Virus record (IMG/VR): IMGVR_UViG_3300044640_001517
Span: 1-64,000 of that record
Length of the DNA stretch: 64,000 nt
Origin: a virus
Direction: 5' to 3' (one strand)
Part shown: piece after piece, positions 1-64,000 of the stretch
Layout: the number at the start of each line of letters is the position of its first letter
Position numbering within the stretch: position 1 is the first letter of the stretch
Notes under the pieces: generated by a model
What the model was told of the DNA's origin: nothing
The model's input: only the letters and a program-made list of their open reading frames with translations
Databases searched by the model: none
Translations under genes and position numbers: made by a program

Positions 1-2
1 TT

Positions 3-632
3 CTTGTAGGTAACGCAACTAACGTTGCAACGTCTGTAGCGGTAACCGGCGATGTCACGATTACAAATGCTGGCGTCACTGCGATCGGTACGGGTGTTAT
101 CGTCAACGCAGACGTTAGCGCGTCCGCCGCGATCGCACTGAGCAAACTTGCGTCAGGAACATCTGCGCAGATACCAGTTGCAAACGCAACCGGTGTGCCT
201 ACGTATGTGTCGGTTACAGGTGACGTTACAATCACAAATGCTGGTGTCACGGCGATTGGATCAGGTGTAATTGTCAATGCTGACATCAGCGCAACTGCCG
301 CGATTGACCTTGGCAAACTTGCTGACATCTCAACCAGCGCGCAGACGGCGTCATATACACTTGTTCTAGCAGATAAGAACAAGATAGTAGAAATGAACGT
401 GGCAAGTGCAAACGTACTTACAGTACCTACCAATGCAAACGTTGCGTTTGCGGTAGGTTCTCAAATTCAAGTTCTCCAGACAGGCGCCGGTCAGTGCACA
501 ATTACTCCACAGGTGGCAGGCGTAACTATCAACGGAACACCTGGTCTGAAGACACGTGCGCAGTGGTCAATGGTTACACTGATCAAGCGCGCAACTGATA
601 CCTGGGTTGCCGTTGGAGACTTGTCAGCCTAG
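3..632 (+). CDS. Tail fibre / virion appendage protein, C-terminal part (5' end outside window)
   Basis: Frame is open from nt 3. Two 57-aa repeats (VTGDVTITNAGVTAIGxGVIVNADxSAxAAIxLxKLA) precede a C-terminal YTLVLAD...GAGQ...TLIKRATDTWVAVGDL domain typical of aquatic-phage fibre proteins. Confidence 0.7.
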   Translation, partial: LVGNATNVATSVAVTGDVTITNAGVTAIGTGVIVNADVSASAAIALSKLASGTSAQIPVANATGVPTYVSVTGDVTITNAGVTAIGSGVIVNADISATAAIDLGKLADISTSAQTASYTLVLADKNKIVEMNVASANVLTVPTNANVAFAVGSQIQVLQTGAGQCTITPQVAGVTINGTPGLKTRAQWSMVTLIKRATDTWVAVGDLSA

Positions 633-662
633 TGATGGTTGACATGGTACGATCTAACCACT

Positions 663-1337
663 ATGGTATTAAGAGACAGTGGCGGTAAAAAGCCAACCAC
701 TCCAACAATTGGAACTCCAACTGTCGGCAACACGCAGGTAAGTGTCGCGTTTACAGCTTCTACCTACATAGGAAAAGGAACAGTCACATACACAGCGACT
801 TCAAGTCCTGGTGGGTTTACCGCAACTGGAAGTTCGTCGCCTCTTGTAGTTACTGGTCTTACTAACGGAACTGCCTATACCTTTACCGTACGAGCCACCT
901 CATCAAGCGGCGTACAGTCGGATTCTTCAGCGGCTTCAAGCTCGGTTACGCCAGGCGTTGCGCCAAGCGCACCGACAATTGGAACAGCAACCGCTGGAAA
1001 CGCTCAAGCAACCGTAACCTTTACACAGGGTGCAACTGGAACTGCAGCGGCAGGCGCGGTTACATATAGGGCTACTTCAAGCCCTGGTGGTCTTGTTACT
1101 ACTGGTATCAACGTCACCTCACTAACGGTAACTGGTCTTACAAACGGAACCGCATACACATTTGTTGTAAGAGCGGAAAGCGCATTTGGTAATAGCCCTA
1201 ACTCTGCTTCTTCAAACTCTGTCACGCCGGTTGCGCCTCCATACTTTCCTCCATTCTTTCCTCCATTTTTCCCTCCATTCTTTCCTCCATTTTTCCCTCC
1301 ATTCTTTCCTCCGTTTTTTCCACCAGTATTTAAGTAG
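663..1337 (+). CDS. Double fibronectin type III domain protein with a C-terminal (PPxF)8-K tail; probable virion surface protein
   Basis: Two PTIGT..GN.Q..V.FT...Y.ATSSPGG...VTGLTNGTAYTF.VRA...S..S.SVTP units, then PPYF(PPFF)6PPVFK. ATG 663 follows TGg-TACGAT. Confidence 0.8.
   Translation: MVLRDSGGKKPTTPTIGTPTVGNTQVSVAFTASTYIGKGTVTYTATSSPGGFTATGSSSPLVVTGLTNGTAYTFTVRATSSSGVQSDSSAASSSVTPGVAPSAPTIGTATAGNAQATVTFTQGATGTAAAGAVTYRATSSPGGLVTTGINVTSLTVTGLTNGTAYTFVVRAESAFGNSPNSASSNSVTPVAPPYFPPFFPPFFPPFFPPFFPPFFPPFFPPVFK
1236..1334 (+). repeat. 12-nt tandem coding repeat, 8 units, encoding PPYF/PPFF/PPVF
   Basis: cctccattcttt / cctccatttttc units with synonymous variation. Confidence 0.95.
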
Positions 1338-1343
1338 ACGCCG

Positions 1344-2060
1344 ATGGACGATCTTCGTCTTTCAGAGCTGTATAGAGAATACGAAAAGAATGGTTTTGCG
1401 GTTCTTGAGAACGTCATCGATGAAGAACTGATCACCGCATTCGAGAAAGAATATCCTCGAGAAAAATATACAGATATACCTCCGTATGCCTCGTACATTG
1501 CAGATCGAGCCGCATATATAAATAGCGAGATCATACGAAACATCATCTGTCATGAGACACTTGTAAGATTTTTGGCGCTGTCTGGGCAGCAGTATATGCT
1601 GCAAATAATTGAGGCGAGACGCGGGTCATCGCAGATTGACTGGCATATTGACTACTTTGGCGCAGATGATAAGCCGTGGGACGAGTTTGTGGTTGTTCAG
1701 GTCTGTCTGCAAGATGCAACAGAAGAGTCAGGACCGCTTGAGATTATTGAAGGTTCACATCTTTGGAACATTGATTGGAACGTAATCACAAAAGAAAATT
1801 GCGCAGAAAACGCAACTTCTTGCTGGAAGTACTACGAAAAAGCTATAGTAGATCATGCGCAAGAACCTCGTAAGTTCTTATGTAAACGAGGTGACATCGT
1901 GCTTTGGAGTGGATACGCAATGCACCGTGGCAGCAGACCTACTAGTCTATCGATTGAACGACACACGATGATCGGTAGGTATAACTCGTCAAAAAACCCA
2001 GAAGCAGAGTATCCAGATAAGCTCAAAAAACACGGTGAGATTTTGTACGTAGTCCATTGA
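1344..2060 (+). CDS. PhyH-like (phytanoyl-CoA dioxygenase family) Fe(II)/2OG oxygenase
   Basis: YEKNGFAVLENV, WHID (HxD), GPLEIIEGSHLW, GDIVLW...HRG, distal R. Confidence 0.85.
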   Translation: MDDLRLSELYREYEKNGFAVLENVIDEELITAFEKEYPREKYTDIPPYASYIADRAAYINSEIIRNIICHETLVRFLALSGQQYMLQIIEARRGSSQIDWHIDYFGADDKPWDEFVVVQVCLQDATEESGPLEIIEGSHLWNIDWNVITKENCAENATSCWKYYEKAIVDHAQEPRKFLCKRGDIVLWSGYAMHRGSRPTSLSIERHTMIGRYNSSKNPEAEYPDKLKKHGEILYVVH

Positions 2061-2066
2061 TACAAT
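2058..2066 (+). promoter_or_regulatory. Extended -10 promoter (TGa-TACAAT) for a leaderless transcript
   Basis: TANNNT lies 6 nt before ATG 2073; no Shine-Dalgarno sequence. Confidence 0.55.
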
Positions 2067-2072
2067 CAATCT

Positions 2073-2690
2073 ATGGACTCACCCTGGAAGATCCCACCTG
2101 GATATTTTGGCACTGGTCCCCAAAATGTAAAGATATTGAGAAACTTTATTGACCGCGAAGACGTGGAAAAGATCTATGCGTTTTCAAAGACAATAAACGA
2201 GTGGCTTACCGACGGCATGGAGGACACGTACAACGAAGATGGGACGTGCACGTACAGCTCTTGGTATTGGAAAGATCGACAATGCTCAAGCGAGATCTTG
2301 CAGAGACTAAGTCCTGAGATTCACGCGCTGATTGATTCATATATAGACAAGATGGCGATCGTTGCCGGAGAGCTATTCAACTGCGAACTTGAGAAACGTC
2401 CACCGTGTATCATCAGGTGGTTCCCCGGGATAGAGCAGCAGCCGCACGCGGACAAACAACTGCTCGACGGATCTCCAAATCCTTTTCAGGCCTATGACAT
2501 AAACTCGTTGTTCTACTACAATGACGACTTTGAGGGTGGTGAATTATATTATCCAGAGCTAGACATCGTGGTCAAACCTGAACCTGGTCTCGCGGTCATC
2601 CACCCCGGTGATATACATTATCTACATGGCGTAAAGACAATTACACAGGGTGAACGATTTACGTCACCGGTGTTCTACACAGTCAAATGA
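2073..2690 (+). CDS. Prolyl-4-hydroxylase-like Fe(II)/2OG oxygenase
   Basis: PHAD, YYNDDFEGGEL, HGV...GER motifs. Confidence 0.9.
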   Translation: MDSPWKIPPGYFGTGPQNVKILRNFIDREDVEKIYAFSKTINEWLTDGMEDTYNEDGTCTYSSWYWKDRQCSSEILQRLSPEIHALIDSYIDKMAIVAGELFNCELEKRPPCIIRWFPGIEQQPHADKQLLDGSPNPFQAYDINSLFYYNDDFEGGELYYPELDIVVKPEPGLAVIHPGDIHYLHGVKTITQGERFTSPVFYTVK

Positions 2691-2697
2691 GGACAGA

Positions 2698-3381
2698 ATG
2701 ATTGCAGGAAAGAAGCCGCATAACGCTCTATCTCCACGCGTGCTTGTCTTTAATGACTTTCTGCCAGAAAGCGACTGGCAGACTGTAGACGCATACTGTA
2801 GATCCAAAGGCGACAGTTTTGAGTTTATCGGATACGGCTCGAACATGCGCTACAAAGAATACACACACTCGCAGCGTCATGACATCAAGTACCAGCGCTC
2901 GTATCTCTCTGACGACAAGAATGACACCGGAACCCGGCACGGCGATAACTACAAGATCTACATGGTTGATCTCACAAATACGTCACACTTTCTATACGAT
3001 GAACACACAGGTGAAACGCTATCGACGATGCTGCGCGTCACTCAACGGTTGATCTCTGACATTCATGGAAACCAGACAATATATGAAAGTGGACCGTGGT
3101 TGTCTCGAGCTCCTGCAGGTGGGCACATGAATCTCCACTGCGACGGGACGTTTATCGCCAATCCAGATTTAAGTACAGATTTTTCCGCCGTCTATTATGT
3201 CAATGATGACTACGAAGGCGGAGAACTGGTCATACCGGTAATCGGTGTAAAGATCAAACCAAAGGCAAACTCGCTTATTCTTTGGTCACATGTGTGGCAT
3301 GAAGACATGGCGCACGGTGTCTTACCAGTGACAAAAGGAGAGAGATACATGTCGCAAGGATTCTTTGCGTCTGTAGACTGA
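2698..3381 (+). CDS. Prolyl-4-hydroxylase-like Fe(II)/2OG oxygenase
   Basis: LHCD, YVNDDYEGGEL, HGV.PV..GERY. Start moved to ATG 2698, after the upstream stop. Confidence 0.9.
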   Translation: MIAGKKPHNALSPRVLVFNDFLPESDWQTVDAYCRSKGDSFEFIGYGSNMRYKEYTHSQRHDIKYQRSYLSDDKNDTGTRHGDNYKIYMVDLTNTSHFLYDEHTGETLSTMLRVTQRLISDIHGNQTIYESGPWLSRAPAGGHMNLHCDGTFIANPDLSTDFSAVYYVNDDYEGGELVIPVIGVKIKPKANSLILWSHVWHEDMAHGVLPVTKGERYMSQGFFASVD

Positions 3382-3384
3382 CAT

Positions 3385-4032
3385 ATGAACCCGATATATC
3401 TAAGTGACCCACGTCTAGGAGTTCTTGTCTACAAGAACGCACTGCCAAAAGAACTTGAGCTTGTCAATCGTCTAGAAAAGACAATCGGCAAAAGCACAAC
3501 TCCACCGTTTATGTGGATGGAGGCACTTGTCGGCTATGCACAAAAGATGCCTGAATACCGCGACTGTGTGGACTGCAAGATCGGCGATATCCATCTACAG
3601 CATCTTCCGCCACAGTTTGAAGAGCTTCGCAACATATACAACGATACGGTTGTCAATCTCCGTCGCTGTGTCGAAGACTATCAGCAGCGGTACAACATCG
3701 GGCTCAACTATATGGAGGCGATCAACTATGTTCGCTATGGTGAGAAGCAGCACTTCCAGGTGCACACGGATCACGGGTTTTCGTACACGTGCACAATGTC
3801 ATCGGTGATGTACCTTAACGACGAGTACGACGGCGGTGAACTATGGTTCCCGTATCTTGATCTCGAGTTCAAGCCAGAGTACGGAGACATCGTGCTATTC
3901 CCGTCAACGTACATATTTGCCCACGCTGCAAAACCGGTGACAAGCGGAGTCAAGTATTCCGCCGTAACGATGTTTGACTACAATGATCGAAACCATGATC
4001 TGCCGTCTAACTACGACTATTCAAGAGAGTAA
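3385..4032 (+). CDS. Prolyl-4-hydroxylase-like Fe(II)/2OG oxygenase
   Basis: VHTD, YLNDEYDGGEL.FP, GDIVLFPS..HAA.PV..G.KY. Confidence 0.9.
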   Translation: MNPIYLSDPRLGVLVYKNALPKELELVNRLEKTIGKSTTPPFMWMEALVGYAQKMPEYRDCVDCKIGDIHLQHLPPQFEELRNIYNDTVVNLRRCVEDYQQRYNIGLNYMEAINYVRYGEKQHFQVHTDHGFSYTCTMSSVMYLNDEYDGGELWFPYLDLEFKPEYGDIVLFPSTYIFAHAAKPVTSGVKYSAVTMFDYNDRNHDLPSNYDYSRE

Positions 4033-4033
4033 G

Positions 4034-4735
4034 ATGCCAAAGTTCTCGCTTCTTCGCACATACCAAACGCCACCGGAGATTAGACAGTCGCGTCTCAAAC
4101 GAGAGTGGATGGACAATACGTATAAGAAACATGCGTATCAGTGTCTACCTATGACATACGCCAACGTCTACGGCTGGGAGCTTGTGTTGCCGCATGACGT
4201 TGTTGCGATCTGGGAAGGCGGAAATACACTCCCAAAGATACTTGAAGGCGCTGACTACGGCGGACGTCAACTTGCATACGGCGGAATCATTGGAATGGTT
4301 TCATTCTCAACAGGCTGGGTATTTAAGACAGAACCTGGCTATGAGACAATGATTGGTGGATCGCCAAACTACTTTGTTGACGGAGCCGAGGCCTTATCTG
4401 CAATAATCCCAAGTAGCTGGTGGCCAGATGAGTTTCAGATGAACTGGAAGATCAACAAGATCAATGAACCAGTCACGTTTGAGGCTGGAATGCCGTTTAT
4501 GTTCTTTACAATGTTTGACAGCAATGTACTTGATCGTGTAGAGTTTGACGTTGCAAATCTTTGGGATAACCCAGAGCTTATGCACAGTCGTCAAAAGTAC
4601 GGTGACCAAAAGATGAAAAATAATCAAGAAAATCCTTGGACATGGACAAAAGGAATACGCACCGGACTAGACGCCGATGGGAATACAATTGGACCAGAGT
4701 TTACAGGTTTGCCAAAGCTGAAGGAGCCAAAATGA
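4034..4735 (+). CDS. DUF6065-like protein
   Basis: REWMD.T...HAY.CLP...AN..GW and F.MNWK.....VTF..G.PF patterns recalled for DUF6065; start at ATG 4034. Confidence 0.65.
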   Translation: MPKFSLLRTYQTPPEIRQSRLKREWMDNTYKKHAYQCLPMTYANVYGWELVLPHDVVAIWEGGNTLPKILEGADYGGRQLAYGGIIGMVSFSTGWVFKTEPGYETMIGGSPNYFVDGAEALSAIIPSSWWPDEFQMNWKINKINEPVTFEAGMPFMFFTMFDSNVLDRVEFDVANLWDNPELMHSRQKYGDQKMKNNQENPWTWTKGIRTGLDADGNTIGPEFTGLPKLKEPK

Positions 4736-4947
4736 AGTTAGGTGCATTTGACGAAGAGCGCGCTAAAAAAGAGGCAGTCTCGTACCTTGCAAAGTCACTT
4801 ACTGTACTTAGCTCAATACTTGACATTGACCTAGACTCATTCAATCCAGAAAATGCAAATCCGTATGGAATTGATAGTCCGTTTTACGCCTCATACGAAT
4901 GTTTGCGCGAAGAGTTTTATGCGTTTGGAAAGTTAGTAAATGAATAG
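4732..4947 (+). CDS. Small hypothetical protein
   Basis: ATGA overlap with the upstream stop; AAGGAG RBS. Confidence 0.65.
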   Translation: MKLGAFDEERAKKEAVSYLAKSLTVLSSILDIDLDSFNPENANPYGIDSPFYASYECLREEFYAFGKLVNE

Positions 4948-5143
4948 TCCAGAAGAAAAAGATGAAATTGACATGAGTGTCCGTCGAGGAGAGTCTGTTA
5001 CAGATGTCTCAGACTGGGACAACGAGGTCATTGAGTGGGACTCAAGTACAGGAATCTACTATGTCGCCGGTAAGCCGGTAAGTATGTGCCAAGGTGTTGC
5101 AATGTTTAAGACGGAAGAAAATGACAATGAAAAGAAAGTATGA
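4940..5143 (+). CDS. Small acidic hypothetical protein
   Basis: Overlaps both neighbours in the operon. Confidence 0.55.
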   Translation: MNSPEEKDEIDMSVRRGESVTDVSDWDNEVIEWDSSTGIYYVAGKPVSMCQGVAMFKTEENDNEKKV

Positions 5144-5501
5144 TCCAGCCGCGGACCTGGCGTACCGTTCATGCAACCTTGCTTCTTTGATGTACATACT
5201 TGGAATAGCCAGAGAAGACTTTGAAAAGACAACCATTGATGACGCAATCAATACAATTCGCGATAGGTACGTGTATAAGCATGACATCTCTACAAATATC
5301 GCGTCTCAAGAGTATATCAAGAAACAGAGTATTGTGCTTTCAAGAAACTTTAGACGCGCGTGGTTTGATGTCCAGGTTGCCGCATACGAGGTTGAACACA
5401 TGAAGTGCAGTTGCTACTACGTACAAACTGAACGCGTCTTAGGCGGACAGGAAAAAGTAGTATGCGACGTGTGCACTGAGGCTGGTAGATCGCATGAGTG
5501 A
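5121..5501 (+). CDS. Hypothetical protein with C-terminal CxC...CxxC
   Basis: Operon-coupled ORF; KCSCYY and CDVC. Confidence 0.55.
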   Translation: MTMKRKYDPAADLAYRSCNLASLMYILGIAREDFEKTTIDDAINTIRDRYVYKHDISTNIASQEYIKKQSIVLSRNFRRAWFDVQVAAYEVEHMKCSCYYVQTERVLGGQEKVVCDVCTEAGRSHE

Positions 5502-6237
5502 AGAAAAACGATACGAACCTCAGCGGTCATTTGACTACACAAAGTGGTTTATGGACTGGCGTCAGTTTGCTGATGAGTCAACTCGCAAAGATGGACCCGA
5601 GTCTGTCAAGATCGCAAACTATCTATTCAACACGGTAGGCGTTGATCGTAGAAATATAGCGACAGGTGGCGCGAGCGACTATGAGTTTGTTATCCACTAT
5701 CCGCGACCGCATCTTGCTGACTCGTACGGTCAGTCACAGTGGATGGCAATCTTGCTTATCCAGATGATTATGGACATTGCGCCAAAGAAGCACGTACTTG
5801 CGTTATCAGGCGGACTTGATCGATATCGACTCAAGCCTTTTCAAGATATCTTTGGCTCGTCAATTTACTTCTTAAACAATAAGAAGCTTGCAACCTACGA
5901 GATGTTCCAGCGCGAACATACGCCAATGCATTACGAAGTTGTAACAATGCAGCAACTCGAAGGCGATCCGCCAGGTAAGACGTGGGGATTTGACATGATC
6001 GTTGGCTGGTCACAGGACATGGAAAATCCATTTATCCCAGTTGATTTTTATGTAGATCGTCTTACTCCAGGTGGAGTAATGATCATCCAAAACTCGTCTG
6101 ACAGTGTGTTCTTGTACCATAATGATACGCAGGCAACACCAGTATGGGAGTATCATGAGGCTCTCAAGTCGCGAGATGACTGTCGTGTATATCACATACC
6201 TATCTTTTACGGACTAACGATTGTGGTGAAGGACTAG
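5494..6237 (+). CDS. Divergent class I SAM-methyltransferase-like protein
   Basis: PKKHVLALSGG (motif I-like), FDMIV, RLTPGGVMII, GLTIVVK. Confidence 0.5.
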   Translation: MSEEKRYEPQRSFDYTKWFMDWRQFADESTRKDGPESVKIANYLFNTVGVDRRNIATGGASDYEFVIHYPRPHLADSYGQSQWMAILLIQMIMDIAPKKHVLALSGGLDRYRLKPFQDIFGSSIYFLNNKKLATYEMFQREHTPMHYEVVTMQQLEGDPPGKTWGFDMIVGWSQDMENPFIPVDFYVDRLTPGGVMIIQNSSDSVFLYHNDTQATPVWEYHEALKSRDDCRVYHIPIFYGLTIVVKD

Positions 6238-6240
6238 ACA

Positions 6241-6912
6241 ATGATTGTAATAGATAACTGTCTTCCAGCAAAGCTATACAAAGAAGTGCTCAATGATGAC
6301 AAGTTCTTCCCCGAGACAATGGGTGGTGGAGACAGGATCGCGACCGAACTCAACTCGTATCATTACGAAAAGTCAAGTTGTTTTGCACCGTATATGTTCT
6401 GGGACGGTTGGTGGAGAAGTCCAGCAAACACACTACGCAAACGCGTAGTTCAGTCAATATGGAAGAATAACTTGCCATGCAAGAAAGAAGACATTCTTGG
6501 TTTTGAGTATTGGACGCGTACATATATGCCAGGCCAGTTCTTAGACGTACACGTCGATGAAGACACATTTTTGTATGAAGACAGCAAGATCTTTAGCGGC
6601 CCGCATATTGGATCGATATACTACGGACTCGATAATCTTGAGGGTGGTTTTGTCGAGATCCACAACGCAAAGTTGATCGACGGAACGCCTCTTGCAATCG
6701 AACGTGAAAACGTAGATCCAATTCTTTCTCCAATTGAAGAGCGCGAAAGAATAGCATATCGAGGAAATCGTCTAATCATCTTTGACGCTGGACACGTTAT
6801 GCATGGAACTACTCCGGCAAAAAGTGGAATACGTCAAGTTATGGTCATAAACGTATGGCACAAAGATCACCCGCCTGTGGCACTAGAAAAGAACACGTTC
6901 TACTATGAATAA
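6241..6912 (+). CDS. Fe(II)/2OG oxygenase
   Basis: GFEYW, VHVDED, GG, NRLIIFD...HG, R.V..INVW. Confidence 0.75.
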   Translation: MIVIDNCLPAKLYKEVLNDDKFFPETMGGGDRIATELNSYHYEKSSCFAPYMFWDGWWRSPANTLRKRVVQSIWKNNLPCKKEDILGFEYWTRTYMPGQFLDVHVDEDTFLYEDSKIFSGPHIGSIYYGLDNLEGGFVEIHNAKLIDGTPLAIERENVDPILSPIEERERIAYRGNRLIIFDAGHVMHGTTPAKSGIRQVMVINVWHKDHPPVALEKNTFYYE

Positions 6913-7825
6913 TGTCGAGTCAATACAACTGATCGCGGTGCATGCCTACAAGACAGCACTAGATGGAATAGACAACGAAAAGCTCATTGAAGAAATTAGG
7001 ACCCACGACGGGACAATCGCCGAGCACTATCTACAGAACAAGCATCACACGTATTATGAAGACCAACGGTATCCGTTTGGAAGACCAGAGTCAGAGAAAC
7101 TAATTGAGACACTTACTACTGCGGTAAGCCAGATCGTTGGAAGAGACATGATCCTCGAAGAGATCTGGACGTTGACGCTGCAGAAGGGTAACTCAGTTGC
7201 CTGGCATTCTCACAAGTCAAACACACATCTACATCCAGAAGAGTTTTTCTCAATAGCCTACTATCCAAACGCCCAAGAAGGTAGCGCGGATCTGATCTTC
7301 ACAACAACAGCATGCAACACACTTGAGCATAGCACAATTGTTGAAGTGTCTACCGGCACGCTGGTCGTGTTCAACTCATTTGTGACCCACATGACAAGTA
7401 GGCATTTACTTGACGAAGAACGCGTGGTGATCAGCGCAAACTTCTCGCCGGCGCAGCTAAACAACGCGCCTACCCAAGACTGGACTGCGTACTCACGACC
7501 AATATGGTCTGAGTATGAAAAGAAACTAAATGCGTATGATAAGACATTTATTGCAAAGGTGCATACACCGTTTGGTGAAGAAAGCTACATGATAGGTCTT
7601 CGTAATGACGGCACAGGTGAAGTAACAATTGACAACAATGTTCAAGCGTTTAGTACCTACAATCTAACAGATACACTATTTGAGACATCGTTTCAAGTAA
7701 ACGTACCTATGACAACTGTAGTTGCAATTAGATTTTCAATCGATAGTGTGACAAATACAATAGACGGTCTTGTCAAGATCGGAGATTTTTTAGCATGCGC
7801 GCTTACAGGAGAGAAGGTTAAGTAG
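6905..7825 (+). CDS. Putative 2OG-Fe(II) oxygenase (TIGR02466-like) with a C-terminal beta-rich extension
   Basis: WHSH, FSIAYYP, GTLVVFNSFVTH, RVVISAN. Confidence 0.65.
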   Translation: MNNVESIQLIAVHAYKTALDGIDNEKLIEEIRTHDGTIAEHYLQNKHHTYYEDQRYPFGRPESEKLIETLTTAVSQIVGRDMILEEIWTLTLQKGNSVAWHSHKSNTHLHPEEFFSIAYYPNAQEGSADLIFTTTACNTLEHSTIVEVSTGTLVVFNSFVTHMTSRHLLDEERVVISANFSPAQLNNAPTQDWTAYSRPIWSEYEKKLNAYDKTFIAKVHTPFGEESYMIGLRNDGTGEVTIDNNVQAFSTYNLTDTLFETSFQVNVPMTTVVAIRFSIDSVTNTIDGLVKIGDFLACALTGEKVK

Positions 7826-8445
7826 TGTCAGTATATGACATCAAGATCAAATCTATTGACGGCGAAGAAGATATACTTGACAGACTTAAAGGCAAGGTTT
7901 GCCTGTTCACCAATATAGTGTCAAAGGCTGGCTACGAACCAAAGTGCAGCAAGCTGTGGTCTCACGCTAGAACAATGCGCCAGTTTTGGGAACTACAGCA
8001 ACTTCACGATCTGTTTGGTGACGACTTTAGTGTTGTTGGTCTCCCGTGTAATCAGTTTTACGGTATGGAGCCGCTCGACAATGAGCAGATTAGTCAGTTC
8101 ATCAAAGACACATATCCTTTTGTCACTTTTCCAATAACTGAAAAGATTGACGTAAACGGACCAGATGAACATCCAGTCTACACGTATCTAAAAGGCCCGC
8201 ACACTCGAAGGGCAGACGATAATCGCGCTGACAATAGCGACGCGGCTATAGCTGGTCAAAATCTTGCAAATCAGGCTATATCAAGAATACCAAGTAACTT
8301 TGAAAAGATCATTGTAAGTCGCGAAGGCCTACACGTCATGAGATTTAGGTTTACTAATTGGCCTATGGCCGACGAGTCGCTTATCAATGAAAGTGATCTA
8401 ACTATCAAAGACAGCATCAAAATGCTATTACCTGATACAAACTAG
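7825..8445 (+). CDS. Glutathione-peroxidase-fold protein with an altered active site
   Basis: SVYDI...IDG, LKGKV, GLPCNQF, FPI.EKIDVNG...HP.Y.YLK, NFEK. The canonical Cys, Gln and Trp positions read Ala, Met and Ser. Confidence 0.8.
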   Translation: MSVYDIKIKSIDGEEDILDRLKGKVCLFTNIVSKAGYEPKCSKLWSHARTMRQFWELQQLHDLFGDDFSVVGLPCNQFYGMEPLDNEQISQFIKDTYPFVTFPITEKIDVNGPDEHPVYTYLKGPHTRRADDNRADNSDAAIAGQNLANQAISRIPSNFEKIIVSREGLHVMRFRFTNWPMADESLINESDLTIKDSIKMLLPDTN

Positions 8446-8678
8446 TCTTCGCGTCGTGTGTGTATTTTGTTCTCAATCATAAGATGTTTGCTCCACGTGT
8501 TGATAGCATGAACAAGCCCAAGCTCTCTTGCAACATCAAATTCTTCTTGGATTAGCTTAATTTTTCCATCGGCAATATCGCACCAAGCGGTAGCAACAGC
8601 CTCAGCGCCAGTTTTTCCAATTGTTCGATACTTATCGTCAAGTTTGTTGAGTAGTGACAAATCGTTCCATTCACGCAT
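8442..8678 (-). CDS. Small hypothetical protein, leaderless
   Basis: TACGAT lies 6 nt before the ATG on the minus strand; the ORF fills the gap between genes. Confidence 0.6.
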   Translation of the reverse strand: MREWNDLSLLNKLDDKYRTIGKTGAEAVATAWCDIADGKIKLIQEEFDVARELGLVHAINTWSKHLMIENKIHTRRED

Positions 8679-8684
8679 ATAAAT

Positions 8685-8721
8685 ATCGTATACATGGATA
8701 CACGCTTTCCAGTGATATTAT
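8685..8721. promoter_or_regulatory. Back-to-back leaderless promoters
   Basis: Minus: TACGAT (8690-8685)-N6-ATG. Plus: TGa-TATTAT (8716-8721)-N6-ATG 8728. Confidence 0.55.
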
Positions 8722-8727
8722 GAGCCT

Positions 8728-9837
8728 ATGACGGTCACAAAAGAAACGTATAAAGAGTTCATCGGCAGAGTAAGCTACGGTGATATTGAACCAATCATAA
8801 GCGCACCTGCAGTGGACTTCGACGCAGTTGATCGTGTCGTAAAAAATGATACCGATGTGATCTTTACTTGGGACTATTCACTCGCGCGACCACAATTGCG
8901 CAAGTTGTATGAGAAGGCAAAAAACAACCAGTGGAACGGTGAGACCGCACTTGACTGGAGTATTGACGTTGATGTAGAAAAGTCAGTTGTTGAAGACTAT
9001 GCCAACTTTGGCTCAAGCAGAGAGATGTCAGTATACGCCGGAAGTCCTGTAGAAAAGTGGGGCGATAAAGAATGGCTCGAGTTTGGTGTAAATAGTCGAA
9101 GGTGGCTGATCTCGCAATTCATACACGGCGAACAAGCCGCGTTGATGTGCTCTGCAAAGTTGACGCAGTCGTGCCCGTGGTACGACGGAAAACTCTACGC
9201 ATCAACGCAAGTGGTAGATGAGGCGCGCCACGTTGAGGTATTTGCTAAATATGGAAAAGAAAAACTTAATGGAGTTCTTCCGTTCAACTGGCATATTCAA
9301 AGTCTGGTAGATGACACGATCGCTGACAGCCGTTGGGACATGACGTACCTCGGAATGCAGATCATGGTTGAAGGACTAGGACTTGCGTCAATGGCGTACA
9401 CCCGTGAACTCACCAATGAACCTCTACTCAAACAACTACTTCGCAATGTTATGACAGACGAGGCTCGTCATATCTCGTTTGGCATTATCTCACTTAAAGA
9501 AATATATGCCGAGATGAGCGATACCGAGATCATGGAACGTCAGCAGTTCGCGTATGAGGCAAGCGTCAAGCTAGGCGAAAGAATGCTTCAGCAAGAGGTC
9601 TATGAGAAGATGGGAATAAAGACGCGTGATATCGCGCCGTATCTTCTTAAAGATCCAGCCCAGGCGTGGATCCGTAAGATGCTTGCCGCAAAGATCGTGC
9701 CAAACGTAAGCAAACTTGGACTACTTGATCGTAACGGCGGATGGCTTAGGAAGAAGTTTGAAGAGATGGGAACAATTGAGTTCGAACACCTTGGTGACTC
9801 TGAAGAAGAATTCTCGGAGTTTATCCACAGGTACTAA
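8728..9837 (+). CDS. Ferritin-like diiron oxygenase (AurF/CmlI-like superfamily)
   Basis: HGEQAA, DEARHVE, MVEG, DEARHIS: two ExxH motifs with ferritin-like spacing; LYEKAK..QW. Confidence 0.8.
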   Translation: MTVTKETYKEFIGRVSYGDIEPIISAPAVDFDAVDRVVKNDTDVIFTWDYSLARPQLRKLYEKAKNNQWNGETALDWSIDVDVEKSVVEDYANFGSSREMSVYAGSPVEKWGDKEWLEFGVNSRRWLISQFIHGEQAALMCSAKLTQSCPWYDGKLYASTQVVDEARHVEVFAKYGKEKLNGVLPFNWHIQSLVDDTIADSRWDMTYLGMQIMVEGLGLASMAYTRELTNEPLLKQLLRNVMTDEARHISFGIISLKEIYAEMSDTEIMERQQFAYEASVKLGERMLQQEVYEKMGIKTRDIAPYLLKDPAQAWIRKMLAAKIVPNVSKLGLLDRNGGWLRKKFEEMGTIEFEHLGDSEEEFSEFIHRY

Positions 9838-9839
9838 TC

Positions 9840-10493
9840 ATGAAACATCCCAATGACTTTGGACTTCAAGACGTCTATTCATACGAAACATCTGACGATC
9901 TGCGCAACTACTATAATGATTGGGCGCATGCGTATGATGACTTTGTGACGCAGACCGGGTACATACTTCCCGACAAACTTGCGGATTTCATAGCAGAAAA
10001 TGTGCAAGAGCACGAAACAATGAATGTGCTTGATATTGGTTGTGGGACTGGCGTGCTTGGAAAAGCAATAGGCGACGTGCTGCCTAATCTAGTAATTGAC
10101 GGCATTGATATATCAAGTTCAATGCTGGAGATTGCAAGACAAGCAGAAAGCACAACCGGAAACAAGTACTACACAACTTTATACGAAGCTGATGTAACTC
10201 AGAGTATTCCGTGTCTTAAAGATAACTACGGCCTATTAGTAAGTACAGGCACGTTTACTCCAGGGCATCTTGACTGCGATCACCTGTTTTCATTTATTCC
10301 TTGTCTTAAACAGTACGGCGCTGCGTTTGTGAGTGTCAATAAACAACATTATATAGAAATGAACTTTGCCGAAAAAATAGATCAAGCGCAGAGTAGTGGT
10401 GTTATTGCTGGTTTTGCGTACAGAGAAGTCGAAGCATGGGCTAACGAAAACTACAGCATGAAGGCGATGTTGTTGTTTTTTGTTAAGATGTAG
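9840..10493 (+). CDS. Class I SAM-dependent methyltransferase
   Basis: YNDWA..YD, VLDIGCGTG, GIDISSSML, GTFTPGH. Confidence 0.9.
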   Translation: MKHPNDFGLQDVYSYETSDDLRNYYNDWAHAYDDFVTQTGYILPDKLADFIAENVQEHETMNVLDIGCGTGVLGKAIGDVLPNLVIDGIDISSSMLEIARQAESTTGNKYYTTLYEADVTQSIPCLKDNYGLLVSTGTFTPGHLDCDHLFSFIPCLKQYGAAFVSVNKQHYIEMNFAEKIDQAQSSGVIAGFAYREVEAWANENYSMKAMLLFFVKM

Positions 10494-10497
10494 ACAG

Positions 10498-11406
10498 ATG
10501 GAACCTGTCGATCTTGGCGGCGGAGTTTTGCTGTTTAGACGAGTTATCAAGATAGACCAAGATTTTTTGATTCCATATCTTGCGGATCTACATGAAAAAG
10601 CTGTCAGTGAAGACTTTACAGTAATCAAGGATGATGACGGCAAAGAACTGTACGCAATAAACAGATCCGGTCATCGCTATAATGTCGCGGATATCTATAG
10701 GGTAAATCGCATCATGGGATTTGCCACAGACGATGAAAACAGTAAACAACATAGATTTTTTAGTTCTTGCGAAGACGCAATCTACGCGTGCTTGCTGAGA
10801 TATATAGAAAGATTTCCTATGATACTGCCTTCGCTATGGTGGAGAACTCAGGGGCATGTTGTTGCGTACCGTGCAGGAAGCGACATGGGTCTTCATTCAG
10901 ACAATGACGTCAACTACCAACCAAATGCTGCACCTGATATGCAGGTTGCAACAAGACACGTGCTTGGTGCAATCATGTATCTAAATGACTCTGTTGACAT
11001 AAAAGATCAAATAGGCAAGTACGAATACACAGGCGGTGAGTTGGCATTTCAGTACTTAAACATAAAGTATAAGCCTAAGTCAGGTGACATCATTATGTTT
11101 CCGTCTAACTACATGGGTACGCATAGGGTAGAACCGTGCAGCGGTAATTCTCGATATGCGTATATAGCTTACTTTTCTCATGGATCACCTGATGAAAAGC
11201 GCGGGATCGGTCCAATGAATAGATCTACCAAGATACAGTCTGCCCAGGTTTGGATGCCAGAGGTGTTTGACGACTATGCAAAGTACATAGAAAAAAAGTA
11301 CGGAGATGATCTTGTAAATCACCCGCTTCTTACACTTCCTCTGAGTAGAATAAATAACAGCACTGGAACAATAGAAGAAGCGCTGGCCGAAAGAAACAAA
11401 GAATGA
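10498..11406 (+). CDS. Fe(II)/2OG oxygenase (paralogue family A, copy 1)
   Basis: GLHSD, YLND, GGEL.F, GDIIMFPSNYMGTH.V, RY. Confidence 0.9.
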   Translation: MEPVDLGGGVLLFRRVIKIDQDFLIPYLADLHEKAVSEDFTVIKDDDGKELYAINRSGHRYNVADIYRVNRIMGFATDDENSKQHRFFSSCEDAIYACLLRYIERFPMILPSLWWRTQGHVVAYRAGSDMGLHSDNDVNYQPNAAPDMQVATRHVLGAIMYLNDSVDIKDQIGKYEYTGGELAFQYLNIKYKPKSGDIIMFPSNYMGTHRVEPCSGNSRYAYIAYFSHGSPDEKRGIGPMNRSTKIQSAQVWMPEVFDDYAKYIEKKYGDDLVNHPLLTLPLSRINNSTGTIEEALAERNKE

Positions 11407-12266
11407 TATACAACGACGTGGACGCAGAACATCTAGGTGGCGGTATTATCGTTTTCCGCCGTGCAGTATCTTTTGACTCTCAATGGGCTGTTGAATTCGC
11501 TGAACAACAGATAAGTACAGAACGCGCTGAGATGTACACATCTACGATTGATCCTGAGACCGGCAATCCTGCGTACCTAAATAAAAGTGGATATGTGTTT
11601 GACGCGCGGGGGGTTGAAGAGATGCCTCGTCGCGGTTCGCAGATTCATAGAATTGATAGACAGGATGTCTTAGAATTTCTTGATTTTATTGAAGAATCAA
11701 AAGACAAGTATCTTCTAAAGTACTTTGTTAGGTTTCCTTTGGCGTACAAGAATGTTTGGTGGAAGGTAAAAGGACATCTGGTAAGTTACTCTGTGGAACA
11801 CGGTGGTAAGTTTCTCGGACCTCACTCGGACACAAGCGCCGACTACGCATATGGAATGCCTGAACCTGTAGATCAACTTGCAACACGAAACACAATCTCT
11901 TGCGTCGTGTACTTAAATGAAGACTTCATCGGTGGTCATCACTACTTCAACTATCTTGACATTGACTATGTTCCGCAGACAGGTGACATCTTGATGTTTC
12001 CATCTAACTATATTGCTGCGCATGAGGTGACCCCAGTTGTGTCGGGAAGTAGATATAGCTATCTCGGCTGGTATGCGCACGGGACTGCAAATCCAGTTGT
12101 CAATGAGCATGTTGTCGATCCAGCTTTGCAACCTGACCTGGCGAGAAAAGCCACCAACGTGTATATGCCGTCATTACGACAAGACCTAAAAGACTACCTC
12201 GATAAGATTGGTATCGACAAGTCTTCACATATTTACCAATTAGTAAGAAGCATGCACTCAACATGA
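11403..12266 (+). CDS. Fe(II)/2OG oxygenase (paralogue family A, copy 2)
   Basis: GPHSD, YLNEDFIGG, GDILMFPSNYIAAHEV, RYSYL. Confidence 0.9.
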   Translation: MIYNDVDAEHLGGGIIVFRRAVSFDSQWAVEFAEQQISTERAEMYTSTIDPETGNPAYLNKSGYVFDARGVEEMPRRGSQIHRIDRQDVLEFLDFIEESKDKYLLKYFVRFPLAYKNVWWKVKGHLVSYSVEHGGKFLGPHSDTSADYAYGMPEPVDQLATRNTISCVVYLNEDFIGGHHYFNYLDIDYVPQTGDILMFPSNYIAAHEVTPVVSGSRYSYLGWYAHGTANPVVNEHVVDPALQPDLARKATNVYMPSLRQDLKDYLDKIGIDKSSHIYQLVRSMHST

Positions 12267-13006
12267 TAGTTACACACATGGGCAACGGAATAGTTAAGTT
12301 TGAAGACGCGCTTGCCATTGACAAAGAATATATGTCTGGGTTCTTTTCACGGCTCAATGGAGTTGATGTAAACTACGGCCAGATAATCGACGAAGAGCAC
12401 GTCCGCACTGAAGGCCAATACAAACTAAATCGTGAAGAGGTGAGTAAAGCACCTGTTCGATTCACTGATCTCTACAAATTGCAAGCCGCAGAAGACGTTG
12501 ACTTTATCTCAAAGATGCGAGACGCGATCCACGACTGCGTTCGTGCATATGCGCGCATCTTTCCAGTAGTAGCCGAGTGTATCCGCTGGGGCACGCATGG
12601 CTATGTAATTAGATACGAAAATGGCCAGTCAATTGGACCGCACTCAGACTGCAACATTGCGTACGAAGATGATGGAGTAACACCAATCAACACGTTTCCA
12701 ATGCAAAACATATTGACATGTGGTTTGTTTCTAAATGATGACTTTAGTGGCGGAGATCTTCACTTTCGTCCGTGGGCCATTACGGTAAAGCCAAAACCTG
12801 GAACAATTGTTATCTACCCATCTTCATATCTTGGCTGTCATGAAGTGTCTCCGGTAACTGACGGACAGAGACATGCATATCTTATGTGGTACGGACATGG
12901 TCCTATAGGTGGAATGAGTCATCGACCAGCAGACGATCTAAAAGATGTTGTCTCAAACCCTCAGCAGAAGTTTATACCTGTGGGACGGATTGAGTTGTAT
13001 GAGTAG
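12263..13006 (+). CDS. Fe(II)/2OG oxygenase (paralogue family A, copy 3)
   Basis: GPHSD, FLNDDFSGGDL, YPSSYLGCHEV, R.AYL. Confidence 0.9.
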   Translation: MIVTHMGNGIVKFEDALAIDKEYMSGFFSRLNGVDVNYGQIIDEEHVRTEGQYKLNREEVSKAPVRFTDLYKLQAAEDVDFISKMRDAIHDCVRAYARIFPVVAECIRWGTHGYVIRYENGQSIGPHSDCNIAYEDDGVTPINTFPMQNILTCGLFLNDDFSGGDLHFRPWAITVKPKPGTIVIYPSSYLGCHEVSPVTDGQRHAYLMWYGHGPIGGMSHRPADDLKDVVSNPQQKFIPVGRIELYE

Positions 13007-14018
13007 TTCCATACTGCGTCACGCATCTATTCTGAAATACTGGATTTGACCCAAGTTCTAAACCTTCTGTTGGTTTAGACCAGATCGAGTACTGAGACTT
13101 GCAATAACGTTCGTAGTCATCGTAGATATTGTCAAACCACACCGGGGCGCACCAGTCGCGACTTTCTGAACTTTCAACTATACGAATGTTTGCTTCGTAG
13201 TCTTCTCCGCCTTGACCAAAGAATGTTAGGTATGCGTATCTAGTTCCACCATGCATCTGTGTAACTCCATGACTGCAGATGTAGTTTGTTGGGAAAAAGA
13301 TAATGTCGCCTTTCTTAGGCTTGTACTCAACATTTATATATGGAAACTTTAGACTTCCTCCGCAAAAGTTTTCACCGTTGAGCTCTTCCGGAGTGTCAAC
13401 ACAATCATTAAAATACGCAAGCGCGCCGGCAGTCTGCCGTGAGGCAACCATGCCTTTTGGCATGTATCGAACTCCGCCTGTAACTTTGTAGTTGGTGTCA
13501 TTGTCTTGGTGCCAGCCAAGCATACCGCTTCCTTCATATCGAAGAACATGACCACGCGTTCTCCACCACAGACTTCCAACGACGAGTGGAAACATATCAA
13601 CATAGCGAATTAAGCACTTATATATTGCGTCCTCAAGCGCAACAAAGTAGTCAACCATCTTTTGCGGTGTATGCGGTTGATCTACGGGCGCAAGCAATCT
13701 TGTCGGTGCATTTGGCACATCTTCAAGTCGATATCTAAATCCATCTTCGTTGATGCCGTATTCAACGCCGTCTTCGCCTATGATGTACTTCCAGCGCTCA
13801 CTTGCGACCTCAGCGACCCGCGCGTCAATGTGGTCAAGCGCAAACTTTTCTACACTAAACGCATTCTTGAAAACAATAAGTCCGTTGCCCAGATCTTCAT
13901 ATTCAAGATTTGATATCTCAATAATTGCGCTATCATCAATTACAGGGGTAGAAGGAAGTACCGGCACCTTCATAAACTCAAGGTGCTCTTCTGGTGTTCT
14001 TCTCATTTCGCTATTCAT
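12972..14018 (-). CDS. Fe(II)/2OG oxygenase (paralogue family A, copy 4)
   Basis: GWHQD, YFND, GG.L.FP, GDIIFFPTNYICSHGV, RYAYL. Start placed at ATG 14018, overlapping the upstream stop (alternative 14081). Confidence 0.9.
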   Translation of the reverse strand: MNSEMRRTPEEHLEFMKVPVLPSTPVIDDSAIIEISNLEYEDLGNGLIVFKNAFSVEKFALDHIDARVAEVASERWKYIIGEDGVEYGINEDGFRYRLEDVPNAPTRLLAPVDQPHTPQKMVDYFVALEDAIYKCLIRYVDMFPLVVGSLWWRTRGHVLRYEGSGMLGWHQDNDTNYKVTGGVRYMPKGMVASRQTAGALAYFNDCVDTPEELNGENFCGGSLKFPYINVEYKPKKGDIIFFPTNYICSHGVTQMHGGTRYAYLTFFGQGGEDYEANIRIVESSESRDWCAPVWFDNIYDDYERYCKSQYSIWSKPTEGLELGSNPVFQNRCVTQYGTTHTTQSVPQV

Positions 14019-15063
14019 CGAATTTAAGATACTTTGGGTCGATTCTTCCGCGGAGTTTGTTGATCTCGATTCCGTTTTCATAGTAGTACGGAATCTTTAG
14101 TCCTTCATCTCCTTCAAGTGCTCTATTCTGGAACACGGGATTTGGCTTTCTGTTTAGCTCATCTTCAGTCTTGCCAAACTCTTCTGTTATGCAGTACTTT
14201 GTGTAGTCATCATACAAGTTATCAATCCAATGCGCAGGTGACCAGCCTTTGCATTCGTGCGGTTCTACGATGCTAACGTTGTACTCTTCGTGACTACTTC
14301 CCTGCGAAAAGAATTCTAGGTAGCAATACCTGTTGCCCGCGATGACCCTGCGTACTCCGTGAGTTGCCACGTAGTTTGTAGGAAAGATGACGACGTCGCC
14401 AGCTTTAGGCTTTACCTCAATGTTTAGATATGGAAAGAATAATTCTCCACCTAGGTAGTTTTCGCCGTTAAGATCCTCTGGACTATCAGCGCAGTCATTT
14501 ATATAGACAAGCGCAGCGACAACCTGTCGCATCTGTGACTGCCCGTATGGCACATACCTACGTCCGCCAGTTGCGCGGTAGTTTGCGTCATTGTCATTAT
14601 GAATACCTAAAAAGTCTCCAGGCGCGTACCGAATAACATGTCCGCGTTCACGCCACCAGATTGTGCCGAGCACGAGAGGAAAATCGTGGATATACTTGAT
14701 TAGACACTTATAGATCTGATCTTCATAGTGATTAAAGACGTCAATCGCCCAATTTTCAGTGTTGGCATTTACGGGTTCAAGAACACGAACTGGCACTTCT
14801 TCTAGATGCTTCATTGAAAACTTGTTGCCATCTTCGTTTATTGCATACTTATTTCCGTCAGCGTCAACATCGTATTTCCAGCGCTGCTCAGTTGCCCGTT
14901 GTGCATTCTCATCGATCCACGGTATGATCTTTTCTTTTTGCGTATCTACGGCATTAGAATACTGAACCACCGCTCCACCAAGATAGGTAGGTTGAATGGC
15001 GAGTATCTCTTCAATTTCTTTTCTACCGATCTTCGGAGTAGATCCATCGAAGATGTTACGCAT
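14011..15063 (-). CDS. Fe(II)/2OG oxygenase (paralogue family A, copy 5)
   Basis: GIHND, YIND, GGELFFP, GDVVIFPTNYVATHGV, RYCYL. Confidence 0.9.
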   Translation of the reverse strand: MRNIFDGSTPKIGRKEIEEILAIQPTYLGGAVVQYSNAVDTQKEKIIPWIDENAQRATEQRWKYDVDADGNKYAINEDGNKFSMKHLEEVPVRVLEPVNANTENWAIDVFNHYEDQIYKCLIKYIHDFPLVLGTIWWRERGHVIRYAPGDFLGIHNDNDANYRATGGRRYVPYGQSQMRQVVAALVYINDCADSPEDLNGENYLGGELFFPYLNIEVKPKAGDVVIFPTNYVATHGVRRVIAGNRYCYLEFFSQGSSHEEYNVSIVEPHECKGWSPAHWIDNLYDDYTKYCITEEFGKTEDELNRKPNPVFQNRALEGDEGLKIPYYYENGIEINKLRGRIDPKYLKFDE

Positions 15064-15070
15064 ATGTCAG

Positions 15071-15096
15071 ATTTTATACTGGTTGCAGGATAAAAT
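15071..15096. promoter_or_regulatory. Back-to-back leaderless promoters
   Basis: Minus: TAAAAT (15076-15071)-N7-ATG 15063. Plus: TAAAAT (15091-15096)-N6-ATG 15103. Confidence 0.55.
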
Positions 15097-15102
15097 GTGT
15101 TA

Positions 15103-15921
15103 ATGGCCGAAAATGAAAATCCAAACACCACGCAGATAGTTATTCCTGCTGAGACCTTAAGCAGCTGGAATTTGTTTATTGGAGTTCCGTGCTACGACAG
15201 TTCAGTGACAGAACCATTTATGATGTCACTGATCCGCACAATGCTGCACTTTGAGAAGATCGGCGTGCGGCTAACAATAAGTACATTGGCTGATTCACTG
15301 ATCTCTAGATCTAGAAACATGCTTCTTGCCAAGTTTATGGCAGACCCCGTATACACGCACTTTATGTTTATTGACTCAGATATTGGTTTTGCTCCAGAGT
15401 CAGTACTAAAACTTCTATGGCACGACAAAGAAGTTATCGCCGCAGCGTATCCAGTAAAAGAGATCAACTGGAAAAAGATTGAAGAACTAGTGTCAGACGG
15501 AATGCCGATCCAAGAAGCGGCAAAGAACTCGGCGCGCTTTGCGTTTAGCGCGATTCAACCAGGCCAAACCTCTGTTGAAGTCTCTAACGGAGCACTTGCA
15601 GCATATGATCTTGGCACTGGATTTATGATGATCAAGCGTGAGACTGTTGAAAAGATGATCGAGGCTCATCCAGAGCTCAAGTACGACGATGACACAGGCG
15701 GACTCAACGAGAAAGAAAAAGAGTTTGCGTATAACTTCTTCAATCCACATATTGACTCACGGTCACGGTACTTATCAGAGGACTACGCGTTTTGTCGATA
15801 TTGGCAGCAACTTGGTGGAAAGACGTGGCTTGATCCCGACATCGATCTGACGCATGTCGGCAGATTTAGATACACCGGCAGCGCGCGAGCATACATCGAC
15901 ACTCTTATCGTAAAAGAATAA
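15103..15921 (+). CDS. GT-A fold glycosyltransferase (phage GT2-like)
   Basis: SLISRSRN, HFMFIDSDIGF (DxD), GTGFMMIKR, LSEDYAFC..W...GG....DP...LTHVG. Confidence 0.85.
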   Translation: MAENENPNTTQIVIPAETLSSWNLFIGVPCYDSSVTEPFMMSLIRTMLHFEKIGVRLTISTLADSLISRSRNMLLAKFMADPVYTHFMFIDSDIGFAPESVLKLLWHDKEVIAAAYPVKEINWKKIEELVSDGMPIQEAAKNSARFAFSAIQPGQTSVEVSNGALAAYDLGTGFMMIKRETVEKMIEAHPELKYDDDTGGLNEKEKEFAYNFFNPHIDSRSRYLSEDYAFCRYWQQLGGKTWLDPDIDLTHVGRFRYTGSARAYIDTLIVKE

Positions 15922-15922
15922 G

Positions 15923-17677
15923 ATGAAGATCGCGGTATATACCATCGCGCTTAACGAAGCAAAGTTTGTCGAACCTTGGTATAACTCTGCAAAAGACGCT
16001 GACTATCTTCTTATCGCTGACACTGGGTCTACGGATGGAACAGTTGAGAAGGCAAAAGAACTAGGAATCAATGTTGTATCTATAAACATCAAACCTTGGC
16101 GCTTTGATGATGCGCGTAACGCTTCGCTCGCTGTGCTACCTTCTGATATTGACGTGTGCATCTCACTTGACATGGACGAAGTACTTGTTGAGGGCTGGCG
16201 AGATCATCTTGAAAAAATGCCAGAGGGGACAACAAGACCTCGATACAAGTATGTGTGGAACTGGAACGCTGATGGATCGGAAGGCTTGGTGTACGGAGCT
16301 GACAAGATCCACGCTCGTCATGGATACCGCTGGGTTCATCCAGTCCACGAGGTTATCTCTCCAACAGACGAAGAAGTACAGAACTGGATCGGAATGGAGA
16401 TTCACCACCACGCTGACTCAACAAAGTCGCGTGGACAGTACTTACCTCTTCTCAAGCGCGCGGTTGATGAGCGTCCAAATGACGACCGCAACGCGTACTA
16501 TTACGCACGAGAACTGTATTTTTATGAAAAGCCAGAAGCGGCAGACGAGTTCAAACGACATCTAGCACTGCCAACAGCGCAGTGGCGGCCAGAACGAGCC
16601 GCGTCAATGCGGTATCTTGCTAAGTTAGAAAAGCATGAAGCAGAGACATGGCTACTTCGCGCGTGCGCTGAGGCACCAGAATATCGCGAGCCGTGGCACG
16701 ATCTTGCATTTTATTACTATGAAAAGAAGCAGTGGGAAAACTGTCTATCAGCGGCCAAGCGTGCGCTTGCGATAAAAGAAAAGCCACTTGCGTATCTCAA
16801 TGATGCCGCCGCGTGGGGTGCATCTCCACACGACCTCGCCAGTATTTCTGCGTGGAGCATTGGGCAAAGACATGAGGCCATCATGCATGTGCGTAACGCC
16901 ATATGCGCAGATCCAAACAATGAACGTATGCAAGAAAATCTTGCAATGATGCTCCGGAATACATATCCAGAAAAGATCACAGCAATAATTCCAACAAAGT
17001 CAAACATCTCCGGCGCGTTAGGCGTCATATCGCGTCTACAGAAAGATCCCCAGGTAGAAACAATTGTCGTTATTGCAGACGGAGATAAGGCCCACGAGAC
17101 GTACGAATCACTGCTAAAAGACAAAGAAAAGGTAGAACTTAGAAAGGTTGAACTTGGCGTAGGTATTCATGTGATGTGGAACATCGGAATAGATATCGCC
17201 AAAGAAAACGGTACCTCAGCCGCATTTGTAAACGATGATGTTACGCTTGGCGATAACTGTATAGGTACGCTTGCGTCACTTGTTGAGTACGACAAGCAGA
17301 TCGGTCTTGTCTGTCCGACATATGACTATCGCAAGTTTGTTGACATATACCAAGACGTTGAAACCACAGCAAACGGACGATCAGACGGCACAGGTGGTCT
17401 TGGAGGATTCTGCATGGTTATTCCAAAAAACCTCACCAAAGAGTGGCGCTTTGACGAGTCAATGAAGTGGTGGTACGGAGATGATGATGTTCTTGCCTGG
17501 TGTAGACTTACAAAAAAACTTCGTGCGGTAATGACAAGTATCACGCGGTGTAGCGGAAATATATCGGCAACAATCAACAACGATCCTCCGCCTGGATTTG
17601 CAGATCTTGTAAGAGAAGATAGACGAATATTCATTGAAAAGTGGGAAAAACAAGGAGTGCCATGCATAGAGCGGTAG
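15923..17677 (+). CDS. GT2 glycosyltransferase - TPR - second GT2 domain fusion
   Basis: IADTGSTDGT, FDDARN, LDMDE, VHE; TPR-like helices (YYARELY, REPWHDLAFYYY); second domain IIPT...FVNDD...GFC...FDE...WYGDDD. Confidence 0.85.
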   Translation: MKIAVYTIALNEAKFVEPWYNSAKDADYLLIADTGSTDGTVEKAKELGINVVSINIKPWRFDDARNASLAVLPSDIDVCISLDMDEVLVEGWRDHLEKMPEGTTRPRYKYVWNWNADGSEGLVYGADKIHARHGYRWVHPVHEVISPTDEEVQNWIGMEIHHHADSTKSRGQYLPLLKRAVDERPNDDRNAYYYARELYFYEKPEAADEFKRHLALPTAQWRPERAASMRYLAKLEKHEAETWLLRACAEAPEYREPWHDLAFYYYEKKQWENCLSAAKRALAIKEKPLAYLNDAAAWGASPHDLASISAWSIGQRHEAIMHVRNAICADPNNERMQENLAMMLRNTYPEKITAIIPTKSNISGALGVISRLQKDPQVETIVVIADGDKAHETYESLLKDKEKVELRKVELGVGIHVMWNIGIDIAKENGTSAAFVNDDVTLGDNCIGTLASLVEYDKQIGLVCPTYDYRKFVDIYQDVETTANGRSDGTGGLGGFCMVIPKNLTKEWRFDESMKWWYGDDDVLAWCRLTKKLRAVMTSITRCSGNISATINNDPPPGFADLVREDRRIFIEKWEKQGVPCIER

Positions 17678-18180
17678 TTGATTGGGTTGCGTATTCACTT
17701 GAGAAGCGCAGTACTCTTGAAAATGCAAAGATGGCAGGCAACCGTGTTCTTGAGATTGGAAGTCTTGACATCAACGGAAGCATCAAGTCAATGTTTGACG
17801 GTTTGACTTCTGAAGGTGGTTCGTATTTTGGCATTGATCTTCAAGACGGTCCAGGTGTTGATCTTGTGATTGATGCCGTGGCGTATAAAAGCAACGAGCC
17901 ATACGACATAATTGTCTGCGCCGAGGTGTTTGAGCATACCCCAGCGTGGAAGGCGATCATCTTAAATGCGCATTCTCTTCTTGTAGATGGTGGAATGTTT
18001 ATCGCAACGATGGCTGGTGAAGGACGACCACCGCACTCCGCGATTGACACAAACCCGATACGCAGTTGGGAGTATTACAGCAACATTACAAATCTTGAAC
18101 TCGCAACGATGCTAGATGTATTTACAACGGCTGAGGTAAACGTGTTTTCAGATGACACCCGTTGTTGGGCAGTTAAGTAG
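17662..18180 (+). CDS. SAM-dependent methyltransferase (glycan-associated type)
   Basis: VLEIGSLDING, GIDL..GPGVD, EVFEH, L..GG. AAGGAG RBS precedes ATG 17662. Confidence 0.85.
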   Translation: MHRAVVDWVAYSLEKRSTLENAKMAGNRVLEIGSLDINGSIKSMFDGLTSEGGSYFGIDLQDGPGVDLVIDAVAYKSNEPYDIIVCAEVFEHTPAWKAIILNAHSLLVDGGMFIATMAGEGRPPHSAIDTNPIRSWEYYSNITNLELATMLDVFTTAEVNVFSDDTRCWAVK

Positions 18181-18672
18181 TTACTTTTTCTTCTTTTTCT
18201 TTTTCTCTGATTTTGCCTCGCGCTCAGCGTGGTACGCGTTTACCGCGTTGGCGCTAGTGCGACTTCTCCAATAGAACTCGCACTCGTCACAAACAACAAG
18301 TTTCATCGTTGTCCAACGACCACCTTCAGGCGATTCAGCAATAACAACTCGAAGCTTGCTTGGTCGCGCGCCGCAGTGCGGACAGTTTGGAAAACGTTTA
18401 CGTCGAACCTCTTGCCCTGTGTGAGAAACAGACAAGGCTCGACGAATTTCACCTTCGTCTTTTCCACCCCACACTCCGTGTATCTGCTTATTGTCAAGCG
18501 CCCACTTAAGACACTGCTTGCGTACAGGACATGTGTAGCAAAGATTTTTTGCCTCGTATTTTTCTTTTGCTATCTTTGAAAAGAAGTATTGCTGTACTTT
18601 TTTATTTTCAGGCAATGCGCACGCGGCATCGTCCATCCACGACACATCGCTTAGACTTCCAGACTTCTTCAC
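18181..18672 (-). CDS. whiB: WhiB-family transcription factor with a C-terminal Zn ribbon
   Basis: W..AAC...AK.LC.TCPVR.QCL.WAL.....GVWGG, then CPHC...CDEC and a basic tail. Confidence 0.9.
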   Translation of the reverse strand: MKKSGSLSDVSWMDDAACALPENKKVQQYFFSKIAKEKYEAKNLCYTCPVRKQCLKWALDNKQIHGVWGGKDEGEIRRALSVSHTGQEVRRKRFPNCPHCGARPSKLRVVIAESPEGGRWTTMKLVVCDECEFYWRSRTSANAVNAYHAEREAKSEKKKKKKK

Positions 18673-19007
18673 GCGATCTCAACCCACACAACCTCGTGAA
18701 TATCATCAACGTTTTCACCAAGTCGAGTTTCGCCATCTTCATCGCATACGTATTCTTCGTATGAACCGTCAACAGTTCCTGCATATCCGTATGTCGCTTC
18801 GGCAATTTCAACCTTCTTAAACGCATCTCCGAGTGAGTGAACAATTCCGTCGCGTTGAATAGCCGACGCAAGTGCTCGCTTAACTACTTCGTTTTCAAGA
18901 TCGACATGATCTACTGTAAAAAAGACAACGGAGTTAGATTTAGTAGATCTATACCCCTCTCCCGTCCACTCTGACCAGAGACACTCGCCTTTTCTTGAAT
19001 CCTTCAT
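18669..19007 (-). CDS. Hypothetical protein
   Basis: 4-nt overlap with whiB; leaderless TACAAT-N8-ATG. Confidence 0.65.
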   Translation of the reverse strand: MKDSRKGECLWSEWTGEGYRSTKSNSVVFFTVDHVDLENEVVKRALASAIQRDGIVHSLGDAFKKVEIAEATYGYAGTVDGSYEEYVCDEDGETRLGENVDDIHEVVWVEIA

Positions 19008-19113
19008 GCGCGACTATTGTATCCCGCATTCTAGTGACTCGTGGTCATCTACAACAGGAATTGTGTGGTTACACCAGTCTTACATTTGCGATGTTCTAAT
19101 GCAGTCTGGATGC

Positions 19114-19629
19114 TTATAGAACAGACTCTACGTAGCCGTCCTGATGTGGCCAGAGGTACGTATAGGTGTCGGGGGCAGAACCAGTATCTTCAGCCCAACC
19201 GAACTGTTTGTACCAGTCGTAGTTTTTGCATAGTAGTGCGGTGCGGTGAGTAGAACATAGGTCCTCGTAGTACTTTGCGTCTTGCATCCACGGCGGTAAT
19301 AGTAGATCAGAACTAATGCGACCTAGCGATACCGCCTTGTCATATGTGCGGTAGGTCTTATCAAGAAGTGTTGACTTGTACCCGCGTGAGATCCACTCAA
19401 AGTACGTTGCTGAGATGTACGAAACAAGCAATGTCTCGTAGCCTCGCCACATGCGAACTACGGGGTGATTTGACCAGCCCTTAGGATCTCGGTGGTTACC
19501 GTCTGGATCAAGATTACACATGTTGAGCAGGCACTGCCACGCCTCAAGAGTTTGCTTGTGCAGGCGCTTGTTGTCAAGATGCTGCGCCGTGAGCTCGAAT
19601 GATTGGGTGTTTGTAAGAAATGATTGCAT
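19114..19629 (-). CDS. MSMEG_6728 / pyrimidine-dimer DNA glycosylase (DenV-like) family protein
   Basis: MQSFL...LDNKRL.KQ.LEA.Q, GW.NHP.V.MW.G, PPW, H...LL.K, YLWP. Confidence 0.8.
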   Translation of the reverse strand: MQSFLTNTQSFELTAQHLDNKRLHKQTLEAWQCLLNMCNLDPDGNHRDPKGWSNHPVVRMWRGYETLLVSYISATYFEWISRGYKSTLLDKTYRTYDKAVSLGRISSDLLLPPWMQDAKYYEDLCSTHRTALLCKNYDWYKQFGWAEDTGSAPDTYTYLWPHQDGYVESVL

Positions 19630-19693
19630 AAACCGTCCTGTGTCGTTTGTCAAGATCTATTATACAACCTAGACACGCAAAACGCGTGACTGA

Positions 19694-20941
19694 TTATTCA
19701 GCCGGCGTAAGCCAGGTCTTCTTCGCGTAGCTACGGCTAAACCCTTTGTCCGTATCAAGTAACCACTCTCGTTCACCGATAAGCTCTCCTTGAGGACCAT
19801 TAGGTTGGCCGTCAAGCGACGCTTTTGCAGCATTGGCGATCCAGTTAGCAGCCTGCACAGCAACCGCCTTACCCCACGTCGCGCCAAGCATTGAGTAGTT
19901 ACGCGCATCTAAGAACTCCCAGCTATCAGGCAGTCCTTGAATTCGTGCGGCCTCACGGTGAGTAATTCTTCGCATAAGAGTCGGGTGGATCACATGATCT
20001 AATGCACCGCCGGTAAGAACGTGCGCCCATGAATCAGAAGGCCAACGGTGTGGCATTGAGAATCCCATGTAGTAGTCACGCGCTCGTGCCTTTTCTTCTT
20101 GAGCGAGCCATGACTGTGGGAATCGATCACCATTTTTCTCAACAGCAATCTTAAGTGCTTGACCGGCATCAATTCGAGCTTTCCAGCCGTCATTGCCGAT
20201 GATGTCAAAGATCTCTTGAATACGCACAGTGTCTTTGTTGTTCTTGTTCATGTGACCGTTTACGACGCCGCTTTCATTACGCAACGGTTGCGCCCACTTT
20301 GAAGCTTCTTTATTGTAGCGCTGTGGTTCCCACATGATCTCAAGATCTGTTAGATCTCCGATTACGTCCATGATCGTTGGAATTTCTTTCGGCATCAACG
20401 CCTGCGCACCAAACGGCATTCCCCGTTCTGCGGCAACCCAGAAGTATCGAGGACGATATGAGAATCCGCCAACCTGAAGGTTATTCATCTTTACATGGTA
20501 CAGGTCATATTCTTTACCTGAAAGTTCTTCAACCATCGTGCGATACTTCAGCATTGTGTCGCGTCCCTGCGTGTATGCCTGCTGTACACATTCAAAGATA
20601 ATAATTTTTGGTTTTACGCGTGCGGCATATTTCATGAAGGCGCGCGTGTGTTCGTGCGCTTTTGCGTCAGGTCCACGATTGTCCATACCTGACCAAACAG
20701 ACCAGCCAGAGCACGGTGGACAACCTACCACCATGTCGCACTTTGCGTCTGGCCATTCTGTTGCGTCATCAGAGAAAAATGCAGACCAGTTCTCGCCAAG
20801 ATGCTTGCGGTTTAGTTCGGCAACAGGATTGCCAAAGTTAAGTGTACCAACGCGGGCGGTCATATCTACTCCGGCATTTACAAATCCTAGACTTAGAAAT
20901 CCAGCAAGACCGTTGCAATCAACAAAAGTGGGGTTTGACAT
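19694..20941 (-). CDS. DNA (cytosine-5) methyltransferase-like protein with atypical motifs
   Basis: GCPPCSGWS (motif IV), FECV (ENV variant), R.RYF, R.IT.REAARIQG.PD, GKAV. Motif I reads CNGLAG. Confidence 0.8.
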   Translation of the reverse strand: MSNPTFVDCNGLAGFLSLGFVNAGVDMTARVGTLNFGNPVAELNRKHLGENWSAFFSDDATEWPDAKCDMVVGCPPCSGWSVWSGMDNRGPDAKAHEHTRAFMKYAARVKPKIIIFECVQQAYTQGRDTMLKYRTMVEELSGKEYDLYHVKMNNLQVGGFSYRPRYFWVAAERGMPFGAQALMPKEIPTIMDVIGDLTDLEIMWEPQRYNKEASKWAQPLRNESGVVNGHMNKNNKDTVRIQEIFDIIGNDGWKARIDAGQALKIAVEKNGDRFPQSWLAQEEKARARDYYMGFSMPHRWPSDSWAHVLTGGALDHVIHPTLMRRITHREAARIQGLPDSWEFLDARNYSMLGATWGKAVAVQAANWIANAAKASLDGQPNGPQGELIGEREWLLDTDKGFSRSYAKKTWLTPAE

Positions 20942-21000
20942 ATCTCTCTCCGTATGAGTAGGTGAGACAAATATATCCCGAGAGGTTGCAGAACCTGGTA

Positions 21001-21291
21001 CTACTTAGGTTCGCCAACCTCGTACCCGCACGCTGCGTATCCGGCAATATCAATCCACGTGTCTGGTTGAAACCCGGAGCGTGACGCGTATCGCGCAACC
21101 TTTACAGCAACCATCGCCATCGCGACATCTTCACGTGTAACCTCGATACCAAAGATCACTGACCAAAGCTTTGCGATTCGATCAAAGTTCTCTTCAGGTC
21201 CGCCGTACTGCGCGTCTCGAGCACCACTGATGATTGTCTGCGCCTCGTTTAGGCACTTCTCACGACCTTTAGTTGTCTTACTCAATTTCAT
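21001..21291 (-). CDS. DUF6378-like phage protein
   Basis: R..QYG.PEENF.RIA.LWS, DVA..M..VKVAR, D.W.DIAGYAAC. Confidence 0.8.
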   Translation of the reverse strand: MKLSKTTKGREKCLNEAQTIISGARDAQYGGPEENFDRIAKLWSVIFGIEVTREDVAMAMVAVKVARYASRSGFQPDTWIDIAGYAACGYEVGEPK

Positions 21292-21478
21292 CTACCTTTG
21301 TTCGAACATAGACAGTGGCCTTGTACTCATGTGCCGAGTGCGCTTCAATGTGAAACTCTGTGTCTGACGGCAGCTCAACTTCATCGTTTTCACTGATCTC
21401 TCGCCACGAACGCAGTGCCTCTTCTTTGATCGACGACAATGTCGAACCGTACACCTCAAATTCAATTGATGCCCTCAT
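21278..21478 (-). CDS. Hypothetical protein
   Basis: Operon-coupled ORF. Confidence 0.55.
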   Translation of the reverse strand: MRASIEFEVYGSTLSSIKEEALRSWREISENDEVELPSDTEFHIEAHSAHEYKATVYVRTKVDEIE

Positions 21479-21729
21479 GCTATGACCATCTTTTCTAAAA
21501 CGTTAGGTGAGTGGTGAGTCTCTGAGAGAGACGGGGTTAGACCGTCGATACTGGAGACAATGACGTCACCGTCACGTATGTCAAGTACTTCACAGTATCT
21601 GCCGTTGTGGATTTCGCCAACAACTCCGCTGTACGAGTGCAGTTTTACCCGAACCATGTCACCTATGACTATGCTATTTGTCATTACATCTGTCCATGTT
21701 ACTTGTGGGAACACTGCGCCTCCGGACAT
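21475..21729 (-). CDS. Hypothetical protein (SH3/KOW-like)
   Basis: IGDMVRV...HNGR...V..I.DG.VIV pattern; overlaps both neighbours. Confidence 0.55.
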   Translation of the reverse strand: MSGGAVFPQVTWTDVMTNSIVIGDMVRVKLHSYSGVVGEIHNGRYCEVLDIRDGDVIVSSIDGLTPSLSETHHSPNVLEKMVIA

Positions 21730-22160
21730 GTTGCTGTATCAAAGTCATCAAGTGCACGCGCGCATGACTGGCACTTCATACCTTCGGCCTTGACTACGTA
21801 GCCTTTAAGTTGACGTTGACGATTTACTTCCATCTTGTTTACGTAGTATGCGTCAAGTTGCTCGTCTGTTCCGCCTACGGCGCAGATGATGTTCGCCACA
21901 AAGTGCAAGACATCGACGCACTCTTTGACAACGGCCTCACGGTTTACATATGGGTCATCGTGTTGCCAGGGCTTCCACGAGATCTCCTTACGGATCTCAG
22001 CAAGCTCATCATCGATTGCAAGCATGTTCCAGCGTAGATACTCAATGATGTTATTGAGTGACTCTGGCGATTGACCTTCAAACTTGCTATAGTCAATCTT
22101 GTACGCTTCTGTTTGTAGTTTCTTGGTGTTACCAAGCCACTCGTTGAATAGTGTTCCCAT
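21699..22160 (-). CDS. Dimeric dUTPase/dCTPase (all-alpha NTP pyrophosphatase, T4 gp56-like)
   Basis: DELAE...SWKPW, E.VD.LHF.AN, Y..K...N..RQ..GY. Confidence 0.8.
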   Translation of the reverse strand: MGTLFNEWLGNTKKLQTEAYKIDYSKFEGQSPESLNNIIEYLRWNMLAIDDELAEIRKEISWKPWQHDDPYVNREAVVKECVDVLHFVANIICAVGGTDEQLDAYYVNKMEVNRQRQLKGYVVKAEGMKCQSCARALDDFDTATCPEAQCSHK

Positions 22161-23173
22161 TATTTTCCTATAAGTCTTTCCAGTTGAACTGTTAGTTCTT
22201 CTCGTGTTGGTATGCTTTTGACGTATTGCTGCTTTTGAGTTACTGATAATTCATATCGATCGATCTCTGACATCTCTTCAATTCCACTTGCAAGATGATC
22301 CCAAGCGTTTCCGATCTTCTTACTCTCACGCCAATCAGTTGCGATCGGAGTGCCGGCATTCAGTGCATGAACATATACCTGAGACCACCACGTCATCTTG
22401 TCGCCGTGAGGCCCGATGATCGCACCCATACTTGAATTGAGCGCATCGAACAGATCACTACTTGTTCTGGCTTTTGTCTCGCGGATTGACATTGCCGGAG
22501 TTGATAGTCCATCAAGTGCATTCTTTGTCCACCGCGTCTTGTCGTTATCAACGATCCAACGCTTTACACGCGACGAGTTGAAGTTTGCGTTTTCAGTGAC
22601 ATTAAATGAATCAAGGTTGATCCCAATCATCGATGAATAAGCGTTCTCCGGTACACCAGAAAACGTACTTGCATCGCCGCCCCAAGGTAAACGCGGATAT
22701 AGCGTCGCGGCCCACGGATCATTGCTAAGAAGCATGACAGCGTTCACGATGTGTTTGCGTATGTCTGCGTTTCCAGCAACCTGAAGATATCCCTTGCGCT
22801 TTGAGTAGAAGTCTTTGAACAACGTCTGACTGTTCTTTTCAATCGCCCTAAAGTTTGCAAATATCTTCCACGGCTCAGGTGCATCGATAAATGTCATGAG
22901 GCTATCTCGTCCCTCAAGTGTCTTGATCGCTGCAAGTGCACCGTATGCGGAGTTTGCTGTTACACTTAACGGAGGTGCGATTCCAACAAGAACCTTCTGA
23001 TACTGCTTAAGATCGCGCGCTGACCAACTAAGTGATGGCTCGGAGAATGTGACAGTATAGCCCATCTTCTCTAACACCTGCGACAATGCACCAGCAAACG
23101 TCAGTGATCGATTTGCGATCGATGACGAATACTGCTGCGCGGTCGTTCCGGTGATAAGTACTTGTTTACTCAC
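22160..23173 (-). CDS. Divergent GT-B glycosyltransferase-like protein (candidate DNA glycosyltransferase)
   Basis: VLITG N-terminus, L...GYTV, ALNAGTPIATD (GT-B donor motif remnant); located among nucleotide-modification genes. Confidence 0.5.
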   Translation of the reverse strand: MSKQVLITGTTAQQYSSSIANRSLTFAGALSQVLEKMGYTVTFSEPSLSWSARDLKQYQKVLVGIAPPLSVTANSAYGALAAIKTLEGRDSLMTFIDAPEPWKIFANFRAIEKNSQTLFKDFYSKRKGYLQVAGNADIRKHIVNAVMLLSNDPWAATLYPRLPWGGDASTFSGVPENAYSSMIGINLDSFNVTENANFNSSRVKRWIVDNDKTRWTKNALDGLSTPAMSIRETKARTSSDLFDALNSSMGAIIGPHGDKMTWWSQVYVHALNAGTPIATDWRESKKIGNAWDHLASGIEEMSEIDRYELSVTQKQQYVKSIPTREELTVQLERLIGK

Positions 23174-24423
23174 GAAAAAGCACTGTCAATCATCGCCTGT
23201 GCTGTCTTTGCTGGAGAATTCATCTCACGCAATAGGGCACGGTTGTATCTTGCAATCTCAAGACGCTCTGCGTCTGGAATTGCAAGTGATTCTTTGACAG
23301 ACTCTGCGATGCGCTTTGCAAGCTCAATGCCTTCTGGAAAGACAAGCTTCGCGTGTGTCGGCGATCGATCATAGTAATCAATGATGTTCATCTTGAACTC
23401 AGGGTCTGATAGGTGCTTAGGCGTAACACACATCGCGCCTGCCTCAAGAGCTTCCATCGTCGTAAACTCGCAGTGACCACTTGAGAAGTTGCCAGCCGTT
23501 AGGTTTAGGTGAACCCTAAAGCGCGAGTTTACAACAACAGGATCGTGATAGTTACCGAGGTAGCTGATCTCTGGCCCGTTTGGAACTTTAAGATCCCAGT
23601 GATACGGCGTGATGACATTTCCGTCTTCGTCAAATCCAGGTTTACCCATGTTCTCTGCCTTAAGCACAGCATGACGTTTTCCTGTCGCGCCAAAGTGTTC
23701 CTTGAGTTGCTCATACACGAGGTACGTAGGCGATGGTCCAAGGCCGATTGAGCAGGCTCCCCAGATCTCCATTCGTACGTCTTCAGGTAAGAACGCGCCA
23801 GCAACAGCGGCGAGTGGCTGTCCTTTGTTGTAAACAAATCGACCAGTGACGCCGACAACGTTGCCTGTTGGGATCTCGTCTTCAATGTTGTAGCGAGATA
23901 GGTACGGCAAACGCGCACGCACCCACTTCAATGATGCAAAGTAATCGTTTGCATCGCCTTCTGGGTTGTCGCGTGTTGTGACAAACGCAGCCGCGCGTGA
24001 CGGCGATTCAAGCAGTGCGCCAACAAAAGGAATTTCTTTTTGGATGTAAGGTGTGCCATGAAGCGCGGTTGTCCAGCGTGTCTTGGTCTTACGTAACGCG
24101 TCAACATAATCAGGCAGAACGTTTTCGCCCTCTTTCAACGCCGTTTTGTCATGTGCAAGTACGCGGATCTCAGGCAATACAACAAGATCATATGTGTCAA
24201 GTACAGCGACAAGATCGCGCGTCTTCACAACAACGTCGGGTGAGTCGCCCCACCAACGTCCGCCAGGTTGCGATGTTCCCCACGACTTGCGTGTCTTACC
24301 GCTCTTTGTGAAAGACACCACCTGGCAGTCATGTCCTAATTGTTCAAATCCTTGGCGAAGGTTAAATGCAAACCTTGTCGGTCCTTTGACCCCTGGCTCT
24401 GGCTCAAGAATTGCTACGCGCAT
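23170..24423 (-). CDS. GT-B glycosyltransferase (candidate DNA glycosyltransferase)
   Basis: MRVAIL, F..LGHDC.V, GRF...KG, EFTTMEALEAG. Start ATG 24423 has a GGGAG RBS. Confidence 0.7.
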   Translation of the reverse strand: MRVAILEPEPGVKGPTRFAFNLRQGFEQLGHDCQVVSFTKSGKTRKSWGTSQPGGRWWGDSPDVVVKTRDLVAVLDTYDLVVLPEIRVLAHDKTALKEGENVLPDYVDALRKTKTRWTTALHGTPYIQKEIPFVGALLESPSRAAAFVTTRDNPEGDANDYFASLKWVRARLPYLSRYNIEDEIPTGNVVGVTGRFVYNKGQPLAAVAGAFLPEDVRMEIWGACSIGLGPSPTYLVYEQLKEHFGATGKRHAVLKAENMGKPGFDEDGNVITPYHWDLKVPNGPEISYLGNYHDPVVVNSRFRVHLNLTAGNFSSGHCEFTTMEALEAGAMCVTPKHLSDPEFKMNIIDYYDRSPTHAKLVFPEGIELAKRIAESVKESLAIPDAERLEIARYNRALLREMNSPAKTAQAMIDSAFS

Positions 24424-24467
24424 AAAGTTCTCTCCCTTGATTATGAATGAATGAAATGTATCATAGA

Positions 24468-24510
24468 CAAAACACAAACGGCGTGACTATCTTTCGACAG
24501 CCACGCCGTT
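24468..24510 (-). terminator. Intrinsic terminator after ssb
   Basis: Minus strand AACGGCGTGGCTGTC-GAAA-GATAGTCACGCCGTT, followed by TGTGTTTTG. Confidence 0.7.
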
Positions 24511-24531
24511 GCGTGCATTACTTCTTCGTTA

Positions 24532-25077
24532 TCAGAACGGAGAAGCGGGTGGCTGTTCTGCTGTTGGAGCAGGCGCTGCAGCTGGTGCTGGAGCAGGTGC
24601 TGGAGCAGGAGCAGGTGCAGGTGCAGGCGCAGGAGCTGCAGCAACAGGTGCTGGTGCTGCTCCAGTATTTGCTACTGAGTAGTACGCCTTGATCTCGTTC
24701 TTCTTCTGTCCCTGCCACGTGCGTGAACCTACTTGTGCACGGAAGGTCTTTTCCTTAAGTGCTGCTTCGATCTGCGCGTTGCTTGGGCTGGTTGCGAAGA
24801 ACTCACGGCCAAGACCAAGTGCGTTCATCTTGCGGAAGAAGATTCCGAGTGCTGTTGGGTTGTCTGTTGAAACAACAAGGTTGTCCCAGATCAAACGCTT
24901 TGCGTGCGCGCCGGTCTGAACTTGAGCCTTCACCGAGAACATGGTCTTACCAGACTGTGAGACCTTTGCGGTTGCTTCAACAACCTTGAGATCGTAGTCA
25001 CCGTCCGGAAGTGGATCGTATCCGCCTGTTGATTCTCCAGCGTCTTTAATAAGATCGCCCCAATTGAGTGTACTCAT
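24532..25077 (-). CDS. ssDNA-binding protein (DUF669-like) with an (AP)n linker and a PF C-terminus
   Basis: YDPLPDGDY, SGK.M, IWDNLV, WQG.KKNEI; follows the Sak4-like gene. Confidence 0.75.
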   Translation of the reverse strand: MSTLNWGDLIKDAGESTGGYDPLPDGDYDLKVVEATAKVSQSGKTMFSVKAQVQTGAHAKRLIWDNLVVSTDNPTALGIFFRKMNALGLGREFFATSPSNAQIEAALKEKTFRAQVGSRTWQGQKKNEIKAYYSVANTGAAPAPVAAAPAPAPAPAPAPAPAPAPAAAPAPTAEQPPASPF

Positions 25078-25086
25078 GATTGTTAC

Positions 25087-25863
25087 CTATTCTTTCTCTG
25101 TGTTTGTTGATGAGATTGCTTGTGCTGGACGAGGTCCAAACACGATGTCAAGCATTGCCTCTACTCCGAGATGCTGTTGCTCAACAATTTTTCCGAGGCG
25201 TCCTTGTACACGCTCGCCTGCTTCGTACTGATTTGTACGTTCTACGTACATGCGCCGTGCCTTGTACGGTGCCTGTGTTGGATCACCACTGAAGATATCT
25301 TCAACAGTGATTGCGCCAAGGATGTCGTAGAAATATGGTGCTTGAATTGCAAGCTGTCCCTGTAGATATGGACGGTAGCGACCGTCTTTATCCTGTCGGG
25401 CCATCGCGGTAAGAACCACTGCTTCAAGCGGTGCTGTTGGGTGCATTGTTAAGTCACGAAGGTCACGCAACAACGCTCCCATGTGACGAAGAAGTTCACC
25501 CCACTGCTGCATCTGCATCTGGTTTGTGCCGGCAATATTATCCATGCACTTAACCTGAAGTTCAGATACGGAGTCGATGATCAACGACTTAAATTGATGA
25601 CGACCTAACTGCAACCACTGATACGCCTTGAGCACTGTGTCGTACTCAGTGACGTTTACAACGCAGGTGTCCCATGTGCCGTCGGCAACTGGTGGCTCCT
25701 CGCGTAGTGGGTCCCAATACCGAACGTTGATAGGTAGGAATCGATGCCCACCCTCAACGTCGAGCATGAGTCGCGGGTACGGTGCTGTGACCGCAAATGA
25801 CGACTTACCGACTTTTGACTCGCCGTAGACCATGATGGTCAATGAGCGTTGTACTTGTCCCAT
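25087..25863 (-). CDS. Sak4-like / AAA_24 ATPase (recombination)
   Basis: YGESKVGKSS (Walker A), LDVEGG, IIDSVSELQ, WG. Confidence 0.85.
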   Translation of the reverse strand: MGQVQRSLTIMVYGESKVGKSSFAVTAPYPRLMLDVEGGHRFLPINVRYWDPLREEPPVADGTWDTCVVNVTEYDTVLKAYQWLQLGRHQFKSLIIDSVSELQVKCMDNIAGTNQMQMQQWGELLRHMGALLRDLRDLTMHPTAPLEAVVLTAMARQDKDGRYRPYLQGQLAIQAPYFYDILGAITVEDIFSGDPTQAPYKARRMYVERTNQYEAGERVQGRLGKIVEQQHLGVEAMLDIVFGPRPAQAISSTNTEKE

Positions 25864-26834
25864 TATTCATTTCCTTTCGCTTCATCTGTTTTGTAGTAAC
25901 CATACGGGTCGGCGACCGCGTATATCTCGCTTATTGCATGTTCGGCGGCGCTACCGTCGTCGAACAGTGGGCAAATCGCAAAGAACTGACATTTCCACTT
26001 GCAATCTCTGCTTGGTCGTGGATAGGCGACTTCATAGTGATCTTGTCCTTCGTCAAGTGCGTTTCTCACTCTCAACATATCGCCAATGGTGCCTTTAAGG
26101 CGTGACGCAAACACGCGAAGTGCAAATTGGTTGTGACGGACTTCCATCTGCTCATAGAACGGAGGTTTTGCGTTTGCAGTGCGCTTAACCTTCTTGAGCA
26201 TCGTAAAGATGCCGCCTTCACTTCGCTCCCCTGCATTCTTACCAAGTTCTGTATTCTGGTGGTCTTCAAGAAGCATGTACGTAAGGATCTGTTCGTTCAT
26301 GTGTGCAAGACTTGCAAACTCTGCAAACGAACCACCAACTGTCTTAAAGTCGCGGAACATACGCACACCGTCACCCTTACGGCGAACACGCATGTCAAGT
26401 TTGCCTTGCAGTTCTACCTCACCGTCGAACATCGGCATTGAGATGATCTCTTCAGTTGAGATCATTTCAAGCTCTGCATCAATGCCGTTTTCATCTACCC
26501 ACTGCAGATAACCTTCGAGCATGATACGACCGAGCTCGGCTTCGCTGTCGAGATCCATTGTGTCGCGGTATGTGTCAATTAGCAGTTGCTTGTCTTTCTT
26601 GACAAGTTCCGCGTGTGCCTCAAGCAGTGGAACACCTTGGCCGTAGTACGCATCAAGCGCGCCGTGGATACGTGTACCAAGCGCAAGCGCGCCTGTCATG
26701 TTCTGTGATTTTGGTTGAAGTCGACGATAGTAGTTCAACCACCACTTACGACGACAGTCTTTGAATGTTTGGATCTCCGAGTTTGAGATCTTGATTGGTC
26801 GCGGTGTAATCGCTACCGGAACTGACATGTCCAC
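25863..26834 (-). CDS. Cas4/RecB-like PD-(D/E)xK exonuclease
   Basis: S.SEI.TFKDC, GTRIH, GKLD...DFKT, Q...Y, CKWKCQFFAIC. Confidence 0.85.
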   Translation of the reverse strand: MDMSVPVAITPRPIKISNSEIQTFKDCRRKWWLNYYRRLQPKSQNMTGALALGTRIHGALDAYYGQGVPLLEAHAELVKKDKQLLIDTYRDTMDLDSEAELGRIMLEGYLQWVDENGIDAELEMISTEEIISMPMFDGEVELQGKLDMRVRRKGDGVRMFRDFKTVGGSFAEFASLAHMNEQILTYMLLEDHQNTELGKNAGERSEGGIFTMLKKVKRTANAKPPFYEQMEVRHNQFALRVFASRLKGTIGDMLRVRNALDEGQDHYEVAYPRPSRDCKWKCQFFAICPLFDDGSAAEHAISEIYAVADPYGYYKTDEAKGNE

Positions 26835-28627
26835 TATGAACCTGCTTTCTCTGTCTTGAGCATGGCAAGCAATTGATCCTTATCGCGAACGATCTGTTCA
26901 AAGTTGTCTGCTTTTGTGTCGAGTACGTCGATGACGCGCTCCTCTATTGTTCCCTCAGTGACATAGTCCATGATCACGATTGAGTCATGGATTTCGCTGC
27001 CGATGCGGTGAACGCGATCCATCGCCTGCTTGTGATCCACAAGAGACCACGGACGTTGGAGCATTACCAATCTGCGCGCGGCTGTGAGCGTGATTCCAAC
27101 GCCACCTGCCTGTGCGGTAAACAAGACCCACTTGATCTTGCCTGACTGGAAATCATCTACCGCCTTCTGACGTTCGTCTTCGTCTTGGGCGCCGGTAATA
27201 AGACCGTGCGGGATCTTTGCCTTTGTCATTTCTTTGCTGAGCAACTCAATTAGCTGACGCGACACCGCGCAGACAGCGACTGAATCATCTCCAAAGTCAC
27301 CGCTCGCAATATCGTCCATAAGCGCGTCAACCTTGCATGATGGACCGACAAGACGCACTTGGCTTTCGCCCGTAATCTCATCAACCTGCATCTCTGCAAA
27401 CGAACTCGCAAACTGTAGTAGGCGTGTTGTCTGCGTGAGTGGACTTGGCGCAGTTACCGCAGATCCACCTTCAAGTTCTGCGATCATAAGATCACGCATC
27501 TGGTCATACGCTTTCTTCTGTTTTGATGACATCTCAATGTCGCGGCGTTCCTTGAGTACAGGCGGAAGCCACGGAAGCACGCGTGCCTTAAGCATTCTGC
27601 GCATACGAGGATTTATCGCGGCATAGAATTCTTCGTTCATGTGAGGCTTTACGCCGATCACAATCATTCCGCCAAACGCGTTGAGCATTGTGTCAACCAT
27701 GCGATCGATCCAGCGTGTCTTACTTGGCCACTCACTTGGTGACAACCAGTGAAGGATTGGCCAGAGGTCAAGAACGTTGTTTGCGATCGGTGTTCCAGTG
27801 AGCGCAAAGCGAACGTCTGCATCGCCTGTTGCCGCCCATAGTGCACGCGTCTGCTTTGACTTTGGATCTTTAGAGCGGTGAATCTCGTCAGCAACAACAA
27901 CCTTGAAGTCGATACCGTTGAGTTCACGCTTGTGGATCTCACAACGATTTTCACTTACTTTTTCGTCGTGGCCACCGCAATCAGTGCAACGTGCTAGTGC
28001 AACAGAGCCATAAGGCGCCAGTCGCGAGTGTGAGCGCAATGACTCCCAGTTGATTACGTATACATCAGCCTCTGTATCGAATTGCTTGCGGCGTTGACCT
28101 GCTGAACCTTTGATGACCTGGACGCGAACGCCAGGCCACCACATCTTAAACTCACGTTCCCAGTTTTTCTTGAGCGTGTTAGGGCAAACAACCAAGGCAG
28201 GAAATACTTCTTCAGTCTCTGACAGTTTCTTAATTGCACGAATTGTCTGTGCTGTCTTACCAAGACCTGGTTCATCGGCGAGCAACGCGCGACGTGCAGT
28301 TGACAAGAACGCAACGCCGGCGCGCTGATGAGGAAACAGATCTTCATCGCCTTCAAAGGTGTCAAGATCACGTAGGGCGTTCGCCGGCGAGATTCTCGTT
28401 GCGAGTTCATTTGCGGCCCACGCCGACAGTTTTGGTCCAATTACAAGATCTGACCTAAATACCGATCGAAGTGCGAGGCACGATGACCAGCCCAGTGGCA
28501 CGCGCCACGCTTGATCCGATGCTGACCATGTCGCACCTGGGATACTCTTGCATAATTCCTTAAAACGCCACTCTGTTTCAATACGGATGTGTTCTCCCGT
28601 ACTGTTAAGATCTACATTTACTGGCAC
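26834..28627 (-). CDS. SNF2-family helicase
   Basis: LADEPGLGKT, DEIH, LTGTP, GGVGITLT, QAMDRVHRIG. Confidence 0.92.
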   Translation of the reverse strand: MPVNVDLNSTGEHIRIETEWRFKELCKSIPGATWSASDQAWRVPLGWSSCLALRSVFRSDLVIGPKLSAWAANELATRISPANALRDLDTFEGDEDLFPHQRAGVAFLSTARRALLADEPGLGKTAQTIRAIKKLSETEEVFPALVVCPNTLKKNWEREFKMWWPGVRVQVIKGSAGQRRKQFDTEADVYVINWESLRSHSRLAPYGSVALARCTDCGGHDEKVSENRCEIHKRELNGIDFKVVVADEIHRSKDPKSKQTRALWAATGDADVRFALTGTPIANNVLDLWPILHWLSPSEWPSKTRWIDRMVDTMLNAFGGMIVIGVKPHMNEEFYAAINPRMRRMLKARVLPWLPPVLKERRDIEMSSKQKKAYDQMRDLMIAELEGGSAVTAPSPLTQTTRLLQFASSFAEMQVDEITGESQVRLVGPSCKVDALMDDIASGDFGDDSVAVCAVSRQLIELLSKEMTKAKIPHGLITGAQDEDERQKAVDDFQSGKIKWVLFTAQAGGVGITLTAARRLVMLQRPWSLVDHKQAMDRVHRIGSEIHDSIVIMDYVTEGTIEERVIDVLDTKADNFEQIVRDKDQLLAMLKTEKAGS

Positions 28628-28719
28628 GTATCAAATTCCTTTTGTCGTTGCGTAGGTGTCACTATACCATATACTAAGTCAAAATTGCATTAGTTTTGGA
28701 TAATTCTTTCTTAGTATTT

Positions 28720-29184
28720 TTATTGGAGCAGTCTTCGGGGTGTCCAGCCCTTTTTAGCAAGATAAAGCAGCCCGTGGCGGATTGCATCAAGGGCGTGACC
28801 TTCCCCGCCTTTATGCCAGTAGTCAAGCTTCTTGAGCGCCTCGTTTGGGAACATTCTCTTGGCGTCTACAGGACTTTGAAGCACAATCGACTCTGGACTT
28901 GCGCAGGTGGATTCACGCGCAAGATGCTTGAGAACGCCGATCTGCTCGAGTGAGTACGGTGCCTGCGAGTTCTTTGCGGTCTGCGCCGTGATAGTAAATC
29001 GCTCACAGGCGATCTCGAGATCTACCCGAGCATCAAGTGCCATGTCAAGTCCACGACGAACCGCGGTTGCAAACTCGTCTGCTTGGTATTCACCCGACCA
29101 AAGAAGCTCTGGCTCGCCATCTGAAAATGAAAATAGACAGATACCGCTGGCTTTACCAGGATCTACTGCAAGGATCAATCTCAT
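28720..29184 (-). CDS. RuvC-like Holliday junction resolvase
   Basis: ILAVDPG..SG, ACERF, EQIG, H..DA.RH. Confidence 0.75.
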   Translation of the reverse strand: MRLILAVDPGKASGICLFSFSDGEPELLWSGEYQADEFATAVRRGLDMALDARVDLEIACERFTITAQTAKNSQAPYSLEQIGVLKHLARESTCASPESIVLQSPVDAKRMFPNEALKKLDYWHKGGEGHALDAIRHGLLYLAKKGWTPRRLLQ

Positions 29185-31007
29185 AGGTACTTATCTCCCC
29201 AACACTCAAGCGGACCGTCAACGTCTGCTGTTAATGGAACTGCCCAACCTTCACGCGTTGTCATGCACTCGCGAACAAGTTTCTTGATCTCTTCGGCGTC
29301 CTTACGCGGAGCATTGAGCACAATTTCGTCGTGCACCGGAACGATAAGAAGTTCCGTGAGATCTGCTTGATCGAGTTTTACAAGGTTGCTCTTGAATACC
29401 TCGGCCGCGCCGCCTTGAATCAGATAGTTGACAAGTGTATACACACGGCCATCGTCACATGGAAGACGTCGTCCGGTCCAGGTGTATACATATCCCTGTC
29501 CCTCGGACTTAAATCTACGCATGCCAACGTCTTCAATCTGACGTTGGAAGTGACTCATTCCTGGGAATCGCGAGTCAAACGCGTCAGACACTGACTTCAT
29601 CTGTCCCTCAAGCACGCCGGCGGTGATCGCCTGCTTTGCAACACCTGCGCCGTATAGGCGACCGTAGACCATGCTCTTGATGAGGTTACGACGTTTATCA
29701 GACTTCTTCATCGTTGGATCTTCGTACACCTCGCGACCAATCTCCGTAAACGGATCTGATCCTGTAGCGTCAGCAAGATGAAACAGGTTTACAAGGTTTT
29801 GATCTTGTGAGAGACTTGCAAACATGCGGAACTCAACCTGATCGAGGTCCGAGGTGATGATTACATGGTCCTCGTCTTTTGGAATAAACGCGCGACGAAC
29901 GACGTCATCGCCTTTTGGCAACGTTTGAAGTGCTGGGCTTGTAATCGACATGCGACTAGTACGAGCACCGAGAGTACGGACAGACGGATGAACCACGCCG
30001 TCAATAGACTCAGTAAGGAAGTTCGAGAAGTATGTGTTGGCAAGTTTGTCGGCCTTTCGTTGTTTAAGTACTGTGTCAGCGAGGTTCTTTACCTCGTCAT
30101 TTCCGTCACGGAGAAGAATCTTTAGCTGATCCTTTGTGCAGGACTTCTGTCCTGTCGGCGTATACTCCGTGATCTCTGCGCCGAGACTTTCAAATAAACG
30201 TACAAGTTGAACGTTACTTGTGATTGACGTTCCGCTATAGGTTTGCTTTGCCCACGCCTTAACCTTCTCGGTATACGCAGTGAGTTCGTCAAACTTTTGC
30301 TTAGAGTAGTCGAGGTTTACACGTGCTCCATTCAACTCCATGCGCGTCACAATTTTGCGCGTCGCCATCTCGAGTTCATACGCTTTTTGGTACGGACCAT
30401 CAGGACCGCACTGCTTGTAGAACAACTCCCAGAGACGGGTTGTTAGCACACAGTCAAGCGCACCGTATGACCAATATGGTTGAAAGTTTGTTGGCACAGT
30501 TCCCCATGTCCAACCGTTCTTTGCAAGCTCAACGTCGAGTGTTTCCTGTAACGCAACCGCACGACTGTCAACATGCAATGCTGCAAGACGTTTTAGCGCG
30601 CCTGATCCTAGTGGATCGATGACGTGCGCCATAATCATTGTGTCATGCGCGCGGTGCCAAGGCATCTCCCAACGTGACTTGACAGCGAACCAACGAGCCT
30701 CAAACGCGATGTTGTGGCAGATGATCGGGCCGTCAAACTTATCCATCGCTTCATAAAATACGCCGCCCCACTCGTTCCACGGAATTGACCAACCCTGTTC
30801 ACCGTCGCCAACCTGCACAAGACGAAGTTGACCGTGCCACGGAGAGAACGCATGTTCACGCGGATTACCTGGAAGTTCTCCTGTTTCAGTGTCAATTGAG
30901 ATCGCGTCATACGGACGACGTTGACCTAGCCAATGAATGAAATCGTTGGCCTTCTGTGCTGAGTCAACGAGATGTAACTGAACATCTGAAAGATTATTGG
31001 TTGTCAT
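29181..31007 (-). CDS. polA: Family A DNA polymerase with a 3'-5' exonuclease domain
   Basis: DTET, DLDQVEFR (motif A), RNLIKSMVYGRLYG (motif B), NYLIQG, VHDEI (motif C). Confidence 0.95.
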   Translation of the reverse strand: MTTNNLSDVQLHLVDSAQKANDFIHWLGQRRPYDAISIDTETGELPGNPREHAFSPWHGQLRLVQVGDGEQGWSIPWNEWGGVFYEAMDKFDGPIICHNIAFEARWFAVKSRWEMPWHRAHDTMIMAHVIDPLGSGALKRLAALHVDSRAVALQETLDVELAKNGWTWGTVPTNFQPYWSYGALDCVLTTRLWELFYKQCGPDGPYQKAYELEMATRKIVTRMELNGARVNLDYSKQKFDELTAYTEKVKAWAKQTYSGTSITSNVQLVRLFESLGAEITEYTPTGQKSCTKDQLKILLRDGNDEVKNLADTVLKQRKADKLANTYFSNFLTESIDGVVHPSVRTLGARTSRMSITSPALQTLPKGDDVVRRAFIPKDEDHVIITSDLDQVEFRMFASLSQDQNLVNLFHLADATGSDPFTEIGREVYEDPTMKKSDKRRNLIKSMVYGRLYGAGVAKQAITAGVLEGQMKSVSDAFDSRFPGMSHFQRQIEDVGMRRFKSEGQGYVYTWTGRRLPCDDGRVYTLVNYLIQGGAAEVFKSNLVKLDQADLTELLIVPVHDEIVLNAPRKDAEEIKKLVRECMTTREGWAVPLTADVDGPLECWGDKYL

Positions 31008-31504
31008 AGATATGTCGTTCCTTGAGGCGTGTCTCTGTCGATTGTTGTTACGAGTATTCCGCAGTTCCTGAGATATGTAACTGATGTCTCAGGATTGCGA
31101 TGCGCGTCCACTCCGCCTATTCTACATACAACTCGCTTGATTCCTGAGTTTGATATGAGCTTTGCACATTGCATACACGGAGGGCTGCTAATGTAGATAG
31201 TTCCACCCTCGCTCAACGAGCGATCTACATACAAAAGTGCGTTTGCCTCGGCGTGGATCGCAGGGCAGGCATCATACATATTGTCAAGTGGTGCAACGCC
31301 TTTTGCGCGATCGCACCAGTTGATGCACTCACCAGACTCTGGCCAACTTGCGGCAGGTCCATTGTAGCCTGTTGCGACGATGTGCTGATCGTGCGAAACA
31401 ATTGCAGCACCCATCTGTGCACGGGTACAGCGTGATCGTTTTGCTACGGCGTCAACGACCGCAAGCCAGGTATCGTCCCAAGACGGACGATTGTCACTTG
31501 CCAT
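31004..31504 (-). CDS. dCMP deaminase
   Basis: RPSWD, TGYNG, HAEANA, PC..C. Start at ATG 31504. Confidence 0.9.
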   Translation of the reverse strand: MASDNRPSWDDTWLAVVDAVAKRSRCTRAQMGAAIVSHDQHIVATGYNGPAASWPESGECINWCDRAKGVAPLDNMYDACPAIHAEANALLYVDRSLSEGGTIYISSPPCMQCAKLISNSGIKRVVCRIGGVDAHRNPETSVTYLRNCGILVTTIDRDTPQGTTYL

Positions 31505-31670
31505 TCTGTTCCCTGTGGTTATTTGCCTCGTTGATTGTTCCGGCCATGATCCGAGCAAGTAGCTCAATCGCGTCGCGTCGTGAGAACCCAGCTGCCTTGA
31601 GCGTGATAAACAACTCATGCATGCTGATGGCCGCGTCTTTCATCGGTGAGTTGTACTCGTCTTTTGCCAC
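31494..31670 (-). CDS. Small protein missed by the ORF track (58 aa, MAKDEYNSP...HELFITLKAAGFSRRDAIELL)
   Basis: Hand translation; fills the gap between the TS-like and deaminase genes exactly. Confidence 0.7.
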   Translation of the reverse strand: MAKDEYNSPMKDAAISMHELFITLKAAGFSRRDAIELLARIMAGTINEANNHREQNGK

Positions 31671-31671
31671 T

Positions 31672-32532
31672 TTATTGTTCTTTCTTCTTGTTGTTCTCGA
31701 TCGCCTTTGCCATAACGTCTGTGTACCAACGTTCGGCAGGAGTTAGACGATCGCGAAGTTCTGTCTGATACACAGCCTTGAGTGCGATCAGCGCAGACGA
31801 TTCAACCTCGCGCCACGTACGACCTGTGATCTCTGGGTTCGCCTCGACCTTGTCTGTATACTTGAGTCCTTCCGCGGCTTCGTAGTGATCTGCGTAGATA
31901 TGCAATGATCCAACGTGATGTGAATATGTACCCGGTTCGATCTGCAAAATAGAACAGATCGCAAGCTGCGCACGTGAGAACTGAAAGAAATCGTAAGCTG
32001 CGCCAAGCCACACATCGTTTGATCGCATGTACACACTCATGTTGAGCTTGTTCTTGCGGATACGGAACTGGTGTAGCACTGTGCACGGATAGTCACGCTT
32101 GTTTTCTTGTGTATCGAGCTGTGGACTCCACATTGTGATTACGCCCTGACGGGTATCTGGGTCGCGCTTGAGACGCTCGATGATGATCTCATATTGACCT
32201 TTTGTCCGCGTACCGTATGAGCCGTGGAACATTCCGTCATCTTCGATGTAGTTCTTAAACTGTGGGCCGATGTCAATTACGAGTTCAGGAATACTTACGC
32301 CTGAGAGCAACTGCAGCGCCTCAACAGCACCGATACCTGAGACGGGGTTACGGTTCACATTGAGTGGAAGTGCCGCACGAATATCGTGGATATGAATTGT
32401 CGCGTCTTCAATCTCACGCGTCTTCATTCCACGAGGTGCAACCTCTTCGCCATGCTTAAGAACATGCTGGACAAGATCAACATAGCCGTTTACGCCGTCT
32501 TGAATCTCAATTGTCTTTATGGAAGTATCCAC
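31672..32532 (-). CDS. Thymidylate-synthase-family enzyme, dCMP-type (likely dCMP hydroxymethylase)
   Basis: YG.R, D..TRQ, PCT, MRSNDVWLGAAYD (Asp at the specificity position), SLHIY. Confidence 0.8.
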   Translation of the reverse strand: MDTSIKTIEIQDGVNGYVDLVQHVLKHGEEVAPRGMKTREIEDATIHIHDIRAALPLNVNRNPVSGIGAVEALQLLSGVSIPELVIDIGPQFKNYIEDDGMFHGSYGTRTKGQYEIIIERLKRDPDTRQGVITMWSPQLDTQENKRDYPCTVLHQFRIRKNKLNMSVYMRSNDVWLGAAYDFFQFSRAQLAICSILQIEPGTYSHHVGSLHIYADHYEAAEGLKYTDKVEANPEITGRTWREVESSALIALKAVYQTELRDRLTPAERWYTDVMAKAIENNKKKEQ

Positions 32533-33515
32533 GGGTCTCCTTCTGTAGTTTCTTTATTTGCAAATCTTTCAAGTGCAAGTCCGTACTCTACCCGGTCATG
32601 GTGATGAAACCGGCGAACATACTGCGGGTGAGGTGCAACGACAATGTCTGCAGAACTTACTCCAGAGCGGAGTAGACGCTTCTCGGCCATTCGACCAAGC
32701 GCGACAATCTGCGGCTGCCCCAGTGCCATCCACAGTTCAATGAATCTCATGTTCTTGACGTCATCAGAGTTTACAACTCCTACCTCACGCCAGAGTGTCT
32801 CGGGTAGCGCCGATAATAGGTAGTCGCCAGAGTTTCCGTTATACGGCATGAACGGAAGTATTGTGCCGTCTTTGTTGATGCGATCATCGCCAACGAGGAG
32901 AGCCTTTGGCTTTACAGCTCCGATGTACTCTGGAAACTCGCGGAGAAACTCAGCGGCATATACCCGCTTTGTCGCGATCTCGATGAGCGCGGCTGCAAGA
33001 TTCGGTATCTCGTCCATGCTGTCCGGCTGCGGCGTAATTGTTCCGGCAAGACCGTGGGTAGATTTAGCAGCTGTCGCGTATAGCCCAATGATTGTTTCCA
33101 GATCTTGTTCAGTTACATAGTCATCGCCACGCCCTCTCAGACGCATCTGGATGACATCTAAGGGCTGGTAAAGCCAGAATTGGGATACTCCACGGGACGC
33201 CAAAACCATCTCAACCCAACGCCACCCAGGGATACCAAGCAGTCCGTAGTTATCGTTTATACAGGTGTGAGGACGCTTGAGCGGTGCATATGTCGCCTCG
33301 CCCCAGTGCCAGCGATCCGCCACCCAGTATTCATTTAAGAAGTCAGTATTTTCAATGCTGGCGCCGTACTCGTTTAGCACCCAAAGGCGAGATTCTTCTT
33401 GGGGACGACCTTGATGAATTGTGCGCACAGGTCCGCGTTCTTCGAGCTGTCGCGCAATCTCTGCGCATAGAGAACTTTTTCCAGAGGCGTCTGTGCCTTC
33501 TACTGCGATAAACAT
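32517..33515 (-). CDS. dNMP (thymidylate-type) kinase fused to a UDG-like domain
   Basis: EGTDASGKSS P-loop, DRW..GE..Y, RG.DY. C-terminal LLVG...PF...SG.YL...N...IVALG..A...PHPQY. Confidence 0.75.
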   Translation of the reverse strand: MFIAVEGTDASGKSSLCAEIARQLEERGPVRTIHQGRPQEESRLWVLNEYGASIENTDFLNEYWVADRWHWGEATYAPLKRPHTCINDNYGLLGIPGWRWVEMVLASRGVSQFWLYQPLDVIQMRLRGRGDDYVTEQDLETIIGLYATAAKSTHGLAGTITPQPDSMDEIPNLAAALIEIATKRVYAAEFLREFPEYIGAVKPKALLVGDDRINKDGTILPFMPYNGNSGDYLLSALPETLWREVGVVNSDDVKNMRFIELWMALGQPQIVALGRMAEKRLLRSGVSSADIVVAPHPQYVRRFHHHDRVEYGLALERFANKETTEGDPWILP

Positions 33516-33570
33516 GTCTGTCGTCCTTTGGTCATTGTGGGTACTACTATAACAATAAGTCGCCTTTGAT

Positions 33571-34056
33571 TTAGGGAATCATTTCTATTTTATAGATCGA
33601 CTCAATTCCTTTATCTACCTGTGCAGATTCTTCAAGAAGTCTTTGCGCAACATTTGTTAGGTAGCGTGCGCCAGCATTGTCATACTTATACAGCGCCTCG
33701 AGCACAGCACCTGGATCTTCACTTACCTGCGCCCAGTAGCGATCTTTCTCTGGAAAGATAAGTCCAGCCTCGAGCCGTGGACCGCAGTCAGGGCAGGGCA
33801 CAGCGTCTTGCTTGATCTCACTTGCTGGAATTTCTTGAAGACCGTATCGCTTAACTAGATGGCAGGCCGCGCCGTGAAAAGTAACGGATACGCCAACTCG
33901 AGAAAGTATGTACGCTCCGTTTTCTGTTCTATATAGCTCGAATTCGATCCAGCGCGTAGAACCGCTCTTCCATGAAGACGATTTGCCTAGTAACTTTCCG
34001 TTAAACTGAAGCGTGCGTGAGCCATCTTTTACTTGAATCATTGGTCTATTTTCCAT
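33571..34056 (-). CDS. Hypothetical phage protein
   Basis: 161-aa ORF with an upstream TGa-TATTAT; contains CPDC. Confidence 0.7.
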   Translation of the reverse strand: MENRPMIQVKDGSRTLQFNGKLLGKSSSWKSGSTRWIEFELYRTENGAYILSRVGVSVTFHGAACHLVKRYGLQEIPASEIKQDAVPCPDCGPRLEAGLIFPEKDRYWAQVSEDPGAVLEALYKYDNAGARYLTNVAQRLLEESAQVDKGIESIYKIEMIP

Positions 34057-34102
34057 CTCTGTGTGCTTGTGTCAATAATATCAACAACTAAAAATAATGA
34101 TG

Positions 34103-34270
34103 TTACTTCTTCATCTGTGCAATTTGGTCTTGAAGTGTGCGGACTGTCGCCTTAAGAATAGCGTTATCTCTGGCGTAGTTTGCCACCTGAATACTTAGCT
34201 CGTTTATGATCAACATCGGGCTGAGATCAGAAGGTATATCTTGTGCTGTTATTGGTGCAGGATTGCTCAT
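34103..34270 (-). CDS. Small coiled-coil protein missed by the ORF track (55 aa)
   Basis: Hand translation MSNPAPIT...ELSIQVANYARDNAILKATVRTLQDQIAQMKK; starts immediately after the upstream stop. Confidence 0.65.
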   Translation of the reverse strand: MSNPAPITAQDIPSDLSPMLIINELSIQVANYARDNAILKATVRTLQDQIAQMKK

Positions 34271-35620
34271 TTATATTCCGTTCGACGTTGACTCGATGTA
34301 GTTATACCAGCGAACAGCCGCGTATCGTGTGCCAGTGACAACGGGGTCTACGCGGTGCATGTTCTGAAATCCTGAACTAAACAAGACTATTTTTCCAGCC
34401 TCTCGCTTGATTGGTAGGTTGAAGTGTTGAAAATGCAGATCTCCACCGGTGTAGTCATCGTTGAGAAGCGCAGATACTGATAAGACGCGCTGGAACTCAA
34501 AGCAATCATCAACGTGGTTATGAAATGATCCGCCACGCTCGTACCTGGTGATCTGCCAGTTATATGACTTAAGTCGAGGCACGTTGTACATTGCCCTAAA
34601 GTCTTCGACCATCGGCGCGATACCGGCCTCGAGACTTTCATACAGTCTTCGGATTGGATCGTGCGGATGGCAGCTTAGCTGCGTCTCATTGATGAACTTT
34701 ACGTAGCAAGTTCGTGCATTATAGTTTACAGCAGCCTCACGCTTGTCATCGAGTACCTGTGCAGGCTCCCACTGACGAAAACATGAGTTTTGCGCAAGAC
34801 CTCGAAGAAGATTGGCAGCTTCCTTTGTTGTCCTGTACGCGACAATTCCAGGTGCAAGAACCTCGCGGTCAACAATGGGTATATCAACAAGCTCAACCGG
34901 ATCATCAACATAGTCACCAAGGATCTGGTCATAGAGAGACAAGACACCTGAGTACTCGTGACAACTGCATGTTGGCTGTTTTACTGGAGGATCTGGTAGA
35001 GGTATGTACCTGTTGCGATTGAAAAATCTAATGTCGCCGTCACTTCCATACCTTCCAATACTCTTTGGGCTTTTCTGAATCCAATGATCTGGACGGGTAA
35101 AGTGCAAGAAAAGAACAGTTGTAAACCGCTCTTTACTCAATGTCGGGAACGGTGGTCGCGCGTGAATATGTTGTTGACCAGCAAATATAATAGCCTCGTT
35201 GTCGTGCTGCTCATATTCATTGCCTTCTACAATTAAGTTCCAGTTGGCTGTGTTCTCAATCGTGATGTCAATTGTTGTCTGTGTACCGTTCTGGTCAGTA
35301 TGTGGCCATAGGTGCGGGACGCACCCGTCAACTGACTGATATCTTGTTGCAAAGAAGTAGGCCTTCTTTAGCGAGTCATCATTGAACAACTCCCTGGCGC
35401 GTTTGATCATGTATTCTTCAATATCCTGCGAAAATGACACAGGCGATTCCCAGCGGCCGATCATTGTGTGATACTGAAGTGGACCGCCCGGGCCCATCTT
35501 TAGGTTGTTTACAGTTTCTTTTACGCGAGCAAACATCTCGTCTGAAAAGAAAGACTTGATTACAACAGGCTCACTTATTAGTGGATCTGGAAGATCAAAC
35601 TGAATTTGTCCGTTGCGCAT
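34271..35620 (-). CDS. Tandem (two-domain) Fe(II)/2OG oxygenase
   Basis: Domain 1: LWPHTD...W...HIHARP...FLHF. Domain 2: HNHVD, LLNDDYTGGDL.F, HRV.PV..GTRY. Confidence 0.85.
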   Translation of the reverse strand: MRNGQIQFDLPDPLISEPVVIKSFFSDEMFARVKETVNNLKMGPGGPLQYHTMIGRWESPVSFSQDIEEYMIKRARELFNDDSLKKAYFFATRYQSVDGCVPHLWPHTDQNGTQTTIDITIENTANWNLIVEGNEYEQHDNEAIIFAGQQHIHARPPFPTLSKERFTTVLFLHFTRPDHWIQKSPKSIGRYGSDGDIRFFNRNRYIPLPDPPVKQPTCSCHEYSGVLSLYDQILGDYVDDPVELVDIPIVDREVLAPGIVAYRTTKEAANLLRGLAQNSCFRQWEPAQVLDDKREAAVNYNARTCYVKFINETQLSCHPHDPIRRLYESLEAGIAPMVEDFRAMYNVPRLKSYNWQITRYERGGSFHNHVDDCFEFQRVLSVSALLNDDYTGGDLHFQHFNLPIKREAGKIVLFSSGFQNMHRVDPVVTGTRYAAVRWYNYIESTSNGI

Positions 35621-35621
35621 G

Positions 35622-35861
35622 TTACCACTTGCCAAGTGGACATTTTGCTCCAAGAAGTTTGGTCTTCATGTTCATAAAACATCCGCATTCTCGGCATTGT
35701 TTTGTGAGTGTAATTAGACGGTCACATTGGACGCAGATATCCATACGAGAGTTAGAAAGGTCTTCATTTGCGCGTGGAACATGCGGATTAAAGAAATCAA
35801 GCGGAGTTACATTGTCTCCGTATTTCTCCTTAAATTGCTCCCACCGTGACTTTGGCTTCAT
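35622..35861 (-). CDS. Cys-rich DUF6171-like protein
   Basis: R..IC..C.......QC.ECGCFM..KT.L....CPLGKW. Confidence 0.75.
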   Translation of the reverse strand: MKPKSRWEQFKEKYGDNVTPLDFFNPHVPRANEDLSNSRMDICVQCDRLITLTKQCRECGCFMNMKTKLLGAKCPLGKW

Positions 35862-36286
35862 CAGACAACCCGTCCCATTCCGTCAATTCGACGTTCAACG
35901 CCGTTGATCGTCTGCATGATGTAAAAGCCTTCATCGTCGTGCTTCCAGCCTGTCGCAACCTGCCTACTTCGCTCGCGAGTTATACGAATCGCCTTAGCCT
36001 CACTAAGAAGTACAGCCGTAAACAGCTCGTTGAGAATAAGTTCAGTTATGCCATTCTCGTCTTCAACGCCGTACTCATCAGTGGCGCGAACGATCTCAAC
36101 CTCGTTTCCGTCGATTACCTCAGTAAACGAAGAGTATGTTGGATTTGTGAGAAAGAACGCACCCGCTGAAGGAGAGAATGCGTCTGCGTAGACGACGTCT
36201 CCGTCAATGACAAACGCAATAGCGATGCCAGTCTGCTGCCCGTCGCGCTCAAGTGAATATATAACGTCTTGTGTAGTTAGTCTCAT
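35861..36286 (-). CDS. Hypothetical protein
   Basis: IAFVIDG.V and GWKHD..GF; leaderless TGa-TAAATT-N7-ATG. Confidence 0.7.
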   Translation of the reverse strand: MRLTTQDVIYSLERDGQQTGIAIAFVIDGDVVYADAFSPSAGAFFLTNPTYSSFTEVIDGNEVEIVRATDEYGVEDENGITELILNELFTAVLLSEAKAIRITRERSRQVATGWKHDDEGFYIMQTINGVERRIDGMGRVV

Positions 36287-36325
36287 GATGCTTAATTTAT
36301 CATCTAATCAAGTAAAAAAGCGAAC

Positions 36326-37828
36326 TCACTTAAATGTTGGCGGTGCTGTTACCGGCGGTGTCACTGGAGGAACTACCGGAGGAACTACCGGAGGAACTAC
36401 CGGAGGAACTACAGGAGGAACTACAGGAGCGACAACAGGAGCAGGTGATGTGCACGTAGCGCCAGACGCCAGCGGACTTACACACTCGCCGACATATGTA
36501 CAGCTGTTGAATCCGATGTCACCAGGGTTGCAATACTTGTTGCTTGGGGCGACCGGTGCTGTCACAGGCGCTGTTACTGGCGCAGTTACTGGCGCAGTTA
36601 CTGGCGCAGTTACCGGAGGATAGGTCATTGTTGAGCAGCCTGCGCCAGTTCCGTATCCGCAGTCGCCGTTGTTGTAGCAGCCTTCAAGGTTGGAGATGAC
36701 GTTGGCAGGTGAGCAGATGTTAAACGGTTCTGGGGTAACCGGAGCTGTAACAGGCGCTGTTACCGGTGCTGTTACCGGTGCTGTCACAGGTGAAGCTGGT
36801 GTACACGAGGCACCGCTCGCGCCTACTTTACATTCACCAACATCATAGCATTCGTAAAATCCAATATCTCCTGGGTTGCATAAGTTATACGTAACAACTA
36901 CAGGTGACACCGGAGGTGTGACAGGTGACACTGGAGAAGATCCGCAGAGAGTGAGACAGTACTGCGTTGTTGTTCCCGCTTGATCTGTAATGTTGCAGTA
37001 CAGCGTTGTGCCGTCATACGAGAGTGCGTATGTATTTGTATCGTTCTGCGCATCAAACCTGATACCGCCAGGAACAAGTTCTGTTTGATTTCCAGCCGCG
37101 TTATATGCAATCAGTCCGTCATATGTCAAGACAGAGACGTTTCCAGGATAGACACCGCCTGTAGGACCAACAATCAACGCGCCAGCAACCGCTGATGTGT
37201 ACGCGGCATCTCCAAGGTTGCCGATATACATATAACCAAGAAAACTTCCACCTGTGAACAAAGTGTCACCGACAATTGTCCAGCCGGCGATTGAACTTCC
37301 TGTACCGCCAAAACCTTGACCAATCTGGATATCGATACCGGTGAGAGTTCCTACAGTGATGTTTCCAGCGTCAAGATTGGACACAGTGATGATGCTTGCA
37401 TCAATACTTCCAGCGGTAATCTTGTTGGCGCTGACGCTCGCAATTGCGTGATCACCAAGTTCATTTGGCTGCCAGCCGGTGCCGGTCCAACGATAAATTC
37501 TATTGTCATCGTCGGTGTCAAACCAAAGATCTCCAACCGCCGTGGCTGTTGGCGACTCTGGTTGATGAAACGCCTTGTTTTTTCCATTGGCTGTAGTTAC
37601 AGCATTTGAGATGTCTGTTGATACGTCGTTCCCAAGTTTTGGACCAGTGACAGCGCCGTCTGCTAGTTCAATGGGCGTTACTGCGCCTTTTTCAATTGCC
37701 CGTGAGGGTACAGACCGTGTCTGAATCTGCGTAGGTACAGATCTTTTTTGAAGAAGTCGAAGACGACTGTCCATCGATGTGACAAGTTTTCCGACTGTCC
37801 GTAAACTTCTACGACGTATGCTAGCCAC
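36326..37828 (-). CDS. Minor tail / fibre protein with three 4-Cys modules separated by PVTA and PPVV linkers; ends PPTFK
   Basis: P.....GDLWFDTDD.N..YRW, ITAG.I.A..I (fibre shaft), CNPGDIGF..C..VGEC repeats; last gene of the tail module. Confidence 0.8.
   Translation of the reverse strand: MASIRRRSLRTVGKLVTSMDSRLRLLQKRSVPTQIQTRSVPSRAIEKGAVTPIELADGAVTGPKLGNDVSTDISNAVTTANGKNKAFHQPESPTATAVGDLWFDTDDDNRIYRWTGTGWQPNELGDHAIASVSANKITAGSIDASIITVSNLDAGNITVGTLTGIDIQIGQGFGGTGSSIAGWTIVGDTLFTGGSFLGYMYIGNLGDAAYTSAVAGALIVGPTGGVYPGNVSVLTYDGLIAYNAAGNQTELVPGGIRFDAQNDTNTYALSYDGTTLYCNITDQAGTTTQYCLTLCGSSPVSPVTPPVSPVVVTYNLCNPGDIGFYECYDVGECKVGASGASCTPASPVTAPVTAPVTAPVTAPVTPEPFNICSPANVISNLEGCYNNGDCGYGTGAGCSTMTYPPVTAPVTAPVTAPVTAPVTAPVAPSNKYCNPGDIGFNSCTYVGECVSPLASGATCTSPAPVVAPVVPPVVPPVVPPVVPPVVPPVTPPVTAPPTFK
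36329..36935 (-). repeat. 12-nt coding repeats: (PVTA)n and (PPVV)n
   Basis: + strand ggaggaactacc and ggcgcagttact tandem units. Confidence 0.9.
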
Positions 37829-39830
37829 GAGTGTCAACCTGCCATTCAGAGATAAGGTTCAATGTTACAACCTCTGGAAACGTTGGTGTGTTCTCTACCC
37901 TAACTGAGTATGAGTCAATCTTTCGTACAATCACGGTATCACGAGGTTCAAGATCGCTTGCTAGTCTTGCGCGGATAAACTCGTCGTCTATATTTAGCGC
38001 GCACCAGTCTCCAGGTACGTACTCACCTACCTTTGGAGAAAGTGATCCGTTTACCGTTACCTGGATATCTGCAAGTGGAGGTCTAAACTCCGTGAGATAT
38101 CTCTCCGCGTAGCCCTGTAACGCTTCTTCACTCGACGTGTCAACATACAGTTGGTCCTGTGTAAGCGACACGCTAACCTGGTCAGCTGATTCTTCAGCGT
38201 CAAGTAGCGGCCATCCGGCGGCAAGAAGCTCTGTTGAACTTGCAACGGAGTACGGCTGACTTGCGTCTTGGCCGAGGTCTCCAGTGCTACCAACAATAAA
38301 GAAACGAGTCGCCGCGTTCTCTGACGACTCATCGATCTTTACTTCTTGGATACTTCCAGGATAGTCAAACACAAGTCTGTCAGCGCCAAAACGACTGATC
38401 GGGGAAACCTCACCAGGCAACGGCGGATCTGGAAAATCAATTGGAATCATGACAAACTGACGCGTAAACGAATTGGTCAAGGCGTCGTATTCACAGTCAA
38501 TGCGGTACTCAAAGCCGTCAATGCTGTCTGAGTATTTATCGAGTTCTTCTCCAACTGATAGCAGCTGAAATCCTCGATATGTTTTATTTTTAAGGTTCTT
38601 TCCGCTGTATCCCAGATCTGAGTACGTCATGCCAATGTCAGAGTTGGCTGGAAACGGACCGTATGTTTTTACACTGATCGCCGGCGTAACAGTCGCCGTT
38701 CCTCCGACAACAGGCACAGGTAACACATCGGTGACGTAGGCTGTAACAAATGTAAATGTCGTGGGCGTAACAGCATCAATTGTGTGTGTTCCGTTAAACA
38801 CCTCGTATGTCAATGTCGTATCGTCAACACCCGCCACCACGACAGTGTCATTGTCGCTAAACAGGTGCGGCGTTGACGTCGTAAGCATGGCCTGATAACT
38901 GCTAAGTTGCTTGTAGGTCACTGTCTGTGTATTTGCTGTAATTGGCGTTGTGCCTACGTTTGCCGCAATAATGTCAAACGTAACTGTAAAAGCATCAGGA
39001 ATACTTGTTGCCTCGTATAGACCGTTAAGAGTATGACCGGCATTTACGATCTCAAATTGCTGACCAAGAATCAGACCATGCTCTGTTGACGTGACCACAG
39101 TCCCTACGTTACTTGTAACCGAGTAGCTTACCATTGGGGCGTTATTTGATACACCAGGCTCAATTTCATAGTTTGGAAAGTCAATGTTTGTATAGTCAAC
39201 AAACATTGTGTCAAGCAACTGACGTATAAAATCGTATGTATCAACACGAACATATACAGAGCAATTAATGTACGTGCCGTCGGGCAGAGACGGCAGTGAG
39301 ATCGTACAAGTGTTTAGGGTAGGCGCGGTTGCAACCGTGTAGTAGCCGTTATAGATAAAGTCACCGACTTCATAAAATATGACCTGTACAGTTGAACCTA
39401 TAGGAAACTCATAGTCAGAGATGTCAAGTGAGATCGTCGTTGTGCCTGCGGCCTTTGTTATCGTCGCCGCAAAGTCATGGGTATAGGTTTTCCAGATATT
39501 GCGATGATACAAATAGCTAGTAAACTCTGCGCCCTGCACAGTCATTGTTCGTGACTCTACCGAGTACGAGCGTGACCAGATGATGCCTCCCCATACGCAC
39601 TGACCGTCACGGACAATGTACAGACCTGTCTTACCTGGCATTGTGGTCTCATACAGGTTAAATGGTACAGTATCTGGGATATACGGAATAGTCCCAGAAA
39701 ACTTACCTGCACCTTTGATTGCGCGTTCGTACGTGACATTTGTAAACGGGATCTCAGCAATTACTGTGTTTGTCAACAGGTCAGTTGCAAAGTACCTGTA
39801 TATTGATGAGTATTCTGTTATCGTTGACAT
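37821..39830 (-). CDS. Minor tail protein (ReqiPepy6 gp37-like hub) with inserted beta-barrel repeats
   Basis: Position after Dit; AEIPF..V.Y.R...GAG.FSG, LYIVRDG..VWGGIIW, FDYPG.I, GWPLLD. Confidence 0.75.
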   Translation of the reverse strand: MSTITEYSSIYRYFATDLLTNTVIAEIPFTNVTYERAIKGAGKFSGTIPYIPDTVPFNLYETTMPGKTGLYIVRDGQCVWGGIIWSRSYSVESRTMTVQGAEFTSYLYHRNIWKTYTHDFAATITKAAGTTTISLDISDYEFPIGSTVQVIFYEVGDFIYNGYYTVATAPTLNTCTISLPSLPDGTYINCSVYVRVDTYDFIRQLLDTMFVDYTNIDFPNYEIEPGVSNNAPMVSYSVTSNVGTVVTSTEHGLILGQQFEIVNAGHTLNGLYEATSIPDAFTVTFDIIAANVGTTPITANTQTVTYKQLSSYQAMLTTSTPHLFSDNDTVVVAGVDDTTLTYEVFNGTHTIDAVTPTTFTFVTAYVTDVLPVPVVGGTATVTPAISVKTYGPFPANSDIGMTYSDLGYSGKNLKNKTYRGFQLLSVGEELDKYSDSIDGFEYRIDCEYDALTNSFTRQFVMIPIDFPDPPLPGEVSPISRFGADRLVFDYPGSIQEVKIDESSENAATRFFIVGSTGDLGQDASQPYSVASSTELLAAGWPLLDAEESADQVSVSLTQDQLYVDTSSEEALQGYAERYLTEFRPPLADIQVTVNGSLSPKVGEYVPGDWCALNIDDEFIRARLASDLEPRDTVIVRKIDSYSVRVENTPTFPEVVTLNLISEWQVDTRG

Positions 39831-39853
39831 GTCATCGTCCCTAGGCTACTAAA

Positions 39854-41047
39854 CTAACCTATCCAGCCGGAGCGATAGTACACATCTAAAGTTGCAACAC
39901 CCGTCGCGTCACCGTCGTCTGTGAAAGTGATCTCGTTGTCGCCAGGCTCAAGTCGGATCCAGTCAAGAAGAACCTCAAGCATTGAACGCGTGCCGGCGGT
40001 GATTCCGTTAAACGTTACCGAGTGATCATGCGTATCAATCTCAAGAACGTCAACGTCAATTGACGCGGTGCCGGACACACCCGCACTGGCGACGTTTGCG
40101 GCGATCTTTTCATACGTAAACGACGACGTAGTAGGCGTGCCTGTGATTACGTGTACACCGTTATATGTGGCGTTGACGCCGGCAACCGTGACAATGTCGT
40201 CTATGATGAGGTTGTGTACCGCACTGGTTGTAAGTGTGGCAACATTACTTGTAAGCTGTGCGTTGGTGACACTGTGCGTTGTGGCGGCACGGAGTTGCTG
40301 GATGATCGTGATGAACTCATCATTTGCCGCGTTATAGATCGTTCCGGTGCCTGTCAGAGGGCCTGTGACGGTAAGCACCGCCGGTACCTTGATGTTTCCA
40401 CCGTTGTTGATGACACGCGAACCTGTCTCTGCGACCGCGGTATTTGCTGACGGAATGTTCACAATCGTGTATCCGTCGGGATCGGCAGCGTTCCACTCGT
40501 ACTTGATCGGGTCAGCCGCACGGAGACCGATCGTAAAGTCAATTCTTCCGCGCGCGTTTACCGATGTAATTGAAGGTCGACCGCTTAGACGAACCTTTGC
40601 AGCGCGGGTAGGTTCTTCATCGACCTTAAGCCAGCCATTACTGTAGACAAGACTTGTTGCCGCAATGAGAGTGTTTCGCGCCGCCGGCGCAAGACTTGGA
40701 TCTGGTGTAAGTATTGAACCGGTGAGTGTGATCTGACGCGCCAGCCAGCGGCCACGTACGTCATACGAGCCGTCACCATAGCCGCGTTCGATGTCAGGGA
40801 CAGCGGGATCTGGATGTACCCACCAGCCATCGATATCTGTACAGACCCAGATAACTCCGTTTTCATCAATTGCATTTAAGACAAGATCTCCAAGCTGAAT
40901 ATCGTTCTTCAGCTTCATACCGGTGATCCACGGACGTGGAAGCGGTGTTAGAGCCTTGTTTACCTTTGATGTTTCATAGCCTTGCGTTACCGCGTCGACA
41001 TACGCACCTGCGCCGTATAGTCCAGATCCATATGTTACTTCGGCCAT
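39854..41047 (-). CDS. Distal tail (Dit-like) protein with an inserted domain
   Basis: W....DGWW..P, R.ITL.G, L.A.DP.KY, N.GN...P, W..L.PG.N.I. Confidence 0.8.
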   Translation of the reverse strand: MAEVTYGSGLYGAGAYVDAVTQGYETSKVNKALTPLPRPWITGMKLKNDIQLGDLVLNAIDENGVIWVCTDIDGWWVHPDPAVPDIERGYGDGSYDVRGRWLARQITLTGSILTPDPSLAPAARNTLIAATSLVYSNGWLKVDEEPTRAAKVRLSGRPSITSVNARGRIDFTIGLRAADPIKYEWNAADPDGYTIVNIPSANTAVAETGSRVINNGGNIKVPAVLTVTGPLTGTGTIYNAANDEFITIIQQLRAATTHSVTNAQLTSNVATLTTSAVHNLIIDDIVTVAGVNATYNGVHVITGTPTTSSFTYEKIAANVASAGVSGTASIDVDVLEIDTHDHSVTFNGITAGTRSMLEVLLDWIRLEPGDNEITFTDDGDATGVATLDVYYRSGWIG

Positions 41048-41056
41048 CGTAACTCC

Positions 41057-42283
41057 TTAACCAATGTTTCCAACGGTTGTTGCTGAGCCCATATCTACGT
41101 ACATGAAGTTACTTCCAACAACCGATGTCACTGTTCCAGCAGAGCATGTGAACACCAAACCGAGTCGTGTGTTTGCCACCGGAATGACCGTTCCTGTGAT
41201 CTTCATCGCCATTGTCGCCGTGTCCGCAATCGAGTACGAAGCGGCTGAGGTTGTTGTTGCGGCACCTGTGGCGTTCATGTGAATGATGTTGCCGTTTGTA
41301 CCAGTTGTCAATGACGCGCCCTGTGTAATAAGCGTAATCAGTGCGGTAAGGTCAAGGTTTGTCGCGGCTGAGTTATTCATCGAGACAGTGACGGTTCCAG
41401 CCGTCGCCTTTGTAAACTTCAGGTCATACTCAAAACGATACAGACGTCCGGCAAGAAGTGCTGGACGAACTGTGGCCGTAAAGAAGTGACCGCCAGAGGC
41501 AACAGACGCGCCAGTCGCAAGCTTGCCGTATTGAGGCGCCATGATGACGCCACGGCCTGTGCCGTTTGTCGTGTTACCGGTGATAAACATGTTATTGCCG
41601 TCAAACTCAATTGCACCTTGAGTAGGAGATGTAAGGTTTGTTCCGCTTGTTAGAGTAAGTGCCGCGGCTGAGGTTGTTCCAGCAGAGATGATTGGCGCGG
41701 TGAGCGTCTTAGTTGTCAGTGTCTGCGAGTCAGTTGTACCGACGATTGTTCCAGTTGGTACCGCTTTTCCAAGAACCTGCGTTGCGCTAAGCACAGTGCT
41801 TCCCGCAATTTCGTATACTTTTCCAGTGGCAAGGTTCAAGTCTTCAGATGATGTCCATGCCGCTGTTGAGCTTACCCAGTTAAATGTCTTGTCAGTTGCA
41901 CCTTTGAGTGTGATTCCTCCGCCATCTGCCGTTACGTCTGTGGGCGTAGTAACGGAGCCAAGCTCGATGTTCTTATCGTCAACGGTGAGAGTCGTGCTGT
42001 TTACTGTCGTGGTTGTGCCGTTAACAGTGAGGTTGCCTGTGATCGTCACGGCACCGCTGACAGCTAACGTTGTAAGAGTGCCAACTGACGTAAGACTCGA
42101 AGACACAACGTTTGATGAAAGTGTTGTCCCAACGATTCCGTTTGCCGCCGCCTTGATCGCCCACGTGTTTGAGCTCAAAAACGCAAAACGGTTGTCAATC
42201 GCGACAATCGCCGCGTTGAGGGTTGTACCCCAACCCGTGTCTCCGTTTGCCGGAATTTGTGTGCCGTCTATCAATGTTGCCAT
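41057..42283 (-). CDS. Tail fibre-like protein
   Basis: WGTTLN, SSLTSVGTLT, GNLTVNGTTTTVNSTT..V.DKNIELG, GGGITLKG..DK, Q.LT.KTLT.P motifs. Confidence 0.75.
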   Translation of the reverse strand: MATLIDGTQIPANGDTGWGTTLNAAIVAIDNRFAFLSSNTWAIKAAANGIVGTTLSSNVVSSSLTSVGTLTTLAVSGAVTITGNLTVNGTTTTVNSTTLTVDDKNIELGSVTTPTDVTADGGGITLKGATDKTFNWVSSTAAWTSSEDLNLATGKVYEIAGSTVLSATQVLGKAVPTGTIVGTTDSQTLTTKTLTAPIISAGTTSAAALTLTSGTNLTSPTQGAIEFDGNNMFITGNTTNGTGRGVIMAPQYGKLATGASVASGGHFFTATVRPALLAGRLYRFEYDLKFTKATAGTVTVSMNNSAATNLDLTALITLITQGASLTTGTNGNIIHMNATGAATTTSAASYSIADTATMAMKITGTVIPVANTRLGLVFTCSAGTVTSVVGSNFMYVDMGSATTVGNIG

Positions 42284-42304
42284 GTCTGTTTTCTCCTATT
42301 CGAG

Positions 42305-45300
42305 TTATGCCATTCCGCGACTTAGTTGTACTGCCAGTTGTCGCGAAATCAACGAGGCAAGTTCTCTCTCATCCATACCAGGTGATGGCTGAACGTTTAT
42401 TGTAATACCTCCGCCGGCACCGCCAGCGAATGTCTTCATGATTGCGATATCGCGCTTTGAAAGACCGTCTTCGTTGAGTGGCTCGACGCGCTCTGGGCGA
42501 CCCGCCTCGGCTATGCGTGCGAGAGTACCACCCGGCGACGGCATGACGACGCCTCCCTCAGCAAGTTCTGGAATGTCAGGAAGGCCAAGAGTAAATCCGC
42601 CAACAGTCACTCCAAATATCTTTGCAGAAGGAATCTTAAACTCTAGTTTGTTCCAAGCTCTAATGATGAAGTTGATTGCACTCTTAAATGTGCTAATAAT
42701 CGCATCGCCGATCTTTCCAAAGATCGACTTTGCTCCATTGACTACTCCAACAATGAAGTCCCACGCCTTCATAAATGCTGTTTTAATTCCGCCCCAGACT
42801 TTGCCCCAAATTTCGCCGATGAATCCAAAGACTGGCTTAATTACATTGTTCCAGTAGAATTGAACTAGCGTAGATACATATCTCCAAACAGTAGAGAACA
42901 CTGCCTGAATACCGTTCCATATGCCACTCCATACAGTGCCAATGAGTCCAAAGACTGGTTTAATTATGTTGTTCCACACAAAACTAACTGAAGTTGCAAT
43001 AATGTTCCAGGCCGTCTCAAATGCAACCTTCATTGCTTCCCAGACGGCACCAACGACTACACCAAAAATCTCAAACACTGGCTTAATAACGTTTTCCCAG
43101 GCCCATTGAATTGAGTTGTAGATCAGTGGCCACACAAGGTCCCACCCGGCTTTAATGCCTTTCCAAATTCCAATTATGGCCAGTCCCATCAGTATAAATG
43201 GAAGCATGATCAAGCCAACGGCAATCTTAAAAGCAATCACAAGAGCAGGCCACACAGCGTCCCACGCGGACTTAATTCCACCCCAGACTGCGGCAAAGAA
43301 TCCACCAATCTGTTCACCGACAAACTTGATGCCTTCCCAAAGAGCATAAAGTCCAGCTTTTATGCCATCCCACACAGCGTGAACAAAATCTCTAAACCAC
43401 TCAAACTTCTTGTACATGACGACGACAATGGCGATGAGTGCGACTATTGCTACGATCCATATCGTTATCGGGTTTGCAGCCATTGCAGCGCCAAGACCTT
43501 TTAGCGCGCCGCCCATCGCAACAATGGCGCCTTTGGCTTTGCCCATTGCTGTCTGGAAATAAGCAATCATCTTGCTGTTTTGACCAAACAGTGTTTGGAA
43601 CGTTTTAGTGTTTGTCAATCCACTTTTTAGTGCGGCAAAGAATCCAGCTCCTCCCGCTCTAGCATACTTAAATCCATCTGTAAAAAGACCTAAGCCTGTT
43701 TTACTTGCAAGAAGAGCTTTGTCAAATGATATCAATCCTCCCGTTGCATACTTAAAAGCTTTATTAGCTACTATGCCAAGCCGACTAAATCCTAGTCGCA
43801 GCCCGTGTACGGCCGCAAGTACACCGAATATCTTTCCAACAAGAGGGACACTAAAAAACGCAACAAGAGCGTCCATTGCTTTAGTAAGAACTAGAAAAAA
43901 CATCTGTAAGCTACCGGACTCGAGGAAGACGGCAGTCATCTCTAAGAAGCTGCCTACAAATTCTGCAAACGCCGCTCCACCTTCAATGAGCGCTGGCATT
44001 CTATCGAGGATAGCATCTACACCTTCTCCGATCCGTGCAATTGAACCTTCAAGAGATCCATCTCCTCCAGCACGGAGGATTGCTGCAACGATTCTTCCAA
44101 TGATACTAAGAATTTCTTGAAAGCTGCCAAAGGCTGTGTCAAAGTATTCTTTAAGTTTTCCACTTGCAAGATGCTTTGATGTAAAGTCTTCAAAGCGCTG
44201 GGTCAGATCGATCATCCAGTCAAGCATTGTTTGACCAGCACCGTCTTTTCCAGTTACGGCTCGACCCATGTTCATAAACGCGCCGATGATATTTCCAATT
44301 GCTTTACCAAATCCGGCGGCAATATCTCCGGCATGGTTGAACATGTCGGTCAATCCACTGATGTTTCCTTCAGCGTCTTTGGCCCAGCCGCCAGTAATTG
44401 TTGTGACAAAGTCAGTAAACCGCCTGGTCAACGGTCCTGCCGCAACAAGAAGCGATTGAATTAGCCGCGTGATACTGCCAAGTATTGTTCCGAATTGGCC
44501 AATAACATAGTTGTTGTTGTCCATGATAATGCCAAGGTCTTTGACTCCGGCAGGGGTTGTAACGAGCGCAGCAAAGTCTTTTGCAGACTTGCCTATCGCC
44601 GTGCCGGTTTCACGTAGCTTTGCCTTGAGCGTTGGGAACAACCTATCTACAAGTAACTGAATCGCCTCTTGAAGTGGAGGAAATAAAGTTTCACTAATTG
44701 CAAGTCTAAGTTCATCTAGCTTTGGTTTTAGACCCGCGATAAACTTTGCAAATTCTTTTTGGTACTCGTTTAGACCAGCAAAGGCGTCTTGCCCAGCGCC
44801 TCCAACACCTTTCATCGCGTCATCGACTTTTTTCGTTGCGATTGCTAAGTTGTCATAGGCCCGCGTGAGTTGATACGCCGCTTCTTTTTTAGCCTCTTCA
44901 GCGCCTAGCACTTCTTTAGAATTCAAGATCTGCTCTTGAGTGTTCCACGTATTGTTATTTGTCGCCTTATTTTGCTCTACAGTCAGGTCGTTGACACGGT
45001 CTTTTTGCTTACGTAGGTTAAGATCTGCCTGCGCAAAAGCAAGCTCAGCCTCCCGGCGAGCACGACTATTTGGAGCAAGATCTTGAACACGCGCAAGTGT
45101 TTCACGGGCTTTTTCAAGTTCGATTGCCGCACGTTTTTCGCCAATCACCGCGTCTTCAGTTGCAAAATTAAGATCTTCTATTCGATTTTTTGCAATGTCA
45201 TACGCCTCATTTAAGTCTTCCTGTGCTCTAAAGACACCAGCTTTTGCTTTTTCAAGCGCGCGATTTGCGTCAGCCTCTGCCCTAAGAAGTTGCGGCATAT

Positions 45301-45748
45301 TGTCGCTCGCGCCGCCTCCAGACGGTTTTGTTAGCTGTCCTATCGCTTTTCCTACACCGCCGAATGCGATCTTAAACGCAACCATGCCTTGCAGAAGAGA
45401 AGACATTATTCCGCCGAGAGCCATGAGTGACGGCCCTGCGGCCGCAGCCTCAAGACCTATGACTGCGATACCAGCTGCGGCAGAGCCAAGAACAGGAACA
45501 AGAACGCCTATCGCGCCTTGCAGATAGTAGCTTCTTTCAATTAGCTTGTTGATTTGCTTATATGTGTTAACAGCTTCGTTTTGGAATGATGTCATTCCAC
45601 GCGAAGCACCAGAACTAAATCCACTGCCGAGAGAACTTCCAGCCCGATTACCGAGTGGGCCAAGACCGTTCATCGCCTGTTGCACTTGATTTTGGAAACC
45701 GGTGGTTATCGCGTTGACGACAATATATGCACTACCTACAACGGCCAT
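42305..45748 (-). CDS. Tape measure protein
   Basis: 1147 aa, Ala/Gly-rich and helical, periodic W/F repeats, P.LAEGG.V...AEAG.PE; follows the tail chaperones. Confidence 0.92.
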   Translation of the reverse strand: MAVVGSAYIVVNAITTGFQNQVQQAMNGLGPLGNRAGSSLGSGFSSGASRGMTSFQNEAVNTYKQINKLIERSYYLQGAIGVLVPVLGSAAAGIAVIGLEAAAAGPSLMALGGIMSSLLQGMVAFKIAFGGVGKAIGQLTKPSGGGASDNMPQLLRAEADANRALEKAKAGVFRAQEDLNEAYDIAKNRIEDLNFATEDAVIGEKRAAIELEKARETLARVQDLAPNSRARREAELAFAQADLNLRKQKDRVNDLTVEQNKATNNNTWNTQEQILNSKEVLGAEEAKKEAAYQLTRAYDNLAIATKKVDDAMKGVGGAGQDAFAGLNEYQKEFAKFIAGLKPKLDELRLAISETLFPPLQEAIQLLVDRLFPTLKAKLRETGTAIGKSAKDFAALVTTPAGVKDLGIIMDNNNYVIGQFGTILGSITRLIQSLLVAAGPLTRRFTDFVTTITGGWAKDAEGNISGLTDMFNHAGDIAAGFGKAIGNIIGAFMNMGRAVTGKDGAGQTMLDWMIDLTQRFEDFTSKHLASGKLKEYFDTAFGSFQEILSIIGRIVAAILRAGGDGSLEGSIARIGEGVDAILDRMPALIEGGAAFAEFVGSFLEMTAVFLESGSLQMFFLVLTKAMDALVAFFSVPLVGKIFGVLAAVHGLRLGFSRLGIVANKAFKYATGGLISFDKALLASKTGLGLFTDGFKYARAGGAGFFAALKSGLTNTKTFQTLFGQNSKMIAYFQTAMGKAKGAIVAMGGALKGLGAAMAANPITIWIVAIVALIAIVVVMYKKFEWFRDFVHAVWDGIKAGLYALWEGIKFVGEQIGGFFAAVWGGIKSAWDAVWPALVIAFKIAVGLIMLPFILMGLAIIGIWKGIKAGWDLVWPLIYNSIQWAWENVIKPVFEIFGVVVGAVWEAMKVAFETAWNIIATSVSFVWNNIIKPVFGLIGTVWSGIWNGIQAVFSTVWRYVSTLVQFYWNNVIKPVFGFIGEIWGKVWGGIKTAFMKAWDFIVGVVNGAKSIFGKIGDAIISTFKSAINFIIRAWNKLEFKIPSAKIFGVTVGGFTLGLPDIPELAEGGVVMPSPGGTLARIAEAGRPERVEPLNEDGLSKRDIAIMKTFAGGAGGGITINVQPSPGMDERELASLISRQLAVQLSRGMA

Positions 45749-45802
45749 ACGTATTCACCTCCTTCCATCGCAGTGTCTACCGCTATTCTAAATCATTTTT
45801 AG

Positions 45803-46230
45803 CTACCTGAGTGGGGCGTCTAATGCCTTACCAAACGGTAGTATTGCATCTTCATTTAGAACAGTCGGCGGAACATACGGCTTTGTAGAATTTGACCGTG
45901 CAAACGGATCAATAGGCACTGGCACGCCGTCGTCATCGTCGTCTAGTGGAAGATCGACATTCCGATTGCTGTTCTGCGTACTTGTTCCGTATTTGTACGT
46001 TGTTCCATAGAGGCTGCTATAGATTGTTTGTCTAAACTTGTCTTTTGCTTCGAGCATCTCACCGGACGAAACATTTAACGAATCTTCTTCAAACAAGTAG
46101 TGAAGAAAGTCGACTGCGTCAGCAGCATCTAATTGTCGGATATCAACGCCAAGTGAGATTGCTTTACCGTTGACATACGGCCAGGTATCAACCGCCCAAA
46201 CTAGGAAGCTGCTGGCGGCTGCGTAGGGCG
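45803..46230 (-). CDS. Tail assembly chaperone, -1 frameshift extension (gpT-like)
   Basis: The -1 frame is open from CGC CCT AC: PYAAASSFLVWAVDTWPYVNG...LDAPLR. It has no start or RBS of its own. Confidence 0.7.
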
Positions 46231-46542
46231 GTCAGAGTACTGCTCCACCAACCAAGCAACAATGCTGCTCAACTGCTCAACGTCGACGATCTTGTCATCA
46301 CTTTGCACGAGTTCGTCAAAACGAACGTAGCTTTCTTGGACAAGAACAAGTTCAAAAAACCTGTTAATGATTGCGGCAGCCTCGGCTGGGTTATCTTGAC
46401 TAGATGACTTTGCTACGAGGTCTAAAAGAACTTTTCCTTGCATCTTAGGTTTGCACTGAAAATCTTCACCGTGCAGCTTAAATGAAAGTGGCTCTACTGG
46501 TTTATCTTGGTCGCCTGAACCAAAATCTTTGAATCTTGCCAT
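46201..46542 (-). CDS. Tail assembly chaperone (gpG-like)
   Basis: Upstream of the TMP; F.L.GE.F.C, ..WLVEQY..RPT ending. Confidence 0.8.
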   Translation of the reverse strand: MARFKDFGSGDQDKPVEPLSFKLHGEDFQCKPKMQGKVLLDLVAKSSSQDNPAEAAAIINRFFELVLVQESYVRFDELVQSDDKIVDVEQLSSIVAWLVEQYSDRPTQPPAAS

Positions 46543-46594
46543 ATGTGTTTTCTCCGTTATTCGTCTGAAACTGCACCGTGCAATTTCTAGTATG

Positions 46595-46987
46595 CTACCG
46601 TACCATGTATAAGAAGCGTGACAGGTACCTATTTGGTCGCGTGCCTGGGTGCATCACCGCCCGTGTGTAGACAATTCTGCCTCGACTTGAGAATCTTAGA
46701 TGTGTGTTGCCGCCGTCTGGCGTAATGATGTGCGGCCGCGTACCTTCGTGGTGCATATACGCGTATCTAAGTGGAGATCCAATCGTCATGTCTTGCCCCA
46801 TGCGAGTTGGCTTTTGCGATATGCTGATTGACGCGGCGAGTGCTCCCGTGCGTTTACCTACGACGCCTCTGGCCGCCTGTTGAATCCGCAAACCTCGGCT
46901 AAACATGTGACGACCTACATCGCCTGTTGGATCTTGTAGCAGGTGAAATAAAGGTGCCCTGTACCAGTTGATTACAACTAACTGCAT
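46595..46987 (-). CDS. Neck/tail completion protein (HK97 gp10-like)
   Basis: RTG.L.ASI, YA..HHEGTRPH.I, V.HPGT.PN.YL. Start at ATG 46987. Confidence 0.75.
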   Translation of the reverse strand: MQLVVINWYRAPLFHLLQDPTGDVGRHMFSRGLRIQQAARGVVGKRTGALAASISISQKPTRMGQDMTIGSPLRYAYMHHEGTRPHIITPDGGNTHLRFSSRGRIVYTRAVMHPGTRPNRYLSRFLYMVR

Positions 46988-47490
46988 TACGGAATCGCCA
47001 TCGTAAGTTGCATCGTTACAAGTTGAAATCCACCTTCTGGTGGTGGAATATCTACTGTTGCGATTGTGCCAACGCCAAAAGTTCCAGGCTCCCACTGGTC
47101 AAGAGCATTAAGCGACTCCATAAGAACCCACGCATCTACCGCTGAGATCTCCGCGCCTTCAGATATCTTTTCTGGAGAGGGCGGACGTCCATTCATTCCT
47201 ACAACAGGTATCTCACGGGCAAGTGTAATCATCATCACAGCGGTGCGCGGCATGTTACATCTCTGCGGCATAGACGCCTGATCGCCTGGAGGACCTAGGT
47301 ATATCTGAATAAGAGAGACAGAAAGTTGCTCACAGTCAATTGCAACTTGGCCGACGTTCCAGTACCTTCTATTTGGTAGAGGGACGTTGTACGAGTCAAA
47401 TATCGTGATGATGGTCTCTAAGACGTTGTCAAGCAGGTTCTTTGCATTAAGCGCGTCTTCTGACACGTTTGCAATAGATGTAATTGCCAT
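46987..47490 (-). CDS. Tail terminator / head-tail connector protein
   Basis: Position; DCEQL.V and P.GG motifs. Confidence 0.6.
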   Translation of the reverse strand: MAITSIANVSEDALNAKNLLDNVLETIITIFDSYNVPLPNRRYWNVGQVAIDCEQLSVSLIQIYLGPPGDQASMPQRCNMPRTAVMMITLAREIPVVGMNGRPPSPEKISEGAEISAVDAWVLMESLNALDQWEPGTFGVGTIATVDIPPPEGGFQLVTMQLTMAIP

Positions 47491-47493
47491 AGG

Positions 47494-48636
47494 TTAATCG
47501 CCGATCGTGACTATTGGACTAAGTGACTGCGCGGCCATCTTAATCTGCAAGTTGCCCGAAGCGATGTACACTGTCTCAGTTTCGCCAGGTGTGACAAGAC
47601 TAGGACGTGATGCATACAAATCCCAGGTACCAGGGTCAATCAAACCAACTACGCTAAACGCCTTTCCGTATGGAACTGTCACACGGATAGCCGTATTGCC
47701 TGAGATATACTCAACGGCAGACTGATCAAGATCTAGAGATTTTGCATTTGACCAGTTGTTGAGTACAACCTGCGTAACCCAGCCAGTTCCGTCGAGCAAA
47801 AAGTTAGCATTTAGATAGCTAAGCGTGAGATCAACCGTACCATCAGCATCTTTATAGATCGTGATGTCTGTTGAAGATGCTGGAAGTTTAAGTTCTTTTG
47901 GATTAAGTCGACGAGCACGTGACATGTCAGGACTGAATACACGTGCACGGTTGCGTGCCTTGTCAGGGTTGACTGACTTCAAGAACATGTCAACCATGTA
48001 GATACCTGTTCGACCTTCTTGAACAAAGTCCTGAGGATCAAGAATCGTGTATGAAACACCTTGTCGTGAGATACTTGTCACGCGCTGTGGAAGTTCGCAG
48101 TCTTCTCCGGCCCACATCTTGCAGAACTCAATGGCGAGTGTTCTGGCGGCCATCTGTCCCATCGCAGGAGGTGGCGCGCCATATGTGTACGTGACCTCAA
48201 TGTTACAAGGCCACCAAGGTACGCCGATGGTCGGTTGAATTGTTGAGTGGTCTGAGAGATAGTAATAGTTTGGATTGACGATATTGCCGAGGTGATCTCG
48301 AATTGCGTGAATCTTTTGCACAGGCGTACCGCGAAGTTTTAGTCGCGCGCCTGGAGTTACGCCGTCAGACGCTGTCTCATAGTAGCTATTTGCTGTAAGC
48401 GGAATGTTCTCTATGTTTCCGTTTGCGATGATCGCCGTTGTCGTGCCAGTTGCAAGACCAAAGCTGTGCCAGCGTGTAAAGCAGACATACCGTTCTGTTA
48501 CGGTGTTTGTGCCGGTGTACTTTCTACCGGTCAATGCCCAGAGTAGCTGTGACGCCGATTTTGCCGCGTCGTACGAATACTCTGACTCCGAGTAGCTACC
48601 GAGGTCTGCTGTACTTACCCAGAGGTTTGTCATCAA
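47494..48636 (-). CDS. Head-to-tail adaptor protein
   Basis: ASQLLWALTGR, VTYTYG..PP..G..AA..LA.E, LP.RV.S.SRQGVS, TGI..VD.F...VNP. Confidence 0.75.
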   Translation of the reverse strand: MMTNLWVSTADLGSYSESEYSYDAAKSASQLLWALTGRKYTGTNTVTERYVCFTRWHSFGLATGTTTAIIANGNIENIPLTANSYYETASDGVTPGARLKLRGTPVQKIHAIRDHLGNIVNPNYYYLSDHSTIQPTIGVPWWPCNIEVTYTYGAPPPAMGQMAARTLAIEFCKMWAGEDCELPQRVTSISRQGVSYTILDPQDFVQEGRTGIYMVDMFLKSVNPDKARNRARVFSPDMSRARRLNPKELKLPASSTDITIYKDADGTVDLTLSYLNANFLLDGTGWVTQVVLNNWSNAKSLDLDQSAVEYISGNTAIRVTVPYGKAFSVVGLIDPGTWDLYASRPSLVTPGETETVYIASGNLQIKMAAQSLSPIVTIGD

Positions 48637-48664
48637 AGTTCCTATCTATCCGTAGCTTTTCCAA

Positions 48665-48708
48665 TGAGCGTGGCGCTTAAGTATATATTACTACGCGCGC
48701 CACGCTCA
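48665..48708 (-). terminator. Stem-loop after the major tail gene (terminator or processing site)
   Basis: 12-bp inverted repeat TGAGCGTGGCGC...GCGCCACGCTCA. Confidence 0.55.
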
Positions 48709-48719
48709 GATTATGGAAA

Positions 48720-49772
48720 CTACGATGTTGGGTCCTCAGTTGACGCGATGATGAAGTCGATCGCGTTATCTGCGTTGAAGTCCGCGTTACCAGGAACGTT
48801 GTAAGCAGTTGTTGAACCTTGCGAAGCAAAGTCTGTAACCGCACGACTATTCGCTGTAACAACCGCCGTACCAACCGCCGCACCAGATGTGATTGAACCT
48901 GTTGTTGTGGTTGTGTACGTAAACGTTGTTGTTGTAGGTGCTGAAACAATTGTGTAAGTTCCGTTTAAAGGAGCGTAGGTGCTTGTCAGACCAGCAACTG
49001 TAACTGTGTCTCCAGCAACAAATCCGTGGTCTGTGCCTGTGGTGATTGTTGCTGTTGAGCTTGTGCGTGCTCCAAGTGTTGTTGCAGCTGTGAGATCTCC
49101 GTGCCATGTGTAGAAGCCCTTGCGTCCGGTTGGAGCCCACGACGAACGTGCGTACGAGTACGGACGTTCTGTTGCAACTGGGAACTCCCAACGGTCATCG
49201 AGTCCGTCACCGAAGAGTGAGTTACCGATGCTGTAGCCTTCAAACGTCGTCGCAAGCATGCCGTTTTCAATAACACGGTCACCGCTTTGACGCATACGGC
49301 AGTAAGGGAATACCCAGTGGAAGTAAGGAAGCGTTGCTGCTCGCTTACCGTTTGCCACTGCAAATGACCAGCACTCAATGGCGACACCGTAGCCGGCTGG
49401 GTCGTCACCAATACCAGGCGATGACCAACCAATGCTCTTGTTATCTGGCGATGCAAATGATCCGAGGTTCTTGCGAAGCAAGAGACCACCGGACATGAGC
49501 TCGGTCAGTTCTGGGTCTGGTTCGCAGATAGCGAGTTCCATCGTCACACGCTTGAGTGTGTCAGGTGCCTTGTATGAAACGCAGATTGTTCCGTTTGCGG
49601 ACTTTTCTGTGATTTCATCGCCGTCTTCGTACTCAGGTGTAAATGACAAGCGCATAAAGCCGCTTGTTGTGTAGCTATCGCCTGCGTTGTTAAGCAAGTT
49701 ACCAGAAGCGTCGAGGCGCGTGATGCGGATCGATACGCCTTGAATACTTGCTGCGTAATCTTGGGTTGCCAT
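48720..49772 (-). CDS. Major tail protein with a C-terminal accessory domain
   Basis: R.TRLD..G, EDGDEI..K.ANG.IC, C..DPEL, E.WS, Y.HWVFP. Confidence 0.8.
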   Translation of the reverse strand: MATQDYAASIQGVSIRITRLDASGNLLNNAGDSYTTSGFMRLSFTPEYEDGDEITEKSANGTICVSYKAPDTLKRVTMELAICEPDPELTELMSGGLLLRKNLGSFASPDNKSIGWSSPGIGDDPAGYGVAIECWSFAVANGKRAATLPYFHWVFPYCRMRQSGDRVIENGMLATTFEGYSIGNSLFGDGLDDRWEFPVATERPYSYARSSWAPTGRKGFYTWHGDLTAATTLGARTSSTATITTGTDHGFVAGDTVTVAGLTSTYAPLNGTYTIVSAPTTTTFTYTTTTTGSITSGAAVGTAVVTANSRAVTDFASQGSTTAYNVPGNADFNADNAIDFIIASTEDPTS

Positions 49773-49792
49773 GTTTTCTTTTCTCCTTAGGA

Positions 49793-50668
49793 TTAGACTG
49801 TCAGGTCTACTCTGACTGCTAGATGAATTGTTGTATCAAAGTAAACCGCCGCTGGGCGAATTGCCTTGAGCTTCATGTCATTTTGGTTTCCGCTGACATC
49901 GTATGCTTGACCGTTGTTGTCGTTTACAACATCAATTTTTCCGACGTATACATGCACTGAGCCAGTGCCGTACATCCATTTATTTGCATCAGTTGCAGTT
50001 GCTCCAGTAGCACCAGTTGGACCTGTGCCAGAGTAACCAGATCCGATGATAACCGGAGTTCCAGCGACTGTCTCAATGCGCCCGTCTTCCTTATGAAAAA
50101 GCATATAGCTTGCGGAAAGAAGTCCTGCGATATCACGTGTCATATGAATGACGCCCTGCTCACCACACGGGGACGATGATCCGATCTTAAAATCAAGAAG
50201 CGCGAGTGCTCTCGCCGCGCTGATCGCTGTTCCGCTGTTTAGTACCGTCGCGGTAGAGGCTGACAATGCGATATCGTCGTGTGACTCTCCCTCGCGAATT
50301 GCGCCGTCCCAAAGTTCTTGCTCAATTGCCTTTTGTGTAATGCCCTCAATTTGTCGCGAAATTCTGTCAAAGCGATCAAGTGCAGTATACCCAAATGTTG
50401 AAATCTGTTCTTCTACTTCAATAAAAAATGGCTTGATCTGTGTGTATCGCGTTGGGGTACTGTCTGAAGCAATTGACGCTGACGTTGTGTCAGTGTCGTC
50501 CCAATTCTTTGCCGAGTAGATACTCGTATCCCACTCTTGCGCAAACGTACGGATCCACCGATCCTCGTCAGGCAAAGTAGTCGGCGCAGGCTTAGCCACC
50601 GAAAGCAGACCGTAGTCTGCTGGCTCAATCGCAGGTGCGACTACAACTCCATCTTTTGGAAATGCCAT
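49793..50668 (-). CDS. Second capsid-like / minor capsid protein
   Basis: Directly after the MCP; E.ELW.G, GVIH, GT.V..GSGY, W.Y.TG.V, N.....A.R. Confidence 0.6.
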   Translation of the reverse strand: MAFPKDGVVVAPAIEPADYGLLSVAKPAPTTLPDEDRWIRTFAQEWDTSIYSAKNWDDTDTTSASIASDSTPTRYTQIKPFFIEVEEQISTFGYTALDRFDRISRQIEGITQKAIEQELWDGAIREGESHDDIALSASTATVLNSGTAISAARALALLDFKIGSSSPCGEQGVIHMTRDIAGLLSASYMLFHKEDGRIETVAGTPVIIGSGYSGTGPTGATGATATDANKWMYGTGSVHVYVGKIDVVNDNNGQAYDVSGNQNDMKLKAIRPAAVYFDTTIHLAVRVDLTV

Positions 50669-50704
50669 TTTTTCCTCTAAGTTCCTTGTGTGTTTGTTTT
50701 GTCT

Positions 50705-50732
50705 TGGAGAGGCCTGTCTCCAGGCCCCTCCA
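50705..50732 (-). terminator. Stem-loop after the major capsid gene
   Basis: TGGAG.GGCCTG / CAGGCC.CTCCA inverted repeat. Confidence 0.5.
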
Positions 50733-50761
50733 CTACAAATTGCTTACTACTACCGAGTGGT

Positions 50762-52666
50762 TTAGTACTCGATAGCTGCTGCTGTTGCGCCACCTGTGGT
50801 GTCACGGAGTGCTGCTGCAACACCGTTAACCGAGATGGTCGATGTGACTACGAGTGACTCGACGCCAACCTTTGCGATTCCTTCGAAGGTTTCAACGAAC
50901 ATCTTGTAGTCGTTGGTTCCCACGAGTGTGGAGTCGCGGATGATGCCTACGTCCAAGGTGCCACCGTCGAGGAACAAGAATGTTCCTTCTGCAAAGATGT
51001 ACCAGGTGAACGTGTCTAGGAACTCGTTGAGTGCTGCAGACGATGACTGTGTGCCGTAGACGTTCAAGTCATGCGAGTAGGTGATCTGAACACCGCGAGC
51101 TGCGAGGTATCCATCGATTTCACCAGTTGCATTCATTGAGTTGTCGCCAGGCATTGCCAACGTAAGGTCTGCCACCATTGCGTCCTTGATCCAAGCTGGT
51201 GCGATTACGCGCAACTTGTGATCTGGGGACAAACGATGACGGCTACGCATAGCTACTGCTGCACGACCAACCTGAACGAGGAAGTCACGAGCAACGCCGA
51301 TAAGGCTTGTTGTCGTAACAGCTGTCGAACCAGATGTCAACTTGCCAGCGAGGTACTGCTCGGCCTCACGTGCGTGCTGAACCAAAGCAAGCTCGTTGTG
51401 ACGAGCAATCAACTCTGGGTAGGCACGTGTCATGAGGTTGCCGAACTGCAGTTGCAAAGTAACAGCGTCAGTTGCGACTGTTGTTTCTGTTGCTGCAGAT
51501 ACGGTCAAGCTTGACTTTGTTGCTGGGTCTGGGGAACCTGCTGCATCATTTGCTGCTGTCCAGATGCCAACTGCGTCTCCGTATTCGCTCAGCACTGGCG
51601 GAACGATGTAACGGATACCACCGCGGTCTGCCGAGAATCGTGGAAGCGAGTCGCGGATTGGACGGTCAGTTGATCCAAAACCGAAGATGTCATACTTGAC
51701 TTCAAACGGTGTTGAGTGACCACCGGAAGCAACGAGTGCTTCTGGCGACATAACTGCCTTCATCTTTGCGATGTTGCTGTCAGTGTCCTGGGTAAGAACA
51801 CGTGATTCTGGGTACTTGGTTGTGATCGATGCCACGATGTGCTGTTCGCCGTCGCCACCCTTTACACGGCGCAAACCGTGCAAGCGTGAAGCCATAGCTT
51901 CTGCAATTTCTTGAGCATCTTTCATTGGTGATCCGGCCGTGTAACCAGGGATGTCTGCGCCAGCAGTGATTGCCACTGGTGCTGTTTCCTTCTGGCTTGG
52001 TTGACGGTCGGCTGGGGCTTGGAATTCTACTTCCAAGCCTGTGTTGTCTGCCGCGGCAGTCATGGTTGCCTCCTGGGCTTCCTGCTCTTGTGGAGCATTG
52101 GTAATTTCTGTTGATGTGCTTGCTTCAGCTTCGGCTGGCACTTCAATCGCTGCCTCTGCAACTGCTTCTTCCGCGACTGCGGCCTCTACGGTTGCTTCTG
52201 GAGCTACTGCTGCTTCAGCTGTTGCTGCTTCTTCTGTGGTTGAAAGTTCAGATGCTTCGATCACTTCTGTTGATGCTTCCGCCATTGGAGCTGCCTTCTT
52301 TTCCTCTTCAGGAGTTTCTGGCTTTTCTTCTTCTGGCTTCTCTTCTTCCATTGGAGCTGCTGGCATTTCTTCTGCTGGCATCTCTTCTGGAGTCTGATCC
52401 ATGCTCTCAACTGCTTCACCCTTAACACGCATTGCGGCTTCGGCTGCACGTGCTGCAAGCTCTTGTGCAAGAGCTTCACGACGCTTAGCTTCACCACGTA
52501 CCGTGTCGAGCATGTCCGCAAGTTGCGTCATAGCATCCACTGTCTGTGCTGTTGGCTCCTGACCCTCAACCGTTTCGAACTCGGTAACGATTTCAGCTTG
52601 CAACTCGGCGATTTGGTCGTCGGTCAAGCTATCGATCGTGTCGAGCTGTTGTTTGATACGGTCCAC
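50762..52666 (-). CDS. Major capsid protein with an N-terminal scaffold region
   Basis: GGAGGAGG RBS then GTG 52666; acidic Ala/Glu N-terminus, ALVASGG junction, RP.RDSLP.F...RGGI, GTLD.GI.RDS.L...ND...F.E.FE; strong codon bias. Confidence 0.88.
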   Translation of the reverse strand: MDRIKQQLDTIDSLTDDQIAELQAEIVTEFETVEGQEPTAQTVDAMTQLADMLDTVRGEAKRREALAQELAARAAEAAMRVKGEAVESMDQTPEEMPAEEMPAAPMEEEKPEEEKPETPEEEKKAAPMAEASTEVIEASELSTTEEAATAEAAVAPEATVEAAVAEEAVAEAAIEVPAEAEASTSTEITNAPQEQEAQEATMTAAADNTGLEVEFQAPADRQPSQKETAPVAITAGADIPGYTAGSPMKDAQEIAEAMASRLHGLRRVKGGDGEQHIVASITTKYPESRVLTQDTDSNIAKMKAVMSPEALVASGGHSTPFEVKYDIFGFGSTDRPIRDSLPRFSADRGGIRYIVPPVLSEYGDAVGIWTAANDAAGSPDPATKSSLTVSAATETTVATDAVTLQLQFGNLMTRAYPELIARHNELALVQHAREAEQYLAGKLTSGSTAVTTTSLIGVARDFLVQVGRAAVAMRSRHRLSPDHKLRVIAPAWIKDAMVADLTLAMPGDNSMNATGEIDGYLAARGVQITYSHDLNVYGTQSSSAALNEFLDTFTWYIFAEGTFLFLDGGTLDVGIIRDSTLVGTNDYKMFVETFEGIAKVGVESLVVTSTISVNGVAAALRDTTGGATAAAIEY

Positions 52667-52799
52667 TGTCCCTCCTCCGGGATCAGTCACGATAGACCCA
52701 CTTTAGGTCTATCTGGGGCTTCTGTCCATGGAGAGGGACTCTTGCACCGATGTGCAGAGGCACTCACCTAGGAATAACAATAACACTAACTAAAATGTC

Positions 52800-55700
52800 T
52801 TATGTCAATAATCTCAACAGCTTGCTCATCTCTGATGAGACCTCACTCTGAGAATACACGTCTCCGCCAGACTTATAGCTGCGGAGTGACTCGGTGGCGA
52901 TGTCGGCGTCTTCCTTGCCGATCTTCGCCTCAACCTTTGCGATCATGTCGTCGATCAGATCCCTAAGAACTGGCGGCAGGTCACTAAATCGAACCTTCTG
53001 TGCCTCTTTACCAAAAGGAAGTGGAAGGTTTGACAGGACCTGGCCTAACAACCTTGCTGATTCCCTAACGTTTCCAAGGGCTGTGGCGTCTAAAGCCCCA
53101 GAATCAAGGCGGTCGATAAGGCTAATAAGTTGCGCAGAAGACTTCGCCGCGGCGTCGTAGTCGCCAAGACTTTCGTTATTCTGTGCTTCCTCGAGCTTCT
53201 CCATCAGCTGCGCGTTTCCACCTGTTCCAAGGTCTTGCTTGAGACGTGCGAGCACATCCCTAAACTTTCCCTTTACGTCACGGGGTTGGTTGACGCCAGA
53301 GATATATTTCCCAGGTGTATTGGAAACTGCTTCTGGACTATTCGGTTTCACCGCTGGTAGGGCTGCTAAAAGCCCCTCCTTGGCTGAGGCCACGCGGGCA
53401 CGGAGTTCTTCGATCTTTCGAGTGTTCTCCGCAGTTGCGCTTTCCGCAGCTGTTTTCGCAGCCGCTACTCGTGCTTGGATATCGGTAACAACTTCTTCGT
53501 CAATGAGACCTGCTGTCTTCCACTGTTCTGGAACCAGCTCGGACTTACCAAGTCCTCGCGCCTTCTTGATGATGTGACGGCGAACCGCGGCACGCTTACC
53601 TGGCTTTGAACGGCCGTACGCTTGGATCGCGTTCTTGAGGTCTTCCTCGTTGCGGATTGGATATGAACCATCTGGAAGAGCCTTGCCTTCACTTGCTAGA
53701 CGCTCACGGGCCGCCTTCGAGATGTATCCGAATGTCTCATACTCAAAGCTACTGCGTACGCGGTTTGAAAGCTCCAAGGCCTGTGCCGCAAGTTCTGCGT
53801 TTTCTTTTCCTTCAAGCTTTGCGATGCGACTTGTGAGTTCAGCCATTGGATCTACCTTCATCTTTGCAAGTACCTGGGCACCTGCGGCGACGAGAGCGTA
53901 GACCTGACCTGATGCAACGCGTGCGCGTGCGATCGGGAAGCCGGGCACGTTTACCTGACACACAGCAACAAGTTCAAGCGCGCCGTTGATCGGACGCCAG
54001 TCACCCGACGGAGCTGATGCACGCAATGCACGAATCTGCTCAGGCGTTGCGTTTGGACGAAGCGCACCTGCGACCCAGATGCCGTAGGCATCTTCGCCGG
54101 CGTGAACGTCTGCGATCGCTGAACCAGTGTCGTCATAGTGGCGGGCGGCTTCTAGTGCGCTGGCCTCAAGTGATGCGTGTCCACCTGCGAGCGTCAGTTG
54201 ACCGACAGGATAGTCCTTGCCGTCATCTGCGCGAACAACACCTGTGTGGAAGTACGCGTAACCTGTGCGACTCTTTGGCGCGCGGGTACCGCTACGCATG
54301 CCGATGTGGTCTGTCTGCCACGACGCGATGTGGCCAAACACTCGGCCAAGATCATCAACTGTAAGTGGTGTAGGTCCGCTAAGTTGCGGATTTACAAACC
54401 AGTCAGAAGGTGGAACTGTTGGGATCGCCCCAGCAAGAATTCCGCAGGCCACGATCGCGGCTGCGTCCATCGGATCCATATCTTCTTCTACGTAGACTCC
54501 GTCTGGAATCTGTTCCATATTTCCCTCCTGGGATTCTCCAGATGTGTCTGCTACATCCTCCAAGTAGATCTTGCATTCTTCGAATGCAGGCTTTGGAACA
54601 ATTGTGACAGCCATAACCCTGGCCTTTGTGATTGTTATTTTATCACCGCCAATTTTCTTCTCTTTTGGAGAATCTGCGGCTTCGTCCTTTGCATCTTCAT
54701 TTGCCTCAAAACGATCGAGGTCTGCTGATACTCCGCGTAGGAATCCTTGACGGACCATACGCTCGGCCTCTTTGCCGTATGCGTTTGTGTCAAATACTCC
54801 ATGCGCATTTCCAATACCGTTCTCGGTACGTTCCATCTTGTCAATACGACCTACAACGACAGAGCCATTGTGGCCATCTGCGGTCTTGATCTGCCAGAGT
54901 AGAGGCAGCGGCAAGGCACGGACACTGATCGCATTTTTCTTAAACTTTCGACCGTCACCTGACTCAGTATCTTCAGGTATGACCAGCGGGATCATGAACT
55001 TTGAACCCATCATCGTGTCTTCAGCCGACGCCGTGAGTACACGATCGCGTGCCTCCTGTGCCTCCGCCTGTCGCACGATTGCGTCAATAACTGCTTCTTC
55101 ATCGACAAGATCAAAACCACTTGCCTTGATTGACTTGGCGTTCTTCTTGCCGACGTTGTACTTGCTGCCAGGCCAGACGCCTGTCGCCTCCTTGTGACGA
55201 AGTGCACAGTAGCCCTTGGCTCGTGGACCCATGTACTTTGCGAGATGGTGGAAGCAACGCGTCCAGTCGCCTGGCGTGTTCCAGCGGATCTTCAACGCGC
55301 CGCGACCAAACAACCAGTAGTGACGTAGCTTCTCGGCTTTTCCGCGATTACGATCAACTCCACCTGCGGCTGTCAACGAATCAATGTCATCAAGCTCGGC
55401 CATGAGCGCCACAACGCCTGCTTCAGGCGCCCAGTCAGCTTCATAGTTGTCATCTTCGATCGCGTAGATCTCTTCAAGACTTAGGCGCATGTCGTCTTCG
55501 GTGACATCTGTTCCAGAGCCGTAACCGACGACACCGTCGTGATCTACAAGCTCTGCGTACTCGGCCTTAAAGCCATCTGACGCCTCGGCAGCTGTTAGAT
55601 ACTTCTTGGTCTTTTTCTTCTTGTTTGAACCAAAGATGTCGTACACAGGCTGCTCAATGATGAACTCATTAACGGATTGATTCTTGCTCTTACCGCCGTG

Positions 55701-58256
55701 GAGCATCTTCGCGTGTGTTGATGTGTAGATATGAAGTGCGTCCTTGTGACGCAACTGGCAATATCCCTTTGCACGTGGGCCCATGTATTTGCCAAGGTGG
55801 CGTACACAACGTGACCAGTCACCCGGTAGACCCCACTTGATCTTTGCAGCACCGCGTCCGTAGACCCAGTAGCGACGAAGTTTTTCAGCGTTACCGCGGT
55901 TCTTATCGAGACCGCCCTGCGCAAACTCTGTTGCGCTTGCCGTTACATTTACCTTTACAACTCCGTCTGGAATTACAGCAAAACGACACTTACCTTCATC
56001 TTCAATCGGCAGAGAGATGATTCGACAGACATCGTTGTCGTTTTCATCGTGCGTGTAGAAAACGCAGTTTTCACATTTAACGCCGATATCAGCTACCTTG
56101 TTCTCAGCCGCTGGCGTGTAACCAGCCCAGATGCCTGTGCCGTCTTCATTGAACTTGCCGTACTTATCGGCAATCTCAATAAGAGCGCGCATAAGGTCTT
56201 GTTCTTCAGCTACGAGAATTCCAGCGGCGGCTAGCGCATGCAACGCAGACGCGGTTGTTCCGCCGTCGATCTGTGCAAGAACATCGGTATACGCATCTCC
56301 GCTAAGCGGAACAACTGGTGGTGGAGTTGCAGATGTTAGATCGCTTAGGATACCTTCGTCCGGTACCCACTTCTTATCTGTTCGCTTAAACACCATAGGA
56401 CGCAGCGAGTCTGTTCCAGCAGGAACAATTGAGATCAGGTCAAACACAGCGGACGGATCGTCTGGAGAAACAATCGCCATATACACTGGCTGAACGTCAG
56501 AAGTTTCTGGTGTAAGAGGTTTGCCGGGTCCTTTATTGGTTAACTTGTACTCATCAGCAACTTGCTTGATCGTCTTCTTCTCTTCTACATCTGCTGATGC
56601 TGAAAATCCTGTAGGATTGTAGTACAGGTGATACAGCGGATTTTTCTTAAAAAGATCTTTGAATAACGGATGTTCACGGCGATCACCTGTAAACGCTTTT
56701 TGGCCGGTAAGTTTTTCACGACCTGCAACATATTTATCCCAAGAAGCGCTTGTTTCTTCCTTTGTAGGCTGTGTTGGCTTTACAAACGTATTCTGCTGAG
56801 CTGACTGTCGTTGTCCGTTTACCCATGCTGGGTAGTTGTACAAGACCTGTTGTAGGTCTCCAGGTGTTAGCGGAGGAAGTGTACCTGGAATTCGCGCGTT
56901 AGGCGAGTTCATCGGAGTTCGTGGTTGACCAAGGATTCCAGATGTATCAAGTGGCATGTTGCTTGGTGTGGCGACACCTTCACCGCCAGACCTTGCTGTG
57001 TCAGCGACCGCCTGTGTGTCTGTTCCAGCAACCCGCACAGACTCTCCCGAGTCCATCTTTACTGTTACACTCTGCGTGCCTTTGTCAATCGCGGTGATAC
57101 GTCCGGTGTTTGCTGGATTGCCGCCAACTGAAACACGTGAACCCATGCGCGCAAACTTTCCACCTTTATCGCGTACTTGTTTCTGCGCGTTTGCCGCACG
57201 TTCTTTTGGAGAATAAACGTTGTCTGCTGGATTGATCGCGCCTTCTGGACCAGCGGCAACGATCGTGTTGTCGATGATTCCCCAGTCAATGTCTCCGAGC
57301 TCAGCGGCCATAAGTTCAGCCTCTTCTGGATATAGCTCGTAGACACCCGTCTTTTCAAACGGTTGCTGCTGGAATCGCGCTGAAAGAATAAGTGCTGACT
57401 CGGCATCAATAGGCACATGCGTCTTCTCAGCCGTGTCATATATGTCGTCAAGCGCCTTGTCGTATGTTGCGATATCACTGTCAACATGCGCGAGATCGTC
57501 CCAACCGCCACCGTCCCAGACGTATGCCTCGCCGTCTTCATTGATCATGTATAGGCGATCGATAGATCCGTCATCGAGACGAATACGAGCCACAAACTCT
57601 GGACCGTTTTCTTGATCTTCTTCGGCAAGTCTAAATGCGTTGACGTCGGCGTCGTAACTTGTCGCCATTCCGTAATAGTCATCATCAGCAACGATAAATG
57701 CGCCGGCGCTTACAGCCTTCTTGTTTTCGCGTTCAACGATCTGCTGTGCCCAGCGCCACGCGGCGTCGCCGCCCCAGAGTGCCCAGGCGATGCGACCGTT
57801 CGATGGAAATCCGTCTGAGCCTGGCTTGTAGCCTTTGCCTTTCTTATCTACCTCATGTCGTGGGAAGTACTTTGCGATGTGGCGGACCTTGGCCAGTCCG
57901 ATCTGTCCGCCGTTGGCGAGTATACGCGCTGTGTTGAGACCAACAGGCGTTCCACCACGGCGATGCTCCTTACGCCACTCTAAGGCCCTCTTAGCCTCTG
58001 CTTGCGCTGCCTTAGGTATCGTGTACATACGTCCAGAGGCGGTGATTGCACTGATGCGGAGATCAGCCAGCGCGCCAGACGCGAGGTCAAAGTGAACTTG
58101 ATCTGCTGAAGCTTCTGTATTCCACGGCTGTATATACGAGAGGTTGCTTAACGTACCTACCTCGTCGACCATGTTAGTAATTGAGTCAATCACAACGGCA
58201 GATGTGCCGTCGGTAAACATCATGTAGCTACCGTGAGAACCAAAAAGCTTTATCAT
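52800..58256 (-). CDS. Giant (1818 aa) multidomain capsid-maturation protease-like protein
   Basis: Directly upstream of the MCP. Protease-like core SGDGR.F...LPLLWQ...GH..SVVVGRID...GVSADLD...T.V..PAF, plus many accessory domains. Confidence 0.75.
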   Translation of the reverse strand: MIKLFGSHGSYMMFTDGTSAVVIDSITNMVDEVGTLSNLSYIQPWNTEASADQVHFDLASGALADLRISAITASGRMYTIPKAAQAEAKRALEWRKEHRRGGTPVGLNTARILANGGQIGLAKVRHIAKYFPRHEVDKKGKGYKPGSDGFPSNGRIAWALWGGDAAWRWAQQIVERENKKAVSAGAFIVADDDYYGMATSYDADVNAFRLAEEDQENGPEFVARIRLDDGSIDRLYMINEDGEAYVWDGGGWDDLAHVDSDIATYDKALDDIYDTAEKTHVPIDAESALILSARFQQQPFEKTGVYELYPEEAELMAAELGDIDWGIIDNTIVAAGPEGAINPADNVYSPKERAANAQKQVRDKGGKFARMGSRVSVGGNPANTGRITAIDKGTQSVTVKMDSGESVRVAGTDTQAVADTARSGGEGVATPSNMPLDTSGILGQPRTPMNSPNARIPGTLPPLTPGDLQQVLYNYPAWVNGQRQSAQQNTFVKPTQPTKEETSASWDKYVAGREKLTGQKAFTGDRREHPLFKDLFKKNPLYHLYYNPTGFSASADVEEKKTIKQVADEYKLTNKGPGKPLTPETSDVQPVYMAIVSPDDPSAVFDLISIVPAGTDSLRPMVFKRTDKKWVPDEGILSDLTSATPPPVVPLSGDAYTDVLAQIDGGTTASALHALAAAGILVAEEQDLMRALIEIADKYGKFNEDGTGIWAGYTPAAENKVADIGVKCENCVFYTHDENDNDVCRIISLPIEDEGKCRFAVIPDGVVKVNVTASATEFAQGGLDKNRGNAEKLRRYWVYGRGAAKIKWGLPGDWSRCVRHLGKYMGPRAKGYCQLRHKDALHIYTSTHAKMLHGGKSKNQSVNEFIIEQPVYDIFGSNKKKKTKKYLTAAEASDGFKAEYAELVDHDGVVGYGSGTDVTEDDMRLSLEEIYAIEDDNYEADWAPEAGVVALMAELDDIDSLTAAGGVDRNRGKAEKLRHYWLFGRGALKIRWNTPGDWTRCFHHLAKYMGPRAKGYCALRHKEATGVWPGSKYNVGKKNAKSIKASGFDLVDEEAVIDAIVRQAEAQEARDRVLTASAEDTMMGSKFMIPLVIPEDTESGDGRKFKKNAISVRALPLPLLWQIKTADGHNGSVVVGRIDKMERTENGIGNAHGVFDTNAYGKEAERMVRQGFLRGVSADLDRFEANEDAKDEAADSPKEKKIGGDKITITKARVMAVTIVPKPAFEECKIYLEDVADTSGESQEGNMEQIPDGVYVEEDMDPMDAAAIVACGILAGAIPTVPPSDWFVNPQLSGPTPLTVDDLGRVFGHIASWQTDHIGMRSGTRAPKSRTGYAYFHTGVVRADDGKDYPVGQLTLAGGHASLEASALEAARHYDDTGSAIADVHAGEDAYGIWVAGALRPNATPEQIRALRASAPSGDWRPINGALELVAVCQVNVPGFPIARARVASGQVYALVAAGAQVLAKMKVDPMAELTSRIAKLEGKENAELAAQALELSNRVRSSFEYETFGYISKAARERLASEGKALPDGSYPIRNEEDLKNAIQAYGRSKPGKRAAVRRHIIKKARGLGKSELVPEQWKTAGLIDEEVVTDIQARVAAAKTAAESATAENTRKIEELRARVASAKEGLLAALPAVKPNSPEAVSNTPGKYISGVNQPRDVKGKFRDVLARLKQDLGTGGNAQLMEKLEEAQNNESLGDYDAAAKSSAQLISLIDRLDSGALDATALGNVRESARLLGQVLSNLPLPFGKEAQKVRFSDLPPVLRDLIDDMIAKVEAKIGKEDADIATESLRSYKSGGDVYSQSEVSSEMSKLLRLLT

Positions 58257-58988
58257 CTATTTAGCACCTTCATCTGCTTGTACTTTATCTTGTACAGGAC
58301 CGCCTGCTACCCAGGCATCACATGTACGCGAGGCCGCACACTTGAAGTCGAAAGCCTCACAATACCCTAGTTCTGCGATGTCGATTGCGTCCCAGGCGTT
58401 CTGTTCGCTTGATCCACCCTGCTCCAGTCCCCCAGCGATGCAGTCACGCATCTGCTTTGTAATAATGAATACCGCGCAGTTTCCGCAGAGGCTTTTCTTC
58501 GCGTCATCGATCGTGACAGACCACCTGTCAGCTTTTGCCTGCCAAAACTCTTCATTTGGCTCTGCCGGATTTAGCGGCCCGTAGCCTGCGGTATCGATCG
58601 CGTTCTGACGGTACTTGATGTTTAGCGCAATGTCCTGGGTGGCTGGAGGGCACTTTGCTGGCGCCGCGGCCGTAAGCGCGTAGTTGTGGTTTCCTTCGTC
58701 ATCTACCTCGTAGCGTGGTTTTTCGCCTCGCATGTCAAACGAGTCGTAGTACTTGACGTAATCTACTTCTACTTCATCGATCGTAAACTCGCCGCTGTGA
58801 TCTTCATAGAACTGGTATGTATCAATCTTGTTCCATGTACCGTTGTCGCGCATGAGCAATCCGCCCTTACTTGGACAGGCAAACATGAGATATTGGACGT
58901 CGTAGTTATCGTCTACAAGGACGTAAAGATCTTCATCTTCTTTGATCTCAGTTGGCCATGTGTCAAGTGCTTTTGTGTCTTCTGCCAT
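58257..58988 (-). CDS. Hypothetical head-region protein with a Cys-rich domain
   Basis: YGP.NP, CGNC..F, CI..G, GYC...FKCA..RTC..W..GG. Confidence 0.7.
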   Translation of the reverse strand: MAEDTKALDTWPTEIKEDEDLYVLVDDNYDVQYLMFACPSKGGLLMRDNGTWNKIDTYQFYEDHSGEFTIDEVEVDYVKYYDSFDMRGEKPRYEVDDEGNHNYALTAAAPAKCPPATQDIALNIKYRQNAIDTAGYGPLNPAEPNEEFWQAKADRWSVTIDDAKKSLCGNCAVFIITKQMRDCIAGGLEQGGSSEQNAWDAIDIAELGYCEAFDFKCAASRTCDAWVAGGPVQDKVQADEGAK

Positions 58989-59003
58989 GTGCTCTTTCCT
59001 GTG

Positions 59004-62000
59004 CTATAGTTGAATTCTGTTAAGCTTCTCATCAGGCTGTATCGCCCTAATTTTATACATAATTCCGCGACTTGAGAACGTTATTTCTCGTTTATTTGGG
59101 TCCCACTTAAAGCCACTGTTCTCCTTGAGTTGGAACGACAGACCACCATCACGGTCAGTCGTGATCTCCATGTAGCTTCTAATCGGAAGACCTTGGTCAT
59201 CAAAGTCACGAATGATCTTTGCCGAGTATGCTGCACGCAGCCAGCCGGCGTATTCACCGTCGACATTTTCAAGTACGGCCTGCGTGCCGGCGCGGTTGAG
59301 GTAGTTACCGTACTTTGCAAACTCGTCGTAGTCAGGCAGTGGAAGCATGTTTGTGTCTTTCTCTTCACCAGCCGAGGTGACGGGCATTGGTGGCACAGTG
59401 CGTCCAGTGTACAGCGTTAGGTTTATAAGCTGTTGCATGATATATGACTGCAGGTTCCTGTCCCTTGTGTTGGCGTACATGGGCAAAAGCATGCCTCTAG
59501 CCGCACTGTACATTTCAAATGACTTCATCTTTGCAACTTTTTTAATGATCTCGTCAACAAGTTTGTACCTGTCTAAGATATCAGCGTAGTCTTCTCCGGT
59601 TGGATTGCCTGCGTTTTCCTGCCCAAACGGAATAACTATCTCCGCCCTAAGCATTGTGTCGTATCCACCTGCGTTAGTTACAGCATGGTTTCCAGAAAAC
59701 GGCAACCAGTCGACCTTGCCTTCCTCTTCCTGCCTGTCAAACGGAGAGTTGTATTCAGCAACTTTATTTCTCAATACATTTACGTCACTGGCCAACATTG
59801 GCTCCACGTACGCGTCTCCAGATAAAACGGCGCCTGCACTGCCTGCGTCGTGCGTGTAGTAGTGCCCGTCTGGATACCTAACAATGATCTGCGGTAACTG
59901 TCTTGTGTTTTCTATTTCAAAAGGATCTAACCCCATGTCAACTGTAAACATATATTTTGCAGCTACTGCCACGGATCCTGCAGGCGCGGGTTGATAGTGC
60001 AGATCTGATCCCGTATATGTAAGCATCGCCGCAAGGTCATTAAAGTCTACAGTTTCACTTCCACCCGCCTCTGTAAATGCTTCTGTGAGGTTTTCTTCTG
60101 CAAAACGCAGCAACTGTCCTTTAGCGCTGTCTTTACTTCCTCTTCTATCTTCTAAGATTTTTGATCCAGCAGTCAAGATAATTTCCTCTATCGGAGTTCC
60201 GTCTATCTCAGTAATCCCACGTTCCTTTAGCATTTTAATTGCGCGGTCACGAACAAGTTGTGACACAACAATCTGCGCGTCCTTTGTAATTGGAACACCG
60301 TGCTTAACCATCGCTTCCTGGCCTTCGTACTTGACTGCCCTTAAGATATCTGTTCCAGGGACACGCTTGCCGTACAGGTCGTCTATGTTTGCATATAGAT
60401 CTGATCGCTCAAAGATGTCAGTTGCTGGCCACCAGATACTTCCTTCACTGTTTGCGTTAAATCCGCCCATGACTTCTAGCGTGCTATTTTCGTCATGCTT
60501 TGTCGGCCTAAGAAACACGTAGTCAGCCCCGCCTGTCCATAGGTCTTCAGTCGAGGACATTCCCTTATAGTTGAGACCTTCTTGTACTCGAGAAACTGTT
60601 GCAACTAGTCCGTTTGTTACTACGTCAACAATTGCGTTTGTAGTTACCTGTATAAGTTCTTCTGGGGTCGGTGGTCTGCTCTGTGTATCAACAAGATTTG
60701 CAACTGCTTTTTCAAGACTTAAGTTGTGCTTAAAGCCTTTTATGCCTGTATCTTCTTGCATAAGAAACGCCACATTGTCTGGAAGCATATACTCAATGCG
60801 TCCATGAGACCCGATACGCGGGAACACATCTGCTGCTTCTACTCCCCAGCGTTCTTTGATCTTTTCAAGTTTCTTATCACGACGATCTTGGTCTGTAATG
60901 TTGATGTTTGGGTCAGTCTGAGAGTCGAACAGCGACAGCAGTCTGTTTTCAATAAGCGACTTTGTGTCTTGCTGTTGCGCGGCGCGCACATCACGTACAC
61001 CGGCCGCGCGGAGCGCCTCTTCGATATCAGACTGCTCGGCGTCAATTGGAAGATCAATGATCACCTGGTTGTGGAATGCTGCAGGCGCTGATTCATATTG
61101 TGCGTCAAGTGGTTCAAGACTATTGTCGTCATTTGCACGCATGATATTTATTGACCACGGATTGCCTGTATCTTCGCTATCTGAGACAAACATTCTGCCG
61201 TTATTGAATACCGCTCCGCCCCAGTTATTTACAACACTTTCACCTGAGAGAACAATGTCGCCGTTTTCAGCAACGCTTACACGTTCAATTTGCGGCGCCT
61301 CTGCTCTAAACAAACTTCCAGCTTGACCTAGATTAGATGAGATTTCTTGTGTAACTTCCGCTCCGCGCCAGGACGTAAGTTTGAATCGAAGGCGCAACTT
61401 GCGCTCGCCGTCTGGCGTAATGATTGTTGATGCACGGATGTCAAGATCTTCAATATCTGTACTGTCGACAGCCGCTGATACTCCGCGTTCTTTGTACTGA
61501 TCTGGGCGATCTACAACAGTAGAGACAGCCTCCATTAGAGAAGGAATGCCAGTAAGTCCAGATGAAGATATAGGCTTTGGATCTTTAATGACAACAGGAG
61601 GTCTACCTGCAGGTGTGACTTCTGAATTAGATTTCCCGTGCAGCTTTATCTTGTCACTTGTCACGAGTCTTGCGCCTTCACGCAGAGATAGTCTATAGTC
61701 ACTTTCTTCAGTTGCGTCCATGTATTGTATGCGGTCTTTCCACTTCTTAACCTGTGGATCAGTTGAGGCGTTTAGCATCTGATCAATAAACATGTCAAGA
61801 TTCATCAATGAAGGCCGTGCAAAATCCCAGTCTTCTGCAAGTTGCTTCATTTTCTTTGAATTATCAAAGTCTCCGCCGAGATACATGTCTGACGCGTTTT
61901 CTTTTATGGCTTGATCGAGAAGCGCAAAATACGCTCCGGCATTTTTATTTATCTCTTCTTGACTACGGACATCGTCTTCTTGGCGTTCAAATATCATCTC

Positions 62001-63998
62001 AATACCGTGACGAACAGCCGCGGCAACGTCTTGTCTAGATGTAATCCCATCTGCCATGAGCAAAAACCTAGGCCATGTTGACTGATCACCGCTTCTAAAT
62101 AATGTTGGATCCCAGCCCGTCCTGATTACGGGTGTCTTGATGTCGTTGACGGTTGACTCAATATTTTGCTTGAGGATCTTTGCAGACTTTGCGCTGCTTC
62201 CGCTGGTTGTGTCCATGTCAGTGTTTATCGCAGCGAGTAGATCTTGGTATTCTTGCTCGCCTGCTGCCTTAGGAATATCAGGTACCATCGCCAGTGGATT
62301 TGCAAGATTTGCGTTTAGAAAATCAGCAACAGCTTTGAGCTCAGGTGAGTCATACATGTTGTTGATCTGCTCTTCTGTAAATCCTTTATTGAACCAACTT
62401 GTCTGAGGACTAATTCCAAATATCGGATACCACTTGTTTGTAGGTACACTTGTCTTTCCACCCGAACCTGTGCTTGCGTAGAACGGAACACTGACGCCGT
62501 TGATGTTGACGAGCACGATCGGACGACCTGCGACGTTTGCGATTGACATCATTGTCTCATTGACAGGCATCTTTACGAGAGTCGCTGACATTCCACGGAT
62601 CTGATCATGAAGAGTTGCGTGCATGTCTGAGAGGGCACTGTCAACCATCTCTGACATCACCTCTGGATCAATTGCGTTTTGCTCTGGTGCAGGTGTTTCA
62701 TCACCAGTCTCGACTGTTGTGTCGGGGGTCTCTGAAACTTCTGGATTCCATGGTGGAGGTGGTGGTATATCGTCAGGAGCCTCTGTTGCCCCCTCTGGGG
62801 CTTCAGCTTTTGGGAGCGCTGAGCCGCCGTCGCCTTCTGGAGGACTAGGTGGAGGTTCAACGCCTACACCGCCTTCTCCTTCTGCTGGTGGTTCACCCTT
62901 AGGAGCTTTTGATTTCTTAGCCTTTGGATCGATCTCGCCCGCCTGCACCTTGTTCCAGATCTCCATCTGCTGTTCAAGATTCTTAGGCTTCTTCTTTTCG
63001 CTTCCCTTTTCACGTGTGATCTCGACGTATGGATCTTCATCAGGACCGATGACGGTAAGTTCACGTGTGTTGTACGCCAGACGCGCAACGTACGGACCCC
63101 AGGCACCCTTCTGCTCTGTTGGACGTGGGTCAATCTCCATGCGGACCTTGACACCGCCCCAGGTCTTTTCATACTCCTCGACGATACCTGCGTAACCAAA
63201 CTTGGTACGGACACGCATGCCAGGTGTGAGGAACGTTGTGCCGTCCTTCGCGTAACCTGCTGGGCGACCCTTAGAGTCGACAGCGTCGATCGGTGGGAGA
63301 GCGGCTCCTGTTGGACGCCAGTATGCCGAACCGTCAATGTAACGTTTTACTGCCTTGACCATGTCCTTGAATGACTCCATGTCAACGTATCTCTCGCTGA
63401 AGATGTCATATGTTGGTAGTGAGTCAATGATCGCGTTCAGTCGTGCGAGTGCTTGATCGTCTGTCATTGTTCCGTTTGCAAGAGCCTCGCGGATCTGTCG
63501 GACCTCTTCAGCAGCCTTCTTGATCTTGTTGCGGTCAGTTGCCATGAGTACCGAGTCTTCGCCCGTTACTTCGTCACGTGATTTCTCAACATCATCAAAT
63601 GCGTTCTGCAGGTCAGCTGCTTTTTCGGAGTCATCCTTGTAGCGGAGCACCTGCGACATATCAACGTTATTGTTGGTTGTCTCGAGCTGCTCTGGAGCAA
63701 CATCATCTGGTGCCTGCTGTTCGCCCGTAGGTACTACACCTAGCGGTGCAGGTACATCGTCTGGACGCCACTCTGGATCAAGCTTAGGTTGCTCAGCGGG
63801 TGTCTCTTTAGGAGTAAGTTTACTAATGCGGATCGCATCTGCGGCATCTGCCGCCTGAAGCATCAGACTCTGGAGGTCCCCAGCGCCTACCTCTGCGTAA
63901 GGTTCAAGAAGCTCGGCAGCATCGCGGAATCGCTCTTCAGCGTCGACGTACTGTTCACCTTCATAGGCGTAGAGCGCGTCTTTAACGGCTTGACGGAA
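59004..63998 (-). CDS. Very large head-region protein (>1660 aa; 5' end outside window), possible internal/ejected protein
   Basis: Frame has no stop from 63998 to 59004; Pro/Glu-rich linkers between globular domains. Confidence 0.7.
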   Translation of the reverse strand, partial: FRQAVKDALYAYEGEQYVDAEERFRDAAELLEPYAEVGAGDLQSLMLQAADAADAIRISKLTPKETPAEQPKLDPEWRPDDVPAPLGVVPTGEQQAPDDVAPEQLETTNNNVDMSQVLRYKDDSEKAADLQNAFDDVEKSRDEVTGEDSVLMATDRNKIKKAAEEVRQIREALANGTMTDDQALARLNAIIDSLPTYDIFSERYVDMESFKDMVKAVKRYIDGSAYWRPTGAALPPIDAVDSKGRPAGYAKDGTTFLTPGMRVRTKFGYAGIVEEYEKTWGGVKVRMEIDPRPTEQKGAWGPYVARLAYNTRELTVIGPDEDPYVEITREKGSEKKKPKNLEQQMEIWNKVQAGEIDPKAKKSKAPKGEPPAEGEGGVGVEPPPSPPEGDGGSALPKAEAPEGATEAPDDIPPPPPWNPEVSETPDTTVETGDETPAPEQNAIDPEVMSEMVDSALSDMHATLHDQIRGMSATLVKMPVNETMMSIANVAGRPIVLVNINGVSVPFYASTGSGGKTSVPTNKWYPIFGISPQTSWFNKGFTEEQINNMYDSPELKAVADFLNANLANPLAMVPDIPKAAGEQEYQDLLAAINTDMDTTSGSSAKSAKILKQNIESTVNDIKTPVIRTGWDPTLFRSGDQSTWPRFLLMADGITSRQDVAAAVRHGIEMIFERQEDDVRSQEEINKNAGAYFALLDQAIKENASDMYLGGDFDNSKKMKQLAEDWDFARPSLMNLDMFIDQMLNASTDPQVKKWKDRIQYMDATEESDYRLSLREGARLVTSDKIKLHGKSNSEVTPAGRPPVVIKDPKPISSSGLTGIPSLMEAVSTVVDRPDQYKERGVSAAVDSTDIEDLDIRASTIITPDGERKLRLRFKLTSWRGAEVTQEISSNLGQAGSLFRAEAPQIERVSVAENGDIVLSGESVVNNWGGAVFNNGRMFVSDSEDTGNPWSINIMRANDDNSLEPLDAQYESAPAAFHNQVIIDLPIDAEQSDIEEALRAAGVRDVRAAQQQDTKSLIENRLLSLFDSQTDPNINITDQDRRDKKLEKIKERWGVEAADVFPRIGSHGRIEYMLPDNVAFLMQEDTGIKGFKHNLSLEKAVANLVDTQSRPPTPEELIQVTTNAIVDVVTNGLVATVSRVQEGLNYKGMSSTEDLWTGGADYVFLRPTKHDENSTLEVMGGFNANSEGSIWWPATDIFERSDLYANIDDLYGKRVPGTDILRAVKYEGQEAMVKHGVPITKDAQIVVSQLVRDRAIKMLKERGITEIDGTPIEEIILTAGSKILEDRRGSKDSAKGQLLRFAEENLTEAFTEAGGSETVDFNDLAAMLTYTGSDLHYQPAPAGSVAVAAKYMFTVDMGLDPFEIENTRQLPQIIVRYPDGHYYTHDAGSAGAVLSGDAYVEPMLASDVNVLRNKVAEYNSPFDRQEEEGKVDWLPFSGNHAVTNAGGYDTMLRAEIVIPFGQENAGNPTGEDYADILDRYKLVDEIIKKVAKMKSFEMYSAARGMLLPMYANTRDRNLQSYIMQQLINLTLYTGRTVPPMPVTSAGEEKDTNMLPLPDYDEFAKYGNYLNRAGTQAVLENVDGEYAGWLRAAYSAKIIRDFDDQGLPIRSYMEITTDRDGGLSFQLKENSGFKWDPNKREITFSSRGIMYKIRAIQPDEKLNRIQL

Positions 63999-64000
63999 CT

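Follow-up and report, generated by a model that had tools for sequence, protein, structure and literature searches.

A phage gene for a Pro-Pro-x-Phe repeat protein that travels with 2-oxoglutarate oxygenases: a candidate substrate for prolyl hydroxylation

In a 64,000-nucleotide stretch of viral DNA (the window), a gene for a protein with a C-terminal PPxF repeat is followed by a battery of Fe(II)/2-oxoglutarate (2OG) oxygenase genes. The repeat and these enzymes occur together in many unrelated phages, which makes the repeat a candidate substrate that can be tested, and on sequence grounds we consider it, with modest confidence, the likely target of prolyl hydroxylation. We found no published account of the module in the literature.

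The repeat protein is encoded by an ORF at 639-1337 (+), open from TTG 639, whose 232-aa product ends in ...TPVAPPYFPPFFPPFFPPFFPPFFPPFFPPFFPPVFK-stop. Homologues begin at the position of ATG 663, so we place the start there, as the first-pass annotation had done. It had also described the architecture correctly: the product of 663-1337 reads Fn3-Fn3-PPYF(PPFF)6PPVFK, that is, Fn3-Fn3-(PPxF)8-K, and the enzymes start (ATG 1344, first oxygenase gene) 6 nt after its stop. Pfam recognizes fn3 in two stretches (6.2e-12), and PHROGs places the protein in the tail families phrog_31 and phrog_6977. The tract itself (1236-1334, +) consists of eight 12-nt units and a final Lys codon; TRF reports a 12-nt array of 7.5 copies with a 24-nt super-unit at 1236-1325, and the six PPFF units have three different DNA spellings. 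The repeat is not due to chance: a C-terminal (PP[F/Y]F)n...PPxFK-stop, with 3 to 30 units, recurs across many related contigs. Among ORFs of at least 100 aa, only two in the 90-kb genome end in FK. The second is a Cys-knotted tail fibre (36326-37837, -) with the translated end (PPVV)5 PPVT PPVT APPTFK-stop, and downstream of it lies a 460-aa oxygenase (34271-35653, -; PF13640 1.1e-13, residues 367-450), the 12th P4H-like gene of the window.

Upstream of the repeat gene is a tail-fibre or minor-tail gene, fib (3-632, +), which the edge of the contig truncates at the 5' end; its product ends in ...TWVAVGDLSA. Its PHROGs matches are minor tail protein (5.8e-15), tail fiber protein (2.4e-6) and virion structural protein (2.7e-17). 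The visible part, translated from 3-632, contains no Pro-rich tract. The gene accompanies the module in relatives, with homologues in 115 of 159 related loci.

Linkage between repeat and oxygenases, set beforehand as the refutation test, proved very strong in each of three IMG/VR samples with independent anchors: the Fn3 protein, the DUF6065 protein of the module and a (PPFF)3 DNA pattern. In the Fn3-anchored sample, 66 of 80 loci had at least 3 kb of downstream sequence and formed 54 clusters at 95% identity. An oxygenase homologue was present within 4 kb downstream in 25/25 clusters with the repeat, versus 3/29 without it (Fisher p = 2e-12, for a sample that is not phylogenetically independent). 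Of the 48 DUF6065-anchored loci whose upstream flank was 5 kb or longer, 45 showed a Pro/aromatic tract ORF under a strict window; the three misses (L112-L114) bear a 4-unit PPYF...PPRFK tail, so that a PPxF repeat ORF is present in 48/48. In the pattern-anchored sample, an enzyme homologue was found within 4 kb of 61 of the 72 repeat ORFs with at least 3 kb downstream, and of 16/17 in the FK-stop class; among the long-extension repeat ORFs, 10/40 had none within this distance. For ten of the 11 pattern-anchored exceptions the whole record was examined: six have PF13640 oxygenases at another place, and the remaining four, without PF13640, are fragments rated 5-31% complete. Among these ten, no near-complete record has the repeat alone.

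The enzymes accompany 118 of the 131 distinct repeat ORFs whose flank was long enough, and they are kept although the repeat stands in several unrelated proteins (Fn3 plus K-stop 28/28, short N-terminus plus K-stop 21/21, S74-ended 6/6, Fn3 plus Cys-rich 6/6). The short-form proteins contain little beyond the repeat itself. In related short-form repeat genes, a CGG codon marks a conserved junction that resembles a +1 frameshift; those loci do not use this codon elsewhere. In cellular genomes, long FK-stop arrays were found only in six MAG contigs, which bear the same phage module; a fib homologue adjoins the long repeat ORF in all six.

Several comparisons speak for mobility of the module. The window's major head protein had no match in any of 10 long module-bearing records (four at least 94% complete; a positive control was run), and the window's polymerase had a match in one of five records, at 30% identity. 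The module is present in WhiB-carrying phages without detectable relatives of this head protein. Among these very records, the Fn3 protein is 56-69% identical in L002, L103, L110 and L115, and the DUF6065 protein 77-78% identical in the last three. In some relatives, a Peptidase_S74 chaperone begins at a Ser directly after ...PPxFK (1e-11, 9e-11). If S74 self-cleavage takes place before that Ser, processing would leave the same mature end. The tail PHROGs and the position of this fibre chaperone fit the proposal that the repeat protein belongs to a virion appendage.

Eleven Fe/2OG oxygenase genes were identified by Pfam and PHROGs within 1344-15063, in agreement with the about 11, mostly prolyl-4-hydroxylase (P4H)-like enzymes claimed at first pass. 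All retain an intact iron motif, HxD...H plus a basic residue, in the HxH variant for 6905-7825. Nine match PF13640, a broad family, seven above the Pfam cutoff and two below. The first gene (1344-2060, +) is of the PhyH family (6.5e-19, 69.5 bits; HID...H), with only 31-37% identity to its counterparts in other loci. It is followed by ox2 (2073-2690, +; PF13640 22.2 bits, below cutoff; HAD...H...R), a short P4H-like core member with 255 best-hit intervals at 58% median identity; in relatives, the gene that most often directly follows the repeat gene is a homologue of ox2. Next come ox3 (2650-3381, +; PF13640 2.3e-12; HCD...H...R) and the core member ox4 (3385-4032, +; PF13640 4.4e-13), both P4H-like. 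Further downstream are ox5 (6241-6912, +; P4H-like; PF13640 24.1 bits, below cutoff; HVD...H...R; 92 best-hit intervals, median identity 59%) and ox6 (6905-7825, +), a 2OG-FeII_Oxy_5-type enzyme with a C-terminal extension (PF13759 25.8 bits versus a cutoff of 27; PHROG_81 2OG-Fe(II) oxygenase 6.5e-19). Five long-form P4H-like enzymes complete the set: ox7 (10480-11406, +; PF13640 4.9e-9), ox8 (11403-12266, +; 6.6e-12) and ox9 (12263-13006, +; 3e-11), all with HSD...H...R, and ox10 (12972-14081; 1.7e-8) and ox11 (14011-15063; 1.9e-9), which are 46% identical and are the two of the eleven on the minus strand, an orientation that the first-pass annotation did not mention.

Ox4 directly precedes the DUF6065 gene in most relatives, and its H127, D129 and H180 are invariant in 36 homologues. 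A search for solved structures covered ox4 and ox8. Of these two, only ox4 reached a solved P4H at E<1e-5 (B. anthracis prolyl 4-hydroxylase, 3itq, 2.8e-6; then prolyl 3-hydroxylase 1, 8k0e, 0.0025), with ox8 weak at 0.011. Ox4 is the most P4H-like enzyme, and its closest solved structure is a collagen-type prolyl 4-hydroxylase. Within the window, the eleven paralogues are 25-46% identical to each other; their best-hit counterparts in other phages have median identities of 31-59%, with maxima up to 78%. This pattern suggests separate conserved roles.

The core non-oxygenase partner is the DUF6065 protein (4034-4735, +), annotated as such at first pass and clearly recognized by Pfam (1.8e-45). 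The longer ORF aligns with homologues only from residue 21 onward, so ATG 4034 was taken as the start. The family is large, with 1305 cluster representatives at E<=0.001. R23, C37, G47 and N112 are invariant, a His/Asp triad is absent, and searches including a profile search found no solved relative. In other proteins, DUF6065 is fused to P4H-like, JmjC (JmjC/Cupin_8), Stf0 sulfotransferase, SapC or glycosyltransferase domains, and this enzyme company may therefore also act without a Pro-Phe repeat, possibly on small molecules or peptides, in line with a proposal for Syn9 (PMC2938197).

ORF calls within 4636-5501 (+) gave three small ORFs, 4636-4947, 4940-5143 and 5094-5501; the first and third have no Pfam or PHROG match, with homologues in 17 and 46 loci, respectively. 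These ORFs were absent from the first-pass annotation, as was a gene for a GPx-fold protein without the canonical peroxidatic Cys (7825-8445, +; Pfam GSHPx 8.7e-25). NVASKCGFTPQ of yeast Hyr1 (3cmi) aligns with its NIVSKAGYEPK, and among 74 aligned sequences (the window's own and 73 homologues) the peroxidatic column holds Cys in 38 and Ala in 27. Of the two to three methyltransferases reported earlier, two were recovered by Pfam: MT1 (9840-10493, +; class I SAM methyltransferase; Methyltransf_31/25 and others, 1e-9 to 4e-10) and MT2 (17641-18180, +; Methyltransf_23 1.9e-7). For the third, a conserved 247-aa protein (5494-6237, +) with homologues in 70 loci and no Pfam, PHROG or NCBIfam match, a methyltransferase fold is possible from weak evidence: its Atlas feature neighbours are O-methyltransferases (0.91-0.93), as is the top PDB profile match (3cbg, E 0.0079). 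The putative AurF-like enzyme (8728-9837, +) falls below the Pfam cutoff (AurF 2.5e-5, 24 bits versus 29.6); two ExxH motifs and weak matches to R2-like ligand-binding oxidase (NCBIfam 3.4e-9, below cutoff) and aldehyde-deformylating oxygenase (PDB 4.4e-5) are consistent with a ferritin-like diiron oxidase or oxygenase (AurF/R2lox-like). It has 14 best-hit intervals (median identity 85%), and the order AurF-MT1 recurs in L084 and L111-L113. As for the two GT-A genes named earlier, GTb (15923-17677, +) combines Glycos_transf_2 (Pfam 1.2e-9, residues 5-92), TPR models (residues 172-293) and a rhamnosyltransferase-like domain (residues 376-468; both NCBIfam), while GTa (15097-15921, +) is weakly GT-A-like (Pfam Anp1 0.0011; PHROG glycosyltransferase 2.4e-5; PHROG_1574, of unknown function, 1.1e-37).

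Glycosylation and methylation had been proposed as parts of the module, but conservation does not support such modifications of the repeat. Among 275 related viral loci, GTb (at full coverage) and MT2, both accessory genes, have a counterpart only in L001, which is the window's IMG/VR copy; the diiron-MT1 pair has 13-14 best-hit intervals and GTa has 37. Two analogies were not supported either. The cluster is not RiPP-like: Pfam names neither a leader-recognition domain nor a leader peptidase in it, and the repeat forms the end of proteins with Fn3 or tail-type N-termini. Against the extensin analogy, Ser-Pro4 motifs are absent.

From this gene content and linkage we infer the repeat as substrate, prolyl hydroxylation as the reaction and a benefit to the phage. 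The product of 663-1337 would be a small virion protein of the tail-fibre region with an exposed Pro-Pro-(Phe/Tyr)-Phe polymer ending in Lys. The conserved gene battery directly behind it, in which ox2, ox4 and DUF6065 are the most widely distributed, would act on the polymer in the infected cell, the P4H-like oxygenases hydroxylating its prolines and DUF6065 serving as their obligate partner. The eleven old paralogues may differ from one another in the position, stereochemistry or residue type that they serve. Once hydroxylated, the tract, otherwise very hydrophobic, would become soluble and stiff, an end piece of polyproline-II type for adsorption. The extra enzymes here (diiron oxidase with MT1, the possible O-methyltransferase, the glycosyltransferases) may decorate the tract or serve other targets. 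The second fibre, with its ...PPTFK end and downstream P4H-like oxygenase, also speaks for this reading. Linkage is, however, not proof of a substrate relation, and eleven is a large number of distinct oxygenases for a repeat of four residues, which counts against it. For the one viral P4H with known in vitro peptide activity, that of PBCV-1, hydroxyproline could not be detected in virion proteins (PMC7019647).

The oxygenase battery and DUF6065 might instead make or modify a small molecule or free peptide, or remodel a host component, and lie beside fibre genes only through a mobile, hypervariable island, with the Pro-Phe tail an unmodified structural or adhesive element; taken jointly, we regard this as rather unlikely. 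Secondary-metabolite synthesis was proposed by Iyer et al. (2010) for the ten tandem dioxygenases of Syn9, and the same paper ties the DUF6065 fusion partners SapC, Stf0, JmjC/Cupin_8 and glycosyltransferase to metabolite clusters (PMC2938197). The diiron oxidase, methyltransferases and glycosyltransferases are typical small-molecule tailoring enzymes, and the number of distinct oxygenases would suit a multi-step pathway. However, Pfam matches in the cluster include neither a peptide synthetase nor an ATP-grasp protein, halogenase or transporter, all 48 DUF6065-anchored loci with enough flank have the repeat, and no near-complete record was found to have it without the enzymes. Moreover, were the site just an insertion hot spot, the pairing would not be expected to persist across different repeat proteins and phages without detectable head-protein relatives.

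Less probable still, the enzymes could modify virion proteins other than, or more than, the PPxF tail (fib, the fibre at 36326-37837, or several), with PPxF as a docking or recruiting element or a rod. Another virion protein could be the target because fib also travels with the module, including next to all MAG-borne repeat ORFs; the second Pro-rich fibre has its own oxygenase, and eleven paralogues could mean many substrates. Nevertheless, the visible part of fib is free of Pro-rich tracts, it is the repeat itself that co-varies with the enzymes among Fn3 homologues, and the short forms offer little else to modify. Very improbably, the oxygenases serve auxiliary metabolism or repair (2-oxoglutarate/succinate adjustment or AlkB-like nucleic-acid repair). 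Phage 2OG-Fe(II) oxygenases are usually annotated in this way in the cyanophage literature (PMC10611076, PMC2984593), PHROGs classes them as auxiliary metabolic genes, and distant ox4 relatives occur in 344 phage records, mostly from cyanophages. But such drain or repair needs no eleven old, separately conserved paralogues and does not account for so nearly obligate a pairing with a fibre gene and a Pro-Phe repeat gene, and the closest solved structures belong to protein prolyl hydroxylases rather than AlkB.

If the PPxF repeat of this uncultured, lake-type phage is indeed hydroxylated, it would provide a substrate for phage oxygenases that have long lacked an assigned role.

The virus contig from which the window was taken is a single contig of 90,334 bp, estimated by CheckV to be 68% complete, and the window represents its first 64 kb. 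The phage is of siphovirus type, with genes for the major head and major tail proteins, tape measure, Dit and minor tail proteins, and it also has a WhiB gene. The contig begins inside a gene for a tail fibre or minor tail protein (3-632, identified by PHROG matches). The next ORF spans 639-1337, and the start sites of its homologues correspond to ATG 663. The protein encoded by 663-1337 contains two Fn3 domains according to Pfam, matches PHROG tail families, and ends in ...TPVA-PPYF-(PPFF)6-PPVF-K-stop. In the DNA, the tract consists of 12-nt repeats organized into a 24-nt super-unit, and its six PPFF units occur in three different spellings. In a different part of the genome, the ORF at 24532-25086 (minus strand) has an (Ala-Pro)n tract near its C-terminus, a further Pro-rich stretch.

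A block of enzyme genes starts 6 nt past the stop codon of the repeat gene and is tightly packed, with many overlaps of 4-8 nt. Its first half consists of PhyH (1344-2060), three short P4H-like oxygenases (ox2, 2073-2690; ox3, 2650-3381; ox4, 3385-4032), DUF6065 (4034-4735), small ORFs together with a 247-aa protein (5494-6237), two oxygenases (ox5, 6241-6912; ox6, 6905-7825) and a GPx-fold protein (7825-8445). The second half contains a ferritin-like diiron protein (8728-9837), a methyltransferase (MT1, 9840-10493), three long-form P4H-like oxygenases (ox7-ox9, 10480-13006) and two more on the minus strand (ox10 and ox11, 12972-15063). A GT-A-like gene (GTa, 15097-15921), a GT2-TPR-GT gene (GTb, 15923-17677) and a second methyltransferase (MT2, 17641-18180) form the end of the block. 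Profile matches of the Pfam, PHROG and NCBIfam type bore out the gene inventory of the first-pass annotation, except that it had overlooked the GPx-like gene and that the AurF and GTa matches are weak. Support for the 247-aa protein as an O-methyltransferase was also weak, and this function is not claimed. We infer, from the tight spacing only, that the block is co-transcribed; in a promoter and terminator scan of 1-19000, promoter-like sites were no commoner than in shuffled sequence, and no convincing intergenic terminator was found. Directly past the cluster, on the minus strand (18181-20941), lie genes for a WhiB protein, whose long extension at the C-terminus ends in a Lys run, for a pyrimidine-dimer DNA glycosylase and for a C5 cytosine DNA methylase.

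We analyzed the association of the repeat with oxygenases in three IMG/VR samples, which were anchored on the Fn3 protein, on DUF6065 and on a DNA pattern, respectively. The first comprised the best 80 of 438 relatives of the Fn3 protein, of which 66 had at least 3 kb of downstream sequence and fell into 54 clusters at 95% DNA identity. An oxygenase homologue was present within 4 kb downstream in all 25 clusters with at least three PPxF units, versus 3 of the 29 clusters without the repeat (Fisher p = 2e-12), most of which end in Gly-rich fibre domains. The three discordant loci were a mixed PFF/PPFF tract overlooked by the regular expression (L057), a protein with a Cys-rich end (L047) and one true exception (L062).

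The second sample consisted of 80 of 109 DUF6065 relatives, chosen without consideration of the repeat. Among the 48 loci with at least 5 kb of upstream sequence, 45 had a same-strand ORF with a Pro/aromatic tract, and the three misses (L112-L114) were found to have a 4-unit PPYF...PPRFK tail. Where less than 4 kb of upstream DNA was available, the tract was seen in only 8 of 26 loci, as fits a repeat gene sitting 2-6 kb upstream of DUF6065. For the third sample, the bare DNA pattern of (PPFF)3 was used, which yielded at least 120 stretches. Homologues of window enzymes were detected within 4 kb of 61 of the 72 listed repeat ORFs with at least 3 kb downstream (16/17 with the FK stop, 15/15 with short extensions, 30/40 with long extensions). 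Ten of the 11 exceptions were traced to their full records; six of these encode PF13640 oxygenases elsewhere, four are fragments that are 5-31% complete, and no near-complete phage with the tract but without the enzymes was found among them. The eleventh (L162) was left out, as its frame looks spurious. Linkage between repeat and oxygenases had been set beforehand as the refutation test for the earlier proposal, and the outcome was positive in all three samples. One record (L221, whose contig is shared with L090) has two short PPxF...FK genes about 9 kb apart, at 2730-3131 and 11872-12279; it contains six PF13640 genes, and oxygenases lie within 4 kb only at the second repeat gene.

The enzymes are kept whatever the protein context of the repeat. 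They accompany the arrangement Fn3-Fn3-repeat-K in 28/28 cases, a short N-terminus followed by almost only repeat-K in 21/21, repeat-Peptidase_S74 in 6/6, Fn3-repeat-Cys-rich knot in 6/6, and repeat plus weak Hint/intein-like domains in 3/3. Over all contexts, they were present for 118 of the 131 distinct repeat ORFs with enough flanking sequence.

The carriers are also diverse. For the major head protein of the window phage, no match was found in 10 long records that contain the module (four are 94-100% complete and 92-174 kb in size), in a search whose positive control worked; the DNA polymerase of the phage matched one of five records, at 30% identity. The Fn3 protein is 56-69% identical in L002, L103, L110 and L115, which are records without a head-protein match, and DUF6065 is 77-78% identical in L103, L110 and L115. 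For the T4-type head protein PF07068, which was not matched even in the controls, the lack of a match in the large carriers carries no weight. The occurrence in unrelated contexts and in several phage lineages argues that the linkage is more than inherited gene order, and the fibre gene, repeat gene and enzymes appear to move as a unit among phages. All five module records tested have 1-4 WhiB genes, and the same model matched only Corynebacterium among 14 control genomes; the carriers probably share actinobacterial hosts.

In 185,579 cellular genomes, we found only six loci with long FK-stop arrays, of 13-18 units, on MAG contigs with the same fibre gene; four of the six also have the enzymes, and the other two contigs end less than 800 nt downstream. 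Further candidates for cellular repeat homologues were rejected, as 16 of the 22 genome matches were low-complexity frames of 3-7 units with no enzymes nearby. Among deposited phages, there was no DNA match for 1-20000 and no tblastn match for the Fn3-PPFF protein, using a search method that otherwise yields matches.

Domains behind the repeat give information about the end of the fibre. In two related loci (L131, 5862-6521; L137, 331-1080), a Peptidase_S74 domain begins at a Ser right behind ...PPxFK (9e-11 and 1e-11, above cutoff). This position identifies the repeat as the end of a fibre whose C-terminus matures by processing. S74 domains are typical of trimeric phage fibres and spikes, where they have a role in trimer formation and cleave themselves off after folding. 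If S74 cleaves before that Ser, the mature end would be the same ...FK as in genes that stop there. The window gene differs from S74 fibres and spikes of the endosialidase type in that it has no S74 domain and stops straight after FK. Weak intein/Hint-like domains follow the repeat in three other loci (L227, 8063-9304; L249, 5879-6847; L268, 7693-8331), with E-values of 9e-5 to 6e-4, below cutoff. The window's genome has just two ORFs of at least 100 aa that end in FK, both with Pro-repeat tails. The second is a Cys-knotted tail fibre on the minus strand (36326-37837); it contains (PVTA)n linkers and three Cys modules, and its C-terminus reads (PPVV)5...PPTFK. Behind it on that strand come an ORF of 141 aa, a Cys-rich one of 79 aa and a 460-aa protein that contains a P4H-like domain, the whole region (34271-37837) forming a second and smaller pairing. 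The S74 placement and the FK-ended tails fit an exposed fibre terminus.

Seven of the nine PF13640-type genes in 663-18180 score above the 27-bit cutoff, with ox2 (22.2) and ox5 (24.1) below it. PhyH (PF05721) is above its cutoff and ox6 (PF13759) just below its own, with PHROG support. All 11 oxygenases have the HxD/E...H iron triad (HxH in ox6) and a basic residue for the 2OG carboxylate, and in ox4 the residues H127, D129 and H180 do not vary across 36 homologues. We compared two of the oxygenases with solved structures. The best relatives of ox4 were the collagen-type P4H of B. anthracis (3itq, 5hv0; 2.8e-6 over the catalytic half) and P3H1 (0.0025), and ox8 matched P3H1 only, weakly (0.011). 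The B. anthracis enzyme, which acts on collagen-like Gly-X-Y, resembles ox4 in size class and HxD...H...K motif; unlike the window oxygenases it is encoded by a single gene, and its identity to ox4 is low.

The oxygenase paralogues of the window are 25-46% identical to one another. With their best-hit counterparts in other phages they share up to 78% identity, the medians being 31-59%. The medians are 54-59% for ox2, ox4, ox5, ox8, ox10 and ox11; at least these are old and separately conserved, which argues for distinct roles. Judged by best-hit intervals, the most widespread genes are ox2 (255), ox4 (235), DUF6065 (160), the GPx-like gene (120), ox5 (92) and ox7 (77). The diiron gene (14 intervals, median identity 85%) and MT1 (13) form an occasional pair, and GTa had 37 intervals versus 255 for ox2. 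In the related loci, no full-coverage counterpart was found for GTb, and none at all for MT2. The genes behind the glycosylation and methylation steps of the first-pass annotation are not conserved along with the module.

The GPx-like protein has a strong fold-level match (8.7e-25). At the Cys position of the NVASxCG motif it has an Ala, which is aligned with the peroxidatic Cys of yeast Hyr1 (3cmi) and followed by a 13-residue insert, so that the protein is not a canonical peroxidase. Among 74 aligned sequences (the window's own and 73 homologues), 38 have the Cys form and 27 the Ala form, and many related arrays have two GPx-like copies.

DUF6065 (PF19541) was identified in the window with 155.7 bits, versus a cutoff of 26.6. 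The family is large (1305 cluster representatives at E<=0.001), with invariant Arg, Cys, Gly and Asn and without a metal triad; sequence and profile searches found no solved relative. Among 10 long members scanned, seven (P0027, P0048, P0084, P0141, P0065, P0049 and P0086) are fused to another domain, namely a P4H-like domain, Cupin_8/JmjC (two), Stf0 sulfotransferase (two, one with TPR), SapC and a glycosyltransferase. DUF6065 is thus a habitual partner of protein- or peptide-modifying oxygenases. We found no mention of DUF6065 in the literature searched, and no tblastn match in 50,697 deposited phage records. The absence from deposited phages speaks against sequence-level identity with the 'dUTPase-fold protein with a conserved cysteine' that PMC2938197 mentions for Synechococcus phage Syn9.

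Together, the above observations are most economically explained if at least the core P4H-like enzymes act on the PPxF polymer as their substrate, a reading from sequence to which we give somewhat more credence than doubt. Prolyl hydroxylation would then confer solubility and stiffness on a very hydrophobic tract at the tip of the fibre. Several points count against this substrate role: the fibre gene accompanies the module as well, eleven oxygenases are a large number for a repeat unit of four residues, and DUF6065 and its partners may work where the repeat is absent. Two further points come from known viral systems.

The chlorovirus PBCV-1 is the only virus known with a characterised P4H enzyme, which is active on Pro-rich peptides in vitro, and like the window it encodes a small P4H-type Fe/2OG oxygenase. 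The role of this enzyme is not known, and hydroxyproline was not detected in virion proteins, which counts against a PPxF substrate (Eriksson et al., 1999, as summarized in the section on this enzyme in the review PMC7019647). PBCV-1 is a eukaryotic virus with one enzyme and, as far as that section describes it, no adjacent dedicated repeat gene, unlike the window with its 11 oxygenases, DUF6065 and genetically linked PPxF polymer.

The other point concerns Syn9, for which Iyer, Abhiman, de Souza and Aravind (2010; PMC2938197) describe about ten tandem dioxygenases from several families, one of them TPR-fused, with no known substrate. The array includes a JmjC/MINA member and tryptophan halogenases and is assigned by these authors to secondary metabolism, which again counts against the substrate role of the repeat. 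Like Syn9, the window has tandem dioxygenases of distinct families (PhyH, short and long forms of PF13640, and PF13759); unlike Syn9, it has no Cupin_8, JmjC or halogenase Pfam match in the 27 ORFs scanned. The passages on the Syn9 array mention no Pro-Phe repeat protein.

The same paper (PMC2938197) also describes bacterial operons that pair beta-hydroxylase/PhyH dioxygenases and sulfotransferases with tail-collar or collagen-like proteins as predicted substrates. The likeness to the window lies in dioxygenases beside a repetitive or fibre-like protein as the proposed substrate, and DUF6065-Stf0 fusions exist in other proteins. The bacterial operons differ in being cellular, in having Gly-rich or tail-collar substrates and sulfation as a second step, and in being a prediction only; the window has no sulfotransferase. 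Elsewhere, the use of viral P4H is called cryptic in a passage of a Baltic virome paper (PMC9301287), and such oxygenases are assigned to DNA repair or 2OG metabolism in the corresponding passages of cyanophage papers (PMC2984593, PMC10611076). The PPxF repeat and its link to oxygenases were not found in print in the literature on phage P4H/2OG oxygenases, tail fibres and hydroxyproline.

Related loci with short-form PPxF genes have a layout that is absent from the window gene, in that the gene is split over two frames (L087, 3100-3260; L089, 7370-7520; L122, 6790-6940; L238, 4080-4230; also L091, L125, L145, L154 and L298). The leader frame begins just past the stop of the fibre gene as M...KK.NRK..KPT[VI]AA, then reaches CGG, and stops 0-11 codons (mostly 2 or 6) past it. 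The +1 frame runs on as G[TA]ADSTANATITAAGF... into the repeat, and dropping the C of CGG recreates the single-frame homologues (L137, L138, L142). The split layout was found in 48 of 53 short-form ORFs, with 22 distinct junction 13-mers, in all of which 'CGG A' is invariant; CGG was present at every frame junction examined. In the module genes of 29 short-form loci, which were hand-listed from the short-type set without dereplication or individual confirmation of each junction, not one of 56,703 codons, 1,818 of them for Arg, was CGG. These loci were L087, L089-L094, L096, L098, L122-L126, L128-L130, L132, L133, L135, L145, L147, L148, L151, L153, L154, L157, L158 and L238. In the window's own genes, CGG accounts for 27 of 355 Arg codons. 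The short-form junction is a candidate for programmed +1 frameshifting at a hungry codon and resembles the yeast Ty3 site, and the codon counts suggest that CGG is hungry or unread in the hosts of the short-form phages.

A more far-reaching version, which we consider improbable when taken whole, is that the PPxF tail is a phage-made 'wet adhesive', equivalent to the foot proteins of mussels. A different hydroxyl (3-/4-hydroxyproline, dihydroxyproline, beta- or ring-hydroxylated Phe/Tyr) would be added by each of the old oxygenase paralogues, and the diiron oxidase and O-methyltransferase-like proteins would then adjust the phenols or catechols so formed. The polyproline rod at the tip of the fibre, by then heavily oxidised, would stick to actinobacterial envelopes, and in the short-form relatives the +1 frameshift at the otherwise unused CGG would set the copy number. 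Mussel foot proteins and plant extensins are built from short tandem repeats rich in Pro and aromatic residues and need enzymatic hydroxylation for function; they are eukaryotic and secreted. The phage motif is different, PP[F/Y]F without the Ser-(Pro)n (Ser-Pro4) of extensins, and, where extensin systems have conserved Hyp-O-glycosyltransferases that work after the hydroxylase, the glycosyltransferases here are not conserved with the phage module, so that the analogy to extensins and hydroxyproline-rich glycoproteins in the first-pass annotation does not hold. Its comparison with a RiPP cluster fares no better. Such a cluster has a short precursor made of leader and core, an element that recognises the leader, and a peptidase that cuts the leader off to free a small product. 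In the window, by contrast, the repeat forms the C-terminal end of a tail-type protein with two Fn3 domains, Pfam detects no recognition domain or peptidase in 1-18180, and the sole processing domains in relatives are the fibre-type S74 and the weak Hint-like ends.

P4H-like 2OG oxygenases abound in phage genomes, above all in those of cyanophages, and their role has been open since they were first catalogued. For the PPxF polymer as substrate, the module provides a concrete candidate that is linked to the enzymes and easy to synthesise, together with a minimal enzyme set (ox2, ox4 and DUF6065), so that co-expression and mass spectrometry could address the question directly. If true, this would represent a post-translational hydroxylation system for phage receptor-binding appendages and a new class of Pro-aromatic structural polymer, and would give a first functional handle on DUF6065.
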